IMG/VR virus record: IMGVR_UViG_3300025724_000001
Location: 32,001-96,000 of that record
Origin: a virus
Taxonomy: Duplodnaviria; Caudoviricetes
Length of the DNA stretch: 64,000 nt
Direction: 5' to 3' (one strand)
The position numbers and the translations under genes were made by a program. This document shows positions 1-64,000 of this stretch, piece after piece; positions within the stretch are counted from its first letter, which is position 1; every line of letters starts with the position of its first letter. Below the pieces are notes generated by a model. It saw nothing but the letters and a program-made list of their open reading frames with translations, was not told the DNA's origin and made no database searches.

Positions 1-1
1 A

Positions 2-625
2 CCTGGAATTACTAAGAATATTACGACTGCCGAAGGTACGTTTACAAGCTCGGTTGATAATATAATAATACAAGGTGAAAAACAAGTAATTCGTGTTGGA
101 TATACGTCATATGGAATACCATATAATGGATATAAAAAAGAAATTGATGATGATATACAATTAGTTGTATATGGTGGTAGTGAATGGTTAAGGGTTAGGG
201 TTGTTGAAATGGGAGGAAAAAATTATCCTATTGATGATAATATAGATATGAGTATTATTTCAAGTCTTACCACACCCATAGTTAATACTCCTCGAATTGT
301 TAAATGGAATGAGCTTAAAGAACGAACAAAAGTGGACGATTTTTATGTGACTAGATTTGATCGTAATTTAATATCTGACAACACAATTGTTTCAAAATTT
401 AAAAACACCGAGTTTTTACGTCCAAAACAAAGAAATTTAACATCGGATAAGACATTCACACTTATAACTAATATAATTATGGAATCAGGAAATGGTGTTT
501 ATAATGGACCTGTTAGTGTTGGTCCACCCAAATTGAAGGGGGGGTATGGTATTGGAATGTCGTGGTCATTAATGAAAAAACTAGATTTGTGGGATGGTGA
601 CGTTGTATATTTTAGAATGAGATAG
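2..625 (+). CDS. Hypothetical protein, 5'-truncated (C-terminal part of a gene starting before the window)
   Basis: Frame of ORF 209..625 is open back to position 2 (PGITKNITTAEGTF...); ends TAG. Confidence 0.75.
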   Translation, partial: PGITKNITTAEGTFTSSVDNIIIQGEKQVIRVGYTSYGIPYNGYKKEIDDDIQLVVYGGSEWLRVRVVEMGGKNYPIDDNIDMSIISSLTTPIVNTPRIVKWNELKERTKVDDFYVTRFDRNLISDNTIVSKFKNTEFLRPKQRNLTSDKTFTLITNIIMESGNGVYNGPVSVGPPKLKGGYGIGMSWSLMKKLDLWDGDVVYFRMR

Positions 626-644
626 AAATTACCAAAATAACTGA

Positions 645-652
645 TATTTATA
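645..652 (+). promoter_or_regulatory. Putative late promoter TATTTATA
   Basis: Same motif precedes many structural-type genes; 14 nt upstream of ATG 667. Confidence 0.55.
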
Positions 653-666
653 TAGAAATTAAAACT

Positions 667-867
667 ATGGAAGATACAACTAAACTTTTGGATGATTTCC
701 TGGCAGGACCAACGGTTGTGAAAAAGACATCATTAGACGGAAAAGAGGAAGAAGTTTGTGATTTAGAGACTGGTGAGTGTTATATTATCAGAACGCGAGA
801 TGGTATAGTTGAAAGAATAAATAAAAAATTTATTACCGAAGATGGTAGACAATTATTAATGGATTAA
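667..867 (+). CDS. Small hypothetical protein (66 aa)
   Basis: Clean ORF with A-rich leader, fits operon spacing. Confidence 0.75.
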   Translation: MEDTTKLLDDFLAGPTVVKKTSLDGKEEEVCDLETGECYIIRTRDGIVERINKKFITEDGRQLLMD

Positions 868-879
868 ATATAAAATAAA

Positions 880-1575
880 ATGGATGCTTTACAAGAAGAA
901 TTAAAAAGATTTAACGCCATATATAAATATGGTAAAACTTTCATTACTGAACAAGAACCACCATTACCTCAAGCTGGTGGTACACCAACTCCACCACCTG
1001 CAGGTGCAGATGCGGCACCGGCGGATCCAATGGCGACAGATCCTGGTGCAGCGGGATTAAGTCCTGAAACGGAACCACCGGCTGATGCTGAAGAATTTGA
1101 TCCGGAAGCTGGTGCGGAGATTAATCCTGAAACAGAGAGTGATGATACAACAGAAGAAATAGATATTACTGATCTGGTTAATATGACAAAAAGTATAAAA
1201 AAACAGCTTGATAACACTCAAAGTCAAGAAAATACCGAGGTCACGCAAAAAATGGGTGATGTATTCACAAAACTTGGTGAACTTGAAGGAAAATTAGCTG
1301 AGATGGATAATATTATTTCAAAAATAGATCAATTGGGTTCAAAAATTGAAGAAATGAGGCCAAAAACGCCAGTTGAAAAATTGGAAATGAGGTCTTTAGA
1401 TTCTTATCCATTTAATGTTAAACCGGATCAATTTTTTGATGAAAAACAATATGAAATGAAAACATCAGGAAAAAACGAATATGTTTTAACAAAAGGTGAT
1501 GTTGAAAATTATGGGAAAAATGAGATAATGAAATCGTTCAATCCAAAGTCTTATGAAGATACATATGGGATTTAA
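880..1575 (+). CDS. Acidic Pro-rich/coiled-coil protein, possible internal head or scaffold protein
   Basis: N-terminal LQEELKRF...ITEQ motif, PA-rich low-complexity tract, coiled coil. Confidence 0.55.
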   Translation: MDALQEELKRFNAIYKYGKTFITEQEPPLPQAGGTPTPPPAGADAAPADPMATDPGAAGLSPETEPPADAEEFDPEAGAEINPETESDDTTEEIDITDLVNMTKSIKKQLDNTQSQENTEVTQKMGDVFTKLGELEGKLAEMDNIISKIDQLGSKIEEMRPKTPVEKLEMRSLDSYPFNVKPDQFFDEKQYEMKTSGKNEYVLTKGDVENYGKNEIMKSFNPKSYEDTYGI

Positions 1576-1597
1576 AATATATATTTTCGAACGAATT

Positions 1598-1629
1598 AAA
1601 GCCTGACTTTGAAATCAGGCTTTTTTTTT
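1598..1629 (+). terminator. Intrinsic terminator
   Basis: AAAGCCTGA-ctttgaaa-TCAGGCTTT followed by a T run. Confidence 0.85.
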
Positions 1630-1735
1630 GTATATTTTATTTTGAGATGAATACGCTTTATATTTTGAAAATTGAAAATTATTATTTATATTTTACATAA
1701 TTAACATTATTTACAAACAAATTAATTTAAGATTT

Positions 1736-2569
1736 ATGAGTGTTATTGAAGCAGTACAAGCACAGTACGAAAGAAGTAGAGCCGCAAGCGGCAGCAAATT
1801 TGCCTCGCAGGAGGAACGGATGAAAAAGTATTTCACGACAGTAATACCCAAAGGGTCTTCTAGTCAGGAAAAACGTATCAGGATTCTACCTACTAGTGAT
1901 GGTTCATCACCGTTTGTAGAAGTTTATTTCCACGAAGTTCAGGTGGATGGAAAATGGGTTAAACTCTATGACCCCAGACAAGAAGGTAAACGATCACCAT
2001 TAAATGAAGTAAAAGAAAGTCTCGAAGCGACAGGATTAGATTCTGACAAAGAGTTATCAAAAACTTATCGTGCACGTAAGTTTTATATCGTTAAAGTTAT
2101 TGATCGAGAAAATGAACAAGACGGACCTAAGTTTTGGAGATTTAAACACAACTCCAAAGGTGAAGGTATTTTTGATAAGATTTTTCCTATTTTTAAAAAT
2201 AGGGGTGATATTACCGACATAACAAAGGGTAGGGATATAACTCTCTCGTTATCACTCACGAAGTCTGCAACAGGAAGAGAATATACTCAAGTTAGTTCAA
2301 TTCTTCCTGAAGATCCGAGTCCGTTAAGTACGGATGCGGAACAGCTTAATGCGTGGGTTACGGATACACTTGTGTGGTCGGATGTTTATTCAAAGAAACC
2401 AGAGGAATATCTTGAAATGGTTGCTAATGGAGAAACACCAAAATGGGATAGTACTCTTAATAAGTGGATATCTTCAGTACATTCCGAATCAACAATTAGT
2501 GATGATGAAGAAATTGATGATCCTCAAATAGATGAAGAACCATCCGACGTTGACGATCTACCATTTTAA
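1736..2569 (+). CDS. T4 gp32-like single-stranded DNA-binding protein
   Basis: IRILP...PFVEVYFH, GRDITL motifs; acidic tail ending DDLPF; sits next to recA. Confidence 0.85.
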   Translation: MSVIEAVQAQYERSRAASGSKFASQEERMKKYFTTVIPKGSSSQEKRIRILPTSDGSSPFVEVYFHEVQVDGKWVKLYDPRQEGKRSPLNEVKESLEATGLDSDKELSKTYRARKFYIVKVIDRENEQDGPKFWRFKHNSKGEGIFDKIFPIFKNRGDITDITKGRDITLSLSLTKSATGREYTQVSSILPEDPSPLSTDAEQLNAWVTDTLVWSDVYSKKPEEYLEMVANGETPKWDSTLNKWISSVHSESTISDDEEIDDPQIDEEPSDVDDLPF

Positions 2570-2582
2570 TTAACATTTGTAG

Positions 2583-2621
2583 AATCTTCCCGTTTCAATA
2601 TTGGGGCGGGAAGATTTTTTT
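2583..2621 (+). terminator. Intrinsic terminator/attenuator after SSB
   Basis: AATCTTCCCGTTTC...GGGGCGGGAAGATT stem followed by a T run. Confidence 0.8.
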
Positions 2622-2633
2622 AACTAAAAAAAC

Positions 2634-3650
2634 ATGGCGATTAAAAAAGTTGATTTTTCTGCAATAAAAAAAGAGTTTTCACAGGTTGCGGCTTATAAAC
2701 CTGAAAGATATTTTGATTTAGGGGATGCTTTTACGGATGCTTGTGGTCTTCCCGGACCGGCAATGGGACATTTAAATATGTTTCTTGGACATACTGATAC
2801 AGGTAAAACTACAGCATTGATAAAAACAGCAATTGATGCTCAGAGAAAAGGGATATTACCTGTTTTTGTTATTACAGAACAGAAATGGGGTTTTGAACAC
2901 GCTAAACTTATGGGTCTTGAGTGTGAAAAAACCATTAATTCAGAAACAAATGAAACAACATGGGATGGGTTTTTTCTATTCAACAACCATTTTGAATATA
3001 TCGAACAAATTACGGATTACATTAATGACTTACTGGACGCACAAGATAAAGGTAAAATACCATATGATCTTTGTTTTTTATGGGATTCTATTGGCTCTGT
3101 TCCATGTAAAATGACTTGGGAAGGTAAAGGTGGAAAACAACATAATGCGTCTGTTTTGTCAGACAAAATAGGCATGGGATTAAACCAGAGGATAACTGGT
3201 TCACGTAGAATTGATAAAAAGCACACTAACACTATGGTTGTGTGTAATCAGCCTTGGGTAGAATTACCAGACAACCCATTTGGTCAGCCGAGAATTAAGG
3301 CTAAAGGTGGTGAAGCAGTTTGGCTTAATTCAAGTTTGGTTTTTTTATTTGGTAACCAAAAAAATGGTGGTATTACAAAAATTTCTATAACTAAAGGTGG
3401 AAGAACAATTAAAATTGCAACCAGAACAAAAGTTGGAATTTTAAAAAATCATATAAGTGGGTCGGGATATGAGGATGGTAAAATTATGATTACTGCTCAT
3501 GATTTTATGAGATGTAAAACAAAGGAAGAGGAAAAGAAATCTCGTGAAGAATATGTAAAAAATTATGGAACATATATAAGCGAGTTATTGGGGGTTAATG
3601 TTTCGGGTTTATCAGATGTCGAAATTTATGAAGAAGATGTAGAGGGATAA
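2634..3650 (+). CDS. recA: RecA/UvsX-like recombinase
   Basis: Walker A GHTDTGKT, Walker B FLWDS, NQ motif, KGGEA, KNH. Confidence 0.9.
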   Translation: MAIKKVDFSAIKKEFSQVAAYKPERYFDLGDAFTDACGLPGPAMGHLNMFLGHTDTGKTTALIKTAIDAQRKGILPVFVITEQKWGFEHAKLMGLECEKTINSETNETTWDGFFLFNNHFEYIEQITDYINDLLDAQDKGKIPYDLCFLWDSIGSVPCKMTWEGKGGKQHNASVLSDKIGMGLNQRITGSRRIDKKHTNTMVVCNQPWVELPDNPFGQPRIKAKGGEAVWLNSSLVFLFGNQKNGGITKISITKGGRTIKIATRTKVGILKNHISGSGYEDGKIMITAHDFMRCKTKEEEKKSREEYVKNYGTYISELLGVNVSGLSDVEIYEEDVEG

Positions 3651-3666
3651 TTTAAATTAATGGTGA

Positions 3667-4683
3667 ATGCCAACTTTAATTGTTGATGGTGATAATTTAT
3701 TAACCATTGGATTTTACGGACTTAAGAATTATTTTTATAAAGGTTCACATATTGGGGGGATATTTCATTTTCTAAACACACTTAGATTGTCGTTTGAAAC
3801 ATATCGTCTTGATAAAATAGTGGTGTTTTGGGATGGAGAAGATGCTGCCAGATCTAGAAAACGGATATATCATCATTATAAAGAAAATCGTCAAAATAGG
3901 TTTAAAACAGAAGAAGAAAATAATTCTTATGAATACCAGAGAAATCGTGTAAAACAATATCTAGAAGAAGTTTATGTGAGACAGGGTGAATTTTCTAATT
4001 GTGAAACTGATGATTGTGTTGCATATTATGTTCAAAATTCACCCGAAGAGAAAAAAATTATATATTCATCAGATGGTGATCTTACACAGTTAGTTTCGAA
4101 AGACACACAACTTTATAACCCATCACACAGGAAATTATATAAGCCAAAAGATACATTTGTTTATAATCAGGAAAAATTGCTGATTGAAAACATTAAGATA
4201 GTTAAAATGTTATGTGGTGATCCTTCAGATAATATTGCGGGTATAAGAAGTCTAGGTATTAAACGACTTTTGTCTTTATTTCCAGAAATCTCTAGTCAAC
4301 CACTTACTCTGGATTATGTGAAAAATAAAGCAAATTATCTTTTTGAACAAGATAAAGAGGACAAACTTATTCAAAATTTATTGACTGGGGTTACAAAATA
4401 CGGGGTTTTTGGTGAAGAGTTTTTTCAGATAAATAATAGTATTGTGAATTTGGAAAATCCAATTTTAACGGAAGAAGCTAAAGTTGGGATAATTGCGTTG
4501 ATAAATGAAAATTTGGACAGTGAAGGAAGGTCATATAAAAATACGATGAGAATGATGATGGAAGATGGTTTATTTCATGTTTTACCAAAATCAGATGACG
4601 CATGGATTAGATTTCTCAATCCTTTTCTTAGGCTTACAAGAAAGGAAAAAAATAAAAAATTTATAAAATTTAAAAATAAATGA
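3667..4683 (+). CDS. 5'-3' exonuclease / flap endonuclease (PolA N-terminal / T4 RNase H family)
   Basis: LIVDG, YKENR, ETDD, SSDGDLTQL, GDPSDNIAGI motifs. Confidence 0.9.
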   Translation: MPTLIVDGDNLLTIGFYGLKNYFYKGSHIGGIFHFLNTLRLSFETYRLDKIVVFWDGEDAARSRKRIYHHYKENRQNRFKTEEENNSYEYQRNRVKQYLEEVYVRQGEFSNCETDDCVAYYVQNSPEEKKIIYSSDGDLTQLVSKDTQLYNPSHRKLYKPKDTFVYNQEKLLIENIKIVKMLCGDPSDNIAGIRSLGIKRLLSLFPEISSQPLTLDYVKNKANYLFEQDKEDKLIQNLLTGVTKYGVFGEEFFQINNSIVNLENPILTEEAKVGIIALINENLDSEGRSYKNTMRMMMEDGLFHVLPKSDDAWIRFLNPFLRLTRKEKNKKFIKFKNK

Positions 4684-5126
4684 ATATGCAAATTCAAGAT
4701 GTAAATAGGTTTGAATTTCTCTTAACATTAGAGAATAATATTGTTATACAGAGGTTTTTTAACGTACCTAATTATGGTTCTAAATCTTTAGTGGGGCTGG
4801 AATTGTATGAGTGTGTTAGAGATATATGTAATGAAATTGCTATGGACTTGAAATGGAAGACGTTAGACTATCTGAATGATAATGCGGATTATTTTTTTGA
4901 CATGGAACCAAGTGAGGCAATAAAAGAAAAAGAAGAGTGGTTTTCATTAAGTATAAAACTAGGTGAGAAGGTATTTATAACTAGAATATTTCCGGCTCAT
5001 GTTTACCATCCAAAGGTAAGATATGCTGTTGACATCAGACCTAAAGTTAGAAAATTTTTAACCGATTTGACGAATGTATTATCGTCTAGTGAGGTGACTA
5101 CCGAATATTTGGAAACTGAGTTGTGA
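4680..5126 (+). CDS. Hypothetical protein in replication operon
   Basis: ATGA overlap with the exonuclease stop. Confidence 0.75.
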   Translation: MNMQIQDVNRFEFLLTLENNIVIQRFFNVPNYGSKSLVGLELYECVRDICNEIAMDLKWKTLDYLNDNADYFFDMEPSEAIKEKEEWFSLSIKLGEKVFITRIFPAHVYHPKVRYAVDIRPKVRKFLTDLTNVLSSSEVTTEYLETEL

Positions 5127-5144
5127 AAAATGATTTAATTAAAA

Positions 5145-6863
5145 ATGAACGAAAAGAATTTTGGATATTTGGGGTCTGGTTTTCAACAATCACTATTAAA
5201 AACCATAATTGAAGATAAAAGATTTGCCATAACGATAATTGATGTTATTGAAAGCAAGTATTTTGATGGGCCATATTTTAGGTATATAATGGAAAATATC
5301 AAAGAATTATATGAAACCTTTGGTAGTATACCTAATTATGAAACGTTAACACAAAAAATACTGGCAGAAAACAATAATGTATCGTCAAAGGTACATATTG
5401 ATACAATAAATGCTATCAAGGATAAAGAGTTAGACAATGATGGTGGTTATGTTAAAAAGATTGCATTAAATTTTTGTCGTCAACAAGTTTTGAAAGCGTC
5501 TTTAAAAGAAGCTGAAGAAATTATGAGTAGTGGTGATTTTGAAAATTATGATAAAATTGAAAGTAAGATTCAGGACGCATTACAAGTAGGTACATTTGTT
5601 GATGATATAGAAGATATTACCGAAAATATTTTAAGTTCATTAGAAGAGGATTCGAGGATACCGTTTAGTACTGGTATTAAAGGTATTGACGATGCATTGA
5701 GAGGTGGTGTTGCTCGTGGGGAACTAGCCGTGTTTCTTGCACCAACAGGTATTGGCAAAACAACATGGTTAACGAAAATGGCAAATTCGGCATATGAAAA
5801 TGGTGCTAATGTTTTACAAATATTCTTTGAAGATGGTATGAGTGAAATTCGTCGAAAACATTATACAATATGGACGGGTATTCCATCGCATGAACAACCG
5901 GAACGAAAGTATGAGGTGAAAGAAAAAGTCGAAAACGTAATTTCCAAACGCACTAATTTTTTAAAACTTATTAAATATCCGTCAGGTAAAATAACAATAA
6001 ATGACATAAGAAATAAGATTAGAAAGTTAGAATCTGAGGGTTTAAAACTTGATTTTTTAGTTCTTGATTATATTGATTGTATTGCCGGTGATGGGATAAT
6101 AAGTGGCGAGGAATGGAAGGGCGAAGGCGCAATTATGAGAGCTTTAGAATCAATGACAGGTGAGTTTAATATTGCTATTTGGACAGCAACACAGGGGAAT
6201 AGATTTAGTATTAGCTCTGATGTTGTTACAACCGATCAAATGGGGGGATCGATTAAAAAAGGCCAAGTTGGTCATATAGTTATATCTGCAGCAAAAACAT
6301 TGGAACAGAAAGAAAATAATCTTGCCAATGTGACATTATTAAAATCTCGTATTGGTAAAGATGGTATCGTTTTTCAAAATTGTAAATTTAATAATGAATA
6401 TTTGGAATTCGATACTGATACACAAAACACAATACTTGGACATCAGGAAGATAGAGCTGAGGCCAGAAAATTACGAGCCTCAACAGTTTATAAACAAGGA
6501 AAGAAGGAGAAAGAAGAAGAGGATATTGGTAAAGTTCAAGATGGGGGTAGATCTAGAATTGAAGCTGCAATTAGTAATTCACCTATTGTAGTAGAAAATC
6601 TTTTAAATGAATTACAAAATCTAGATGATATGACAGTTGGTGATGTAAAATTTAATCCTGCGAATGAAATAAAAGAAGATATTATTGATATAATAGATGA
6701 ATCTAATGATATACATGAAACTGTTTATGAGTCTTTTGATAACACAATAACAGATACTATGGTTGAAGCTAAAATAGAAACAAAACTTACACCAACCAAA
6801 ACTGTTTTTACTCAAGAAGATATAAATCGAAGACTAAGAGCATTAAAAAAAATGAATAAATAA
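5145..6863 (+). CDS. DnaB-like / T4 gp41-like replicative helicase with acidic C-terminal extension
   Basis: APTGIGKT Walker A, LVLDYID Walker B, TATQGNR, KSRIG arginine finger. Confidence 0.9.
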   Translation: MNEKNFGYLGSGFQQSLLKTIIEDKRFAITIIDVIESKYFDGPYFRYIMENIKELYETFGSIPNYETLTQKILAENNNVSSKVHIDTINAIKDKELDNDGGYVKKIALNFCRQQVLKASLKEAEEIMSSGDFENYDKIESKIQDALQVGTFVDDIEDITENILSSLEEDSRIPFSTGIKGIDDALRGGVARGELAVFLAPTGIGKTTWLTKMANSAYENGANVLQIFFEDGMSEIRRKHYTIWTGIPSHEQPERKYEVKEKVENVISKRTNFLKLIKYPSGKITINDIRNKIRKLESEGLKLDFLVLDYIDCIAGDGIISGEEWKGEGAIMRALESMTGEFNIAIWTATQGNRFSISSDVVTTDQMGGSIKKGQVGHIVISAAKTLEQKENNLANVTLLKSRIGKDGIVFQNCKFNNEYLEFDTDTQNTILGHQEDRAEARKLRASTVYKQGKKEKEEEDIGKVQDGGRSRIEAAISNSPIVVENLLNELQNLDDMTVGDVKFNPANEIKEDIIDIIDESNDIHETVYESFDNTITDTMVEAKIETKLTPTKTVFTQEDINRRLRALKKMNK

Positions 6864-6883
6864 TTAAAAATTAATGATATAAT

Positions 6884-9523
6884 ATGGCGGATAAAACGTT
6901 AAAAATCTACACTAAAGAAGAAGTCCAAAAAGCAACCTTAGAATATTTTAAGGGTGATGAATTAGCAACAGATGTTTGGATTAAGAAGTATTGTTTAAAA
7001 GATGAAAATAATTATTATGAATTAACACCGGATGACATGCATCGAAGAATCGCAAAAGAACTTGCGAGAATCGAAAAAAAATATCCAAATCCAATTTCAG
7101 AAGATGAAATTTATGAAACACTTAAAGAATTTAAAAGAATCATACCACAAGGATCACCAATGTCAGGTATTGGTAATGATTTTCAAGTTATTTCATTATC
7201 AAACTGTTATGTGATCGGCAATAAAGGAACAAGTGATAGTTATGGTGGTATTCTTAAAATTGACCAAGAGCAAATTCAATTAATGAAACGTAGGGGTGGT
7301 GTTGGTCATGATTTATCTCATATTCGTCCTGCAGGAAGTCCTGTTAAAAATTCTGCAATAACGAGTACGGGTATTGTTCCTTTCATGGAACGGTATTCAA
7401 ACAGTACAAAAGAGGTTGCTCAGGATGGTAGGCGTGGGGCACTTATGTTGAGTATATCTATTGAACATCCTGATGCTGAAAAATTTATTGATGCTAAGCT
7501 TGAACAAGGTAAAGTTACGGGGGCGAATATTTCGGTTAAGCTTACTGATGAATTTATGCGACGTGCTACGCAACTTGAAGATAATGAGTTTTGGCAAACA
7601 TATCCTATTGATTTAAAAATTCCATTGGGTGAAGAATATGATAAATTAATTATTAATGCAAAAGAAGGTGATTTAATATATCTACCGGATGTAGGATATT
7701 TGAAAAAAATTAATGCAAAAAAATTATGGAAAAAGATTATTCATAATGCGTGGAAGTCGGCTGAACCCGGTATTCTTTTTTGGGATAAAATTATTGGTGA
7801 AAGTATTCCTGATTGCTATGCTGATGAAGGGTTTACAACTGTTAGTACAAATCCGTGTGCCGAGTTACCCCTTTGTCCCTATGATAGTTGCAGGTTATTT
7901 GCTATTAATCTTTATGGTTATGTGGTAAATCCATTTACAAAAGATGCTCATTTTAATTGGGAATTATTTAAATCCGATGTTCAAATAGCTCAAAGGTATA
8001 TGGATGACATAGTTGATCTTGAACTTGAAAAAATTGATGCAATTTTAAGAAAAATTGATTCCGATCCAGAGGATGATTTTATAAAAATTTATGAAAGAAG
8101 ATTATGGGAAAATATAAAAGATATGGCATCAAAGGGTCGTAGGACTGGTCTTGGTATAACCGCAGAAGGTGACATGTTGGCCGCATTAGGACTAACTTAT
8201 GGAACAGATAAAGCGATTGAGTTTAGTGAAAATGTTCATAGGTTATTAAAACTCATGGCATATCGTTCAAGTACTGTAATGTCGTTAGAACGTGGGTCAT
8301 TTCCAATTTATAATAAAAAGAACGAAATGAACAATCCTTTCATTAATAGGATAAGAGAAGAAGATAAACAGTTATATGATGATATGATTGCTCATGGTCG
8401 TAGAAACATTGCACTTTTAACGATTGCACCAACTGGAAGTGTTTCAATTATGTCTCAGACAACATCGGGTATTGAACCGGCTTTTGAGGTGTTTTATAAA
8501 CGTAGGCGTAAAATTAATGCTCAAGAAAAAGACATTCGAATTGATTTTGTTGATGATGAGGGTGTTGCCTGGCAGGAGTATCCGGTTTTTCATCATAAAT
8601 TTGAAACTTGGCTTGAATTGAATGGTTATGATATTGAACAAGTGAAAAATATGTCTGATAATGAACTTAATGAAATACTAAAAAAATCACCATATTATAA
8701 AGCAACAGCAAATGATGTTGATTGGGTTAAAAAAGTTGAAATGCAAGGACGAATACAGCAGCATGTGGATCATTCTATTTCCGTGACAGTTAATCTTCCA
8801 AAAGATATAACTGAAGAAATGGTTGCAAAGGTTTATGAAACAGGATGGAAGAGTGGCTGCAAGGGGCTTACAGTTTATCGTGATGGTAGTCGTAGTGGTG
8901 TTTTGATAAGTTCAGAAAAAAAGACAGAAACACCATATGAAATTCACGTTCCCAAACGTCCAAAGAGATTGAAAGCACACATTCATCGTTTTCAAAATAA
9001 TCTGGAGAAATGGATTGCTGTAGTAGGATTGATGGATGGAAGACCATATGAAATATTTACCGGTAAACTTGAAAATGGACTTAGTTATTTACCTAGTAAT
9101 ATAAAGGAATGTGAAGTTGTAAAAAATAAATTTGAAGTTGAAGAGATCAATGAAGAAGGAAAAACTATAAAGGTCACGAAAAAACGTTATGATATTGAAT
9201 ATATTGATAGTAATAGTGAAAGACAAGTTCATACGGGTTTAAATCAAGCTTTCAATCCTGAATTTTGGAATTATGCCAAGTTAGTATCTGGTGTTTTAAG
9301 ACAACGTATGCCGATTTATTATGTTTGGAATTTGGTGGATTCTCTTAATTTCAGGGAAGATCATATCAACACATGGAAAAATGGGGTTGCGCGTGTGATT
9401 AAAAAATATATAAAAGATGGTGTTGAGGTGAATAAAAAATGCCCTAATTGTGGTAGCAATCATCTTGAATTTAAAGAGGGGTGTTTAACTTGCATGGGAT
9501 GTGGAAATTCAAAATGTGGCTAA
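6884..9523 (+). CDS. nrdJ: Class II (adenosylcobalamin-dependent) ribonucleotide reductase
   Basis: SNCYV, TNPCAE, RRTGLG, TIAPTG, TVYRDGSR; C-terminal CPNC...CMGC...C; no nrdB nearby. Confidence 0.92.
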   Translation: MADKTLKIYTKEEVQKATLEYFKGDELATDVWIKKYCLKDENNYYELTPDDMHRRIAKELARIEKKYPNPISEDEIYETLKEFKRIIPQGSPMSGIGNDFQVISLSNCYVIGNKGTSDSYGGILKIDQEQIQLMKRRGGVGHDLSHIRPAGSPVKNSAITSTGIVPFMERYSNSTKEVAQDGRRGALMLSISIEHPDAEKFIDAKLEQGKVTGANISVKLTDEFMRRATQLEDNEFWQTYPIDLKIPLGEEYDKLIINAKEGDLIYLPDVGYLKKINAKKLWKKIIHNAWKSAEPGILFWDKIIGESIPDCYADEGFTTVSTNPCAELPLCPYDSCRLFAINLYGYVVNPFTKDAHFNWELFKSDVQIAQRYMDDIVDLELEKIDAILRKIDSDPEDDFIKIYERRLWENIKDMASKGRRTGLGITAEGDMLAALGLTYGTDKAIEFSENVHRLLKLMAYRSSTVMSLERGSFPIYNKKNEMNNPFINRIREEDKQLYDDMIAHGRRNIALLTIAPTGSVSIMSQTTSGIEPAFEVFYKRRRKINAQEKDIRIDFVDDEGVAWQEYPVFHHKFETWLELNGYDIEQVKNMSDNELNEILKKSPYYKATANDVDWVKKVEMQGRIQQHVDHSISVTVNLPKDITEEMVAKVYETGWKSGCKGLTVYRDGSRSGVLISSEKKTETPYEIHVPKRPKRLKAHIHRFQNNLEKWIAVVGLMDGRPYEIFTGKLENGLSYLPSNIKECEVVKNKFEVEEINEEGKTIKVTKKRYDIEYIDSNSERQVHTGLNQAFNPEFWNYAKLVSGVLRQRMPIYYVWNLVDSLNFREDHINTWKNGVARVIKKYIKDGVEVNKKCPNCGSNHLEFKEGCLTCMGCGNSKCG

Positions 9524-9547
9524 ATTGAATGTCATTTGAAAAAGAAT

Positions 9548-9589
9548 AAAAAAGTTGTTTACTATTACCGAACAACTTTTTTTGTTTTT
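9548..9589 (+). terminator. Intrinsic terminator after nrdJ
   Basis: AAAAAAGTTGTT...AACAACTTTTTT inverted repeat with T-rich tail. Confidence 0.7.
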
Positions 9590-9611
9590 AGTCAAAATTT
9601 TTGGGTTTTTA

Positions 9612-9642
9612 TTTGTTTATTTGAAAAACATTTGTATATTTG
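9612..9642 (+). promoter_or_regulatory. Bacteroidetes-type sigmaA promoter (-33 TTTG / -7 TATATTTG)
   Basis: TTTG 9612-9615, 19-nt spacer, TATATTTG 9635-9642; matches the TTTG-N19-21-TAnnTTTG consensus. Confidence 0.75.
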
Positions 9643-9668
9643 CAATGAATAACTTAAATATTAAAATT

Positions 9669-9887
9669 ATGAATTTAATAGTTTATTTTTTCGTCTCTTA
9701 TTTTGTATGTGTTATTTTGTATTCAGTAATTGCAAGATATACAATATACAAGGGAAATGTGTATGTTAAATTATCCGCCATTGTTAAAGAGGGCGCGGTT
9801 GATTTTGGGAAAATATTCACAGTGATTCTTTCAATTTGTGGTGTCATAATTGGAATAAATTATGTTAGGGTTTTGTGGTTTATATGA
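9669..9887 (+). CDS. Small membrane protein (two hydrophobic segments); true start probably 9669 or 9645, not 9555
   Basis: The TTG start at 9555 lies inside the terminator and upstream of the promoter. Confidence 0.6.
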   Translation: MNLIVYFFVSYFVCVILYSVIARYTIYKGNVYVKLSAIVKEGAVDFGKIFTVILSICGVIIGINYVRVLWFI

Positions 9888-10075
9888 TTGTTTTAGAAAA
9901 TAAAATAGTCAAAATAAACGATATTAATCACTATGAATATAGGGCGGGCTATTTTTTAACATTGGAATTGTTAAAAAAATTAGTCAGAGATTTTCAGATA
10001 GATTGCGTAAATAGTTTTGTTAGTAATGATGAAACATATATTGAACAATGGTTGAAAAATAATAAAATTGAATGA
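9875..10075 (+). CDS. Hypothetical protein (start may be 9884)
   Basis: Overlapping operon-style ORF. Confidence 0.6.
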   Translation: MVYMIVLENKIVKINDINHYEYRAGYFLTLELLKKLVRDFQIDCVNSFVSNDETYIEQWLKNNKIE

Positions 10076-10439
10076 GGATATTGGAATGTCTAATAGAAAC
10101 AAATTAATTCGTGCTATAGAAACTGCTCATCCAAAACTTAAAGAAGAAATTATGTATCATCTTGAAAATGTTGATCATGGACAAGATGAGGGTAAAAACT
10201 TGGATTATGATATAGTTAATGCGTTTGAGGATGCTATGGATACTATAGAAGATAATGATGAGTTTAAGGACTTAATACCACATTTAAAAAATTTATTTAT
10301 TAAAATTGGCTATGCTATTCCAATATCTAAAGAAGTTTTTTCTAGAACAGTAGTAACATCAGGAAAGAAATATTGGTTTAAAAGAAATGGAATTTATTAT
10401 GATGTTGCTGATTCTTGGGAAAATTGGTTGAAACAATAA
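10068..10439 (+). CDS. Hypothetical protein
   Basis: Clean ORF ending just before a terminator. Confidence 0.7.
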   Translation: MNEDIGMSNRNKLIRAIETAHPKLKEEIMYHLENVDHGQDEGKNLDYDIVNAFEDAMDTIEDNDEFKDLIPHLKNLFIKIGYAIPISKEVFSRTVVTSGKKYWFKRNGIYYDVADSWENWLKQ

Positions 10440-10469
10440 GAATAATTCATATATATTACGTTCATTTTG

Positions 10470-10498
10470 AATCGCGATAATTTCGCGATTTTTTTTTT
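10470..10498 (+). terminator. Intrinsic terminator
   Basis: AATCGCGA-taatt-TCGCGATT followed by a T run. Confidence 0.85.
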
Positions 10499-10503
10499 CT
10501 TAA

Positions 10504-10510
10504 TATTTAT
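10504..10510 (+). promoter_or_regulatory. Putative late promoter TATTTAT, 5 nt before ATG
   Basis: Directly after a terminator, ahead of the baseplate operon. Confidence 0.6.
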
Positions 10511-10515
10511 GAAAT

Positions 10516-10968
10516 ATGGCAACTACTTATGGTATAGATTATCCATTTAGGGATAGTGCGATCGGAAATTATGTAAAGATGACTTCAACTCCTGAAAGGG
10601 AAGTACGGGCAAATCTTATACATTTATTATTGACAAGAAAAGGTAGTAGATATTTTCTTCCTGATTTTGGTACAAGATTATATGAATATATTTTTGATCA
10701 AAATGATATTGTGACATTTAATAATATTGAGGATGAAATACGAGAGGGCGTGCGAAAATATATTCCGAATTTGGATATAAATTCAATAAATATAATGCCA
10801 GCTGAAGAAGATCCTGAAACTCCATCAATGCCGGCTGAAGATGAGGATAAAAGATTATTTCGAATTGCAGATAATGCTGCAAAACCATATACGGCTAGGG
10901 TAAAAATAGATTATACAGTTAATAACGGAACATTTTCATCGTCCGATTTTGTAATTATTAATATATAA
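10516..10968 (+). CDS. Baseplate wedge subunit, T4 gp25/GPW family
   Basis: GIDYPF...NLIHLLLTRKGSRYFLPDFGT signature. Confidence 0.9.
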   Translation: MATTYGIDYPFRDSAIGNYVKMTSTPEREVRANLIHLLLTRKGSRYFLPDFGTRLYEYIFDQNDIVTFNNIEDEIREGVRKYIPNLDINSINIMPAEEDPETPSMPAEDEDKRLFRIADNAAKPYTARVKIDYTVNNGTFSSSDFVIINI

Positions 10969-11651
10969 TGAGCAGACTTAAATTATATGATATTGTGTGT
11001 GAATCGAGGGATATGTTTGAGGGATTCGATGAAACTGAATTAACTGAAGAGTATCCAACTGATTTTGATATCTCTAAATTTAAAATTTTACCATCATATG
11101 CGGCTAAATTGAGATATGCTGAAGAACATTTGGGGAAACCAATAGGGAGGGGTTCGTCACGAGTAGTTTATCGTGTTGACGAGAATAAAGTTCTTAAATT
11201 GGCAAAGAATCGACGAGGTGTTGCACAAAATGAAGTTGAAATTGATTGGGCGGGTGATGGTTATTATGAAAGTATTGTTGCAAATATTTTTGATTTTGAT
11301 CGTTATGATCATTTATGGGTTGAAATGGAGTTGGCAATTAGAGCTAAACCAACAGATTTTAGAAGATTGTGGGGTGTGGAACAACAATATTTGGATTTAT
11401 ATCTATTAAACAAAGACGTTGAAAATCGGGGACGTCGTTCTCCATTTTATTTGGATGAACCAATACAGAAGAAATTAGATGAAAATGATAATGTACAATT
11501 ATTAATTTCATTTATGTTGGATTCAGATTCACCAGCAAATGATTTGGGACGAATAAGTTCATGGGGAATTGTAAAAAGAAACGGAAAAGATCATTTGGTT
11601 TTAATTGATTTTGGGCTAACAAATGAGGTTTATGATACATATTATCATTAA
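10968..11651 (+). CDS. Protein kinase-like protein
   Basis: Gly loop IGRGSSRVVY, VLKLA lysine, NEVE glutamate, NDLGRISSWG catalytic loop, LIDFG. Confidence 0.75.
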   Translation: MSRLKLYDIVCESRDMFEGFDETELTEEYPTDFDISKFKILPSYAAKLRYAEEHLGKPIGRGSSRVVYRVDENKVLKLAKNRRGVAQNEVEIDWAGDGYYESIVANIFDFDRYDHLWVEMELAIRAKPTDFRRLWGVEQQYLDLYLLNKDVENRGRRSPFYLDEPIQKKLDENDNVQLLISFMLDSDSPANDLGRISSWGIVKRNGKDHLVLIDFGLTNEVYDTYYH

Positions 11652-11662
11652 AAATAAATAAA

Positions 11663-13495
11663 ATGTCAAAACAAATAACATACGCAACAAGAGATTTTGC
11701 CGGACTTCGAGATGAGCTGGTTAAATTAACGAAGCAATATTATCCTGATTTAATTTCAAATTTCAATGATGCTTCGATTTATTCTGTATTGATGGATTTA
11801 AATGCTGCGGTTGCAGATAATTTACATTTTCACATAGATAGAGTTTGGCAAGAGACTATGTTGGATTTTGCACAACAAAGACAATCATTATTTCATATAG
11901 CCAAAACGTATGGTCTAAAAATACCCGGTCCTAGACCGTCTGTTGCTTTATGTGATTTTAGTATAAATGTACCGGTAAGAGGCGATAAAGATGATGAAAG
12001 ATATGAAGGTGTTTTAAAAGCTGGCTCTCAAATATCTGGTGGTGGTCAAGTTTTTGAAATTGTTGAAGATGTTGATTTTTCAAGTCCATTTAATAGTAGA
12101 GGAGAATCAAATAGGCTTAAATTACCAAATTTTGATAATAATAATAAATTAATTTCATATACAATAGTAAAACGGGAAGCTGTTATTAATGGTGTTTCAA
12201 GAATATATAGAAAAGTAATTACAGATTTGGATCAAAAACCATTTTTAAAACTATATCTTCCTGAGCGAAATGTTTTGGGCGTTACTGCTGTTATTCACAA
12301 AGACGGTACTGGATATGGTGCAAATCCAACATCAGATGAATTTATGTTATCAAAAAATAAATGGTATGAGGTGAAGTCGTTAATTGAGGACAAAGTATTT
12401 ATTCAAAATCCAACAGCTGCTTCAGATAGAGATAATTTTAAAGCCGGTGATTGGGTAAATGTTACTAAAAAGTTTTATACGGAATACACTCCAGAGGGAT
12501 ATTTTTCATTAACATTTGGTTCGGGGAATGTGGATCCTATGACAAATTTGGATAATTACATGACAAGAAATTTAAGAGTTAATCTTGCGACATTTTTAAA
12601 TAATACATCATTAGGTGAAATACCAAAATCAAACACAACATTATTTGTTAAGTATCGTGTTGGTGGTGGTAAAGAGACGAATATTGGAGTCAATGTTCTT
12701 ACTGTAATGGATACTTATGAATTAATTGTAAACGGTCCAAATTCGTCAATAAATACCCAAGTAAGTCAGTCAATTCGTGTAACAAATATAACACCAGCTA
12801 TTGGTGGGTCAGACATTCCCACAATAGAGGAAATAAGAAATATGATAGCATATAACTTTTCAGCACAAAATAGGGCAGTTACGTTAAATGATTATAAATC
12901 GTTAATTGAAAATATGCCAAGTACATATGGTGCACCAGCAAAGGTGAGTGTTATGGAAGAGGATAATAAAGTGAAAATAACGTTGTTATCTTATGATGAA
13001 AACGGGGCGTTAATTGAGACAGTTTCTAACACATTAAAACATAATATTTTAAATTATCTTTCTAATTATAGGATGTTAAATGATTATATTGACATTCAAA
13101 GTGGTGAGGTCATTGATTTGGGGTTAGAAATTGATTTAGTTATTAATAAAAATGAAATTTCTACAGAAATATTAAAATCGATAATAGAACAAACAATATC
13201 ATTCTTTTCGATATCAAAAAGAAAAATGGGAGATCCGTTATTTGTTGGAGATTTAATGAGGGAAATTGGTAATGTTACGGGCGTTGTTAACGTGGTGGAT
13301 ATTAGGGTATTTAATAAAGTGGGTGGTAAATATTCATCAAGTGAGGTTGTTCAAGCTTATGTTGATAATGAAACTAAAGAAATACAACAATCAGATAGTA
13401 CAATTTATATGAAGTCCAATCAAATATTTCAGATTAGATTTCCTAATACAGATATAAAAATTCGTACTAAAAATCTCACTTCAGCTACATATTAA
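11663..13495 (+). CDS. Baseplate wedge protein, T4 gp6/baseplate J-like
   Basis: RDFAGLR..L, LTFGSG, YRVGGG..N, AIGGSD, AQNRAVTLNDY. Confidence 0.9.
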   Translation: MSKQITYATRDFAGLRDELVKLTKQYYPDLISNFNDASIYSVLMDLNAAVADNLHFHIDRVWQETMLDFAQQRQSLFHIAKTYGLKIPGPRPSVALCDFSINVPVRGDKDDERYEGVLKAGSQISGGGQVFEIVEDVDFSSPFNSRGESNRLKLPNFDNNNKLISYTIVKREAVINGVSRIYRKVITDLDQKPFLKLYLPERNVLGVTAVIHKDGTGYGANPTSDEFMLSKNKWYEVKSLIEDKVFIQNPTAASDRDNFKAGDWVNVTKKFYTEYTPEGYFSLTFGSGNVDPMTNLDNYMTRNLRVNLATFLNNTSLGEIPKSNTTLFVKYRVGGGKETNIGVNVLTVMDTYELIVNGPNSSINTQVSQSIRVTNITPAIGGSDIPTIEEIRNMIAYNFSAQNRAVTLNDYKSLIENMPSTYGAPAKVSVMEEDNKVKITLLSYDENGALIETVSNTLKHNILNYLSNYRMLNDYIDIQSGEVIDLGLEIDLVINKNEISTEILKSIIEQTISFFSISKRKMGDPLFVGDLMREIGNVTGVVNVVDIRVFNKVGGKYSSSEVVQAYVDNETKEIQQSDSTIYMKSNQIFQIRFPNTDIKIRTKNLTSATY

Positions 13496-13556
13496 TTTGT
13501 TTTTTGTTTATCTTTTAGAAAATTGTTTAGTTTCCTATTTATATTAGTAAAAGGTA

Positions 13557-16500
13557 ATGCAAAAACATAGAATACATACAGATATTGGCCGAGATCATAA
13601 AATAACTGTACAGATTTCTAGCACGTATGATTTAATGGAGATATTATCTCTTAAATTTTCTCAAAAAGACATATATGCCTCTGGAAAATGTTCAGATTAT
13701 GGTGTTGTTGTGGGTCGAGTCACAGCTAATAGTGGTTTTGGAATACCAAATGCTAAAGTTTCAATTTTTGTGCCTTTATCTGAAATGGATGAAAATGATC
13801 CAGTAATTTCTGCTCTTTATCCATATAAAGATATTAATGATAAAGATGTTAATGGGTATCGATATAATTTATTACCACAAAGAAAACAACATGGGGGACA
13901 TGCACCAACAGGTACCTTTATGGATCAACAAGATATTTTAACACGAGAAGAATGTCTTGAAGTTTTTGAAAAATATTACAATTATACGGTAAAAACAAAT
14001 GATTCTGGTGATTTTATGATATGGGGTGTTCCGATCGGGACACAGGTTTTACATATTGACATTGATTTGTCCGATATGGGTTGTTTTTCCTTGAGACCAT
14101 ATGACTTTATAAAAAAAGGATATGCTACTGATGATTTTGACAGAGTATATGCATTTAAATCAAGTTCTGATATAGATAGTTTACCACAAATTATAACATT
14201 TGATAAAACAATAGATGTTTATCCATTTTGGGGGAATGAGGAATTGTGTGAGATTGGTATTACTAGGACGGATTTTGATTTATCTGAAAGAAATATAAAA
14301 ATAGATCCAGTTGCTTTAATACTCGTTTCAACTATAACGGACGATACTAATGACGCTGTTAAGAGAAATGGGAGAATTAAAAAGAAATCCGGATATAAGT
14401 GTAATTTACAAACAATACCGGGTACTGTTGAGTGTGTTCGTTTTACTGGTAAGTCTGTAATAGGATCAGATGGAATAACAGAGTATCCGGAACTCGAATA
14501 TTTAAACATAACGGACACAATTAATGATGATGGCGTGGTAATGATAGCATTACCAATGAATTTAGATTATATATACACGAATGAATTCGGTGAACAAGAA
14601 ATAACAAACGATTCAAGTAAAGGAATACCAACATCGTCTATTGCAAGATTTAGATTTGACTTGGATTTTAATACATATAAACATGCAACGGCAAAATATC
14701 TTGTTCCAAATATTCGAGAATTTAATCCAAATAATAATGGAACGTCTAATGGTGTTTTAAGTGACAGTGCATTAAGATATGGTGTTCAGTATAGTGAAGG
14801 GATGCTGGCAACATACACCTTTTCGGATGTGTTTGAAGATTATATAAATGTCGTTCCACCAATATCAGGAATGACATTAAGTGATTTAAACTATGATACG
14901 GATGTAAAGGAACACAAAAAAGATTTAATGCTGGGCACGAACAACACACTTAGTCCCGGATCTCCTGAAGATTATTTTTATAAGTTCATTTCAAATAAAG
15001 TATATACTGTTTCGTCATTTCAAGGTACTCATTATGAAACGGCAAAAATACGAGACGCATTTTTAGGGATTAAAGAAATACAACCGAATGTTGAAGATGA
15101 TTGTGCATCAAACACGAATTATTTTCCAACGAATTTTGCGTTTAAGAATCGAACGAAATTTACATTATTATTATCACAAGTTTTATTATTCATACAATTT
15201 ATTTTTTCTGTAATAACAGTAAAATTTGCCGAAATTATTGGAAGAATAGCTTATAGTATTGGAAGAACATTTTTAAGTATCAATATTATGGGTGCTAAAG
15301 TTTTTCCAAAAGTTGGTCAACAACTTATTGATTTTTCTTATAGAACACAAGATAAATATACACAACAATTACCATTAACAATTTATCCTGATTGTGAGGA
15401 ATGTACGGCTGATGATGAAACATTAATTCAAGAATGGACATCATTTAGCGATAGATATTGTCGAATAGCGGAGGTTAAGTTTAAAGTTAACGTAACTCCT
15501 ATTATGGTAGAATTATCAGCAACGGTAGATCAATTACAAACAAGTGGTTCTACGGAACCTGGTGCCAATTTTTATTCGGTATCACCTAATGTGTTTTCTA
15601 GTTTATTGAGTGTGAATGTATATGATTCGTTTTATGGTGATTCTGCTCGGCAAAATACGGATTTGTGCTCGGGAACAACAGAAATGCATTACACACAATT
15701 AAGTGATTTACATAATATAACACTACCATCATCAAATGAACCGAGGTATGGCGCTGAAGTATATTCGTGGTCGTCAAATGTTACTGGAACAACAATAACT
15801 GGAATGACAAGTTTTAGTTCGTTTAGTGGATATTTTAAACCGATAAATAGTAATGAGCCCGAAAATATTGTGATACTTTCACTACCCATGGCTGCTATGT
15901 ATGTTTATTTTAGTAAAGAAGTATGGAATGAGTTAACTGGGATGGATTTTATCCATAATCCAGAACTTGAAGATGAAATATATGATTTATATGCTGTTAT
16001 TAGAATATATGATAGGGCTTTAGTTTCTGAGGAATTTCCGATTACTGGCGAAACAATAAATGTTGAAGTTGGATGTCAAAAATATGATAAATTATATAAT
16101 GAAAATATAATGTTTCAATATTTGTGGACAAATGATCCGGCTTTAGGTTATAATCCTTCATTACCAATTTTACCACCTAATTATTCAGATGATACCGGAT
16201 TTAATGAAAATCGTAATATGCCGTCAACACATCCGTATTTAGTTTCAACGATAATAGGTACAAATAGTACTAGACGATTACCATTTATGCATGATTTTAC
16301 GAGGTATTCAAAAAGACGAAATATTGGTATTCAATACTATGATAGAAAAACCAAATCTGGCTTAAGTGAATTTAGAGACGGATTATTTACAATAATACCC
16401 GTCATTCAGGGTAAGAGTTACAATTTAAAGGCTATTCAAGAATGGTATAGAAGAAAAAGAGTCGGTTTAACGTTTTGTGGTGGTGTTATTAATTATTCAT

Positions 16501-18665
16501 TTATTGATAATTGGATTCATGGTTTACTTTATTTCTTTAAATTCCATAAAAGAATTAGGTGGGATGATGAAAATAATTATGATTTAAATCAACGAGGATC
16601 AAAATATCCAAAAGAGCTTGTTTTTTATAATATTAGAGAAAAAGAGTTTTATTATAGATGTTGTCCTTATGTTTATGTAAACGAACAAGGAATTTTTACA
16701 GGACAAACATATATTCATGATGGACATAATGTACAGGAAATATTACACCCAACAACATTTTTTGATCTTGGTGTTCGAGATGAATTTTTATCTGAAATAT
16801 GTACTGAAGCAATATTTGATCCGACATGTTCTGTGGTAAGAGATATAACATCAACATCATATCAAGATCCGGGGGGTATTGTTGAACATGCAATTAATTA
16901 CCGATTAGATACTACTGGTGCGAAATTTAAAGTTGATGATTTTTTTAGTAACACTCATTATGGTTCAAATATAAAAGTTTTTGATGGTGATGTTACACAA
17001 TTATTATCAATTAATTGTGAAACGGGAATAGAAGCTTTTGATACAGATAGTCCACATTATTCAATGTACAATGGTGAGTATATGGATCCAGAATCACCAG
17101 AATTTGATAATTATTTTTGTTTTGGTTCATTGTTCGGGCCCACACCGATAGATTTTAAATTTGATTTTAATGGAAAACGTATAAGATTATGTTTGAATTA
17201 TAGGCTGGGTGATTTTACTCAAATTGTACCGTTTTATTTGTGGAATAAAAAAGGTGAGGGGTTTGGTCAATATGGGAATGATTCTGATAAACAAACATGG
17301 GATAGGACACAAATAGCCTCAATGCCATTACAACGAATATTTTCTATAAGTGATGTATCTGGTACTACAACAAATTATCTTATGGCGGACGGAGAAGAAG
17401 AATATCTTCTTAAACCGATGACTATAACCCATAACACATTTAGTATGACAGGTGCCACAGAAGATATGTTAGAAAGATTTGAGGTAATTAGTTTAGAACC
17501 ACCAAGCGATTTGAATAATACTATTGGATTTATTGAGGGTGATTTGTGGTTACAAGTTTTAACTTATAGCGGAAGTGATTATCGAAAAGATCCGATAACT
17601 GGTATAATATATGTCGTTGTTAATAAAATGTGGGTACCACAATTCAATAACATTTATGAAGATAATTACAGAGAGAATTTTATACCTCAAACAGCATTGA
17701 ATTATAGTGGTGAAAAACAAGTTCTTTCAACACCATTTTTATTTTATTTTGGTTTAAGGCCGGGCAAAACAGCACTCGATCTTCTAATAAAATCATTTGG
17801 TGATAGTGATGCGTTTATTTCGGATGAATTTGATGAATGCATTATTTCTGATATAATAACACCTACACCACCACCAACACCATCAATTTCGACACCTATA
17901 CCATCAATTTCGATTCCAATACCTTCAGCTTCACTTCCTACACCATCATCACTGCCACCTGATTATGTTACAGTTAATATATTAAATAATGCGTCATCAT
18001 CACTATCAATATCTGAATTATGGATTGGTGGAGAACAACAGCATCCGGATCCACCATCACCAGATTTCCCATATTATCCTGGTGATAGTGGTGTGTTAAT
18101 GTATTATGGTGGTGGGAGATACACAATTGTGGTGGTTATAAATGGGGTATATACAATACCATCATATTTGTCATTAGTCGATAGTAGTGGTGATGTCATT
18201 AATACGACTATAACTAATGAAGCATCTTTCCCATATAGTATTGTTCATTATGGTAGATTAGTAGTTAGTTCTGCACCTGTCACAATATCACTTAATGATG
18301 GTTATCAACCAGTACCATCACCAACACGAACACCATCAATAACAGTATCACGCTCATCTGGCGCGCCACCACCCTCGCCGACACCAACAGTAACACCGAC
18401 TCCGACACCTATTAGTGGGTATATATATGAGGTTATATCTTATGGTTGTTATGATGGTACTAATTGTGATCCACCATCAATGGAAACAGAATATATTATA
18501 AATGAAAATCCTTTAGATGAAGGAATGTATTATAAAGACGGTATTGAACAAAAAGTTTATTATATAATAAAAGAAGAAAGTGGTTTTTTAAATCCTAAAG
18601 TTACACATATTTCTGGATTTGGATATTCATCGTGTAATGGGGCTTGTCAAGAATTACCTGATTAA
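13557..18665 (+). CDS. Large baseplate/tail structural protein with N-terminal carboxypeptidase-regulatory-like domain and C-terminal accessory domains on T/P/S linkers
   Basis: VVGRV...GIPNAKVSI...TNDSGDF; position in baseplate module; TPTP linkers near 17860 and 18310. Confidence 0.7.
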   Translation: MQKHRIHTDIGRDHKITVQISSTYDLMEILSLKFSQKDIYASGKCSDYGVVVGRVTANSGFGIPNAKVSIFVPLSEMDENDPVISALYPYKDINDKDVNGYRYNLLPQRKQHGGHAPTGTFMDQQDILTREECLEVFEKYYNYTVKTNDSGDFMIWGVPIGTQVLHIDIDLSDMGCFSLRPYDFIKKGYATDDFDRVYAFKSSSDIDSLPQIITFDKTIDVYPFWGNEELCEIGITRTDFDLSERNIKIDPVALILVSTITDDTNDAVKRNGRIKKKSGYKCNLQTIPGTVECVRFTGKSVIGSDGITEYPELEYLNITDTINDDGVVMIALPMNLDYIYTNEFGEQEITNDSSKGIPTSSIARFRFDLDFNTYKHATAKYLVPNIREFNPNNNGTSNGVLSDSALRYGVQYSEGMLATYTFSDVFEDYINVVPPISGMTLSDLNYDTDVKEHKKDLMLGTNNTLSPGSPEDYFYKFISNKVYTVSSFQGTHYETAKIRDAFLGIKEIQPNVEDDCASNTNYFPTNFAFKNRTKFTLLLSQVLLFIQFIFSVITVKFAEIIGRIAYSIGRTFLSINIMGAKVFPKVGQQLIDFSYRTQDKYTQQLPLTIYPDCEECTADDETLIQEWTSFSDRYCRIAEVKFKVNVTPIMVELSATVDQLQTSGSTEPGANFYSVSPNVFSSLLSVNVYDSFYGDSARQNTDLCSGTTEMHYTQLSDLHNITLPSSNEPRYGAEVYSWSSNVTGTTITGMTSFSSFSGYFKPINSNEPENIVILSLPMAAMYVYFSKEVWNELTGMDFIHNPELEDEIYDLYAVIRIYDRALVSEEFPITGETINVEVGCQKYDKLYNENIMFQYLWTNDPALGYNPSLPILPPNYSDDTGFNENRNMPSTHPYLVSTIIGTNSTRRLPFMHDFTRYSKRRNIGIQYYDRKTKSGLSEFRDGLFTIIPVIQGKSYNLKAIQEWYRRKRVGLTFCGGVINYSFIDNWIHGLLYFFKFHKRIRWDDENNYDLNQRGSKYPKELVFYNIREKEFYYRCCPYVYVNEQGIFTGQTYIHDGHNVQEILHPTTFFDLGVRDEFLSEICTEAIFDPTCSVVRDITSTSYQDPGGIVEHAINYRLDTTGAKFKVDDFFSNTHYGSNIKVFDGDVTQLLSINCETGIEAFDTDSPHYSMYNGEYMDPESPEFDNYFCFGSLFGPTPIDFKFDFNGKRIRLCLNYRLGDFTQIVPFYLWNKKGEGFGQYGNDSDKQTWDRTQIASMPLQRIFSISDVSGTTTNYLMADGEEEYLLKPMTITHNTFSMTGATEDMLERFEVISLEPPSDLNNTIGFIEGDLWLQVLTYSGSDYRKDPITGIIYVVVNKMWVPQFNNIYEDNYRENFIPQTALNYSGEKQVLSTPFLFYFGLRPGKTALDLLIKSFGDSDAFISDEFDECIISDIITPTPPPTPSISTPIPSISIPIPSASLPTPSSLPPDYVTVNILNNASSSLSISELWIGGEQQHPDPPSPDFPYYPGDSGVLMYYGGGRYTIVVVINGVYTIPSYLSLVDSSGDVINTTITNEASFPYSIVHYGRLVVSSAPVTISLNDGYQPVPSPTRTPSITVSRSSGAPPPSPTPTVTPTPTPISGYIYEVISYGCYDGTNCDPPSMETEYIINENPLDEGMYYKDGIEQKVYYIIKEESGFLNPKVTHISGFGYSSCNGACQELPD

Positions 18666-18674
18666 ATTATGTAA

Positions 18675-21600
18675 ATGAAGAAAAAGAAGATCATATTACC
18701 AAAGCTAAGGTATGAAAACGCACCTGAAACAGATAGTCAAATTTCGATTGGATTCGAGTCTGATAAATCTCTTTTGAGAGGGGATGATAGGGATGTTGTT
18801 TTAAACTTATCTGAACAATTTACAGAAGAACGTGCAAATTGTAAACGATATAAGTTATATGGTAAGATGAGAATGGTTTTTAGAAACCTATATGCTGGTG
18901 CAACATCATATGATTATTTACGTGAAAGATTATCCTTAGTTAGTGATGGGTCGGATAATAATTTCTGTGGTTATCTACCATATAACGAATTTGCGTTTTT
19001 AAGAGATGATATATATTATGAAACCACCGAATCATTGTCGGTTACTTCATTGAGTGGATTTACAGGATTTACCATGGTTACAAGTGGTCCAACTGAACAT
19101 CAAACAATCACATCAGTTACAGCACCATATCACAACTGGAATCTTTATACGAGTTATATTTCGGGTCAAGTTGATAATTTTCCAATGAAATATACATTGT
19201 CTGGCCGAACAAAAATTGAGGGTGAAAATGTTATAACATTTACTAGTGGTGATGGTATACCATTTAGGGTTGAAGAGACTGAAATACATTATGTTTTAAC
19301 AAGTCCGGTACGACATGGAATTAGTCGGGGTGAATACATCTTGATTGATGGAAGGTATTATTATGTGAATTCAGTTGGTGACAACATATTTGATTCTGAA
19401 CATTATGTTATTAATATATTAAAATCACAGTTAAGTGGTGTTACTTTTAATCCGTTAGTTATTGGAAAACGTTGTATAGACATTAAAGATACTGAAAATT
19501 CCACGTCAAAATATTATGTACATAAACATACAATATTAACATCATTGGGTGATTGTATTATTGATAAAGTAGGATTTGAATCACCAATTTGGGAAGACGA
19601 GAAAAAAGTTTTATATGAAAATAGTGTGGGGGATAATGATGTTCTTGTTGTTCGAAATAGGATGGAAGCCGTGTTATTTGATTCATTGGAACCGTTTATT
19701 TTAACTGGAATAACAAATAATTTAGGCCACACACCGATAGAACTTTATACTACAATTATTTTTAGAAATGGAAACGGATATTTCGAATATCCACCAAAAG
19801 TTGGTTATTCGTTTCATATGCATGATTCATGGATAGATGAACATTTTGATGGTTCAAATTCAATTGAAACTGGGTTAACGTCAACGTCATTTACAAGAGA
19901 AGGTTTTGTATATCCATTTTTTTCTGGAAATTCATTATCTAAAGGTTCAGAATTATATGGGGCGTTTGTTGAATATAATCCGAAGGAATTAAAAGAAAGA
20001 ATAATATCAGAATCTTACCATAAAATTGTTAGTAATAAAAATATTTTTAATCATGGCCAAGATCTTGATGAGGTATTTTCTGGTGCAAGTGAAACGAATC
20101 AAATTGGACTTCTATATCAACCACATCATAGATTTAAGTTAAAGGAATTATCACCTTATATTGAAATAGCCGATGATAGTACACCAATATATAATCTTCC
20201 AGAAAACGCAAAGTATTTTCCTAATGAAAAACTTTGGAGGTGGCGAGATGTATATGAAGACGGATATATTGATCCAGATGGTTATGGTGTAGATCATCCA
20301 TATTTAAATAATATTCATTTTGTACATAAAGATATTAATTTTTATATAAGAAACGAAAAAATTTATAAAAATAAAAAAGATGGGGTTATTAATTTTTATA
20401 GGAGAAAGGATGTTGATGAATGTGTTGACGATTCGGTAATTATTAAACGTGGAGACGCCGAAATACCCGAACCATCTATATCGGTTTCCCCATCAGTGTC
20501 GTTAAGTGTAATGCCATCTATTACACCTACGCCAACATTATCTGTTAGCATATCTATAACACCATCAATATCGATGTCATCATCTCAAGGTACGTCGTCG
20601 ACACCGTCACCATCATTGTCATTAACAAGAACTCCGTCGGTTACTAGAACACCAACAATAACACGAACACCAACAATATCATTATCTGCAATTCCGAGTC
20701 AAACACCGAGTGTAACACCCACACAAATTTATCTTCAAATTTATTATATTGATCCGTCTGGTGTGGATGATGCTAGTCGTAGTGGTGGTGTGGGTGAAGA
20801 ATGGGCAACATTATCATATGCTACTAGTAGAGTAACAACACCCGGAAGTCTTATATATGTAAATGCAGGAACTTATTATGAAACATCACAAAGTAATTTA
20901 TCTGCGGGTGTTTCTATTGATGGCGCTGGTAGAACATCTTGTATATTAAGTGCAACAACATCTTTATCGTATTTTGTGTATGCCGCAAGTTCTGCTGGAA
21001 CAAATGGTAATCAATCAATTTCTAATGTAACGTTTGATTGTAATTTATTGGTTGATCGTGGAGTAAGATTTGCCGGTCGAAGTAATGTAACAGTACACGA
21101 TTGTGGTATTGATAATGCAATTTATTATGGATTAATTTTTTCGGATACAACAAGTAGAAGTGTTCATGTAGAACCAACATACTGGGCGACGAACAATAAT
21201 ATATATAATAATTATCTTGTTAATTGTGGTGGTGATAGATGGAATACGAATGATTCGTATTGGGAGGCATATGGTGCTATAGATATATCTGGTCAAGATG
21301 GAATGTTGATATATAATAATAATATCGATAATCAAACTGGTGGTAGATATGCTTATGGTATTAAGGGGTTGAGTTTTGGTGGTTATCATAAAGGATTAAA
21401 GATTTATAATAACAAAATAAGAACAAATATTAGAGATAATGTTGGTGAACAATCATTTGGTTTCAATTTAGAATTATGGACAGGTGTTGGTGGTATTGAA
21501 ATATATGATAATGATTTGAATGGTGCAATTGATATGGGTGGTTATGGTTATTGGGACGACTATTCATATGGATTTGCAATGAAAGTTCATCATAATACTA

Positions 21601-24600
21601 TTATTCAAGATAATTGGCCGACAAATCAACCAGAAACCGGAATAATACTTGAATGTGGCGCAAGAGATGGATGTTATTTTTACAGTAACTGGGTTGAAAA
21701 ATTCTCTACTGGATTTAGTTTGGGCACTACTGCAGCATCTTTAATTCAAGGTTTTAATGGTGTTTGGGTTTATTATAATGTATTTTGTAATTTGGGTTAT
21801 ACATCAGGTGGTGCTGGCGCGGGATTTTATGGTTATAATTTATCTACTGGTGTGACAATTCAGAATTTCAACATATTAAACAACGTCATACATAAAGTAA
21901 ATAACAGCGGGGGTTTGGGTATTGCATATGAATATTCCACACCAAATACATGGGTAAATACAAACATTAAAAATAACATAATATATAATGCATATAGCCC
22001 AATTCAGTTTAGAAATCAAATAGTAAATAGTGTATATATACATAATAATTTAACATATGGTGCAACAAGAACCATTGATAATTCCACATCATGGGGAAAT
22101 AGTACAATAATCACCAGAGAAATATTAAATAATCAAGAAGGTGTAGATCCGTTATTTACTTTGGTTGGAACTGATTTTACACTTACAAGTAATAGTCCTT
22201 GCATAAATACTGGTGTAGATGTAGGATTAATTGAAGATTTTACTGGACAACCGGTTAGTAGTCCACCAGAGATTGGGGCTTATGAATATGTGGTTGTTGT
22301 TTCACAAACACCAACAATCACACCAAGTATTTCTATTAGTAAAACACCGACTAGGACACCAAGTTTATCTGTGTCAAGAACACCTACTATATCATTGTCC
22401 AATACTCCGAGTATAACAATTAGTAGAACGCCAACTATAACGCCAACTATAACACCAACTACAACACCAAGCATAACAATAAGTGTTACTCCAAGTAGTA
22501 CTATTTTGACTGCACGATATGTTTCAAGTAGTGGAGATGATTCAAATGATGGATTAACCGAATCAACACCTTGGAGAACAATAACTAAGGTTAATAACGA
22601 GTTTTCTTCTTTATCGCCAGGAACTGGTATTTTATTTAAACGAGGTGATGTATTTTATGGTACATTAACTATTGGTAGATCAGGCACATTGGGTAATCCA
22701 ATAACGATAGGCTCATATGGTACTGGTTTTAAACCAATTATAGAAGGGTTTACAACGCTTAATTCATGGACGAGGGTTGGTACATCGTCAATATTTTATG
22801 CGTCAGCATCATTTAATATTAATCCAAATGTAGGACCACTAGTAACTATAGATGGTATGATAATAGAAAAGGGAAAATATCCAAATATGGGGTATAATAC
22901 AATTTCAACAGTAGTAACAAGTCCTGCACCACCGATTGGCAGTCCAGTGACGATTACTGATTCTTCTTTATCATCAACACCTAATTGGACGGGAGCTGAA
23001 ATTGTTATAAGATATGATAGATGGACATTAATTAGATCTATTATTACCGATCATTCTGGAACATCATTAACGTTTAACACACCGTATGCTAATTTACCAT
23101 ATACTGGATGGGGATATTTTATACAAAATCATATTGACACATTAAATGAATTGGGTGATTGGTATTATGATTCTGTGAATCAAAGGATATATATGCATTT
23201 TGGTTCAGGAACACCTGGGGAACATATTATACGGGCAACAACATTAGATCATACTGTTTATAATAATGGTTATTTAAGAAGGTTTATTATAATTGATGGT
23301 ATTCATTTTAGAGGTACAGCTGGAGATAATATTCATATATGGAATAATGTATCAAATATAGATATTAAAAAATGTCGAATAGAATATTCTGGTGGTAATG
23401 CTATCTATCAACATGGTGGTAGTGGTAGTATGATTGATAATAATGACATTTTATTTTCTAGTCATAATGCTGTTCATATATTATTCCCAAATACTACAAC
23501 AATAATCAATAATAGAATTTATTATACAGGACATTATCTTGGATATACTACCACTGGAGATACAGCTTGTTTTGTTGGAATTAAATGTGGATCATCATCT
23601 AATGGTAATAATCTCATTGAGAATAATAAAATATATAATACGGGTTATTTACCAATTAATTTTGGTGGTGCGGGTAGTATTGTTAGGAGAAATTATATAC
23701 ACACATATTGTTATAATAAAGATGATGGGGCGGGAATTTACATATTTAATGACAGATCAGGTGGGAAGTTAGTTGAAGAGAATATAGTATTAAATGCTGT
23801 TGGTGCTGGTGCAGGTACAAATAATCCTAATTCATCATCAGCGAATGGATTATATACTGATGGTGGAACTGCAAATGTTACATTTATAAGAAATATTGTT
23901 GGAAATGTAACCAGACAAGGTTATCATGGAAATCTTCCCGTAAATGTTACTTTAACAGGAAATACGTTCTTCCAATGTAGAGAATTAATGGGTTTATGGA
24001 AATTTGGTAATGCAGGATTTTGGGATGGAACTGGCACATTTATTACAGGATTAAATATTCAACATAATAAGTTTATTTCTACAGATCTTAATAGAAATTT
24101 AGCAAAGGGTATATTTTATGAAAATTCTACAACTGAGTTAAATGGTGCTGACATCTACGATGAAATAGAACGTTTGGGCGTTTGGAATAATAACTACTAT
24201 TATACTAATGAAGAGTGTTTTGTATATATAGCACATAATTTATATCAAACAAACGCACCATATAATCTAGAAAGATGGAAAAGTGATTTTGGACAAGATC
24301 TAAATTCAAGTGTGGTTGTTAGTGAAAATCAATATACATTAAATTCTATAGGTCCTAATTTGATTACAAATGGAACATTTACTTCTGGTATAACGGGTTG
24401 GACGGCTTCTTCATCAGATTTAACTCTTGACTGGTATTCACCAGGAATTGGCGATGGGGGTGCTTTAAGTTTAACAAGTACACAAAATAATTTTTATTAT
24501 TGGTGGTGGAATAATATTAATGCTGCTGTAGCACATATTATTGGGGGTGTCGTGAATAATTCAAAACATTATTTATTACGTTTTCTTGGTAGAAGTACAA

Positions 24601-27600
24601 TTAATAACAAAACATTATCATTTAGATTAAGAAATACTGGCACTGGTTTTGAAAAACAAAGATTTTTTACGGTTTATAATACTAATACACAAAAGGATGT
24701 TTTACTTAGTAATCCCGATGAAGTTACTACCGGGGCAACCTTGAGAATTGTTGCTTGTGATGATCCTGTGACAACATACTTGGATAATATTGGGTTATAT
24801 GAGGCGAATATTACTATAATTGATCCGTATGATTATTTACATTTTATTTATAATGAAACTGAGACTGTTAAATATTATCAATTATCAGCATCAATGGAAG
24901 ATGTTGATGGTACGATATATTCGGGAACCATTAGTTTACTTCCATGGACTGGTTTAGTTCTTATTGGTTTTGGAACTGTAACTGATGCACCGCCGCCTGA
25001 AACACCAACACCAAGTGTTAGTATTTCTTTAAGTAGAACTCCTACAATTAGCGTAACACCATCGATTTCAAGAACACCGTCGGTTTCGTTTAGTCTAACA
25101 CCAACAATTAGTGTAACGCCATCGATTTCGATAACACCAAGTAATACCCCACCATATCCATCTTCAGGTGTGTTGGGATATTGGAGAATGGATGAAAATA
25201 GTGGTAATTTAGAAGATGTTTTGGGTAGATGTCCAGCAATTCCATATTCAGATTATCCAATAATATACAATGTTGATGGTAAGATTAATACCGCAATTAA
25301 TTTTAGTGGTACTACTTGTGGTGCTCGCATTAGTGAAACGAATGCTCAAACATATTTGAATCCGAATGGTGATGAATATAGTATTCAAGCATGGGTAAAA
25401 TTAAATGAATTACCAAGTGTTTCCGGTAGAACTTGTACAATACTTAGAAGCTCACTCGCTACTGCACCTTGGGAAAATATTGTGGTTAGGGCTGATAGTT
25501 ATGATAGGTTCAGTATGAGGTTTACAGGACCAAGTGATAATAATTACGCATACACAACAGATAATTTAATTCAAGCTAATACATGGTATCATCTTGTATT
25601 TGTTATTTCTGGTATTGGAAAAAGACCAGTAATATATGTTAATAATACACCATATAGTGGTACAACAACACAGGGTGGTAATATTTGGAATGTTACCGGT
25701 ACTACTGCCGGTTATAACATTGGTGGTGCTTATAATGGTGTTCCATTGTCGTTTAATGGTGTTATTGATGAATTGTGTGTGTGGGGACGAGCAGTAACAC
25801 CCGAAGAGGTTTCTGCGTTGTATAATAATGGTAATGGCTTACCTTTTGATGGACAAATTTTACCATCAGTCACACCGACAATATCTATTAGTAGAACTCC
25901 TAGTATAACGCCTAGTATTTCATTCAGTAGAACACCAACTAGAACGCCTAGTTTATCAATTAGTAGAACACCGTCCAGAACGCCTAGTATAACACCTAGT
26001 AGTTCAGTTTTAACTGCTCGATACGTCTCAAGTAGTGGAAGTGACACAAATAATGGATTAACAGAATCCACACCATGGAGAACGTTAGATAAAGTTAATG
26101 CTGAGTTTTCGAATTTAAATCCTGGTACAGAAATATTATTAAAAAAGGGTGATTCGTTTTATGGTACACTTGTAATAACTAAAAGTGGTACAAGTGGATC
26201 TAATAGTCCGTTTGTGTTTGGTACTTACGGTGATGGTAATGATCCCATTATACATGGTTTTACTACAATAACTGATGGATGGACACATGTTGGTAATAAT
26301 GTTTATTCACATGATATAATTGCTGATGAGCAAACTAATATGGTTCTTGTTAATGGTGTTCAAGTACCAATGGGTAGATGGCCAAACGGAACAACATATA
26401 GAACTTATGAGTCGTTTAATGGTGCTAGTTCAATAACAGATAATACGTTATCAGAAGAAACGCCATACAATTGGGTTGGTGCTGAGGTCGTGATTAGAAT
26501 GACTTACTGGATATTGGGTAGGTTTACTATAACTGGTCATACTGGTAATACAATATCATATAGTGGTAATACAATTGATTATTTATATAACAATTTCGGA
26601 TATTTTATACAGAATGATATAAGAACACTTGATGTTGAAAATGAATGGTATCATGATCATGCTGCCGGTAAGTTTTATATATATGGTAATCCCGCAGGTA
26701 AAACAATTCAAATTGCAACAAAAACAAATATAATTCAAAATCATGGTGGTTATGATTATATAACACTTGAGAATCTTTCATTACAAGGATCAATTGGTGA
26801 TATTATTTCATTTGATGGTGGTAATTGGTATAACGCGGCCAATACAATAATACGAAACTGTATTTTAAAATTTGGCGGATCTCGTGGTATTGATATATAC
26901 GGTAGTAATGGTTTTATTGTAGATAATATTATTGAACAATGTAATGATAATGCCATACATATTGTATCTGGTAGTAATACGATTGTTACTGGAAACACAA
27001 TAACAAATATTGGATTACTGCTTGGTCAATCAAAGAGATTGTCTGCAAATGGAATATATAACGGTGGAACAAATTCATTAATTGATCATAATATTATAAA
27101 TAATATCGGATTAAATGGTATAACTGCTGGTAGTGGAACAAGTGGCATTGTTAAACATAATTTTATTAATAACTATTGTTTAACACTTACAGATGGTGGT
27201 GGAATTTATCACGGGCCTAGTAATCGCTCAATGCCATCTGATTATACAATAGAAAACAATATATGTCTTAATGGTTACGGGAATTATAATGGAACAACAA
27301 GTTCAAGTACCTATCTAGCTGAGGGTATATATCTTGATAGTTATTGTACTGGTCATACAGTACAATATAATATATGTGCACATAACGCAGGTAATGGTAT
27401 TAAACTTAGTTCCAGTCATGATAATATTTTACAATATAATTTGTGTTTTGATAATAAAGAAGCACAGTTATTCTCAAGTGGTTTTTGGTCAGAATATGCG
27501 ACATTATATAATAACACAATAAGATATAATCAGTTTATTGGAAAAGAAATAAATCATTATACATTAAAAGTTTATTTAACAATCGCAGATAATATTTCAA

Positions 27601-28964
27601 ATTATGGTATATCAAATTATAACTATTATGCGAGACCTATAAATCAAGGGTCGAATGATGTTATAATTAGAACAGGACAAAACAGTAATTGGGTTAATCG
27701 TACATTATCTGAATGGCGTTCGTATTCAAATCAGGATGCCAATTCAAACAATTCACTTGCAGGATCGGTGTCAAATTTGGATGATATTCATTTTATTTAT
27801 AATGAAACGGACGAAAATAAATATTATTCATTGTCAGCACCGATGAAAGATGTTGCAAATACAACATATTCGGGTATTATCACACTATCTCCATGGTCGG
27901 GATTAGTTCTTCTCGGGCCAGGAACCGTAACACTGGAGACATCACCAACAATTAGTAGCACACCAACTCCAACTAGAACAACTAGTGTGTCTATTACTAG
28001 AACACCGACAAGAACACCTAGTTTATCGTTTAGTAGGACACCAACTAGAACACCAAGTGTTTCAATAAGTAGGACACCATCAGTTTCATTATCAACACCA
28101 ACATCAAATTCGATTATTGCAGATCATAATATAGCAAAACTTTCTAATTTATTAGCAATTCCAAGTAGCGCGATAACCAATGCGAAGTCAAATCTTCACA
28201 TAGCATATGAACACACATCGCACGGTGAACAATTGGTTCAGGGTATGACCGGACTGGTTAATTGGAGAGGTTCGACATATTCATTTAATAATGGTGGGTC
28301 TGGTGGTGCGTTAGATTTAAGAGATCACGCAATTGCCCAAATGTTTAGTTGTTGGGGAATGGACCTTGGTAATACAAGATGTCCAAATAACGAACAATAT
28401 CATTTGTGGGCGGAAAACACTCGTACATATTTAGAGACTAATCCTGGTGTTAACGTTGTTATATGGTCTTGGTGTGGGCAAGTAAGTTATGCAACACAAG
28501 CTAATATTAACACTTATTTGACATTAATGAATCAATTGGAGATTGATTATCCATCAATTAAGTTTGTATATATGACAGGTCATGTTGATGGACAACCATT
28601 ATCAGGTACATTATTTACTAATAATACAATTATAAGAAATTATTGTATTAATAATAATAAAATATTATTTGATTTTGCAGATATTGAAAGTTATGATCCT
28701 GATGGTAATTATTATGCAGATAAGCGAGTAACAGATTGTTGTAATTATGATTATAATGGAGATGGTATTGTTAGTACTGATGGTGGTGATCCTGGATTAC
28801 CAACAAATGGAGATAGAAACTGGGCGTTAGACTGGCAAAACACACATCAGGTGAATGTTGATTGGTATAATTGTAACTCATCACATTCATATCCACTTAA
28901 TGCGAATATGAAAGCATATGCGGCATGGTGGTTATGGGCTAGATTGGGTGGTTGGAGTGGATAA
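18675..28964 (+). CDS. Giant (3429 aa) tail/baseplate protein: structural core, three beta-helix (pectin-lyase-like) domains, LamG domain, C-terminal SGNH-like hydrolase
   Basis: YYIDPSG / RYVSSSG.D.N.G...PW.T starts, Asn ladders, SPCINTG...EIGAYEY, YWRMDE...FNGVIDELCVWGRA (LamG), HTSHG...FDFADIES; S/T/P linkers between domains. Confidence 0.75.
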   Translation: MKKKKIILPKLRYENAPETDSQISIGFESDKSLLRGDDRDVVLNLSEQFTEERANCKRYKLYGKMRMVFRNLYAGATSYDYLRERLSLVSDGSDNNFCGYLPYNEFAFLRDDIYYETTESLSVTSLSGFTGFTMVTSGPTEHQTITSVTAPYHNWNLYTSYISGQVDNFPMKYTLSGRTKIEGENVITFTSGDGIPFRVEETEIHYVLTSPVRHGISRGEYILIDGRYYYVNSVGDNIFDSEHYVINILKSQLSGVTFNPLVIGKRCIDIKDTENSTSKYYVHKHTILTSLGDCIIDKVGFESPIWEDEKKVLYENSVGDNDVLVVRNRMEAVLFDSLEPFILTGITNNLGHTPIELYTTIIFRNGNGYFEYPPKVGYSFHMHDSWIDEHFDGSNSIETGLTSTSFTREGFVYPFFSGNSLSKGSELYGAFVEYNPKELKERIISESYHKIVSNKNIFNHGQDLDEVFSGASETNQIGLLYQPHHRFKLKELSPYIEIADDSTPIYNLPENAKYFPNEKLWRWRDVYEDGYIDPDGYGVDHPYLNNIHFVHKDINFYIRNEKIYKNKKDGVINFYRRKDVDECVDDSVIIKRGDAEIPEPSISVSPSVSLSVMPSITPTPTLSVSISITPSISMSSSQGTSSTPSPSLSLTRTPSVTRTPTITRTPTISLSAIPSQTPSVTPTQIYLQIYYIDPSGVDDASRSGGVGEEWATLSYATSRVTTPGSLIYVNAGTYYETSQSNLSAGVSIDGAGRTSCILSATTSLSYFVYAASSAGTNGNQSISNVTFDCNLLVDRGVRFAGRSNVTVHDCGIDNAIYYGLIFSDTTSRSVHVEPTYWATNNNIYNNYLVNCGGDRWNTNDSYWEAYGAIDISGQDGMLIYNNNIDNQTGGRYAYGIKGLSFGGYHKGLKIYNNKIRTNIRDNVGEQSFGFNLELWTGVGGIEIYDNDLNGAIDMGGYGYWDDYSYGFAMKVHHNTIIQDNWPTNQPETGIILECGARDGCYFYSNWVEKFSTGFSLGTTAASLIQGFNGVWVYYNVFCNLGYTSGGAGAGFYGYNLSTGVTIQNFNILNNVIHKVNNSGGLGIAYEYSTPNTWVNTNIKNNIIYNAYSPIQFRNQIVNSVYIHNNLTYGATRTIDNSTSWGNSTIITREILNNQEGVDPLFTLVGTDFTLTSNSPCINTGVDVGLIEDFTGQPVSSPPEIGAYEYVVVVSQTPTITPSISISKTPTRTPSLSVSRTPTISLSNTPSITISRTPTITPTITPTTTPSITISVTPSSTILTARYVSSSGDDSNDGLTESTPWRTITKVNNEFSSLSPGTGILFKRGDVFYGTLTIGRSGTLGNPITIGSYGTGFKPIIEGFTTLNSWTRVGTSSIFYASASFNINPNVGPLVTIDGMIIEKGKYPNMGYNTISTVVTSPAPPIGSPVTITDSSLSSTPNWTGAEIVIRYDRWTLIRSIITDHSGTSLTFNTPYANLPYTGWGYFIQNHIDTLNELGDWYYDSVNQRIYMHFGSGTPGEHIIRATTLDHTVYNNGYLRRFIIIDGIHFRGTAGDNIHIWNNVSNIDIKKCRIEYSGGNAIYQHGGSGSMIDNNDILFSSHNAVHILFPNTTTIINNRIYYTGHYLGYTTTGDTACFVGIKCGSSSNGNNLIENNKIYNTGYLPINFGGAGSIVRRNYIHTYCYNKDDGAGIYIFNDRSGGKLVEENIVLNAVGAGAGTNNPNSSSANGLYTDGGTANVTFIRNIVGNVTRQGYHGNLPVNVTLTGNTFFQCRELMGLWKFGNAGFWDGTGTFITGLNIQHNKFISTDLNRNLAKGIFYENSTTELNGADIYDEIERLGVWNNNYYYTNEECFVYIAHNLYQTNAPYNLERWKSDFGQDLNSSVVVSENQYTLNSIGPNLITNGTFTSGITGWTASSSDLTLDWYSPGIGDGGALSLTSTQNNFYYWWWNNINAAVAHIIGGVVNNSKHYLLRFLGRSTINNKTLSFRLRNTGTGFEKQRFFTVYNTNTQKDVLLSNPDEVTTGATLRIVACDDPVTTYLDNIGLYEANITIIDPYDYLHFIYNETETVKYYQLSASMEDVDGTIYSGTISLLPWTGLVLIGFGTVTDAPPPETPTPSVSISLSRTPTISVTPSISRTPSVSFSLTPTISVTPSISITPSNTPPYPSSGVLGYWRMDENSGNLEDVLGRCPAIPYSDYPIIYNVDGKINTAINFSGTTCGARISETNAQTYLNPNGDEYSIQAWVKLNELPSVSGRTCTILRSSLATAPWENIVVRADSYDRFSMRFTGPSDNNYAYTTDNLIQANTWYHLVFVISGIGKRPVIYVNNTPYSGTTTQGGNIWNVTGTTAGYNIGGAYNGVPLSFNGVIDELCVWGRAVTPEEVSALYNNGNGLPFDGQILPSVTPTISISRTPSITPSISFSRTPTRTPSLSISRTPSRTPSITPSSSVLTARYVSSSGSDTNNGLTESTPWRTLDKVNAEFSNLNPGTEILLKKGDSFYGTLVITKSGTSGSNSPFVFGTYGDGNDPIIHGFTTITDGWTHVGNNVYSHDIIADEQTNMVLVNGVQVPMGRWPNGTTYRTYESFNGASSITDNTLSEETPYNWVGAEVVIRMTYWILGRFTITGHTGNTISYSGNTIDYLYNNFGYFIQNDIRTLDVENEWYHDHAAGKFYIYGNPAGKTIQIATKTNIIQNHGGYDYITLENLSLQGSIGDIISFDGGNWYNAANTIIRNCILKFGGSRGIDIYGSNGFIVDNIIEQCNDNAIHIVSGSNTIVTGNTITNIGLLLGQSKRLSANGIYNGGTNSLIDHNIINNIGLNGITAGSGTSGIVKHNFINNYCLTLTDGGGIYHGPSNRSMPSDYTIENNICLNGYGNYNGTTSSSTYLAEGIYLDSYCTGHTVQYNICAHNAGNGIKLSSSHDNILQYNLCFDNKEAQLFSSGFWSEYATLYNNTIRYNQFIGKEINHYTLKVYLTIADNISNYGISNYNYYARPINQGSNDVIIRTGQNSNWVNRTLSEWRSYSNQDANSNNSLAGSVSNLDDIHFIYNETDENKYYSLSAPMKDVANTTYSGIITLSPWSGLVLLGPGTVTLETSPTISSTPTPTRTTSVSITRTPTRTPSLSFSRTPTRTPSVSISRTPSVSLSTPTSNSIIADHNIAKLSNLLAIPSSAITNAKSNLHIAYEHTSHGEQLVQGMTGLVNWRGSTYSFNNGGSGGALDLRDHAIAQMFSCWGMDLGNTRCPNNEQYHLWAENTRTYLETNPGVNVVIWSWCGQVSYATQANINTYLTLMNQLEIDYPSIKFVYMTGHVDGQPLSGTLFTNNTIIRNYCINNNKILFDFADIESYDPDGNYYADKRVTDCCNYDYNGDGIVSTDGGDPGLPTNGDRNWALDWQNTHQVNVDWYNCNSSHSYPLNANMKAYAAWWLWARLGGWSG

Positions 28965-28977
28965 TTAAATTAATTAA

Positions 28978-29793
28978 ATGGATATATTAAAAAGTAAATC
29001 GAATAGAAATATCCTTATTAGTGAGGAAACGAGGTTTGGGATTGACCTTGGATGGGAAGAGAATTTTCAAGAATTTGAACGTGAAACATTAAAATCTATT
29101 ATAAACCCAATAGATAATTTTGAAACTGTTCGTTATATTCATAATGAATATATTGGTATAAGTGGAATATCTCAAAATGATATTTGGTATCATTTTTATT
29201 TTTTTAATAGTGATAATCCACCAACATATTTTGGTGGTTTAAATTATGAGTATGTCGGGTTATCTCCTGAACAAAACTCAATAATAACAAAGTCGGAAAA
29301 CACTAGTTTTTTTAGCCTTGAATTTTATAAAGCACCGAGTGGTGAAATTATTGATAGTAATAATAGGAAATTAGTTTTCACAAAACACCTACCAATTCCA
29401 TTAGGTGAAAAAGTGTTTTATACACCAATAGGTCGGGAGATTTATTTACCAATTTTTACTGGAAACAATTATAGAAATAAAGAAAATATGTTTTTATTCT
29501 GGTTTCAAGATGATACAGTTTTGAAGGGTTCGATTTATAAAGGTGATACTTTTTACGTAACAGCAAAATATTATAATGCTATAGATGGTACGATATTAAG
29601 TTTTTTGAATTCACCTAAATCATATTATGATATTGTAAATGAATCTACAGACATTTATCATAGAATGGTGGTAGATAAAAATGATTATTCGTATATTGTT
29701 TATTCTGGAAATACTAGTGAAGAAAGAATAGGTTTAGACAATCAACCAGTATCATTTTATGCCTACGGATATTACACAAAATCTTTAATATAA
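28978..29793 (+). CDS. Structural hypothetical protein
   Basis: Within the tail module; Tyr/Phe-rich beta composition. Confidence 0.65.
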   Translation: MDILKSKSNRNILISEETRFGIDLGWEENFQEFERETLKSIINPIDNFETVRYIHNEYIGISGISQNDIWYHFYFFNSDNPPTYFGGLNYEYVGLSPEQNSIITKSENTSFFSLEFYKAPSGEIIDSNNRKLVFTKHLPIPLGEKVFYTPIGREIYLPIFTGNNYRNKENMFLFWFQDDTVLKGSIYKGDTFYVTAKYYNAIDGTILSFLNSPKSYYDIVNESTDIYHRMVVDKNDYSYIVYSGNTSEERIGLDNQPVSFYAYGYYTKSLI

Positions 29794-29795
29794 AA

Positions 29796-30905
29796 ATGAA
29801 AAAAGAAGTATATCAAATATTAAGAAAGACAATACCCGAAGTTGAATTGGTATCACTGGATAGTCAAAATTGGTATGATTCAAATCACAATTTAATTCCG
29901 TGGTCTGGTGGTACAAATTTGGCACCTCAAAATGGTGATGTCATTTATAATATAAAGGGTACTGTACAGATTGGTTGGTATATGTGGTCTGGAAATACAT
30001 GGATAACAATTAATAAATCACAAGCATATGATAGTTATCAAATACCAATATTTTTAGTAGATACAATTGATGAAATGGGTATTATGGTTGGTTTTGATGG
30101 GGAAATTGAACAGGTTGAACAGTTTTCTAATTTTACATATACCATAAATAATCAAACAATTACCATTTACAATACGGTTAACACAAATAAATTAAATACA
30201 CTAGTTGATTCCATATATACGATTTCATGGGGAGATGGTGAACCTGATAGTAATTTATTATCACCAACAATTTATGATACAGTATTACCAAATGTTACAC
30301 ACACATATGATGTTCCTGGTAATTATGTTATTGAAATTACCATTGACTCACCATGGAAAATAGAGAAATTAAAACGAACAATTGAGGTACCATTTAACGG
30401 AGCAATAATGCCTACAGATCTAGGTACATTACAATTCGAAATACCCTATTCTAATCCATTAATCATTGAAACTCAAGATTATTTACAGGATTACACTACG
30501 TTAACTGGTAACACAAATGATACAATAATATCTTTTATTGCAATAGGAAAAAGTCGAATTGATGAATTTAAATTATATGGTTTATCTGCTTATAGTGGTA
30601 TAACAATTACTTCTGAATATACGGGTTATACCATTGATGGGTTATATTATATGGATTATTCTGATGGGTACACATATATAACGGGAAACACATCGGATTA
30701 TAATCATGAAGAGGTATACAATGGAATGATAACTAGAAATGAACATTTAATTGGTTTTCTTGATCAGCCAGCGATATATTCTGATATTTTTGTGGAAAGG
30801 GGTAAACTTGGTGTTATGGAGCGGAATCTTAGACTAGGTGAAATTGATAACGTTGGTGAATTAGAAATATATGGGGGTGGGTTTTTTAAAGTGAAAAATC
30901 AATAA
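29796..30905 (+). CDS. Structural protein with PKD-like domain
   Basis: ISWGDG...HTYDVPGNYVIEITI PKD motif. Confidence 0.7.
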   Translation: MKKEVYQILRKTIPEVELVSLDSQNWYDSNHNLIPWSGGTNLAPQNGDVIYNIKGTVQIGWYMWSGNTWITINKSQAYDSYQIPIFLVDTIDEMGIMVGFDGEIEQVEQFSNFTYTINNQTITIYNTVNTNKLNTLVDSIYTISWGDGEPDSNLLSPTIYDTVLPNVTHTYDVPGNYVIEITIDSPWKIEKLKRTIEVPFNGAIMPTDLGTLQFEIPYSNPLIIETQDYLQDYTTLTGNTNDTIISFIAIGKSRIDEFKLYGLSAYSGITITSEYTGYTIDGLYYMDYSDGYTYITGNTSDYNHEEVYNGMITRNEHLIGFLDQPAIYSDIFVERGKLGVMERNLRLGEIDNVGELEIYGGGFFKVKNQ

Positions 30906-30910
30906 TTTCA

Positions 30911-30924
30911 TATTTATATAAATA
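30911..30924 (+). promoter_or_regulatory. Putative late promoter TATTTATA within palindrome TATTTATATAAATA
   Basis: Upstream of ATG 30937. Confidence 0.55.
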
Positions 30925-30936
30925 AAAGAGATAGAA

Positions 30937-31869
30937 ATGGCAATTGGATCTTATGGGACAATAAGGGCGGCTGACGTATCGCCAGAAGATGTAGAAATTT
31001 TATATCATTTTACACCCGATAGAAAAACTAGTTCACCTGTTACATTAAGAACATTGAACGCAACGTCAATTTTAACACCTGTTTTTCATAATGCAGAAAC
31101 GGCATTATCATCTGAATCTGATCGGCCACCTGTTGCAGATGTGGAAATTCTAGGTGGTATGTATAATTTAAAATTAGAGTCCGAAGATTTTTCTGATTTG
31201 GGATACTATACATTACATTTAAGACCAAAACAAATCAGAACTATTATTAGCGATTGTGGTGTGTTGGCATCATTACCATCGGTTAGGGGTCTTATAATTG
31301 ATATGTCTAATGTTGTTACGTCAGATAGAAATAAATTTTCACCACAAAATCTTGTTGGTTATCGTATAGAATATATTAATCCAACAGATAATAAAAAAAT
31401 TCCTAATTTTTATCGAATGATAACATCGAATTTTTATTGTGAACCAATTACAACTAATTTGGTAAATACAAGTCAAAAAGCTATTCGGTATAGGTATTCT
31501 GATAATGCAACGAATCTGATGTTTTTAACAATAACACCAAGCGCAGCTCCATCGACAAGACCGACAACAGTACCGTATATTGGCCAACCAAATCAAACGA
31601 TTATTATATCTAATACATATTTTAATCCGACAACGATTGAAATTGAGATGGTTGAACATGATATTTCAACGTTGGCGTATGCTCTTTATGGTAATCAGAG
31701 CAAGGCCATGTCAAGTGGTATTTACACCATTTATGATAAGGATAATAATATTTATAAACAATTTAATTTATACGAAATTAAAGACGAATTTAATGAAACA
31801 TTATATGAAATTAGAGAAAAAAGAGATGATATTGATGAATCATTAAATTTTGATACAATTACAGAATAA
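30937..31869 (+). CDS. Structural hypothetical protein
   Basis: Within the tail module; preceded by TATTTATA. Confidence 0.65.
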   Translation: MAIGSYGTIRAADVSPEDVEILYHFTPDRKTSSPVTLRTLNATSILTPVFHNAETALSSESDRPPVADVEILGGMYNLKLESEDFSDLGYYTLHLRPKQIRTIISDCGVLASLPSVRGLIIDMSNVVTSDRNKFSPQNLVGYRIEYINPTDNKKIPNFYRMITSNFYCEPITTNLVNTSQKAIRYRYSDNATNLMFLTITPSAAPSTRPTTVPYIGQPNQTIIISNTYFNPTTIEIEMVEHDISTLAYALYGNQSKAMSSGIYTIYDKDNNIYKQFNLYEIKDEFNETLYEIREKRDDIDESLNFDTITE

Positions 31870-34800
31870 TGGCACGTTACAAAGTACCTAGTCAAGCCGC
31901 AAGCGGCGCGGATTCATTTAGTGACGATTTAGTTGGTCGTCAAATTACCGAAGGTTCAAGCCTAATGACAGGTACTAATTTTATTATTGAAAAAACTATA
32001 CCTGAACGTAATACTAAAGAATTTCGAACACAACCATTTTCTGATTTTTTAACACTTGATGATATTGTTGACGAAAAGCATGTTATTGAGGATTTTGATA
32101 ACACAAAAAAAGAAATCAAATTTAATAATGACAAAAAGAATGCAGATCGTTCACTTTATGGTTCATTAAAACAGAGAATTAGGGTCGCTATTAATAATAT
32201 TATTTCTAAGTATCCGGCAGCAATACAGGTTAATTCAACATTTATTGGTGGTGTTAATTATACTGCAGAGAATATAGTATATTCAAGTCAAACAAACACA
32301 ACCGAATTTGATGTTCCATATAAATTAATATATAATCCTTTAGAAATTATATTAAAAACACCAAAAAGTGGTATTTTACCAGAAACAGATAACAATATAC
32401 GTAATTTTTATTCTTCCTTTACAAAGTATGTTATTGATTTAACTGGTGAAACTTTTAATATTATATCGTATTCTGAACCTGATTCAAATAATAGAATAAC
32501 ATTAAGGGTTGATGGTAATTGTTTTAATGGATATTCTGCATTTACCAAAAACTATCTTATTAGGCCAACAGATGGAATTGTTGAAAATTTTTATGAACAA
32601 TTAGATGATCTTGAGCGGGTTTTAATTAATAGAGAAACAAATCCAAAATTTACTGCTGCGTTTAATGTACCAAGGGATAGTAGTGATGGTTCATCAACTG
32701 AAACTGTTACTATAAATGTAAATTGGCCAATATCTAATGACGGTTGGAACATATCAATTGTTGGTTTATTATTTGATTATTATATAGATAAGATAAGTTC
32801 TTTGGCTGATGAAGTCGATAATTATAAATCTAATTTAATTGTTAGATTTTTAACATCACCTCAATTATATGAATTTGATACGGATGATAAAAAAATCGAA
32901 GCCGTTTTCCAAATTTATGGTCGGGCATTTGATAATGTGAAAAAATTTATTGATAACATTGCGTATATGAGAAATGTAAGCTACGATGGTATCAATAATG
33001 TTCCTGATATTTTATTAAAAAACCTAGCTGAAACATTAGGATTATCAACAATAAATTTATTCACTGAAAAAACACTTGAAGAGTCACTTTATACGCGACA
33101 CGACACTCAATATGATGGTGTTTCATTAGGAACTAATTTGATTGAGGCCGAATATGAATTTTATAGAAGAATATTAGTTAATCTGGCGTTTCTTTATAAA
33201 TCAAAAGGAACTAGAACAGCAATTGAATTTTTCTTAAAATTTATTGGTGCACCGGAGCCAATGATTAGATTGGATGAATATGTTTATAAAGTTGATGGAT
33301 CACTTCCATCGCAAACAATCGAAGACGATATTAGAAATGTAATTCAGAGTCAGGTGTCGTCTAGTGTGATGACATGGGATGAAAATCTTTCTGGTTATAC
33401 ATTAACGCGGTTTTCGGGTGAGACGAGATTAACGAGAGACAAATATCCGGTTGATGAAGACACTGGATTTCCAAGAGGTATTGAATATCCTGATGGCTCG
33501 ATGTTTTTTCAAAAAGGTGCGGGGTGGTATAAACGAACACTACATCACAGATCATCAGAGGTGATTGATTATGATAATTCCAATTTAACTGGACGAACCA
33601 AAGTAATTAAAACCAAACCCGCCCCATTTACATATGGGGAAGATTATTTCGATGTTTATAGACAACTTCCAGGATTAAATTATGGGTATTCGTTAGTTTC
33701 CAATGTTGATAATAAAAAAATTGAGTTAGTAGATGATGAGGCAATATCAAGGTTAACATTAAATAGAAAAAATGTTAATGTGTTTTTGTCTGCCGATAGA
33801 GCAATTGATTATGACATATATCGAAAATCCAGAGATTTAATGTTGAATTTTGGTGTGTTAACACCACAAACAGGGGTAACATTTGCTGAATTTTTGAGTA
33901 ATGTAACAAATGACATTATAAGTAATTCCCATGTTGTTAAATATCAGAATACATATGATAGTCTATTGAGAGTATATTGGGCTTATCAGAACCAAATATT
34001 ATTTACACCATATAACTATATTTCGGTAAATGAATTTATTAACAGATTAAGTCCATATTGGGTTGATATTATCGAACAATTTATTCCTGCAACAACATTA
34101 TGGCTGGGTGGAAATTTAATTGAAAATAGTATATTCAATAGATCAAAATACAAACATAAAAGACCAGTGGGGTCGACAGCATATATTGAAGTTTTATATC
34201 CTGATTTTGAAACAGTAATCGTTGAAGATCTAAGAACATTTATAGGCGGTGGAACTGTAGATAATACTAGTTATGAAAGTTATTTTAGGGGTTTAACATC
34301 GTTTTATGGTGTTTCATATACAATTACATTAGAGATTAATGGAACTGTTTATAGTAGACAAACAGGTAATTTAAGAACATTCACTGGATTTACACCGACA
34401 AGTCCGTGTACAAGGTTAACACCAACAACAGAATCAATACCTCTTATATGTGATTATGTGGGAAGTACTTTATTTAGTGAGATTAACGCAATTGAAAATA
34501 TGCGAGATGAGTGGAAAGATATAGTTAATACGTTAGTCGAAGAAATAAGTACCGATGAAAATAGTGAATATACGGTAACTGCAGTGTTTTGCAATACACC
34601 GGATAATGTAGAATACGTCGCATTTACTGTCACACCAAAAGATAACACTCGTATAATCGAATCGTTTGATTATTATTTTACACCATCATATGGCTTATAT
34701 CATGATGAAACCAATATGGAGGCAAGAGTTGAACCTATTAACACATTAATTTTTAGTGGTGATAGTAATTGTGAGTTATATACTGATATTAACATATTAA

Positions 34801-37800
34801 CAAACATATATGGCTATATACCAACAATTGTGGGTGATGAAAGTGGCAATAGTATGCCGGCATATATACAATTTAATTGTGATGAACCCATTAATGTTCT
34901 TCCGATGCAATCTGAATGTAGTTATTCGATTACTGGTTTTAGTGAGACAAGTTCACATGAATTAATTTTATCAGATGCGGCAAACACCGAAGTTCACTTG
35001 AAAATTAACGGATTACAATACGTTGTTACAGACTGGACGGATACTTTGAGTGGATTTACGGCGTGGCCAAAAGTTGAATATCGGCCAAGTTATGATTACG
35101 GACTAAAAAAAGGTACATATGTGTTAAAGGTGAATGGTGGTGGTGTACCTACTACATACCAAGAACTTGAAGTAGCGATAAGTAATGGTAATATTATCGA
35201 AGAGTTAGTTGAAAATATTGTGAGCGGTGATACATTATTATCAATGACATTAAAATCCGCGTCAGAACTTACCGCGTCACAGTTTCAACTAGCCCCTGTT
35301 AATGGTTATCAATTTGCTTTTGACTATCGTTTTGTTAGTATTGAAAATATTGTATGTTTTAGCTCAATTAAAACGTATTTAATTAATAATAAATTTAAGG
35401 TTTTACCAACAAGTAAAGTTTTGGTTTATAGTGTAATCGAATGTGTTCGTCCATCGTTTCTTTTTAAATATCCCGAAGATTTGTACGTAGAAGTAAGTGG
35501 TTCAACAAGCGCAGAATATTTGATTACTGAAACAGGCTTTCCAATTAAAGTAACATCAGTTGAATTTACTAATTGTGATGTTCATGACATTTATTATCAA
35601 TTAAATACACACGAAGATACGAGTAATGTTGTGTTATTTGATGGTATGTTAACTGGTGATGATAAAATAATTGTATCGTATGTTAAAGAAGATATCACCA
35701 TTTTTGATTTTCAATTACGTCAGTACTGTATAGATTCTGCTCGTGGTGTTGATGAGGACCATCCATTAAATACTTTAACAAATAGACCATCAACGTTTAC
35801 TGGGTGGTGTTATAATGGCATTCCACCAACACCTTCAGCAACTCCAGTAATAAGTCCGTCAAATACACCGATGGTGACTAGAACACCAACTACAACACCC
35901 GTAATAGTTTCATCTACTTTATCAGTAACGAGCACACCAAGTGCATCACTAGTTCTTTCAGCAACACCAACGGTAACACCTAGTGTTACGTTTAGTGGTG
36001 TTCCATCTATCACGCCAAGTATTTCGGTTAGTAGAACGCCAACAATAACACCTAGTGTTACGTTTAGTGGTGTTCCATCCGTCACGCCAAGTATTTCGGT
36101 TAGTAGAACGCCAACAATAACACCTAGTATTTCGGTTAGTAGAACGCCAACAATAACACCTAGTATTTCGGTTAGTAGAACGCCAACTATATCAGTATCG
36201 AATACTCCTGGTGTATCTATAACACCATCAATAAGTGTTAGTCCTAGTATTTCAGTTAGTAGAACACCAACCAGAACACCTAGTATTTCAGTTAGTAGAA
36301 CACCAACACCTACTATTAGTGTTTCATTATCGCAAGTACCATCTGTCACGCCTAGTATTTCAATTAGTAGAACACCAACAAGGACACCAAGTATAACAAT
36401 TAGTAGAACACCGAGTGCGACAATACCGATGTACACTGCTTGTGGTACATATAGTTTAGGGTTAAATGGTGTTAGTGGTGGTTCTTTTTTAAGTGCTGGT
36501 ATATTAACTGGCACAACAACACCAAGTGATTATGTTATTGAATGGAGAATGAATTCGACTTCAGGAACTGTAGTCTTTACGACGGGTTCACGTTATGAAT
36601 ATGATGCTACAATTCAAAGAGAACATCCATTTGTTGATGAAATTGTCGAGTCAGGAACGTTATATCCGGTGATAAGAAAGATATTAATTGGTGGATACAC
36701 CTATACACCAACTTATGAATCCGGAAATAGATTAAGTTCGGATTTATTAACTTGCTTACCATCAGTGGTTATTACACCAATAACATGTGATAGTACATAT
36801 GGTGTTGATCCAGATAATGTTTATCCGTTTAATTTAATTTATGAAAACAAAAATGATGGTGGATTAAATAAATCAAGAATATTCACATATCAATTATATA
36901 ATGATACCAAATATATGGCGGTTGAATTTTTTGGTTTTGAAGTTTCTGAACAATTAAAAATATATTATTGTACAACAAACAATCCAAATGGAACTTTAAT
37001 TGAAAATTGGGTTCATGGTTTATATTATACGGGTAGTACTCATTTAACTACTTATGTGTATTTAAGAACATCAATTTATAGTGGTATGTCTTGGAATGGT
37101 GGTGGTTTGTATCCAGTTAATTATCCAACAAATCCTCGAATTGCATATATAAATTATTCAAATTGTAATCCATTAAGATTTGTTTTTAAAATGACAGATT
37201 TTACGTGGACTAACGGTGATTATTTAAAATTTGAAATTATTGGTAGTGTATTTGAACCAGACAAAATAAACACGAACTGGAGACTTAGACTTGATTGTGT
37301 TGACGAACTTGATGTGTTGTCATGTGATTATAATCTTAGTAGTGATGTAAATAAAATAAATTCAACACCGGTAATGGTTTATTCGGGAGATCCTGAATGT
37401 AATTATATTGTTTATTATAACACGTTATCAGGTTATACATTACCAGACAGAACGAACCCAAATACTCCATGGATGCATAGATACATAACATCTAATATTC
37501 TTTCATCTGGAAATTCTATAGGTGGGTTTGAAAATACACAAATTGGAATATTATGTCCTTGGAAAATATCATCTGCCTATTCTTTAGTAATATATAACAC
37601 AGGATATAATACCTGTATGAATATGGCTGCGGGGCAAACAATTACAATCACAAAAGACACAACATCAATAACATTTACATTTAGTGACATTGCTGACTTT
37701 AATGATGCACAAAGTGATTATTCACAAATAACTGGTTCTACAGAATGGGCAACATGGGCTTCATATCCCGATACGAATGTGAGTTATTATGGTTATTATA

Positions 37801-39575
37801 GAATAATGTCGAGAATAGCTTCGTCATGTGGTGATGACTATGTTGATATTGATTGGTGTTTCTTTAGAACAGCACCTGTAGTGTTTAATTCAGTTAATAA
37901 AACAATGAATATTGTGTTTGTAATTCCAACAAACAATATAACACCAACACAATGTGATAATAGTTATCAGATGGTTAATTCTGTAATAACTATGTTAACA
38001 CAGACAAAAAATAGAGTTATACCTACCGGATTAAATGTTACATCTTGTAGGTATGAAGGGCTTTTAATAGCATATCGTCTTACTAAAATTACATCACAAA
38101 CAAATCCAACAGCACGCCGTTATAGAATAACAACAATAGAAGATGTGTTTGTAAATGGTTTATGTGATTTGTCAAATTATGGTTTTTGTAAGGGTATTGA
38201 CACTGGTTATCCGACAGCTTGGGTGATGTATAAATTTTATGATAGAATTAGATTTGGTGATGTTTCCACACATGAAACACGAATGAATACATGGTGTCTC
38301 GATAGGGCTAAGGGATTACGAACAGATAATTGTAATGATTTTGGTGAAAGTAATTGGGAAACTGTGTATTGTGCATCGGGTTCAACACCATCACCAAGTA
38401 TAACTCCGAGTGCATCAACACCAACACCAAGTGGGGCTGGTGTATATCAATATGATATTGTGACACACACCACACACGCTTCTAGTGATGGTGCTTGTGC
38501 GTCTATGAATCTTCCTGATGATACAATTTATATGGCAACATCTTCACCCATTATTGGATATTATGCATATAGTGATGCGGCATTGTCGTTTCCTTTCCAA
38601 GGTGATCAACGCTGGTATTACACAAAAAGTAATACTATTGAATATGCAGTACAAATAATGATTGATGGTTATATAAATGATGTGGTTAATTGTAGTACAA
38701 CATTACCAACACCATCACCTACCATATCTTTAAGTAAAACACCGTTTCCGTCACGATCTATAACACCAACACCATCACCTACGATATCATTTTCTAGAAC
38801 ACCTAGTACGACACCAACAAAGGCTATTGTTGCTGTAACAAATAATGCTAGCATACCATTGATTGAGAATGTTATGGTAAATGATGGATCAATTTCTTCT
38901 AGTGGTTTTCCGTTGAGTTATTTAGATACTTTAACAGGAACTACATCAAATTTGGGTTCACAGAATATTGATGTTTATATTTCATATTGGGATGGTGGTT
39001 CTAATTATATTAAATTTATTGATAGCAATAATATTACACATTATAGTTCACTAGTTGGTAGTTCACCATATGGAGAAATAACACACACACTTTCTAGTGT
39101 TTATATTTCATTATCTAGGCCGATTATACTTTCGTTGGAAGATGGAACACCGCCGGCACCTAGTTCTACACCAAGTGTCACAAGAACTATTACACGCACA
39201 CCAAGTTCTAGTAGTGGTGCTAGCCCAACACCATCACGAACAGTAACACCAACACCAACACCAAGTCCATTTGGCCCGACAATTAATGTTGTTAATGCCG
39301 GAACATACAGTATTACTAATATACAAGTAAATAATATAACAATACCAGATATTAATTTTCCAATTTTATCATCACAGTCAGCCATTGGGCACACAACAGT
39401 TTATAGTACTAGTACATCAATTACAGTCACATTAAGTCAGGGTTCATTTGGGGAAAGTATAACAGTAAATAATGATTGTCAAGGTACTGATGGTGGTGGT
39501 GATTATTCCTTTATAGGTGTTAATACAACTGTAGGTACAATAACAATTGGTTATATGACAGGGTCATGTCAATAA
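31869..39575 (+). CDS. Giant baseplate protein (P2 gpI/T4 gp7-like core) with degenerate Hint domain and accessory domains
   Basis: LLKNLAETLG...YRRILVNLAFLYKSKGTRTAIEFFL wedge motif; Hint-like block 35100-35660; mucin-like linkers. Confidence 0.75.
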   Translation: MARYKVPSQAASGADSFSDDLVGRQITEGSSLMTGTNFIIEKTIPERNTKEFRTQPFSDFLTLDDIVDEKHVIEDFDNTKKEIKFNNDKKNADRSLYGSLKQRIRVAINNIISKYPAAIQVNSTFIGGVNYTAENIVYSSQTNTTEFDVPYKLIYNPLEIILKTPKSGILPETDNNIRNFYSSFTKYVIDLTGETFNIISYSEPDSNNRITLRVDGNCFNGYSAFTKNYLIRPTDGIVENFYEQLDDLERVLINRETNPKFTAAFNVPRDSSDGSSTETVTINVNWPISNDGWNISIVGLLFDYYIDKISSLADEVDNYKSNLIVRFLTSPQLYEFDTDDKKIEAVFQIYGRAFDNVKKFIDNIAYMRNVSYDGINNVPDILLKNLAETLGLSTINLFTEKTLEESLYTRHDTQYDGVSLGTNLIEAEYEFYRRILVNLAFLYKSKGTRTAIEFFLKFIGAPEPMIRLDEYVYKVDGSLPSQTIEDDIRNVIQSQVSSSVMTWDENLSGYTLTRFSGETRLTRDKYPVDEDTGFPRGIEYPDGSMFFQKGAGWYKRTLHHRSSEVIDYDNSNLTGRTKVIKTKPAPFTYGEDYFDVYRQLPGLNYGYSLVSNVDNKKIELVDDEAISRLTLNRKNVNVFLSADRAIDYDIYRKSRDLMLNFGVLTPQTGVTFAEFLSNVTNDIISNSHVVKYQNTYDSLLRVYWAYQNQILFTPYNYISVNEFINRLSPYWVDIIEQFIPATTLWLGGNLIENSIFNRSKYKHKRPVGSTAYIEVLYPDFETVIVEDLRTFIGGGTVDNTSYESYFRGLTSFYGVSYTITLEINGTVYSRQTGNLRTFTGFTPTSPCTRLTPTTESIPLICDYVGSTLFSEINAIENMRDEWKDIVNTLVEEISTDENSEYTVTAVFCNTPDNVEYVAFTVTPKDNTRIIESFDYYFTPSYGLYHDETNMEARVEPINTLIFSGDSNCELYTDINILTNIYGYIPTIVGDESGNSMPAYIQFNCDEPINVLPMQSECSYSITGFSETSSHELILSDAANTEVHLKINGLQYVVTDWTDTLSGFTAWPKVEYRPSYDYGLKKGTYVLKVNGGGVPTTYQELEVAISNGNIIEELVENIVSGDTLLSMTLKSASELTASQFQLAPVNGYQFAFDYRFVSIENIVCFSSIKTYLINNKFKVLPTSKVLVYSVIECVRPSFLFKYPEDLYVEVSGSTSAEYLITETGFPIKVTSVEFTNCDVHDIYYQLNTHEDTSNVVLFDGMLTGDDKIIVSYVKEDITIFDFQLRQYCIDSARGVDEDHPLNTLTNRPSTFTGWCYNGIPPTPSATPVISPSNTPMVTRTPTTTPVIVSSTLSVTSTPSASLVLSATPTVTPSVTFSGVPSITPSISVSRTPTITPSVTFSGVPSVTPSISVSRTPTITPSISVSRTPTITPSISVSRTPTISVSNTPGVSITPSISVSPSISVSRTPTRTPSISVSRTPTPTISVSLSQVPSVTPSISISRTPTRTPSITISRTPSATIPMYTACGTYSLGLNGVSGGSFLSAGILTGTTTPSDYVIEWRMNSTSGTVVFTTGSRYEYDATIQREHPFVDEIVESGTLYPVIRKILIGGYTYTPTYESGNRLSSDLLTCLPSVVITPITCDSTYGVDPDNVYPFNLIYENKNDGGLNKSRIFTYQLYNDTKYMAVEFFGFEVSEQLKIYYCTTNNPNGTLIENWVHGLYYTGSTHLTTYVYLRTSIYSGMSWNGGGLYPVNYPTNPRIAYINYSNCNPLRFVFKMTDFTWTNGDYLKFEIIGSVFEPDKINTNWRLRLDCVDELDVLSCDYNLSSDVNKINSTPVMVYSGDPECNYIVYYNTLSGYTLPDRTNPNTPWMHRYITSNILSSGNSIGGFENTQIGILCPWKISSAYSLVIYNTGYNTCMNMAAGQTITITKDTTSITFTFSDIADFNDAQSDYSQITGSTEWATWASYPDTNVSYYGYYRIMSRIASSCGDDYVDIDWCFFRTAPVVFNSVNKTMNIVFVIPTNNITPTQCDNSYQMVNSVITMLTQTKNRVIPTGLNVTSCRYEGLLIAYRLTKITSQTNPTARRYRITTIEDVFVNGLCDLSNYGFCKGIDTGYPTAWVMYKFYDRIRFGDVSTHETRMNTWCLDRAKGLRTDNCNDFGESNWETVYCASGSTPSPSITPSASTPTPSGAGVYQYDIVTHTTHASSDGACASMNLPDDTIYMATSSPIIGYYAYSDAALSFPFQGDQRWYYTKSNTIEYAVQIMIDGYINDVVNCSTTLPTPSPTISLSKTPFPSRSITPTPSPTISFSRTPSTTPTKAIVAVTNNASIPLIENVMVNDGSISSSGFPLSYLDTLTGTTSNLGSQNIDVYISYWDGGSNYIKFIDSNNITHYSSLVGSSPYGEITHTLSSVYISLSRPIILSLEDGTPPAPSSTPSVTRTITRTPSSSSGASPTPSRTVTPTPTPSPFGPTINVVNAGTYSITNIQVNNITIPDINFPILSSQSAIGHTTVYSTSTSITVTLSQGSFGESITVNNDCQGTDGGGDYSFIGVNTTVGTITIGYMTGSCQ
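35976..36190 (+). repeat. Near-perfect coding tandem repeats (2 x 72 bp, then 36-bp units encoding TPSISVSRTPTI)
   Basis: acacctagtgttacgtttagtggtgttcca... at 35976 and 36048; acacctagtatttcggttagtagaacgccaac at 36120 and 36156. Confidence 0.9.
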
Positions 39576-39595
39576 TGATGAAAAAAATAAAATAA

Positions 39596-41437
39596 ATGGG
39601 ACAAATTAGAGTCATATTAACAGGAATAAGCACATCGAACGATTTTCGAGTATATTACAAACGCGACGATACGGGTTATGGACCATATCCAATAACAGGA
39701 CCAAGTTGGTTAAATTATCCGAACGAAATGGATCCTGATGGTATATTTCCTGCTAGTACATCAGTTATTCGGTTATATGAAACAGTTGTCACATTTGATA
39801 ATGATTATGTTTATTGGATAAAACTTGAAGATGTTAATGATTCAAAAAGATATCTTATTAAAAACATTAAAATCCATGGTGATAATTTCTGTCCGGATAT
39901 TCAAGTCACACCAACAGTAACACCAACAATATCAATAACACCCACACCATCATCGACACCACAAATGACACCAACACCGTCATTAAGTCCGCAAGCATCA
40001 CCGACACCATCACCAACTCAGGGTGTTTCGATAACACCATCACCATCGTTATCTACGACGCCGTCGATTAGTATGTCATTATCACCAACTCGAACACCGT
40101 CGGTTTCACAATCAGCAAGTGTAGATAGTGAAATATATTTTGCATCATTAAGTGGTAATGATGTTGTTATGGGAGTAAACAATGCTCAGGGTAGAACTTT
40201 TAATATTAATTTATATTATCATTTAACCGCAGAAGTCGATAATAATTGGAGTTGTAATCCTAATATACCAAGTGGAAATGCATTACAGACAACAACGAGA
40301 ATTCTTGTATCAACTAATGGTGGTGCAACATGGACAAATAGGGACAGTGTGAGGGCAGAAATACCTGGTGGCGATTGTCAGGATGATTATCAGGAAAAAT
40401 TTGGATATACGACTATTACAAATATAACAAACGTATCTCAAGTTAAAGTACGAATAGAGTATGATTGTTATCAAACACAAGATATTAGTAGGGGTACTGG
40501 ATATGTAACCATATCCTCAGCAATTGTTGTTAATGGTGGTGGTAATGCTGTAGTGATATGTAATGATGAATTTTCTGCCACATGTGATAATCCAAACGAG
40601 CCGGTTAAGATTTTGTGCGGTGGATTACCACCATCACCAATGCCGTCACCACCGCCACCATCACCAAGTTCAACACCGACAAGGGCGTTAATTGTTGTTG
40701 AGAATAACGCTGCTATACCTTCAATTAGTAATGTTATGGTAAATGATGGGCCAATATCTTCTGGTGGGTTCCCATTGACATATTTAGGAATATTAACTGG
40801 ATCTACATCAGATTTGGGTTCACAAAATATTGATATTTATATTACATATTGGGAAGGTGGTTCTAATTATATTAAGTTAACTGATAGTAATAATGTCACA
40901 TATTATAGTAGTTTGATAGGAGAAACGCCAGGTGGTGAAATAACACATATAATTCCTAGTATTTATATTTCATTATCCAGACCGGTCAGACTTTCATTGG
41001 AAGACGGTACACCACCTTCACCAAGCGTCACACCGAGTGTTACAAGAACAGTTACACGTACACCAAGTCCAAGTTTTGGTGCTAGTACTACTCCATCACG
41101 AACAGTAACACCAACACCATCACCATCACCATTTGGACCAACAGTTATTATATATAATATGGGAACATATAATATTAACGAGGTAACAATAGGTACAATA
41201 ACAGTTTCGGGAATTAATTTTCCAATTGTTCCTTCAACTTGGGCTATGGGACATACAACAGTATATAGTACCAACACGGTAGTTGACGTTATGTTAAATC
41301 AAGGTTCAATTGGTGAAAGTGTTTCGGTAAATAATAGTTGTGTAGAAAGTCAAGGAGAAGGTACTTTTACTTTTATTGGTGTTGATACTACTACAGGTCC
41401 GGTTACAATAACTTATGCTATGGGATCATGTGAATAA
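39596..41437 (+). CDS. Accessory tail protein with S/T/P linkers; C-terminal two domains paralogous to those of the upstream gene
   Basis: NNA.IP.I.NVMVNDG.ISS.GFPL...GSC shared with 38820-39575. Confidence 0.7.
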
Positions 41438-41493
41438 TGATGAAAAAATAAATGTTTATATTTATAAGAATAATAGGAATAACGTAAAAAGAA

Positions 41494-43473
41494 ATGGGGT
41501 TTTTAGTTGCAAATGTTTCAGAAAATTTAGCTGGTCGAATAACGAATAAAGGAAGAAAGAAAATTGCACAGGGCAATTTCAATATTACTTATTTTCAAGT
41601 GGGCGATTCTGAATATGACTATACACTACCGTTTTATGAATTTAATGGAGATGAAAATCCGGGTCAAAAAGTGTTGATGCCATTTGATAAAGATTCTCAA
41701 GTTAAATATCCTTACAAGTATAGTGAATCGTCAATAAGTGGGACAACATATGGAACACCAGTACAATCAGTTCAAATGGATAGAATTACAAATTATTTAA
41801 GTGCTGTTGGTTTTGTTTCGGATTATAATGAATCAACGATTAATTCGACATATGAGCCTATAAATATTTCTAGAATAAATGGAAGCAATATTTTGTCTGT
41901 TTCAAACGGTACATTATATTATAATGTTGAATTTATTACAATATTATTTGGTGATTTAGGAATTGGTGGAACAATATCTGAGAATGTACATTCATCATTA
42001 ACATATAAGATTATTGATATTGTAAATGACAATTTACATTTGGATAGACCGATGCCGAATTTATCATTTTTGTCTGGTGATGTAACTATAGTATCTAACG
42101 CTTTATCTTCATTTAATCCGTGTATAGATCAAGAATATTCATGGGATTTGAATACTGTTTGGAGTAAAACACCAGCTGGGTTGGATCCAGCAATAGTTCC
42201 ATTAACAACATTCGATAGTAATGTTTTTGTATCAGCAAAAGAATATTTTGGATATAATACTTCATCAGGACAAACAGATAACACGTTAACAACAATTACA
42301 AATACTTTTGGGAATAAAATTATTGTCCCGCCAGAGGAACAACATTCTATTAGTATTTTACACTATTCTAAAGTGGGTGTAGCATCGTTAGACCCTGATT
42401 TACCATATAAATATGAAGATTACATCGGGCATAATGAGGATGAAACAGAATATTTTGAAATTTATATTCCTTTCATATTATATGATAGAAATACAACCAC
42501 AACTATTGGTGCAAGATTTTTTATGGATACTGAAGATTTTTATATAAATTCAACAGCAATAGATACCAGACCAAATCAAATGAAGTTTAGATATTTAATT
42601 GACGAACAGGGTGTGAAAGTTGGTAAAGTTTTTGTAAATCATAAAGTAATTATTTTTGATGATCAAGAAATTGTTGCGGCATTGGATTATAAATCGAATA
42701 GGAATTATACATTACCAATACCACAAATTTCAACTATTCCAATTGATTCAAAATGTGATGATCATGGAAACTCATTAATTCCATTATTAAGTGGTGGTAC
42801 TACTGGTCAAACTGTATTTGTCACATATCTTTTACAACATCAAGCGTCGGGTGATTCACAATTATCTGGTATGTGTTGTAATTACTATTCTAAAATTTCA
42901 AATAGTATCGTTGATAGTGATGTTTCAATTAAATTTGATACTGATGATTTTCAATTCATGAGGTCAACTTTTTCTGATGTAACAAATGGATATATTGCAG
43001 ACACTTTCCAAATACTTGTACAGGTTGTCAATACGGGTGAGCAGCCAGATCCAACATTATGGAAAATAATTGATTTTACAGATCAGATACCTAACCATAC
43101 TCCCGGAACATTAATAAATCCGACAACTCTTCGTGATACACGATTTATTATCACTAGTTATGATTATGAAAATGCTGGATTATATGTTATACCAGAAACA
43201 CATTTTGGTGATTTTCAATCATTTCCGGGTAGCATTAAAGTTGCGAGGGTAACAGATATGGAAGTTATGAGATTTTTGGTGAATTTACCTTCCGGTTATT
43301 TTGAAACAACACAGAATCCATCATATGATACCACAGCAATACCCGCAATACCAAAAAGAATTACAGAAGTGGCTTTATTAGATGAAAATAAAGACGTACT
43401 TGTTATTGCTAAAGCGTCAAGTCCAATAGAAAAGGTTGGTACAATAGTTTTAGCAGTTCAATTAGATATTTAA
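41494..43473 (+). CDS. Baseplate/tail-fibre attachment protein (tail-collar-fibre-like domain split by a large insertion)
   Basis: N-terminal ITNKGRKKIA...ITYFQVGD and C-terminal ITEVALLDE...LVIAK motifs. Confidence 0.6.
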   Translation: MGFLVANVSENLAGRITNKGRKKIAQGNFNITYFQVGDSEYDYTLPFYEFNGDENPGQKVLMPFDKDSQVKYPYKYSESSISGTTYGTPVQSVQMDRITNYLSAVGFVSDYNESTINSTYEPINISRINGSNILSVSNGTLYYNVEFITILFGDLGIGGTISENVHSSLTYKIIDIVNDNLHLDRPMPNLSFLSGDVTIVSNALSSFNPCIDQEYSWDLNTVWSKTPAGLDPAIVPLTTFDSNVFVSAKEYFGYNTSSGQTDNTLTTITNTFGNKIIVPPEEQHSISILHYSKVGVASLDPDLPYKYEDYIGHNEDETEYFEIYIPFILYDRNTTTTIGARFFMDTEDFYINSTAIDTRPNQMKFRYLIDEQGVKVGKVFVNHKVIIFDDQEIVAALDYKSNRNYTLPIPQISTIPIDSKCDDHGNSLIPLLSGGTTGQTVFVTYLLQHQASGDSQLSGMCCNYYSKISNSIVDSDVSIKFDTDDFQFMRSTFSDVTNGYIADTFQILVQVVNTGEQPDPTLWKIIDFTDQIPNHTPGTLINPTTLRDTRFIITSYDYENAGLYVIPETHFGDFQSFPGSIKVARVTDMEVMRFLVNLPSGYFETTQNPSYDTTAIPAIPKRITEVALLDENKDVLVIAKASSPIEKVGTIVLAVQLDI

Positions 43474-43525
43474 GCTTTACAAAACAAAAAATATTTTATA
43501 ATATTTAATGTTTTATGATTAATCT

Positions 43526-43542
43526 GTGATAAAATTTATCAC
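43526..43542. promoter_or_regulatory. Perfect inverted repeat GTGATAAA-A-TTTATCAC, possible operator
   Basis: Intergenic at the structural/replication boundary, 31 nt upstream of ruvC. Confidence 0.4.
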
Positions 43543-43573
43543 CTTGGTTGTGGTTTAAAATATTATTTACTAA

Positions 43574-44179
43574 ATGGAGAATGAATTAAAATTAAAAAAC
43601 AAACCAAAAATTTTAGGTCTTGACATATCAAGTAAAACCATTGGGTGGGCTTTATTTGACATGACAACATCAACATTATTAGAGGCTTCTCATTTTACAC
43701 CAAAGATAAAACCCCAGCCAGAAGATAAAATTGAAGAATTATTATTAAAAGCCGAGGCATTTAAAAAACATCTTGAGAAGTATAAGGATTATGGTATTAT
43801 AAAAATTATTATCGAAGAACCATTATTGAATTCAAATAATATATATACTGTGGGAACACTTATACGTTATAATTCAATGATACTTAAAATTTGTTATGAT
43901 ATTTTTAAAGTAGTCCCAACATTTATATCAACATATAATGCCAGAAAATTCGCATTTCCGGATCTGGTACGTGATAATGGTAAAGGAAAAAATGTATTAT
44001 TCGGTGGGTTTCCAAAAGATATTGACAAAAAACATATTATATGGGAACATGTTAATGCTGTTTGTCCCGAAATTAACTGGATTAGGGATAAAAACGGAAA
44101 ATTAAAAAAAGAAAGTTATGATATTAGTGATAGTGTGACGTGTGTTATTGGTTATATTAACATGATAAAACAACAATGA
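43574..44179 (+). CDS. RuvC-like Holliday junction resolvase
   Basis: ILGLDISSKTIGWA, IIIEEP, DISDS catalytic acidic residues. Confidence 0.85.
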   Translation: MENELKLKNKPKILGLDISSKTIGWALFDMTTSTLLEASHFTPKIKPQPEDKIEELLLKAEAFKKHLEKYKDYGIIKIIIEEPLLNSNNIYTVGTLIRYNSMILKICYDIFKVVPTFISTYNARKFAFPDLVRDNGKGKNVLFGGFPKDIDKKHIIWEHVNAVCPEINWIRDKNGKLKKESYDISDSVTCVIGYINMIKQQ

Positions 44180-44213
44180 GCTCTTCATGTCTTTTTATAT
44201 ATTTTTTTGTGTG

Positions 44214-44250
44214 AAGTGGGTGAAAAAAACGATTTTCCACCCACTTTTTT
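44214..44250 (+). terminator. Intrinsic terminator
   Basis: AAGTGGGTG...CACCCACTT followed by a T run. Confidence 0.8.
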
Positions 44251-44296
44251 AGTTTTAATTTTTTTTTCTCATTTTTTTTACTTATAATTTAATATT

Positions 44297-45238
44297 ATGG
44301 TCGAAACGGACGTTAAATATGACATGATCGTTGATCTCTTAATTGATATTTTGGGTGATTATAAGTATCATAATGAGCGGGCAGGACAAATTGCATTTTC
44401 TTGTCCAGTATGTAGTTATGAAATTAAAGGTTTGGATCATTTGGACGGCAAAGGAAATTTGGAAGTTAATTATATTGAGGGTGTATATAAATGTTGGGCC
44501 TGTTCCGAAAGTCACGATACACATGGAACATTAAGAAAATTAATACGAAAGTATGGGAATTATAAGCAATTAAAAAAATATCAATTACTTATACCCGACA
44601 CAAAACCTAGTGTAGGAAAAAAAATATATAGTAGAGTGAGACTCCCAAAAGAATTTATTTCGTTAAAAGATGTTAGTGGTGGTATTAAACTAACTCATTA
44701 TTATAAATCGGCAATTAACTATCTCACAGAGAGAAATGTCACGGAAAAAATAATTAATAAATACAATATTGGTTTTTGTTATAACGGTGATTATGCAAAT
44801 AGAATAATAATACCGTCATATGATATTGATGGATGTGTAAATTATTTTACAGCTAGATCGTATGAAAAAAAACCGAAACGTAAATATATGAATCCTGAAG
44901 CTGAAAAAGATGCAATTATTTTCAATGAGTATCTAATTGATTGGAATAAACCAATTAATTTAGTTGAAGGTCCGTTTGATCATATTTTTGTTGATAATTC
45001 AATTCCAATGTTAGGAAAAAAAATGAGTGATTTGCTATTTGATAGACTTTATAATAACGCAAATAAGATAACAATAATACTTGATGGTGATGCATGGGCT
45101 GATGCCGAGAAACTTTATTATAAATTAAATGGTGGAAAGTTATTTGGAAAGATATGGGTTGTTAAATTACCAATTGATAAAGATATTGCAGAATTGTGTG
45201 GAAATTTAAATGAATATAAGCCATTTCAAATAGATTGA
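44297..45238 (+). CDS. DNA primase (Zn finger + TOPRIM)
   Basis: CPVC...CWAC; RIIIP, KYMNP, LVEGPFD, LDGDA. Confidence 0.9.
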   Translation: MVETDVKYDMIVDLLIDILGDYKYHNERAGQIAFSCPVCSYEIKGLDHLDGKGNLEVNYIEGVYKCWACSESHDTHGTLRKLIRKYGNYKQLKKYQLLIPDTKPSVGKKIYSRVRLPKEFISLKDVSGGIKLTHYYKSAINYLTERNVTEKIINKYNIGFCYNGDYANRIIIPSYDIDGCVNYFTARSYEKKPKRKYMNPEAEKDAIIFNEYLIDWNKPINLVEGPFDHIFVDNSIPMLGKKMSDLLFDRLYNNANKITIILDGDAWADAEKLYYKLNGGKLFGKIWVVKLPIDKDIAELCGNLNEYKPFQID

Positions 45239-45241
45239 ATT

Positions 45242-45523
45242 ATGACTACTAGGGAATTATATTTTAAGGTGAAATATTTGGCGGATGATAACCCATGTGC
45301 TTGTCTGGGATATACATTTGAAGATGAAAATGGTATGATTCGAGTTAGTGGTGGAAGTTTATTTATATCATTTCATGATGATATGAAAAAAACATTTGAG
45401 GAGATTGATAATATTGAAAAAACTCCCGGTTTCATGTTTTGGAATAATTCTGAAGAAGGAGAAAAGTTTTTAGAAAATTTTTTTAGAAAATATGGTAAAC
45501 AATTAATAAAATTATGGATTTAA
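45242..45523 (+). CDS. Hypothetical protein
   Basis: Operon-embedded ORF. Confidence 0.65.
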   Translation: MTTRELYFKVKYLADDNPCACLGYTFEDENGMIRVSGGSLFISFHDDMKKTFEEIDNIEKTPGFMFWNNSEEGEKFLENFFRKYGKQLIKLWI

Positions 45524-46365
45524 AAGAATTGGCAATAGAAATTAGAGAGGCATTAAAAGAAAGAAGAAATAATATTGGTTTATCTTTTGTTGAAAATAAA
45601 CACATATATTATATGCGTGATATTAACGGAAATTTCACCACTAAATTTCCGTCTGTTTCTAAAATAATTAAGAATTTTTATAAACCTTTTGATGCTCAAG
45701 GAATATCGCTTAGAATGTCTAAAGGTGACCTTGAAGAACAAAAAAGATTATTAGCCGAATGGAAAAAAGCTGGGGAGGATTCAGTTAATTTGGGTAGTCG
45801 GGCACATTATGAAATGGAAAAATTTGTTGTCGAACAATATAATGATTTTAAAGAAGTAAGACGCCCAAAATTTTATTGTACGGATGAACAGATTATTAGA
45901 AGTGATAAAATGATTGAGGCGGGGAAAAATTTTATTAATCTTATGCATGAAAGGGGTGCTGTTTTGGTTGATACTGAAATGGTGATGGGAGATCCGGAAT
46001 TGGGTTATGTTGGTCAGTCTGATAACACTTGGATAATGATGAATAAAGATATGAATGATTTTGGTTTTGTTATTACTGATTATAAAAGTAATCAACCAAA
46101 AAATTTTGAGGTAATGCCTTATACTGAAAAATTGTATCCACCATTTCAGGATTATCCGGACAATGCTCTTGGTCATTATTATTTACAGATACCATTGTAT
46201 GGGAAATTATTAATGAAAATGTTGGAAGGAAGTAGATTTGAAAACAACAAATTTCTTGGTGGTGTTATTGTATTATTGAAAGATGATGGGAATTTTGTTG
46301 AATATAAAGTACCGCAGTCAATAATAACAACAATGATGAATTTAAATCTTAAACAATTTTTATAA
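45514..46365 (+). CDS. PD-(D/E)XK exonuclease (RecB-like; lacks the Cas4 Fe-S cysteines)
   Basis: PSVS, GSRAH, TE..GQSD, ITDYKS, YYLQIPLY. Confidence 0.8.
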   Translation: MDLKELAIEIREALKERRNNIGLSFVENKHIYYMRDINGNFTTKFPSVSKIIKNFYKPFDAQGISLRMSKGDLEEQKRLLAEWKKAGEDSVNLGSRAHYEMEKFVVEQYNDFKEVRRPKFYCTDEQIIRSDKMIEAGKNFINLMHERGAVLVDTEMVMGDPELGYVGQSDNTWIMMNKDMNDFGFVITDYKSNQPKNFEVMPYTEKLYPPFQDYPDNALGHYYLQIPLYGKLLMKMLEGSRFENNKFLGGVIVLLKDDGNFVEYKVPQSIITTMMNLNLKQFL

Positions 46366-46366
46366 T

Positions 46367-47188
46367 ATGGTTAAAAAAATAGTACATATTTCGGATATTC
46401 ATATCAGAACAAATCAATTACACGATTTATATAAAAGACAATTTGAATTGTTTTTTAATGATTTACAAAAAAAATTATACACAGATGTGGATAATAAATT
46501 TCAAGTGTGTGATTATAGAATAGTAATTACTGGTGATTTATTTCATCAAAAAATAAACATATCGAATGAATTGATAATGTTGGTTTCTTGGTTTATTGAC
46601 AAGTTGACGGATTTGGGTCATGTTGTTATTATTCCAGGTAATCACGATTTTTTAGTTAATAATACCGAACGACTTGATAGTATAACTCCAATTGTGGAAT
46701 TATTAGATAAACCAGATAAAATATACTATTATAACGAAAGTGATGTGTATAAAGATGATGGGATATATTGGGTTGTTTATTCATTATATCAAAATAATCA
46801 AAGACCAAAATTTGAAAAGGAAGTTGGTGTTTATCATGTGGGGTTATTTCACGGCCCAATACAGGGTTTATCAACTGATCTAGGTTATAAGTTTGATGAT
46901 GGTTATGATACGTTAAATTTTGTTGATTTAGATCTTTTACTATGTGGAGATATACACAAAAGACAAAAATTTAAATTACCTGATGGTGGTGATGCTATAA
47001 TGATTGGTAGTTTTATACAGCAAGATTTTGGTGAAACTGTAAACCATCATGGATATGGAATATTTGATATGGAAACAAAAGAATATACTTTCCATGATTT
47101 ACCAAATGAACAACCATTTTTACATTTTAAGTTAAATGACATTAAAGATATTGAAACCGAAAGTGAGCGTCTCATTAATCTTGGATGA
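46367..47188 (+). CDS. SbcD/Mre11 (T4 gp47-like) nuclease subunit
   Basis: HISDIH, TGDLFH, PGNHD, FHGP, GDIHKRQ, GSFIQQDFGE. Confidence 0.9.
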   Translation: MVKKIVHISDIHIRTNQLHDLYKRQFELFFNDLQKKLYTDVDNKFQVCDYRIVITGDLFHQKINISNELIMLVSWFIDKLTDLGHVVIIPGNHDFLVNNTERLDSITPIVELLDKPDKIYYYNESDVYKDDGIYWVVYSLYQNNQRPKFEKEVGVYHVGLFHGPIQGLSTDLGYKFDDGYDTLNFVDLDLLLCGDIHKRQKFKLPDGGDAIMIGSFIQQDFGETVNHHGYGIFDMETKEYTFHDLPNEQPFLHFKLNDIKDIETESERLINLG

Positions 47189-47381
47189 TGAGTTTATTCA
47201 ATATTGTGAGTTAAATAACATTGAAGATATTGAAAAATTTGCCAGAGAAATATTCAATCGCGGATTTACTATTTTGAAATATGGGGAAAAACCACAAATT
47301 AAAGAAAATAAAGTGGTAACACCATCTAAGGTTGTCAGAACAAATGTGATGAAGGATAATATTAATCTTTATGATGAATAA
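47163..47381 (+). CDS. Hypothetical protein (start uncertain)
   Basis: ORF overlapping the sbcD end; GTG at 47163 is a plausible start. Confidence 0.6.
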   Translation: MSVSLILDDEFIQYCELNNIEDIEKFAREIFNRGFTILKYGEKPQIKENKVVTPSKVVRTNVMKDNINLYDE

Positions 47382-47394
47382 AATAAATTAAACT

Positions 47395-47706
47395 ATGATA
47401 AAAATAATTTTGTGGGTAATAATTGCTTATGGGATATCAACAATTATTACTGCAGGTGCGATTTTTGAAAAACCGCGTATGTGGATAATAAAGAAATCAG
47501 ATTTCTGGGGTGATTTTATTACTTGTATGTTGTGTATCCCAACGTGGGTGGGGTTTTTTCTGTCATTTGTGTTAGGTGGGCTCACTACCGAATGTTTTGG
47601 CGTTAGTCCGTATGTTGGATGGTTCTTTGATGGGATGTTCACTGCGGGTGCCGTATGGGCCATAAACTCTCTAATAGAATTTTTTGAGGAGAGTAGAATA
47701 AAATAA
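47395..47706 (+). CDS. Membrane protein with CxxCxxxW motif (DUF1360-like)
   Basis: IFEKPR...FITCMLCIPTWVG; three hydrophobic segments. Confidence 0.65.
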   Translation: MIKIILWVIIAYGISTIITAGAIFEKPRMWIIKKSDFWGDFITCMLCIPTWVGFFLSFVLGGLTTECFGVSPYVGWFFDGMFTAGAVWAINSLIEFFEESRIK

Positions 47707-47712
47707 TTATTT

Positions 47713-48441
47713 ATGTCTAAAAAAAGAAAATTAAAAAATGAAAGTTATAATGATAAAGAATTAAAAGAATTTTGTATAAGACACGGAAAAGAAATATTTG
47801 GTTTCGATGTAAGACTTAATTATGAAGATCCTGAATATGGAATTGATTTGGTTGCTGTGCATGATCCAACAATTGGGATTGAATTAGAAAGAGCCGGTTC
47901 GATTTATAGTTTTTGGGATGATCATGAGGGTTATCAATATAAGATGGATTATGATTTTAAACATATTAATATGGAAATAGATCGAAAAGGTCATTTTTTT
48001 CAGGAATATCATTTAAAATATCCTGAAGAATTACCGGCCGAATGGAATCCTATGGTTTATAATCCTAGTTACAATAAAAATATGTTTTTTAGGATATCTT
48101 TTCATTTTCATCAAGGAATTTTAGTACCAAACGATGTTATTAGAAATCCAGAAAAAACGCTTTTATGTTGGAAAAAGGTAAAAAACAATTTTTCTAATAG
48201 GGAAGAACATTGGGCTTCGTGGAAGAAAGAAGACACAATTACATTCAATTATATAGATGGTAAAATGGTGAGGGAAACAGATGATCCGTCCACACATTTA
48301 CCATCTATTTCTGATGAGAAATTAAAATTTTTGAAAAAAGAAAAAATAAGAATAAAAGCAGAAGCAAAGAAAAAAGAAAATGAGGAAAAATTAAAAAGAG
48401 CAACGGAAGTTTATAAAAATTCGAAGAAACATGACAAATAA
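47713..48441 (+). CDS. Hypothetical protein, possible PD-(D/E)XK-like endonuclease
   Basis: YGIDLV...IGIELER; basic C-terminal tail. Confidence 0.5.
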   Translation: MSKKRKLKNESYNDKELKEFCIRHGKEIFGFDVRLNYEDPEYGIDLVAVHDPTIGIELERAGSIYSFWDDHEGYQYKMDYDFKHINMEIDRKGHFFQEYHLKYPEELPAEWNPMVYNPSYNKNMFFRISFHFHQGILVPNDVIRNPEKTLLCWKKVKNNFSNREEHWASWKKEDTITFNYIDGKMVRETDDPSTHLPSISDEKLKFLKKEKIRIKAEAKKKENEEKLKRATEVYKNSKKHDK

Positions 48442-50773
48442 AAATCCATTTATTAAAGTTGAGTGGGAAGACACACCCGAAAATTTGACTCAAGAAAGAA
48501 TTAAACGTGTAAAAGAGTATTTTAAGAAAAAATACAATGCCACTAACGTAAAGGTTAATACAATAATATCTAATACGGCAGCAAATGTAAAATTAAAATC
48601 TTTAGAAGCGACGGACAACATTTTAGATTATGAATATCAAAAAAAATTGGTAAAAGATTTTATTAAAGAGAATAAAATTAACATTAAATGGGATTTAATT
48701 AATCGGTTAGATAACCGGATTAATAATGAAATAGATAAGATTGAACAAAATAAGGCTAGATATAATAAATGGTATATAAAAAGGATAGAATTTTCCAATT
48801 TTCTTTCTTTTGGTGATGATAATGTTATTGATTTTACCGAACTTGATGGTATAACAGCAGTTGAATCTGAACCAAAAAATTTTGGCGGAAAATCAACTGC
48901 CACAGTTGATTTGTTAATGTTTTTATTTTTTAATTCAACATCGAAAACAAGGGTTGCTATTGATATATTCAACAAATTTAGGGATTGTGATGAAGTAAAG
49001 GTAAAGGGATATGTGACTATTGATGGTGATGATTATATTATTGAAAGAAAAATTATTCGTAAAAAAAGTAGGTCTGGGGAATATTCAACCAAAAATGAGT
49101 TGGAATTTTATAAAATTTCACATGATGATGGTGTTGTGAATTTATCTGGTGAGCAACGAAGAGAAACGGAAAAGTTTATTACTTCAGCTATTGGAACTGA
49201 AGAAGATTTTTTATCAACAATATTAACCACCGGACATAATCTTGAAGATTTAATTAACTCAAAACCAACTGCAAGAGGACAAATATTAACAAAATTTCTT
49301 GGATTAGAAACACTTAAAATCAAAGAAGAAAAATGTAAAGAAATTTTTAATGAATGGAGTAAAAAACTAGTTTCAAACACATATAATATTGTTCAGTTAG
49401 AGAGTGATAATGTACAGTATGAATCTATCATTAAAGAAACTGAAGAAAGTACGAAAAAACTTCAAATAAATTTATCTGAATTTGAAACGGAATTAGTTTC
49501 ATTGTCAGAAAAAAGAGATAAATTATTACAATCTAAGAATAATGATATAGATCAAGAATTGATTCGTACAAATCCGATTTTATTAAAAAAGGAAATTGGT
49601 GATTTAATTGAGAAGCAGATAAAAACAAAAGAAATGTCATCTGTTGTTATAGTTAAAGAACCCACACAATATTATTCAGAAGAAGAACACAATATTTTAA
49701 ATCGTCAAATTAGTGATATTCAAGTTACAATTGGTGTGCTGAAAAATAATATTAAGAGTAATGAAGAATATATCAAAAAATTGGAAAATAGTAGTATGTG
49801 TCCATACTGTAGAAGACCATTAGAGGGGGTTGATCATAAGAATAAGATTCATGAAACAAAAGAGACTATTGTGTCGTTAATTAATACCCAGACTGAAAAT
49901 GAGAAACAGAAAGATAATCTTGTAAAAAAGGAGGTCAAATATGCGACATTAAAAAAAGAATATGAAGAATATGAAAGGAATAAACTTCGTAAAGCCAAAT
50001 ATGACTTGGAGGTTGAACAAATGCAAATGGATATTGATAAATGTCAAAGTCGTTTAAATAACTATGAAAGTAATAAGAGTAAACTTGAAGAGAATCAAAG
50101 AATTGAAAGTGAAATTATTATTTTAAAGACAAAAATTGATACCGCAATAGCTGATATTAGTACAAGTAAGGTTAATATTGAAAAAAACAATAATAATGTC
50201 ACCAATTTGCGTGAGAAAATAAAAATAAATCATGAATTAATTGCGAAAATTAAAACGGAAGAAGAAATATCTACAACATTTAAAGTTTATTTGTTGATTT
50301 ATGGTAAAAATGGAATTTCGAAGGTTATTATGAGAAATATGATACCGTTATTAAATCAGGAGTTATATAGGATACTTCAAGATAGTTGTTATTTCACCCT
50401 GGAGATGAATATAAACGATCGAAATGAACTGGAGTTCCTGATGATTGATAATGAAACACGTGTCGTTAAATCTCTTAATTCGGGGTCTGGTTACGAAAAA
50501 ACAATATCATCATTGGCGTTAAGAAGTATATTAACAAAAGTATCTTCATTACCCAAGCCAAACATAATTGTAATGGATGAAGCTTTTAATGCGGTGGCGA
50601 ATGATAATCTTGAATTGGTTGGTGAATTTTTTAAGAAAATAAAGAATTATTTTGAACACATTTTTGTTATTTCACATAACCCATTAATTCGTAACTGGTC
50701 AGATAATTTAATTATGATAAGAAAAGACGAGAACGTATCATCAATAGATTACGTAAAAAATAAGATATTTTAA
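48431..50773 (+). CDS. SbcC/Rad50 (T4 gp46-like) ATPase
   Basis: NFLSFG, GGKST, coiled coil with CPYC zinc hook, SGYE signature, MDE Walker B, ISH. Confidence 0.92.
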   Translation: MTNKNPFIKVEWEDTPENLTQERIKRVKEYFKKKYNATNVKVNTIISNTAANVKLKSLEATDNILDYEYQKKLVKDFIKENKINIKWDLINRLDNRINNEIDKIEQNKARYNKWYIKRIEFSNFLSFGDDNVIDFTELDGITAVESEPKNFGGKSTATVDLLMFLFFNSTSKTRVAIDIFNKFRDCDEVKVKGYVTIDGDDYIIERKIIRKKSRSGEYSTKNELEFYKISHDDGVVNLSGEQRRETEKFITSAIGTEEDFLSTILTTGHNLEDLINSKPTARGQILTKFLGLETLKIKEEKCKEIFNEWSKKLVSNTYNIVQLESDNVQYESIIKETEESTKKLQINLSEFETELVSLSEKRDKLLQSKNNDIDQELIRTNPILLKKEIGDLIEKQIKTKEMSSVVIVKEPTQYYSEEEHNILNRQISDIQVTIGVLKNNIKSNEEYIKKLENSSMCPYCRRPLEGVDHKNKIHETKETIVSLINTQTENEKQKDNLVKKEVKYATLKKEYEEYERNKLRKAKYDLEVEQMQMDIDKCQSRLNNYESNKSKLEENQRIESEIIILKTKIDTAIADISTSKVNIEKNNNNVTNLREKIKINHELIAKIKTEEEISTTFKVYLLIYGKNGISKVIMRNMIPLLNQELYRILQDSCYFTLEMNINDRNELEFLMIDNETRVVKSLNSGSGYEKTISSLALRSILTKVSSLPKPNIIVMDEAFNAVANDNLELVGEFFKKIKNYFEHIFVISHNPLIRNWSDNLIMIRKDENVSSIDYVKNKIF

Positions 50774-50784
50774 TTGGTTATTTT

Positions 50785-51591
50785 ATGAAAAAAACAAGAA
50801 TCATCAATACAAATGAATTACAAAATTATTTAAAGGATTTAAAGAAAATACCGGTAATAACACATGAAAGACAAGATGAAATATTTAAAAAATTAAAAGA
50901 TAAAAATATCACAAAACAAGAAAAAGAAAAATTACATAATGAGTTAGTTGTTGGAAATTTACGATTTGTTGTTTCGGTAGCAAAACAATACCAAAACCAG
51001 GGTATGGATTTTTTAGATCTTATTTCTGAGGGAAATATGGGACTGTTAAAGGCTGTAGATAGATTTGATCCGTCAAGTGGTTTAAAATTTATATCATATG
51101 CTGTGTGGTGGGTGAAACAATCAATTATGGCATCATTGAACGAGAACTCAAGAACAATTCGAATACCTTCTAATTTAATACAAGACGCCCAAAAATCAAA
51201 ACAAGATGAATTTGACGATTATTATGGTTATCCAAATAGTTGTGTTAATGAAATAACATATTGTTTACCTTTTTGTGTTGCTTTAAGTACTGAAATAAAT
51301 GAGGATGGTGACGAATTAATTGATATTATACGTGATCCCAATGAACAAAATCCGGAAAATATTTTTCAATCTGCAGATGAAATTAGAAAAAGAGTGTCAG
51401 CAATATTAAGTGTGTTAGATGATAGAGAAAAAATAATTATTGAAAAATATTTTGGATTAAATGGTGTTGAGTCAAATCTTGATGATCTTGGTGAGGAATT
51501 TCATTGTACAAAAGAACGAATTCGTCAGTTGAAAGACAAAGCAATTAAGAAATTACGTAATGAGAGTTATTCATTATTGAAATATCTGTAA
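50785..51591 (+). CDS. Phage-encoded sigma70-family (RpoD-like) RNA polymerase sigma factor
   Basis: NLRFVVSVAKQY, DLISEGNMGL, FISYAVWW, TKERIRQ; no region 1.1. Confidence 0.92.
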   Translation: MKKTRIINTNELQNYLKDLKKIPVITHERQDEIFKKLKDKNITKQEKEKLHNELVVGNLRFVVSVAKQYQNQGMDFLDLISEGNMGLLKAVDRFDPSSGLKFISYAVWWVKQSIMASLNENSRTIRIPSNLIQDAQKSKQDEFDDYYGYPNSCVNEITYCLPFCVALSTEINEDGDELIDIIRDPNEQNPENIFQSADEIRKRVSAILSVLDDREKIIIEKYFGLNGVESNLDDLGEEFHCTKERIRQLKDKAIKKLRNESYSLLKYL

Positions 51592-51593
51592 AA

Positions 51594-52457
51594 ATGAATA
51601 AATTAAAGGAATTATGGAATAAAATTATTAGTTTTTTGTCTCCATATTTGAAAATTTATGGGGTATTTAAATTTTTAACAAGCAAAACATTTTTAATTTT
51701 AATAGTTCTTGTTATTACTGTTTTATTAACTAGATCTTGTGTTAATAATAGGGAAATTCGGAGAATAAATGATATTCAAATACAGAATATCTTAGCTTTA
51801 CTTGATACGATACATGTTGAAAAAAATAAAAATAAAGAGCAACAATTTGTGATTGCTAGTTATGTTACAGATGTTAATAATCTTGAAATTCTTAATAAAG
51901 AACTTTATAATGAGGTGATTGCACAACGTGGTGAAGTAATATCATTAAATAAGGTGATATATCGTTTAGAACAAGAGGCTGATTATTTTAAAAAACAAAT
52001 AAATCATATGGAATCGATTATAAGTCAGCCAGTACAAATAAACGATACCACATATAGAATAACATGGGAGAAGAGGTACGATTGGGATAAATTGAATTAT
52101 GATATATATAGAGGTGAAACAATTGTTGGATTGGGTAAGTTTGGGTTGAGACATTATGATAGTGATATAACATATAGAATATCTCAAGTTGATTTAATGT
52201 TTGGGCAAGTAGTAGAAAATGGTCAATTAAGGATTTTTGTGAAAACAAATTACCCAGGATTTACACCACAATCGTTACAAGGTGTGTTGATTGATCCAAA
52301 TACTAATTCATATATAAAGAGTTTGATTAAGAAGAAAAAATGGTTACCTAATACATTATCTATTGGTGTTGGACCATCATTTGGTTATGATATTTTATCA
52401 ACTAAGATATATTTAGGTATAGGGGTAAATGTAAATTATAATCTCCTACAATGGTAA
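51594..52457 (+). CDS. Putative spanin-like envelope protein (N-terminal TM, coiled coil, C-terminal beta hairpin)
   Basis: TM FLILIVLVITVLL; ends SIGVGPSFGY...YLGIGVNVNYNLLQW. Confidence 0.55.
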   Translation: MNKLKELWNKIISFLSPYLKIYGVFKFLTSKTFLILIVLVITVLLTRSCVNNREIRRINDIQIQNILALLDTIHVEKNKNKEQQFVIASYVTDVNNLEILNKELYNEVIAQRGEVISLNKVIYRLEQEADYFKKQINHMESIISQPVQINDTTYRITWEKRYDWDKLNYDIYRGETIVGLGKFGLRHYDSDITYRISQVDLMFGQVVENGQLRIFVKTNYPGFTPQSLQGVLIDPNTNSYIKSLIKKKKWLPNTLSIGVGPSFGYDILSTKIYLGIGVNVNYNLLQW

Positions 52458-52469
52458 AATTTAAAAATT

Positions 52470-52823
52470 ATGGAACGAACACCACAACAATTTTTTTCTA
52501 AGAATATGAAATGGTTTACTCTTGTGTTTTTTATCCTTTTTCTGTTCAAATCAGTTCAAAGTTGTAATCGGAATATGGGTAATAGAATTATAGAAAAACA
52601 ATATAAACATACTATTGACTCTTTGACAAAAAAATACGATATTTTTGAAAAGGAAACAACAACAATTATTAGACAGCTTGAATTTGAGTTAAAACTTGAA
52701 AAAGAAAAGGCTGGTGAGGCTAATAGACGCGCGGAAGCTGTCCAGTCTGTTGCTGAAAAAATAAGGGCAAATACGACAGTAAATGTTCGCGGTGCCGAAG
52801 TTGATACTACAAAAAGAAAATGA
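52470..52823 (+). CDS. Membrane-anchored/lipoprotein coiled-coil protein (spanin-like)
   Basis: Hydrophobic N-terminus ending VQSC, then coiled coil. Confidence 0.5.
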   Translation: MERTPQQFFSKNMKWFTLVFFILFLFKSVQSCNRNMGNRIIEKQYKHTIDSLTKKYDIFEKETTTIIRQLEFELKLEKEKAGEANRRAEAVQSVAEKIRANTTVNVRGAEVDTTKRK

Positions 52824-53821
52824 AATTATTTAAAAAAAATTACGATAGAGAGGATTTATTACACCTTGGACTTATAGTGACATTTGCCATTTTGTATGTG
52901 GCAACAGCATTTGTTTCATTTTATCATGCAATAACATTTTTTCACATTGCAAATGCTATTTGGTTGTCAATAATATTGAGTTTTGTTGCCGAAATTGGTC
53001 AGGCTTCTGTATTATTTAGTATACTTCTTACAGATAACCGGAATAAATTTCTACCTTGGGTTATAATGATAATTCTAACATCATTACAAGTTATTGGTAA
53101 TGTTGTTAGTTCTTTTGATTGGATTGTAACACATAACGATGCTGGTCTAGAAAATTTTAAAAGATCCATTTTATTTGCAGTACAAACTGATGACCCTGAA
53201 ATGTTCAGAATAATTGTTGCATGGATTTCAGGTGCTCTTCTTCCTGTTATAGCATTATCAATGACGGCACTTGTTGCCCAGAATATAGATTTACGAGCTA
53301 AAAAAAGAAAGGAACTTGAAAGTAAAACATCACCAATAAATGATGTTAATAATCTAGATGACACTGAACCCATACCGGCAAGTGTTATTGTAGGTGAGGT
53401 GTCGAAAATCCGTCCAACAGAGGAAGAACTCGAAAAAATGGAAAAATTTTTAAGTAAGAAAAGTCCGATTGAAAAACCACCAGTTGAAGAAAATGAAAAA
53501 ACAAAAGACAAACCAGTTGTGGTGTCGGATGTACCTTTTGATGAATCAAATTTTAATTCTGATATAATTAATGAAGAAATTGAAGAAGATTTCGGTCCTG
53601 TTGATTTAACAAATGAAAAACCGGATGATGTTCCAACGATAGAATTAGAGAAAGTTGTAACGCCAACAGCACAAGAAGTTATAGAATCAACAATTTCTAA
53701 AGAACAGGAATCTCCACCACTTATTGAGGAAAAACCACAACCATTACCAACAAATCCAATAACACAAGAACAACTTGATAGAATTAGACAAATTGCTAGA
53801 GAGAATTTAAAAAAAAAATAA
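52820..53821 (+). CDS. Four-TM membrane protein with acidic tail (holin/antiholin candidate); likely -1 frameshift extension to 54018
   Basis: Four hydrophobic segments; ends at TTTAAAAAAAAAATAA; -1 frame open for 66 codons. Confidence 0.6.
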   Translation: MKLFKKNYDREDLLHLGLIVTFAILYVATAFVSFYHAITFFHIANAIWLSIILSFVAEIGQASVLFSILLTDNRNKFLPWVIMIILTSLQVIGNVVSSFDWIVTHNDAGLENFKRSILFAVQTDDPEMFRIIVAWISGALLPVIALSMTALVAQNIDLRAKKRKELESKTSPINDVNNLDDTEPIPASVIVGEVSKIRPTEEELEKMEKFLSKKSPIEKPPVEENEKTKDKPVVVSDVPFDESNFNSDIINEEIEEDFGPVDLTNEKPDDVPTIELEKVVTPTAQEVIESTISKEQESPPLIEEKPQPLPTNPITQEQLDRIRQIARENLKKK

Positions 53822-53880
53822 CAGAGGTAGAAGAGGAGATAGAAGAAACGTTTACATCTGGTGATATCCTAACAGATAAC

Positions 53881-53916
53881 ATTCCCGAACCAACACCGTC
53901 GGCTCGGGAATTTTTT
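53881..53916 (+). terminator. Terminator-like hairpin
   Basis: ATTCCCGA...TCGGGAAT stem followed by a short T run; lies inside the -1 frame extension. Confidence 0.5.
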
Positions 53917-53977
53917 ATGCCTACAGAAAAAGAAAATAAAAAAATAACATATAATTCAGTAAAAAGTTTTTTGAGAG

Positions 53978-54598
53978 ATGTTGCAAGTTCAAAGCGTAGA
54001 AGACCTAGAGGGAGTTAAATTAAATGTTAGTAAGAGAAAAACTAAAAAGACTCAAATTTTTTTATATGACACACAAAGAAGATTTGATGATTTTATTATG
54101 AAATTAAGGTATAGAAATAATGAAAAATATGAAGAAATACCACATTTTATAATAAGTAAGTCAGGTGATATTTTTAAGGTATTTGATACTGATTATAGTT
54201 CAAAAACGTTTGGTGTGAAGAATATTGATAATAGACAAGTAAAGATTGCGTTGGAAAATTTGGGTTGGTTAATTAAAAATACGATTACCGGTGCGTTATA
54301 TAATTGGATAGGTGATCCATATAGGTCTGAGCCATATGTAAAAAGATGGAGAAATTATTATTTCTGGGATCCATATTCTGAAGAGCAAATGAATGCATTG
54401 GTTAAAATAACAAAAGAAATTTGTAAAAAACATAATATACCATATCAAACAGTACCATCACAAGGATATTTATCTAATGTAAGAAAGTTTGATGGAATTG
54501 TATGTAAATCAAATTTTCTAAGTATTTATACAGATATAAACCCTTCTTTTAATTTTAATATATTTTATAAAAATGACACAGAAACAACCGATAAATGA
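53978..54598 (+). CDS. N-acetylmuramoyl-L-alanine amidase (Amidase_2)-like protein, Zn ligands apparently degenerate
   Basis: QIFLYDT, PHFIISKSG, IALENLG, YSEEQ..AL, TDINP. Confidence 0.65.
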   Translation: MLQVQSVEDLEGVKLNVSKRKTKKTQIFLYDTQRRFDDFIMKLRYRNNEKYEEIPHFIISKSGDIFKVFDTDYSSKTFGVKNIDNRQVKIALENLGWLIKNTITGALYNWIGDPYRSEPYVKRWRNYYFWDPYSEEQMNALVKITKEICKKHNIPYQTVPSQGYLSNVRKFDGIVCKSNFLSIYTDINPSFNFNIFYKNDTETTDK

Positions 54599-55157
54599 GT
54601 ATGATTTAACAAAAAAAATGTTAAATACAATACGAGAAATACAGGCTAGTGTGGATTCAAATAAATTTGTGTTACTTAGAGAACAAGTAACCAATGATAA
54701 GGAAACTGTTATAAGAAAGGGTGATGGTATTCCACCACCACCAATAGATAATGATAATATGGACTATGAAAGTGGTGAAGAACAAGAAGATATTGCTGTT
54801 ATTAATGATGTAGAAGTTGTGATTCATTCAGAAGATCCAGAAGATTTAGAATTAAAAGATGATGAAAAAAACAATATATCACAATTAATAGATGAATTTA
54901 GAACTGAAGTTTCGGAAATTGTTGAATTTGATAAATTGCACATATATGAGGATAATGCAAAATTAGAGGGGAAAATTAGTGATGTAAATTTAGGGTTTAC
55001 ATTATCAACGGGCAATGATACCGGAATATATCTTTCAAATACATCTATGATGAAAATTGATGAAGATACTATGGATATGATTAATAAATTAAAAACATTC
55101 CATCCGAAATTTATTAATACAATTAATAATTTGTTAGTACATAGAAAATCAACATAA
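54573..55157 (+). CDS. Acidic hypothetical protein, probable internal head protein
   Basis: INE/LREQ motifs; TATTTATA at 54523. Confidence 0.6.
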   Translation: MTQKQPINEYDLTKKMLNTIREIQASVDSNKFVLLREQVTNDKETVIRKGDGIPPPPIDNDNMDYESGEEQEDIAVINDVEVVIHSEDPEDLELKDDEKNNISQLIDEFRTEVSEIVEFDKLHIYEDNAKLEGKISDVNLGFTLSTGNDTGIYLSNTSMMKIDEDTMDMINKLKTFHPKFINTINNLLVHRKST

Positions 55158-55158
55158 C

Positions 55159-55398
55159 ATGGCATTAACAAGTAGTGATAAAAGTCAAATTGAAACGATT
55201 GCTAGAAAAGAAATAAAATCGTTTATGGATAGTACTCAGGCACATAATATTGTGATGAGAATAATACAGAAAGAGCTTGGTGGGAGAAGAATAGACGAAA
55301 GAATGGTTGATTTGGCAACTAAAGTCGTTGTTGAATTGTTTAAAACATTCTGGCAAAGAAAATCATTTTGGGAGGGTGCAATAAAAAACGTAAGATAA
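55159..55398 (+). CDS. Hypothetical protein
   Basis: Operon-embedded ORF. Confidence 0.7.
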   Translation: MALTSSDKSQIETIARKEIKSFMDSTQAHNIVMRIIQKELGGRRIDERMVDLATKVVVELFKTFWQRKSFWEGAIKNVR

Positions 55399-55399
55399 T

Positions 55400-56395
55400 A
55401 TGGAAATGGATAAAACAAATAAAATACGTGGCGGAAAAGCCGATGGAATGAGTGTAGAAGATATAGCAAGAAAACACAATGTTTTTGTGGGTACAATAAA
55501 AAAACAGATAGAAATGGGTATTAAAATTGAAAAAGAACATACCCATGACGAGAAGAAAGCGAGGGAAATAGCTATGGATCATTTGACCGAATTACCAGAT
55601 TATTACACTCGATTAAATAAAATGGAAAAATCTGGTGAAAAATCGTTGAAGAAAAAAGACACAAAAGAACAGATGGATGCTAGTGCGTCTGGTTCATATG
55701 AAGCACCGCTTAGTAATCCTATTACCAGACCAATAAGTAGAGTTCATGAAATGACGAAAAAAGAATTTACTGAACAAATGGGTAGTGGTATTTCTGCTGG
55801 TGCTATGTACGATGGTCCTATAGGGACTGCTGGACCATCAAGTCCAATGGATAAAACAAAGAAAAGAAGAAAAGATCCGTTAAAGATTGATAATGCCGAG
55901 TCCACAATGGGTGGAGCAAGTATAACTGGTGCTTCAACAAAAGATATGATTGCCACAAAAAAGGGTTTTCCAAGATTTGGGGGGCCAGGTGCCAAATTTG
56001 TTGAAATCGATAATAAATGTAAAACATTCCCATATTGTGATCAAGGTGCTAGTTCAGATCGGGCATTTAAAGGAAGACCAAATCCAATTAAATTAAAAGA
56101 AATAAGAGAATTACAAAAATCAATACAAGAAGTATCACAGGAATATCAAATCCCTGCTGAGATTGTTGCTGAAATGGTGGTAAATCAAATACTATCTGAA
56201 GGTGTACCATCACATATGTTTGATAAATCCAATTTGGATGCTCTTGCTACTTGGGGTGCACCAAAAAAAGTACGGAAGTACAGAATAACAGTACCTGATG
56301 GTTTTGATATTGTTGTTCCAGATAATGATTTATTTTCGGCCGTAAAGTTATTTTTCTATAAAAATGATATTAAATTTGATACGGAAGAAATTTAG
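55400..56395 (+). CDS. DUF5661-like domain protein, probable internal head polyprotein
   Basis: MGIKIEKEHT...AREIAMDHLTELPDYYTRL; repeated KEQM/TEQM. Confidence 0.65.
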   Translation: MEMDKTNKIRGGKADGMSVEDIARKHNVFVGTIKKQIEMGIKIEKEHTHDEKKAREIAMDHLTELPDYYTRLNKMEKSGEKSLKKKDTKEQMDASASGSYEAPLSNPITRPISRVHEMTKKEFTEQMGSGISAGAMYDGPIGTAGPSSPMDKTKKRRKDPLKIDNAESTMGGASITGASTKDMIATKKGFPRFGGPGAKFVEIDNKCKTFPYCDQGASSDRAFKGRPNPIKLKEIRELQKSIQEVSQEYQIPAEIVAEMVVNQILSEGVPSHMFDKSNLDALATWGAPKKVRKYRITVPDGFDIVVPDNDLFSAVKLFFYKNDIKFDTEEI

Positions 56396-56410
56396 TGATA
56401 TTTATTAGAT

Positions 56411-57568
56411 ATGAATATAAGAGATTTAAATAAATTAACGTCAGAAATCTTAGAACAAGAGGCTAAGAAATTAATTATGGAACAGTTGTATGGTAAACAA
56501 TCAACGGAAAATGATGATACTGAAACAGATGTCAAAAAATTCCAAACATTATCTGGATTAATTGATCGAATATCAAGTATTGAGAATATTGGGGATGTAG
56601 ATTTTGGTGTAGTGATTAATATCGAGGGGATTACCGAAGAAGATTTGATTAACAATTGTGGTGGTTCATCATTTGATGAGGCACAACAAAATCTAATGCA
56701 GGGATTACATCATGATTTGGAGGAAAATGGTGTTGGAAATAGTTTTGATATTGATATTGAATCAGATGGTGATGAAAACACATTAAATTTAAAAATAAAA
56801 ATAACAACCAATAATGATGAGTTATCTGGTAGTGATGAAATGAAAGAAAATACTATGGATACTAACCCAACGATTGACAAGAAAAAAAATATCATTCTAG
56901 GTGGTGATGTTAATGAAAATACCAAAAAAAGGATATTGAGACTTAATGAGAATGAAATGAAACAGTTAATAAGGCGTATAATTAAAGAGGCGTCAGAACC
57001 GACAATGGACGCAACAACAGAGAAAGCGATTACTGATAGTAGTAAATTAAATAGTGATTATCTGGCGGATGTTGAGAAAAAAATAAAAAAATATTTATCA
57101 TTTACGGGTAATGATAATCCAAAATTTCCAAACCAGGTTGGTCAAGGAGAAGATAAAGTTGCACGAGTAGCAACAGATGAAGAAGAGGATATGATTGATC
57201 TTAATAGAGGTCGAGGGTCACAGGATTTGGATTACGATACTGATTCTGTTGGTGAGAATGGTGAACCACCAGAACCATTTAAAGAAAGAATACGAAAAGC
57301 GTTAGAGGGTGATTCAACAATGGGTAATGATCCAGATGCTGGTAATGCAATTAAAACTGATACTGGTGAAAAAATGTGGAAAAACAGAGAAAAAAGATTA
57401 AAAGCCAGGAAAGAAGAACCACTTTATCCGAAAGAAGCAGTTCCGGTTGAAGTTAAAGACAAGGATGATGGTGTTGTACCTAAAAGAACTGTTAATGAAA
57501 ATAAAATTATTAAGGAAGAAATTAAAAGAATGAAAGTGTTGTCTTCTTATAACAAGAGGACACAATAA
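56411..57568 (+). CDS. Acidic protein, probable head/scaffold protein
   Basis: RLNENEMKQLIRRIIKEA and IIKEEIKRMK motifs; TATTTAT-N5-ATG. Confidence 0.6.
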   Translation: MNIRDLNKLTSEILEQEAKKLIMEQLYGKQSTENDDTETDVKKFQTLSGLIDRISSIENIGDVDFGVVINIEGITEEDLINNCGGSSFDEAQQNLMQGLHHDLEENGVGNSFDIDIESDGDENTLNLKIKITTNNDELSGSDEMKENTMDTNPTIDKKKNIILGGDVNENTKKRILRLNENEMKQLIRRIIKEASEPTMDATTEKAITDSSKLNSDYLADVEKKIKKYLSFTGNDNPKFPNQVGQGEDKVARVATDEEEDMIDLNRGRGSQDLDYDTDSVGENGEPPEPFKERIRKALEGDSTMGNDPDAGNAIKTDTGEKMWKNREKRLKARKEEPLYPKEAVPVEVKDKDDGVVPKRTVNENKIIKEEIKRMKVLSSYNKRTQ

Positions 57569-57606
57569 CCTTTTTTTTATGGAATTTTATCCATATATTT
57601 AATTAT

Positions 57607-58053
57607 ATGGGTAAGAGGACTGACATACTTGAAAAATATCAAGACCAAACTGAAATTTGGTATAAAACTCACAATATAATAAGAGAACGTTCTGAATTAT
57701 ATTGTGATTTTTTTTCTTCTTTATTATTATTGATTGATGAAACATATCTAGGGCCTGATATATTAAAATTAGAAAGTGATATATTAAATCATTTTAATTG
57801 GTGTTTTAATAAAGTTATATCTAATTTTGAAAAAGAACGAATTTATTTTGTGTCAAAAGGCTCTCATCATGAATATCTTTGGGATTTGTTTAATAAATGG
57901 TATTATATGTCTGAAATGGTTGAGAAGTGTGATATATTGTTAGAATATTTTGATTTGTTATTTAATTTTGGGAAAATTAAGACACCGTCAGAAATTGAAA
58001 TTTTCACCGATGTTTATAAAATAATGGATAAAAACTTGAAAAAGATGAATTAA
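57607..58053 (+). CDS. Hypothetical protein
   Basis: Clean ORF. Confidence 0.7.
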   Translation: MGKRTDILEKYQDQTEIWYKTHNIIRERSELYCDFFSSLLLLIDETYLGPDILKLESDILNHFNWCFNKVISNFEKERIYFVSKGSHHEYLWDLFNKWYYMSEMVEKCDILLEYFDLLFNFGKIKTPSEIEIFTDVYKIMDKNLKKMN

Positions 58054-58082
58054 ATATGTATATTTTTTAAAAATAATTTAAT

Positions 58083-58256
58083 GTGGAAAAAATAGCAAAA
58101 ATTTACGAGTTAATTGTATTAATGGAAAATGAGGCTGAAAAGGTTTATAATAAAGGTAATCGCAGTGCAGCAACGAGAGCGAGAAAATACGCACAAGAAA
58201 TAAGGAATTTACTAGGTGATTTCCGTAAAGAAATAATTGATGTTGTAAAGAAATAA
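58083..58256 (+). CDS. Histone H1-like protein Hc1 family (57 aa; not in the ORF track)
   Basis: GTG start; MEKIAKIYELIVLMENEAEKVYNKGNRSAATRARKYAQEIRNLLGDFRKEIIDVVKK; stop overlaps the next ATG (TAATG). Confidence 0.8.
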   Translation: MEKIAKIYELIVLMENEAEKVYNKGNRSAATRARKYAQEIRNLLGDFRKEIIDVVKK

Positions 58257-58441
58257 TGTTAGAGAAAATTTTTTTATATTTTTTTATTTTATCGGGATTG
58301 TATGTTTTTGTTTTTGTTGTAAAATTTTTTATTCTTCTTAAACAAGACAATCCACCACCAATAATAAACACTAAACTAGAAAAGATATTGTTATATTTGT
58401 CAATGGCATATATCCTTACTGGAATAGTAACAATGCTTTGA
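58256..58441 (+). CDS. Small two-TM membrane protein
   Basis: Two hydrophobic segments. Confidence 0.65.
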   Translation: MLEKIFLYFFILSGLYVFVFVVKFFILLKQDNPPPIINTKLEKILLYLSMAYILTGIVTML

Positions 58442-58905
58442 TAATGGGAAAAAAAATAATGTTTGACACAATATTTTCTATAAGGCCGTTTTTTTTCTCA
58501 CTTAGAGAAATAAAAGAGAATGTCAGTCTTGATATTAAAATTCCATTAAGTTGGAATATTAATCCTGATGTTAATGGGGTTGATAAAGATGTTTCAATAA
58601 AAGTTCAGGATGAAAATGAAAGGAACAGATTAATTTCAATAATTGGTCTTGCGACAAAAACAGGTTACGATGCTGTGTTTTCGTCTGCAAAACAAATTAT
58701 CACATATAATCAAGAAATTGAAGAAAAAAATAGATTATTTAATGAAAAAGTTGAAGAATTAAAAAAATTCTTTTTAGAAGCACCTATTGAAAAATTAAAA
58801 GATATTTCATTTACTAACGAAAAACATGGGGTACGAAATAGAAAGAGCACTAGAGAGGCTAAAGTGGGAAATGAAGAAGGATCAGGATCAAACGAATCAG
58901 AATAA
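58438..58905 (+). CDS. Hypothetical protein (start may be 58459)
   Basis: Operon-embedded ORF. Confidence 0.65.
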   Translation: MIMGKKIMFDTIFSIRPFFFSLREIKENVSLDIKIPLSWNINPDVNGVDKDVSIKVQDENERNRLISIIGLATKTGYDAVFSSAKQIITYNQEIEEKNRLFNEKVEELKKFFLEAPIEKLKDISFTNEKHGVRNRKSTREAKVGNEEGSGSNESE

Positions 58906-59047
58906 AAAAAAGACGATTGAAGAAATTAAGTCATACAACAGAACTGAAATTCTTGAGGTAATTAAAAATAGAGATAAGTTATCACACCCACAAAAAAAAT
59001 CATTTTTTCAAAAACTTTTATTAATATTTGGTAATGGCAAAAAGTAA
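58826..59047 (+). CDS. Small hypothetical protein
   Basis: Fills the gap; overlaps the upstream ORF tail. Confidence 0.55.
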   Translation: MGYEIERALERLKWEMKKDQDQTNQNKKKTIEEIKSYNRTEILEVIKNRDKLSHPQKKSFFQKLLLIFGNGKK

Positions 59048-59270
59048 TAATATTTTAAATCAACTAGCAGTTATAGCTGATTTACTTGAAAAGATTGAAA
59101 TCGATTCGTCAATTATTACTGTAACGTTTAATCTTAAAAATAAAGATTTCACCAATTTTTTTGCAAAAATTGCACAAAGAAGTGGTATTGCAACAAAAAC
59201 AACAAATGATGATGTTTTTATTTTGAAAATTGGTAAAGTAGATTATCTTTTTAATAGGAATAATGCCTAA
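59034..59270 (+). CDS. Small hypothetical protein
   Basis: ATG at 59034; converges on the minus-strand gene. Confidence 0.6.
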   Translation: MAKSNNILNQLAVIADLLEKIEIDSSIITVTFNLKNKDFTNFFAKIAQRSGIATKTTNDDVFILKIGKVDYLFNRNNA

Positions 59271-59907
59271 ATAATTCACTTTTTTTAAACCCTCTTTTTT
59301 CTAGAAAATCATATAATAAACTACGTTGTGTTCTTGTAATATCTCTTACAAAAATAAAATTTCCTTTTTTTCGTTTTATTAAATCTTCTTTAACTATATC
59401 AAATAATCTATTTGCATCCGCAATATTTTTATTACCAAACAATCGAACATCATTTTCAACTTGAAGAAATAATTTGTTATTTAATGTGAATATTTGTGCA
59501 ATATCAGTAACACGTAAAATAATGTCCATCATTTCATGATAATGAATTCTTTTTTTTGTTTCAAAATCATATATTAATTCTTCGTCCCAGTATGGAATTA
59601 AGTCTTTTATTCTATATTTTTCATTATTTATTTGTGCTTCAACATTTCTTCCTAAATCGTCTTTAATATATGTTGGTTTTGACCACGGATTTCTTGGAAA
59701 TAAAAGACCTAATTCAAAATTGAGTTTTCTTTTACGTCCACCGCCTTGTAGTTTAACGAATGGTGGTGGTCTTTGCGTTTTTAATTCTCGCCAATGACTA
59801 TATATTGTGTTTTTGGTCATAGCACTGGCTAATATTCTTTGTTTTTTTTTATTACAAAATAAGACAATTAAATATTTTGGCTGTTTCATAATATAAAAGA
59901 TAAACAA
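59251..59907 (-). CDS. Basic hypothetical protein; the only credible minus-strand gene
   Basis: 218 aa ORF with no competing plus-strand ORF; local strand skew reverses. Confidence 0.8.
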   Translation of the reverse strand: MFIFYIMKQPKYLIVLFCNKKKQRILASAMTKNTIYSHWRELKTQRPPPFVKLQGGGRKRKLNFELGLLFPRNPWSKPTYIKDDLGRNVEAQINNEKYRIKDLIPYWDEELIYDFETKKRIHYHEMMDIILRVTDIAQIFTLNNKLFLQVENDVRLFGNKNIADANRLFDIVKEDLIKRKKGNFIFVRDITRTQRSLLYDFLEKRGFKKSELFRHYSY

Positions 59908-59969
59908 TTAATTTGTTTTTTTCCATTATTTTCGTTACATTTTAATTTGTATATTGAATTATTTAAAAT

Positions 59970-60812
59970 ATGATAAGTTATATTGGCGGAAAAGCGCGTA
60001 TTGGAAAATGGATTGTCCCATTTATTCCGATGGATATTAAAACCTATGTTGAACCATTTTCGGGTATGTTTTGGGTGTTTTTTAATATGGATTTAAACAA
60101 ATATCCGAAATTGGAAACGGTAGTTTATAATGATTTTAATAAATTAAATGCTAATCTTTTTCGTTGTTCAAAATATTATGATAGATTATTAGAGGAACTA
60201 TCAAAATATCCAAGGCAACAACGCAACGTAGTAAACACACCACCAGAATACGCACAGATATTTAGAAGATGTCAAAAAGAAGTGTTCGATCCAAGTTTGG
60301 TAATTGGTGATGAACCTAATTTTGATGTTGCCGGTAAATATGTTTATGTATTAACACAAATATTTTCCGGGTCAAAGCCCGAAACATCAAAATATACAGA
60401 TTATAAAGGGAAATATAGATGTAAAGTTGATATTTTTGAAGATAAACTTCGACACCCCAAATATAGGGAACATCTTGATAATATAACATTTATTGAAGAC
60501 GTGGACTTTGAAGACATACTTAAAAGATATGATTCGCCAAGCACGTATTTTTATCTCGATCCACCATATTGGAAAACAGAAAATTATTATTCGGCACATG
60601 ATTTTGATAGTGATGATCATCGTAGATTAGCTGAAAGATTGAAAAAAATAGAAGGAAAATTTAGTTTATCGTATTATGAATTTCCACAATTACTTAATTG
60701 GTATCCGAAAGACCAATATAGATGGGAATCTAAAGGATTTATGAAAGCGGCGGCAGCAAAAGAAGGTGTTCCACAAAACATAGGAATGGAATTGCTTATT
60801 ATGAATTATTAA
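59970..60812 (+). CDS. DNA adenine methyltransferase (Dam/D12 class)
   Basis: SYIGGK, YVEPFSG, YNDFN, YLDPPY, ELLIMNY. Confidence 0.9.
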   Translation: MISYIGGKARIGKWIVPFIPMDIKTYVEPFSGMFWVFFNMDLNKYPKLETVVYNDFNKLNANLFRCSKYYDRLLEELSKYPRQQRNVVNTPPEYAQIFRRCQKEVFDPSLVIGDEPNFDVAGKYVYVLTQIFSGSKPETSKYTDYKGKYRCKVDIFEDKLRHPKYREHLDNITFIEDVDFEDILKRYDSPSTYFYLDPPYWKTENYYSAHDFDSDDHRRLAERLKKIEGKFSLSYYEFPQLLNWYPKDQYRWESKGFMKAAAAKEGVPQNIGMELLIMNY

Positions 60813-60826
60813 TCTATTTATAGTAG

Positions 60827-61147
60827 ATGGATACTTCAAAAAAAATATCACCAGAAGTTTTAATTTATATTCAAAATCTAAAACAGTTTTTTAGTAATAA
60901 TAAAAGTGCCTTGGAGTATTTTGATATTGATGATAATTTTGATGAATTTTATGAACAATTAGCAAATATTTCACAAAAAAATTTTGATGAAACAGGTGAA
61001 CCGGAACTATCAATATTTCAACTTGAAACATTAAGACATAAAATCGCAAATCCTATACAAATAAAAAGATCTGATGATGGTCGAGAATTACTGACTGGTG
61101 CGATTTTTTTAAAGAACGGTAATTTTGATATGATCTGTTTAAATTAA
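60827..61147 (+). CDS. Hypothetical protein
   Basis: TATTTAT-N5-ATG start. Confidence 0.7.
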   Translation: MDTSKKISPEVLIYIQNLKQFFSNNKSALEYFDIDDNFDEFYEQLANISQKNFDETGEPELSIFQLETLRHKIANPIQIKRSDDGRELLTGAIFLKNGNFDMICLN

Positions 61148-61153
61148 TTTTTC

Positions 61154-61423
61154 GTGATTACAATATATGTTTTTACATTACCTGGTTGTTTGGCATGTAC
61201 AATACTTAAATCTTCGTTGAATCGTGAAAATGTATCGTTTATTGATGTTGACATAACAATAAATAAAGATTTGTGGAATTATATTCGTAATCAAGGCGTT
61301 TCTGATTTTTTACCGGCAATTTTTATTAAATCGTCGGAAAGTGATGATGGTGATTTTTATTCCATGAATGTCCATTTTAATGAAACACAACAAATAGTGG
61401 ATATAATAAAGAACAATTATTAG
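61154..61423 (+). CDS. Glutaredoxin/NrdH-like redoxin
   Basis: VFTLPGCLAC, VDI, FLPAIFI (cis-Pro). Confidence 0.75.
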   Translation: MITIYVFTLPGCLACTILKSSLNRENVSFIDVDITINKDLWNYIRNQGVSDFLPAIFIKSSESDDGDFYSMNVHFNETQQIVDIIKNNY

Positions 61424-61476
61424 TACAAATAACCCAAAAAAATCATTCATTTTTGTTAACATAACTTTTATAAAAG

Positions 61477-61505
61477 TATTTATCTGAAAGTAACTTCAGA
61501 TAAAT
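61477..61505 (+). promoter_or_regulatory. Late promoter motif inside an 11-bp hairpin that occludes the start codon
   Basis: ATTTATCTGAA (61478-61488) pairs with TTCAGATAAAT (61495-61505), which includes AT of ATG 61504. Confidence 0.65.
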
Positions 61506-64000
61506 GGCTTTGCAAAAAATAAACTGGACACAAATTGATTCCGCCAATGTTCCGTCTGGTACTACTGTTGATTTAGGTTCGACACAAACACCAATTGATA
61601 ATACGTTTGTAAAAACATTATATATTGGTGAATATGAGAATCCTGACATATTACATAATTTTCATTGGTATTTAAGTGGTTTAACACCATGTACTGGGGA
61701 GACTGGATCTAGTGGAACATCTGGAACTTCGGGTGTGAGTGGTGATTTGTATACAACCACATCAAATTCAATATTAACAATATCTGCCGGATCTAAAACA
61801 CTTATAGTTGAACCGGATTTATCTTATGTTCCGGGGCACACAATAGTCATTGGTCATTCAGCATCAAATTATATGAGAGGTATTGTTAGTTCATATAATA
61901 GTACTACAGGACAACTTATTGCTATTATTTCAACTGTTGTTGGGTCTGGAACTTACAATACATGGGGTGTTGGTTTAACTAGTGTACCGGGACCTTCTGG
62001 TTCTTCAGGTACAAGCGGTACTTCTGGTAGTTCTGGATTATCTGGTGTAGATGGCACATCAGGTTCTTCTGGTATAAGTGGTGTTGATGGAAGTTCTGGA
62101 ACATCTGGCACATCTGGTTCTTCTGGTATAAGTGGTGTTGATGGTACGTCCGGTTCTAGTGGTACGTCCGGATTGTCTGGTGTTGATGGAACACCCGGTT
62201 CTAGTGGATCTTCAGGTACAAGTGGTACTTCTGGTAGTTCTGGTATTTCTGGTGTTGACGGTTCGTCGGGTACGAGCGGAACATCGGGATTAAGTGGTGA
62301 TTTATTTAGTACTGTTTCCAATTCTTCGTTAACTTTAGGTACTGGTATTCAGTTTCTTATAGTTGAACGTGGATTATCATATGTGACAGGACAAAGAGTA
62401 GTTGTTGCTTATGATAGTACCAATTATATGTTAGGTATTGTTGATTCATATGATCCACAAACAGGACTTTTAGTGGTTAATTCACAATTAATTAATGGAT
62501 CAGGTACATATAATGAATGGTCAGTCGGTTTAGCTGGTATATCAGGTGAAGATGGTACTTCAGGAACAAGTGGTACATCTGGTAGTGGTGGTTCTTCGGG
62601 TAGTTCTGGAAGTTCGGGTACTTCTGGTATTGCGGGAACATCCGGTTCTAGTGGTACGTCAGGTTTATCTGGTGTTGATGGTACACCCGGATCTAGTGGC
62701 ACGTCAGGTACAAGTGGATTAGAAGGCGTTGAGGGACATTTGGCTATATGGAGATATTCTGAAGTTATGAATACATCCATAAATCCTGGCGTGGGTTTTT
62801 TTACATTGGATGCTCCTGACTGGGGTGTGTCACCAAATTATATTGCAATAAGTGATACTGGTTTTACACCAAATTTAGATTTTATAACATATCTTGATTC
62901 TTTACAAACAGGAACGATTATAAAACTTATTAAGAAGAATGATGCCACTGTTTTAAAATATCTTGAAATAATATCTTTAGAACCATATGAACTTGGATTT
63001 GAAAGATATGGTGTAACACAAATTGCTGGTACGGGTGCTGATCCAATGAATGGTGATGAATTTCTGGTGTTAATGACAGGAATGAGGGGTGCTACAGGAA
63101 TTTCGGGAACATCAGGAACGTCAGGTTCGAGTGGCCAAGATGGTACTAGTGGTACTTCTGGTATAAGAGGTGCGGATGGTACATCTGGTACGTCGGGAAC
63201 GTCGGGAGTTAGAGGTTTACCTGGTATACCGGGTTCATCTGGTACGTCAGGAACTTCGGGTGTCAGAGGTTTACCAGGACTACCGGGAACGTCTGGTTCT
63301 TCTGGTACATCAGGATCAAGTGGTGTTAGTGGTAGTAGTGGTACATCTGGTTCAAGTGGCATTGAAGGACATCTGGCTATTTGGAGATATTCTAATGTTT
63401 TAAATACAGCAATAAATCCAGGTTTGGGGTATTTCACTTTGGACGCACCAAACTGGGGTATGAGTCCAACAACGATAGCAATTAGTGATACTGGTTATAC
63501 ACCAAATTTATCTTTTGAAACATATATAGACACAATATCTAATGGATCTATTATAAAGATTATAAAGGTACAAGATGGGACGGTTTTAAAATATCTTCAA
63601 GTAGTTGGAAATCCGGTATATGAAAATGGGTATGAACGATTTAATGTTATACAAATTGCTGGGACTGGTGATAATCCTTTACAAGACGATGAATTCACAA
63701 TTACTGTTATTAGTGGTGCTGGTGGCGGTACTTATACTGGTGATACATCGTGTGAACTCACTGAATGTGATAATGGTGGTATAGTATTAGAAGAAACACC
63801 TGATGGTTATTCAATATGTACGTTATATAATTCTAGACTTGATCCTCTTTTAGCGACACCAGAATCTGTTGGTGGAATACCAGTAGGTACTACTGTTAGT
63901 CAATTAACCGGCAAAACTTTGGTTGAAATTGTTGATGATTTATTATTCCCAGCTGTTTTACCGACATATACGATTCCTACAATAGCATTAAATGGTGTTA
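61504..64000 (+). CDS. Collagen-like (Gly-Thr-Ser) tail fibre protein, 3'-truncated; not in the ORF track
   Basis: MALQKINWTQIDS... open to the window end; (GTS/GSS/GVD)n tracts separate duplicated globular domains. Confidence 0.85.
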   Translation, partial: MALQKINWTQIDSANVPSGTTVDLGSTQTPIDNTFVKTLYIGEYENPDILHNFHWYLSGLTPCTGETGSSGTSGTSGVSGDLYTTTSNSILTISAGSKTLIVEPDLSYVPGHTIVIGHSASNYMRGIVSSYNSTTGQLIAIISTVVGSGTYNTWGVGLTSVPGPSGSSGTSGTSGSSGLSGVDGTSGSSGISGVDGSSGTSGTSGSSGISGVDGTSGSSGTSGLSGVDGTPGSSGSSGTSGTSGSSGISGVDGSSGTSGTSGLSGDLFSTVSNSSLTLGTGIQFLIVERGLSYVTGQRVVVAYDSTNYMLGIVDSYDPQTGLLVVNSQLINGSGTYNEWSVGLAGISGEDGTSGTSGTSGSGGSSGSSGSSGTSGIAGTSGSSGTSGLSGVDGTPGSSGTSGTSGLEGVEGHLAIWRYSEVMNTSINPGVGFFTLDAPDWGVSPNYIAISDTGFTPNLDFITYLDSLQTGTIIKLIKKNDATVLKYLEIISLEPYELGFERYGVTQIAGTGADPMNGDEFLVLMTGMRGATGISGTSGTSGSSGQDGTSGTSGIRGADGTSGTSGTSGVRGLPGIPGSSGTSGTSGVRGLPGLPGTSGSSGTSGSSGVSGSSGTSGSSGIEGHLAIWRYSNVLNTAINPGLGYFTLDAPNWGMSPTTIAISDTGYTPNLSFETYIDTISNGSIIKIIKVQDGTVLKYLQVVGNPVYENGYERFNVIQIAGTGDNPLQDDEFTITVISGAGGGTYTGDTSCELTECDNGGIVLEETPDGYSICTLYNSRLDPLLATPESVGGIPVGTTVSQLTGKTLVEIVDDLLFPAVLPTYTIPTIALNGV

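Follow-up and report, generated by a model that had tools for sequence, protein, structure and literature searches.

A short word consisting of Ser or Thr, Gly, any residue and Thr ([ST]-G-x-T), usually preceded by a hydrophobic residue, recurs well above expectation in tail and baseplate-distal proteins encoded in the 64,000-nucleotide window of phage DNA analysed here. We read hydrophobic-[ST]-G-x-T as a lineage-specific recognition tag of exposed virion proteins that most plausibly marks the Ser/Thr acceptors of an O-linked modification directed by the phage, and we give this reading a probability of about 0.45. The window belongs to a 104.7-kb contig that represents about 34% of a genome. 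In the full-text literature, we found no description of the word as a sequon or as a fibre motif.

When ten tail or baseplate-distal ORFs were pooled, [ST]-G-x-T was observed 69 times, as compared to 16.2-16.8 in shuffles within blocks of 15 to 80 residues, bearing out the enrichment over shuffled composition put forward in the initial annotation. The top count among 400 block shuffles was 30. With the preceding hydrophobic residue included, the same ORFs contain 52 instances versus 5.4 in shuffles, a 9.7-fold excess. In whole-protein shuffles (500 each), the observed count was never reached for ORFs 13557, 18675, 29796 and 31869, and was reached once for ORF 41494 (Table 1). Among 8000 patterns of the form a-b-x-c, TG.T ranked 9th and SG.T 13th, and all the patterns ranked above the two reflect low complexity of S/T/P/R linkers. 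The block shuffles and this ranking rule out an artefact of composition or of local low complexity. A DNA-level motif is also ruled out, as the Ser codons at position 0 are of both types (15 AGY and 19 TCN); the codons for Gly and for the Thr at position +3 match background usage. We conclude that [ST]-G-x-T is a real protein-level word.

Table 1. Features of the window, with [ST]-G-x-T counts given as observed/expected
Feature	Position	Strand	Word count	Further evidence
gp25-like baseplate wedge subunit, module anchor	10516..10968	+	0/0.05	phrog_261, E 2e-15; BLASTP T4 gp25, E 2e-12
gp6-like (Baseplate_J) wedge subunit	11663..13495	+	0/0.39	phrog_219, E 6e-21; PF04865
1702-aa baseplate-distal protein, motif-rich	13557..18665	+	9/1.43	no Pfam or PHROG family found
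3429-aa fibre or adhesin protein, motif-rich	18675..28964	+	22/6.27	beta-helix (PF13229) and LamG-like (PF13385) domains
271-aa protein, marginal, one motif	28978..29793	+	1/0.11	
369-aa protein	29796..30905	+	6/0.43	AlphaFold2 model me6814a772eda
310-aa neighbour without motif	30937..31869	+	0/0.21	
2568-aa fibre protein with S/T/P linkers, motif-rich	31869..39575	+	15/3.85	
613-aa protein, not enriched	39596..41437	+	1/1.48	C-terminal 250 aa common to ORF 31869, 66% identity
659-aa protein	41494..43473	+	4/0.61	
collagen-like G-[ST]-S fibre	61504..64000	+	7/5.35, not above composition	PF01391, E 1e-38; continues past the window end, 1087 aa in the contig

The instances listed in the initial annotation are all present, but had been undercounted, as seen for ORFs 18675, 31869 and 13557. 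Also as it had stated, NrdJ (ORF 6884), the helicase (ORF 5145) and SbcC (ORF 48431) contain zero instances each, and in the RecA-like ORF 2634 the P-loop TGKT is the sole instance. Its description of the word as pervasive in virion proteins holds for the exposed ones but not for all; ORFs 30937 and 39596 are without excess. The word also extends past the span it gave, 13557-43473, to a 462-aa ORF beyond the window (contig 607-1995; 8 observed, 0.49 expected), in which seven of the eight sites are in the N-terminal domain and the C-terminal domain is CBM40/ConA-like. A few instances in ORF 18675 sit in beta-helix coils (ITGHTGNTISYSGNT). The collagen-like ORF 61504, previously counted as a carrier, is not enriched over its composition.

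The word is strictly three-part, with Ser/Thr, Gly and Thr all needed for the excess. While [ST]G.T was 4.8-fold over shuffles (z 14), and [ST]G.S 1.45-fold, partial or altered words were at chance ([ST]G.[^T], 1.03-fold; [^ST]G.T, 0.79-fold; T.G[ST], 0.90-fold), and neither [ND]G.T (1.02-fold) nor [ST]G.[IV] (0.90-fold) was above shuffles. Degenerate residue preferences, as expected of a generic beta-turn (Asx/ST-turn plus Gly), were not seen; that Asn and Asp are not enriched at position 0 argues against such a turn, in which both would be tolerated. Over the 69 sites, position 0 is Ser in 34 and Thr in 35. The sole flank that departs from background is position -1, hydrophobic in 77% of sites versus 36% in the background, in line with the preference for a preceding hydrophobic residue noted earlier. 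Most instances are irregularly spaced, from 4 to over 100 residues apart, and this, together with the lack of a flank consensus beyond position -1, indicates that the word is not a structural tandem repeat; the regular period and extended conserved unit of collagen, PbH1 or SHAEG-type repeats were not found. BLASTP among the carriers matched only S/T/P linkers and one common C-terminal domain, and hhalign between two carrier homologue families gave a probability of 1.2%, ruling out a repeat domain common to the carriers. The earlier view of a short motif scattered over unrelated proteins is supported.

The word is present across a clade of roughly 300-kb T4-like phages; over 66 related loci, the excess ranges from 3.0- to 12.1-fold (3318 versus 587 in total). 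None of the clade members has lost the word, and hence no natural knock-out is available; nor did DNA or ORF 29796 protein queries reveal a close cultured relative in the phage collection. In contrast to the clade, the tail blocks of the huge phage LR756508 (3/2.5) and of Microcystis phage Mel-JY01 (5/4.7) have the word at chance, and T4 tail and virion proteins show no excess either (17 observed, 12.4 expected). With local shuffles, tail-protein sets gave 4.45-fold for the contig and 4.76-fold for the complete relative G002, versus 1.27-fold for T4, 1.05-fold for LR756508, 1.08-fold for Mel-JY01 and 1.72-fold for immuto. Were the word a generic beta-turn, beta-rich tail proteins from other phages should have it about as often, which is not what was found. 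Such turns, named in the initial annotation as an explanation that would refute its own, are thus disfavoured by the [ND]G.T value and by the tail proteins of other phages, a structural origin being nevertheless retained below as a serious possibility. Sister lineages have another [ST]-G word, [ST]GS, whose enrichment was 6.9-fold for Mel-JY01 and 4.2-fold for immuto, as compared to 1.0-fold for the contig. Over 50 loci, the motif density of the ORF 29796 homologue co-varied only weakly with that of its neighbours at the genome level (Spearman 0.34, P 0.014; for observed/expected, Spearman 0.17, P 0.24; phylogeny not controlled in either).

In the near-complete relatives, the word is found only on exposed virion proteins, that is, fibres, the outer baseplate, outer sheath domains and, weakly, the capsid. 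The excess in G002 is confined to 8 ORFs (94/12.9), the remaining 374 having the word at chance (112/104), and G001, which is 93% complete, has 9 motif-rich ORFs (113/25.3). The sheath contains 7-11 motifs versus 1.1-1.6 expected, with 20 of 21 sheath sites outside the conserved inner core, and the major capsid protein 3-4 versus 0.6 expected. Portal, tube, gp25, protease and terminase contain zero.

We found no glycosyltransferase or sugar-nucleotide gene in the contig. The relatives encode large glycosyltransferase islands, and that of G002 contains a collagen/Peptidase_S74 fibre gene. Two full-length homologues of TibC are encoded by G002 (PDB 4RAP, E 1e-50 and 3e-52), with the four iron-finger Cys aligned, and G003 also has full-length TibC homology with the iron-finger cysteines present. 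These are true members of the TibC family of protein glycosyltransferases. A TibC-like gene is absent, however, from the motif-rich G001, whereas the motif-poor Mel-JY01 has one (E 8e-91) but no enriched ORF (42/40.5 genome-wide). This double dissociation led us to reject a TibC-like enzyme as the partner of the word, and contradicts, for TibC-like genes, the expectation that relatives without the enzymes would lack the motif. Moreover, SG.T and TG.T are both enriched regardless of TibC status, and 21 TibC-like loci in viral contigs have flanks that are not rich in the word. Every large phage tested has generic GT1/GT2 genes, whether motif-rich or motif-poor, and a core four-gene GT1/GT2 operon is common to the relatives and to the motif-poor immuto, Mel-JY01 and LR756508; their presence is thus ruled out as a discriminator. 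No glycosyltransferase of the relatives tracks the word. Of the glycosylation sequon originally proposed, then, the real word on exposed proteins stands, but the contig has yielded no glycosyltransferase for it and the relatives none that follows it. Two genes found in both G002 and G001, for a clade-specific GT2 and a weak GT-B, precede the first motif-rich gene by 3-9 kb; in G002 they occupy 134170-134949 and 138791-140014, respectively. Synteny would place this block immediately beyond the 5' end of the contig.

Our reading resembles the systems of bacterial autotransporter heptosyltransferases (BAHT; TibC-TibA and Aah-AIDA-I of E. coli; PDB 4RAP/4RB4), in which an enzyme of the cytoplasm heavily glycosylates beta-rich surface adhesins at numerous Ser residues that precede Gly or small residues in short turns (PMC4358343). 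The target of TibC is Ser within turns of the N-S-G-G-A type in beta-helical adhesins, and its sites, N-S-G-G-A and T-S-A-A-V, are reported to be Ser-only, not Thr (PMC4358343). The acceptors in BAHT systems are secreted autotransporters, whereas the candidate acceptors here are phage tail, sheath and capsid proteins. Also unlike BAHT acceptors, the word described here has Thr as often as Ser, requires Thr at position +3 and does not form part of a 19-residue repeat, and TibC-like genes and the word do not co-occur across genomes. Phage fibres also have other recurrent short words with Gly, such as SHAEG-type repeats, PbH1 coils and collagen G-X-Y, but the word here is mostly irregularly spaced, without conserved flanks beyond position -1, and is not above composition in the collagen-like fibres. 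Eukaryotic O-glycosylation sequons (S-G-x-G for xylosyltransferase; C-x-x-G-x-[TS]-G-x-x-C for EOGT) also place the hydroxyl acceptor directly before Gly, often after an aromatic residue and in a beta-hairpin; their enzymes belong to the secretory pathway, and the likeness goes no further than the form of the word. Freeman and colleagues reportedly described, in 2023, phage-encoded glycosyltransferases of mycobacteriophages that modify the virion capsid and tail tube. The coating of exposed virion proteins by phage-encoded glycosyltransferases resembles our reading, but those phages belong to other lineages and infect other hosts, and glycosylation is only a candidate here; we know of no defined internal sequon in the mycobacteriophage system.

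The word could be purely structural: a strand would end on the hydrophobic residue, Ser/Thr-Gly would form the turn and the beta-branched Thr would open the next element, with no modification, this preferred turn solution having been inherited by the lineage-specific beta-rich domains of the outer tail proteins. We consider this a serious possibility, if somewhat doubtful. Of the 14 sites covered by two AlphaFold2 models, 6-7 begin right after a strand end, and residues 65-68 of ORF 29796 form a tight four-residue hairpin loop (pLDDT about 90). Some sites are nearly invariant within a family, as with I-T-G-x-T at residue 296 (42 of 43 homologues), and in homologues without the word, Gly is replaced by Asp, Asn, Ser, Thr or a gap and Thr+3 by Ser, Val or Ile, as expected for an ordinary turn. 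The hydrophobic residue at -1, together with a conserved hydrophobic x at several conserved sites, suggests that sites are partially buried. There is also a mild excess of the word in T4 gp36/gp37 and in immuto tailspikes, the [ST]GS of immuto is partly within a regular SHAEG-type fibre repeat, and the outer tail proteins, being lineage-specific families in their own right, could have an ancestral domain habit in common. The three-part specificity with its exclusion of Asn/Asp from position 0, the carrier families without detectable homology and the T4, LR756508 and Mel-JY01 tail blocks without excess all argue against a structural origin. So do the mixed contexts of the sites in a confident AlphaFold2 model (pLDDT 78.7, pTM 0.82), where some follow the end of a strand and others precede a helix, lie at the end of one or lie within a strand. 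The word is also borne by about 25 different alignment columns (each seen in at least three sequences) within the single 370-aa family of ORF 29796. Family means are 9.0 motifs per protein versus 0.82 expected in this family and 8.1 versus 0.57 in a second; motif density is kept while positions turn over.

Recognition by a non-enzymatic partner, such as a fibre-assembly chaperone or a decoration protein, or a direct contribution to the binding of host-surface glycans, would also fit the word-like specificity and the confinement to exposed tail proteins, and several carriers have lectin-like folds (PF13385 in ORF 18675; CBM40/ConA-like in contig 607-1995). We found no candidate partner, however; most sites are outside the lectin-like domains, as in the 462-aa protein, and capsid and sheath also bear the word, so that we regard this explanation as unlikely. 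Far less probable still are phospho-acceptor sites for a small kinase-like protein whose ORF (window 10968-11651) is flanked by those of gp25 and gp6. The nearest named ESM Atlas clusters of this ORF are Phage_T7_kinase (17% of members) and Kinase-PolyVal, it matches an ABC1/RIO1 kinase cluster in structure (TM 0.50) and the SteC kinase by phmmer against PDB (E 0.22), all of them weak similarities, and it is missing at that position in the motif-poor immuto, LR756508 and Mel-JY01. With no Pfam match even at E 0.1 and no homologue in the motif-rich G001-G004 or G006, the kinase-like protein cannot account for a clade-wide motif, and we discarded it as the modifying enzyme.

We favour the recognition tag. 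Hydrophobic-[Ser/Thr]-Gly-x-Thr would be under selection in those virion proteins of the clade that are exposed on the outside, and would be read by a putative enzyme. This enzyme may attach an O-linked modification, with glycosylation as the foremost candidate, to Ser/Thr in short loops after a beta-strand. Specificity, unrelated carriers, positional turnover, lineage specificity, exposure, the sister word [ST]GS and the glycosyltransferase islands count for the tag; the lack of an enzyme that tracks the word, the hints of burial, the turn-like replacements and the Ser-only sites of TibC count against it. More tentatively, the clade may coat every exposed virion protein via this five-residue sequon, its sisters having shifted to [ST]-G-S, which would make it the first defined, evolving phage virion-modification sequon.

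If purely structural, the word is still a strong lineage marker for unannotated outer tail proteins, and would help to locate fibre genes on phage contigs from metagenomes. If it is a modification sequon, glycosylation or a related modification of the phage surface would be predictable from sequence alone, with a concrete mass-spectrometry target in metaproteomes. Large environmental phages would then have a coat that shields or tunes the adsorption apparatus and an acceptor code for it that differs between lineages. This would bear on which hosts are infected, on the stability of the particles and on evasion of immunity or proteases.

The word [ST]-G-x-T, put forward in the initial annotation as a virion glycosylation sequon, was present at every site listed there, and several further sites had been missed. 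The excess held up against shuffled controls, with 69 sites observed and 16.2-16.8 expected when residues were shuffled within blocks of 15, 25, 40 or 80; in 400 local-block runs, the highest count was 30. Some thirty non-structural ORFs held two copies altogether, one of which is the P-loop TGKT. When all 8000 a-b-x-c patterns were ranked, TG.T came 9th and SG.T 13th, with only S/T/P/R linker words higher. The serine of the word was encoded from both codon families, so that selection is at the protein level.

Relative to shuffles, [ST]G.T was enriched 4.8-fold (z 14) and its five-residue form with a hydrophobic residue ahead, phi[ST]G.T, 9.7-fold (52 vs 5.4). The ratio was 1.03 for [ST]G.[^T], 0.79 for [^ST]G.T, 0.99 for [ST]..T, 1.02 for [ND]G.T, 0.90 for [ST]G.[IV], 1.45 for [ST]G.S and 0.90 for the reversed word T.G[ST]. 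We conclude that the excess of [ST]G.T is a genuine three-part effect. The -1 residue was hydrophobic at 77% of sites, against 36% in the background, and no other flanking position departed from background. Among the sites in window 13557-43473, position-0 Thr was encoded by ACT in 21 of 35 cases (24% ACT across the same proteins) and position-0 Ser rarely by TCA (15% vs 35%), a bias that may be a codon-pair effect ahead of GGN. Linker low complexity was strong in three stretches (TPS, 62 vs 5.6; RTP, 34 vs 1.95).

The IMG/VR viral contig (104,720 bp, GC about 32%), of which the window takes up bases 32001-96000, carries a T4-like tail module and, in a row, very large ORFs with no family assigned except for beta-helix and LamG-like domains in ORF 18675. 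Judged by the gp6-like protein, the closest database relatives are the huge phage LR756508, Flavobacterium phage immuto and Microcystis phage Mel-JY01, all distant at 26-30% identity. Between the gp25-like and gp6-like genes, where these three have no ORF, lies a 227-aa ORF with weak kinase-like leads: its ESM Atlas features are closest to Phage_T7_kinase and Kinase-PolyVal clusters, its structure matched an ABC1/RIO1 cluster (TM 0.50), and a search of the PDB gave SteC (E 0.22). It gave no Pfam match and had no homologue in the relatives G001-G004 or G006. Mid-protein LAGLIDADG/Hom_end matches suggest inteins in the DNA polymerase and helicase, and a free-standing homing-endonuclease-like gene (DUF7487, Vsr and Mom-family matches) lies between the tube and baseplate genes. 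The final 250 residues of ORFs 31869 and 39596 are 66% identical, suggesting a duplicated or exchanged receptor-binding module.

Features and counts of [ST]-G-x-T (ORFs named by window start; L001, contig part upstream of the window; L117 and L118, pieces of G002)
Feature	Location	Observed	Expected (whole-protein shuffles)
ORF 13557		9	1.43
ORF 18675		22	6.27
ORF 29796		6	0.43
ORF 31869		15	3.85
ORF 41494		4	0.61
Linker low complexity	window 18675-28964, 31869-39575, 39596-41437		
462-aa ORF	contig 607-1995, outside window		
Sheath, tube, T4_baseplate protein	upstream of window		
Family-B DNA polymerase, 1280 aa	L001:2402-6244 (-)		
SNF2-type helicase, 989 aa	L001:7740-10709 (-)		
Homing-endonuclease-like gene, 527 aa	L001:17227-18810 (+)		
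gp25-like gene	window 10516-10968		
227-aa ORF	window 10968-11651 (+)		
gp6/Baseplate_J-like gene	window 11663-13495		
Replication, nucleotide-metabolism, lysis genes	on contig		
Collagen-like G-[ST]-S fibres	3' end		
Glycosyltransferase island, 20 kb	G002 285-306 kb; L117:5267-19965, L118:958-6040		
GT2	G002 134170-134949		
Weak GT-B	G002 138791-140014		
GT1 homologue	LR756508.1 305423-306742		
GT1 + TibC-like fusion	Mel-JY01 (PP395634.1) 4747-8430		

The word had been called pervasive in virion proteins, which stands for exposed tail, sheath and capsid proteins; orthologues of portal, tube, gp25, prohead protease and terminase, identified with T4 queries, lack it. Orthologues of the sheath (observed/expected 7/1.14 and 11/1.63) and of the major capsid protein (3/0.6 and 4/0.55) were enriched, and the rule is therefore exposure on the assembled virion, not membership of it. 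In three sheath orthologues, 20 of 21 sites fell outside the C-terminal core aligning to T4 gp18 residues 356-654, a core that in T4 forms the inner sheath layer. Collagen-like ORF 61504, earlier named as a carrier, was not enriched (7/5.35), nor were ORFs 30937 (0/0.21) and 39596 (1/1.48) over shuffles, and the downstream collagen fibre (2358 aa) was depleted relative to composition (9/41.6). The 462-aa ORF is among the richest carriers (8/0.49). In G002, a complete relative of 335,630 bp, 8 tail-region ORFs accounted for the excess (94/12.9) and the remaining 374 were at chance (112/104); G001, 93% complete, had 9 enriched ORFs (113/25.3).

ORF 29796 and the 462-aa ORF each have hundreds of metagenomic homologues, averaging 9.0 (vs 0.82) and 8.1 (vs 0.57) motifs per protein, respectively. 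Across the 370-aa ORF 29796 family, the word occupies about 25 distinct alignment columns, each in at least three sequences; some sites are almost invariant and many were gained and lost. The 66 IMG/VR loci around ORF 29796 homologues gave ratios of 3.0-12.1 (median 6.0; total 3318 vs 587). T4 virion proteins held 17 words (12.4 expected) and 2 of the five-residue form (3.4 expected). Downstream of gp6, there was no excess in LR756508 (3/2.5) or Mel-JY01 (5/4.7) and a mild one in immuto (22/12.7); genome-wide, immuto and Mel-JY01 had no enriched ORF. Thus, the word is not generic but clade-wide.

No homology among carriers was found by BLASTP, and profile comparison gave a probability of 1.2%. 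The 462-aa protein was modeled confidently (pLDDT 78.7, pTM 0.82), its C-terminal half as a predicted ConA/CBM40-like jelly roll. The N-terminal domain (pLDDT about 90) has seven of the protein's eight motifs, and their contexts are mixed: three come directly after a strand end, two are in coil, one stands before a helix with Thr+3 as N-cap, and one runs from the end of a helix into a strand. The remaining motif belongs to the C-terminal half, where it ends a strand. ORF 29796 gave a weaker model (pLDDT 62.5), in which residues 65-68 make up a tight hairpin loop of four residues (pLDDT about 90). Homologues without the word have Asp, Asn, Ser, Thr or a gap in place of Gly, Asn at position 0, and Ser, Val or Ile in place of Thr+3; with or without the word, therefore, these sites are turns or loops.

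The initial annotation had proposed looking for glycosyltransferase and sugar-nucleotide genes elsewhere in the genome. On the contig (CheckV completeness 34%), no glycosyltransferase, sugar-nucleotide or kinase families were found; in each of five large relatives there were 4-6 GT2 matches, along with 3-5 GT1 matches in four of the five, and none was found in the 75%-complete G004. The G002 island combines glycosyltransferase genes (two GT9, four GT2-type, two GT1 and a GT1-FkbM fusion) with a radical-SAM gene and sugar O-methyltransferases and has, at its middle, a collagen/Peptidase_S74 fibre gene. Both GT9 proteins are full-length TibC homologues (PDB 4RAP; E 1e-50 and 3e-52) whose four iron-finger cysteines align with those of TibC; the match to the LPS heptosyltransferase WaaC had only E 0.06. 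TibC is a cytoplasmic protein O-heptosyltransferase that targets Ser in N-S-G-G-A-type turns of TibA and AIDA-I, leaving Thr unmodified (PMC4358343), which makes an [ST]-G acceptor word biochemically plausible.

G002 and G003 carry TibC-like genes, as does motif-poor Mel-JY01; motif-rich G001 has none, and none was found in the partial G004-G009. Both SG.T and TG.T were enriched regardless of TibC status. A core operon (GT1, 459 and 420 aa; GT2, 206 and 370 aa) is conserved not only in G001 but in immuto and Mel-JY01 as well (35-52% identity); a core-operon GT1 has a homologue in LR756508 (38% identity). The latter contains a single in-frame TGA and could be a pseudogene or carry a recoded stop. 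The only pair common to G001 and G002 and missing from immuto and Mel-JY01 is a GT2 and a weak GT-B. The two lie amid metabolic genes, and the motif-rich genes begin 3-9 kb downstream of them; synteny would place this block just beyond the contig's 5' end. The co-occurrence tests support no specific enzyme.

A different word, [ST]GS, was enriched in the tail blocks of Mel-JY01 (6.9-fold, z 16; 45 vs 6.5) and immuto (4.2-fold, z 12); the ratio was 1.0 in this contig, 1.8 in G002, 0.7 in T4 and 1.8 (not significant) in LR756508. Thus, related phages that share the gp25-gp6 baseplate core each have an outer-tail [ST]-G word of their own. Part of the immuto [ST]GS lies inside a regular SHAEG-type fibre repeat, which for that lineage is a structural explanation. 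Lineage-specific words fit a co-evolving recognition system; lineage-specific domain families could also yield them.

We favor the view, at a probability of about 0.45, that the word is a modification tag, with glycosylation the leading candidate. A recognition tag would fit the strict three-part specificity, which excludes Asn and Asp, the mixed local contexts and spread across unrelated families, site turnover at steady density, the limitation to proteins that are exposed, and the switch from one word to another between lineages. It also seems possible, if more tentatively, that the word is a structural micro-motif, a turn; in favor of this are the hydrophobic -1 residue, the invariant sites, replacement spectra like those of turns and, most of all, the failure of any enzyme to follow the word. 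Reading by a non-enzymatic partner is unlikely, and the idea of a kinase highly improbable. As regards glycosylation, the cultured, motif-poor cyanophage Mel-JY01 encodes a 1234-aa GT1 and TibC-like fusion (E 8e-91 to the G002 enzyme), and so offers a way to test virion glycosylation in a phage that can be cultured.

Follow-up and report, generated by a model that had tools for sequence, protein, structure and literature searches.

A conserved A10 run in a membrane-protein gene of a giant freshwater phage and its relatives: a probable site of programmed transcriptional slippage

The run of ten A's (A10) at the 3' end of a membrane-protein gene of an uncultured giant freshwater phage is probably a programmed transcriptional slippage site, which would give rise to three isoforms of the protein: one short, one long, and one with a basic tail. 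We put the probability of this reading at roughly 0.7. The run lies at 53809-53818 of the window, i.e., the 64,000-nucleotide (nt) stretch of DNA that was analyzed, and ends the open reading frame (ORF) at 52820..53821 (+ strand). Comparison with related loci shows that the site, the two alternative frames that follow it, and a hairpin that abuts it are conserved and that both frames carry coding signatures. We infer from these sequence features that the frame is changed at the level of transcription and that the isoforms are made in set ratios.

In the proposed mechanism, the nascent RNA would realign while the host RNA polymerase holds an all-rA:dT hybrid, and a fixed share of the transcripts would then carry A9, A11, or A12. 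Ordinary translation of this mixture would yield three proteins with a common N-terminal domain of four transmembrane (TM) segments and a common acidic tail. Isoform S, the unslipped and probably major form in the window, would stop right after the Lys run. Isoform L would acquire a 66-residue extension in the -1 frame through one extra A, and isoform T a 15-residue basic tail in the +1 frame through one A fewer or two extra. In most relatives, slippage is probably aided by the nascent-RNA hairpin abutting the run.

The A10 junction and its conservation

The 0-frame ORF (52820..53821) encodes the 333-aa isoform S and is homologous to the upstream ORFs of the related loci. The protein has four hydrophobic segments (residues ~16-41, 46-71, 77-99, and 131-154), and the last of them is followed by a Lys/Arg cluster and then by a 158-residue acidic, Pro-rich tail ending KKK-stop. 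Searches of Pfam, PHROG, and NCBIfam gave no family match for it. A preliminary description of the window had reported that the ORF ends AAT TTA AAA AAA AAA TAA, with the A10 run at 53809-53818, and that the -1 frame is open for 66 codons from 53818 to 54015, ends with a stop at 54016-54018, and overlaps the start of an amidase gene. We checked these coordinates and found them correct. The TAA stop of the unslipped frame (53819..53821, + strand) abuts the run, and the overlap with the amidase-like gene (ATG at 53978) measures 41 nt. When the bases of 53818-53977 were shuffled, the -1 frame stayed open in only 198 of 20,000 cases (~1%). The source record (104.7 kb, estimated 34% complete) has this single A10 or T10 run in its coding regions; the other run of this kind is the T-tail of an intergenic terminator.

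Homologous junctions were compared in two sets. From IMG/VR, 43 loci were retrieved with the amidase-like protein as query, many of them on contigs of 200-334 kb, which together with the window makes 44 junctions. From metagenomes, 80 of at least 361 loci were used, yielding 62 distinct usable junctions that partly overlap the IMG/VR set. A run of A10 or A11 was present at all junctions (44/44 and 62/62). In the IMG/VR set, the arrangement was split in 41 of 44 cases, with the downstream frame (hereafter frame E) at -1, and fused in the other 3; the metagenome set comprised 50 junctions split at -1, 11 fused, and 1 at +1. The same -1 offset was found in ~80% of junctions, the remainder being fused in frame with the run retained. 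In all relatives, fused loci included, the frame equivalent to the unslipped frame of the window stops at most 13 nt after the end of the run. The membrane protein of the window is 46-48% identical to those of two loci (L001 and L002), 23-29% identical to those of most others, and shares only short local matches with a few. Thus, the run is conserved despite 23-29% membrane-protein identity across most loci.

These data confirm the junction as genuine, since comparative evidence across the related loci settles the matter: the homologous phages keep the slippery run, the adjacent stop, and the -1 ORF. An assembly error, which the preliminary description had weighed against its own proposal, is contradicted by the A10 or A11 run at all 44 IMG/VR and 62 metagenome junctions. 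More generally, a split ORF could reflect a sequencing error or a pseudogene, and A10 is indeed error-prone on some sequencing platforms. However, the same offset recurs in ~90 distinct split junctions from different projects, and selection is measurable in both alternative frames (see below). We regard such an artefact or decay, together with the related idea that the downstream frames are independent small genes, as extremely improbable.

Within the run, the first A occupies codon position 2 or 3, and the length is A10 or A11. Because of this, the conserved feature, as judged from the compared junctions, is the length of the run and not a phased heptamer. Elsewhere in the same genes, runs of at least 10 A's were absent from 21,000 other codons, the longest A-run being 9, and KKK contained AAG in 8 of 9 cases. 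AAG accounts for 19.5% of Lys codons elsewhere, yet it never interrupts the run at the junction. Three relatives with 93-97% complete genomes (310-324 kb) have 1-3 A10/T10 runs per genome, compared with ~15-17 expected by a rough independent-base estimate (A 0.364, T 0.32). In one of these genomes (G002) the sole A10/T10 run is the one at this junction, and in another (G003) the two other runs are intergenic. By these counts, A10 runs are otherwise avoided in the phage genomes.

The preliminary description had attributed the frame change to ribosomes slipping at a heptamer. In this alternative, a ribosomal -1 shift on A_AAA_AAA, aided by the adjacent stop, would make L, and T would come from a rarer +1/-2 shift or be absent. 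The heptamer occurs twice in phase within the 0 frame of the window and is likewise in phase with the 0 frame at all split loci, where a stop in that frame follows within 0-2 codons; both A_AAA_AAA and A_AAA_AAG are known to promote -1 shifts (PMC3711429). However, seven A's suffice for such a shift, yet at least ten are present in 106 of 106 junctions (the two partly overlapping sets taken together), and the phase of the run varies. We consider the ribosomal explanation unlikely, and the RNA structures described below also bear on it.

The two alternative frames and the fused relatives

Frame E (53818..54018, + strand) is the 66-codon extension of isoform L that would be reached with one extra A; the relatives, pN/pS ratios, and shuffles all point to it. 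A dN/dS estimate over the whole extension was uninformative (median 0.58), most of the tail being poorly alignable, and was replaced by motif-level tests and gap-free within-clade tests. In a 25-codon motif of frame E, differences at the three codon positions were 0.133/0.084/0.311, and both other frames contained stops in 17 of 17 versions. The window keeps the N-proximal TFTSGD block of the family and the basic C-terminus, and the central YWE..NPNQ motif is absent. Part of this basic C-terminus follows from the other frame, in which the conserved N-terminus of the amidase-like protein is encoded.

If frame E were a separate small gene, it would need its own start codon. In the window, an ATG is available at 53917. 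However, frame E of several loci is devoid of ATG, GTG, and TTG, and elsewhere the first candidate start lies within or past the conserved motifs. In addition, both parts form one ORF in the fused relatives. Judged by this start-codon pattern, frame E is translated as a continuation of the membrane protein and not as a separate gene.

Frame T (+1) is defined as the frame one base behind E, which is the +1 frame in split loci and the frame reached with one extra A in fused loci. In the window it spans 53817..53864 (+ strand), encodes a 15-residue basic tail after the Lys run, ends with TGA at 53862-53864, and would be entered after the loss of one A or the gain of two. The case for it comes from its openness and from pN/pS ratios in relatives. 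Past the run, frame T is open for 14-40 codons in 20 of 22 representatives, compared with medians of 4-10 after shuffling of the E codons, and 60 of 62 metagenome junctions keep it open over 45 nt or more. The 15 codons of the window compare with a shuffle median of 6 (P=0.115). The T tails are basic and Gly/Asn-rich, with a recurrent C-terminal motif in many clades.

To measure selection, pN/pS was calculated from gap-free within-clade comparisons anchored at the run. Between the run and the T stop, the ratios for T, E, and the remaining frame were 0.35, 1.13, and 1.26 in the first (IMG/VR) set and 0.33, 1.10, and 1.19 in the metagenome set. Between the T stop and the E stop, the order is reversed: pN/pS for T rises to 2.94 (first set) and 2.05 (metagenome set), and that for E falls to 0.21 and 0.14, respectively. 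Selection thus switches frame at the T stop, suggesting that T is translated and that E tolerates change in its first part, which would serve as a linker. According to these ratios, frame T is coding and under purifying selection in the relatives; it was lost in two lineages (L023 and L031). The earlier proposal of isoforms that share the N-terminal membrane domain and arise at a genuine recoding site is supported, the -1 ORF being protein-coding in the relatives. Frame T and the hairpin located 5' of the run in relatives were not among the earlier observations.

Among public proteins, at least 20 distinct ones (474-602 aa) are in-frame fusions of the two parts; in these fusions the run is kept and the hairpin is mostly kept. 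The predicted post-shift product is colinear with these fused proteins without gaps. The fusions differ in how the frame was joined. In four fused loci (L026, L039, L040, and L053), one extra T follows A10, one (L052) corresponds to the split arrangement plus one A (A11), and one (L050) has A10 in the phase of the window. Locus L058 corresponds to the fused arrangement plus one A and has the T frame by default, so that default frames S, L, and T all occur among relatives. The hairpin is retained in the fused loci L052 and L053. A run that merely repaired a frameshift could decay after fusion; this run did not decay, which suggests that the device was kept in the fused forms.

The single-base differences of L052 and L058 are also what DNA phase variation would produce. 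Homopolymers are mutable, and if replication slippage altered the run length, each genome would make one isoform and assemblies would show the majority allele. However, the same -1 configuration is found in ~80% of the 106 junctions, which come from many samples, and most fused forms differ by the extra T after the run and not by run length. Moreover, run length never differs among close relatives within clades, and phase variation leaves a conserved RNA hairpin with compensatory changes unexplained. It is therefore a quite improbable explanation of the junction.

RNA structures at the run and the level of the frame change

Most lineages have a helix of 5-10 bp that ends one base before the first A of the run, with arm sequences that differ between clades. 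Perfect helices that measure at least 5 bp and end exactly at the run occur in 17 of 27 and 40 of 62 distinct junctions; among 31,140 control positions from the same genes, their share is 8%. With the threshold raised to 7 bp, the numbers were 12 of 27 and 34 of 62, compared with 1.3% of control positions. In one sub-family, 4 of 7 pairs were changed on both sides, partly via synonymous codon changes. Sliding the partner columns destroyed the pairing, and the covariation score was reached by none of 500 shuffles.

The window has only a weak, AU-only version of this hairpin: a 5-bp inverted repeat (53790..53808, + strand) that pairs 53790-53794 with 53804-53808 across a 9-nt loop. Unconstrained folding with RNAfold gave no stable structure at this repeat, and L001 lacks a 5' hairpin at the run. 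Downstream of the run, the window has an interrupted 9-bp hairpin (53822..53860, + strand), which it shares with its two closest relatives, L001 and L002, with variable spacing. The dual-coding block at the end of frame T forms the 3' arm of this hairpin. In other clades, a consistent downstream structure is absent; the 70 nt 3' of the run have a mean z-score of -1.06 and no common position or shape. An SD-like element 5' of the run is not general either, one hairpin type alone looking SD-like.

These structures bear on the ribosomal explanation. The downstream hairpin common to the window, L001, and L002 would suit a ribosomal shift. However, neither a 3' structure conserved at a spacing suitable for shifting nor a general SD-like element is seen in the family as a whole, and the structure that is conserved lies 5' and abuts the run, where it is not a known -1 stimulator. 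Moreover, the fused loci, which need no shift, retain both run and hairpin, and coding signatures are found in both alternative frames. Of the earlier heptamer proposal, recoding at the A-run stands, and the evidence shifts its cause from the ribosome to RNA polymerase. Slippage by RNA polymerase is favored because the run is conserved in length and variable in phase, a hairpin lies 5' of it, both frames are used, fused genes retain the run, and such runs are otherwise avoided. Ribosomal -1 shifting may contribute alongside it.

Several observations count against transcriptional slippage. A_AAA_AAA is a valid ribosomal -1 heptamer in every locus, and a stable hairpin 5' of the run is missing from the window and from L001. 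Related contigs that differ by one base in run length (L052 and L058) indicate that DNA-level changes also occur. Finally, the hairpin-stimulated slip known from IS630 is a one-base deletion and may not predict the direction or efficiency of slippage on an A-run beside a hairpin.

A second hairpin, within the extension, had been described as a terminator and proposed to couple amidase expression to frameshifting by anti-termination. The terminator-like element is present in the window, where a stem at 53881-53911 followed by T6 (53881..53916, + strand; dG -12.2 kcal/mol) lies in frame E, directly before the in-frame ATG at 53917. A simple terminator scanner made no + strand call at 53881-53916 because the stem is interrupted. 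The element is not conserved: a terminator-like element between the run and the start of the amidase-like gene was found in 0 of 33 other distinct loci. Since it is confined to the window, anti-termination is rejected as a general mechanism. The stem and T6 occupy the site of the conserved motif of the relatives. Because frame E lost the best-conserved motif of the family at the place where they sit, the L isoform of the window may be an altered or weakened form. The stem and T6 may also attenuate transcription that enters the amidase-like gene of the window, as a lineage-specific trait.

The closest parallels to the proposed slippage site come from bacterial genes. Bacterial polymerase slips efficiently on runs of 9 A/T (PMC5009743). 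In Citrobacter rodentium, the A11 tract of tssM1 gives transcripts with 10-15 A's and ~20-25% frameshifted protein (Gueguen et al. 2014; PMC4256274). Slippage there leads to two to three length variants, and the truncated and full-length forms and their ratio matter functionally (PMC4256274). Like tssM1 and tssM of Yersinia pseudotuberculosis (T6SS-3), the phage gene encodes a membrane protein and has a stop near the poly-A tract (PMC4256274). However, TssM1 is an inner-membrane protein of bacterial secretion, its run lies 28 nt before the stop instead of abutting it, and an adjacent hairpin is not reported for tssM1 (PMC4256274). In the phage family, the third frame is also under purifying selection in relatives. 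The phage device further differs in being conserved across a deep, large family, in which the default frame changes between lineages. In the dnaX genes (tau/gamma of Thermus thermophilus and other dnaX genes with 10 A's), slippage on a run of 9-10 likewise yields, at a fixed ratio, two products that share their N-terminus (PMC5009743, PMC3711429). Their unslipped product is the full-length one, as in the fused relatives here, and use of the third frame is not described for them (PMC5009743, PMC3711429).

The hairpin has a counterpart in the Roseiflexus IS630 element (Penno et al. 2015), in which, as summarized in PMC5009743, a nascent-RNA hairpin lies immediately 5' of the slip motif, as in the relatives. 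The architecture is outlined there as resembling an intrinsic terminator without termination, with a T5C5 motif, a specific one-base deletion, and a GC-rich stem (PMC5009743). The phage sites differ in that homopolymeric A10/A11 is able to slip alone and the 5-10 bp stems are often AT-rich, that of the window being marginal. Overlap with the next gene is paralleled by spa13/spa32 of Shigella flexneri (Penno et al. 2006), where, in the summary given in PMC5009743, a slipped C-terminal extension overlaps the next gene and alters its expression. Frame E ends 32-41 nt inside the amidase-like gene where the two overlap, and ~1/5 of the loci have no overlap; the parallel is one of layout alone.

Use of three frames is known from the paramyxovirus P/V/W gene, in which one homopolymer site feeds three frames with distinct C-termini, as proposed here (PMC5009743). 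Stuttering in RNA viruses is carried out by viral RNA-dependent polymerases on short runs, whereas the phage has a DNA genome and presumably relies on the multisubunit RNA polymerase of its host. Polymerase stuttering likewise feeds three frames in Ebola GP. Among phages, the tail assembly chaperone G/GT is produced by -1 ribosomal frameshifting at a phased heptamer in a tail gene, giving a short and an extended protein. The junction described here resembles G/GT in being a conserved phage recoding site and differs from it in its signal, namely run length and a 5' hairpin, and in lying in a membrane-protein gene.

Neighboring genes and possible function of the isoforms

The membrane-protein gene has a conserved place between a sigma factor gene, which is of the sigma-70 type and lies directly upstream, and the amidase-like gene, which is adjacent in all loci. 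No RNA polymerase family was detected in the three 93-97% complete relatives, and very divergent phage polymerases could escape such a search. Both the sigma factor gene and this negative result count in favor of transcriptional slippage. The downstream gene of the window (53978..54598, + strand), which shares its first 41 nt with the end of frame E, matches part of the Pfam profile Amidase_2 (E 3.3e-9). An AlphaFold2 model of its product (mean pLDDT 47) was too poor for a fold search, and PDB sequence searches with protein and profile returned nothing meaningful. Searches of cultured phages yielded matches neither to the DNA nor to the amidase-like protein.

Distant homologues in cultured phages cover only the N-terminal TM/coiled-coil domain of the relatives and are single ORFs without an A-run. 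The homologue adjoins wall hydrolases in Pelagibacter phage Mosig, has a chitinase and a holin nearby in Flavobacterium phage immuto, and is found among replication genes in XacN1. The relatives also have a short TacA1/DUF1778-like motif after the membrane domain. No holin family match was obtained for the membrane proteins of the family (333-600 aa).

A four-TM protein with a charged tail is thus encoded beside an Amidase_2-like gene, and its isoforms differ at the C-terminus and not at the N-terminus. This distinguishes it from the dual-start holin/antiholin, whose products differ at the N-terminus. The preliminary description had called the isoforms holin/antiholin-like, a label that these features do not support directly. 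The variable C-termini are predicted by the positive-inside rule to be cytoplasmic. The isoforms may have a role in lysis timing or in handling the adjacent amidase-like protein.

A more far-reaching and tentative interpretation is that the junction works as a three-way C-terminal switch, in which stuttering would fix the proportions of the isoforms, indels would retune the default, and the mixture would control the amidase-like protein at the membrane. The alternatives would conceivably be a form without a tail, a form whose tail is basic and Gly-rich, and a form whose long tail includes a conserved motif. It is a speculative part of this interpretation that the default isoform was retuned in evolution by single-base indels beside the run. 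If the switch exists, the amidase-like protein could, for example, be tethered or lysis timed, and the phages would have an equivalent of the dual-start holin/antiholin clock that acts at the C-terminus and at the level of transcription.

Programmed transcriptional slippage has been described for a small number of bacterial genes and IS elements, and in the literature searched we found no description of it in a membrane or lysis-region gene of a DNA phage. The junctions compared here provide more than 100 natural variants of one site, which differ in stem sequence, run length (A10/A11), default frame, and tail content. They form a comparative series on how a nascent-RNA hairpin and a homopolymer hybrid set the rate and direction of slippage. 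The dual-coding segment shows cleanly how selection can pass from one frame to another at a stop codon. For annotation, the consequence is that gene callers truncate the membrane protein and miss two coding frames. The genome-wide avoidance of A10 implies that slippage is a real cost in these phages. If the isoforms regulate the adjacent amidase-like protein, the junction would represent a new phage means to time or localize the attack on the cell wall.

Genes flanking the junction

In the stretch that separates the membrane-protein ORF (52820-53821) from the sigma-factor gene upstream of it, the window carries two additional genes for proteins with transmembrane (TM) segments and coiled coils (287 and 117 aa; 51594-52823). 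Three related loci (L050, L051, and L053) are without these two genes, and in their membrane protein a coiled-coil insert of ~120 aa separates the hydrophobic segments. The extra genes and the insert may represent one architecture that was split or merged. In relatives, a short motif located 3' of the last TM segment matched the C-terminal part of Pfam TacA1/DUF1778 (26-27 bits; cut-off, 21). This motif spans residues 274-318 in L039, and the corresponding stretch of the window lies at ~53381-53464. The window's own membrane protein gave no Pfam match.

The downstream gene (53978-54598) encodes a putative amidase, as suggested by a partial match to the Amidase_2 profile, of which only positions 31-112 of 131 were covered. 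No sequence relative of this protein was found in the PDB, and its structure prediction was poor (pLDDT 47, shallow alignment).

A10/T10 runs across genomes

Besides the A10 run at the junction (53809-53818), the 104.7-kb record contains A10/T10 only once, as the tail of an intergenic element downstream of the ORF at 10068-10439. With its 7-bp GC-containing stem, 5-nt loop, and T10 tail, this element (10465-10498) is a textbook-type intrinsic terminator. Genome-wide, such runs are nearly absent from the records of three related loci: one was found in L043 (324 kb) and three each in L019 (311 kb) and L028 (316 kb), whereas ~15-17 per genome are expected from base composition. In the L019 record, both extra runs fall in intergenic DNA, one immediately 5' of a start codon.

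Coding content downstream of the run

An 18-nt conserved block (53847-53864), common to the window and its closest relatives L001 and L002, is read in two frames. In frame E (the -1 frame, 53818-54018) it encodes a TFTSG(D/E) block, and in frame T (the +1 frame, 53817-53864) it provides the final residues and the TGA stop. The same nucleotides double as the 3' arm of a hairpin downstream of the run, whose 5' arm lies at a different spacing in each of the three loci.

The metagenome contig JACCDG011310134.1 (L058) has A11, whereas the other members of its clade are fused (membrane protein and frame E in one ORF) and have A10. With A11, the product made by default would be the one ending in the basic tail of frame T. 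This run length represents either a third, naturally occurring configuration or an error in assembling the homopolymer. In L023, L031, L006-L008, and L043, frame E contains an additional conserved Gly/aromatic block, FSN[VI]GTH[IV]P.., shortly 3' of the run. The similarity of this block to portions of T tails from other clades, together with the loss of frame T in L023 and L031, suggests that tail segments shift between frames via indels.
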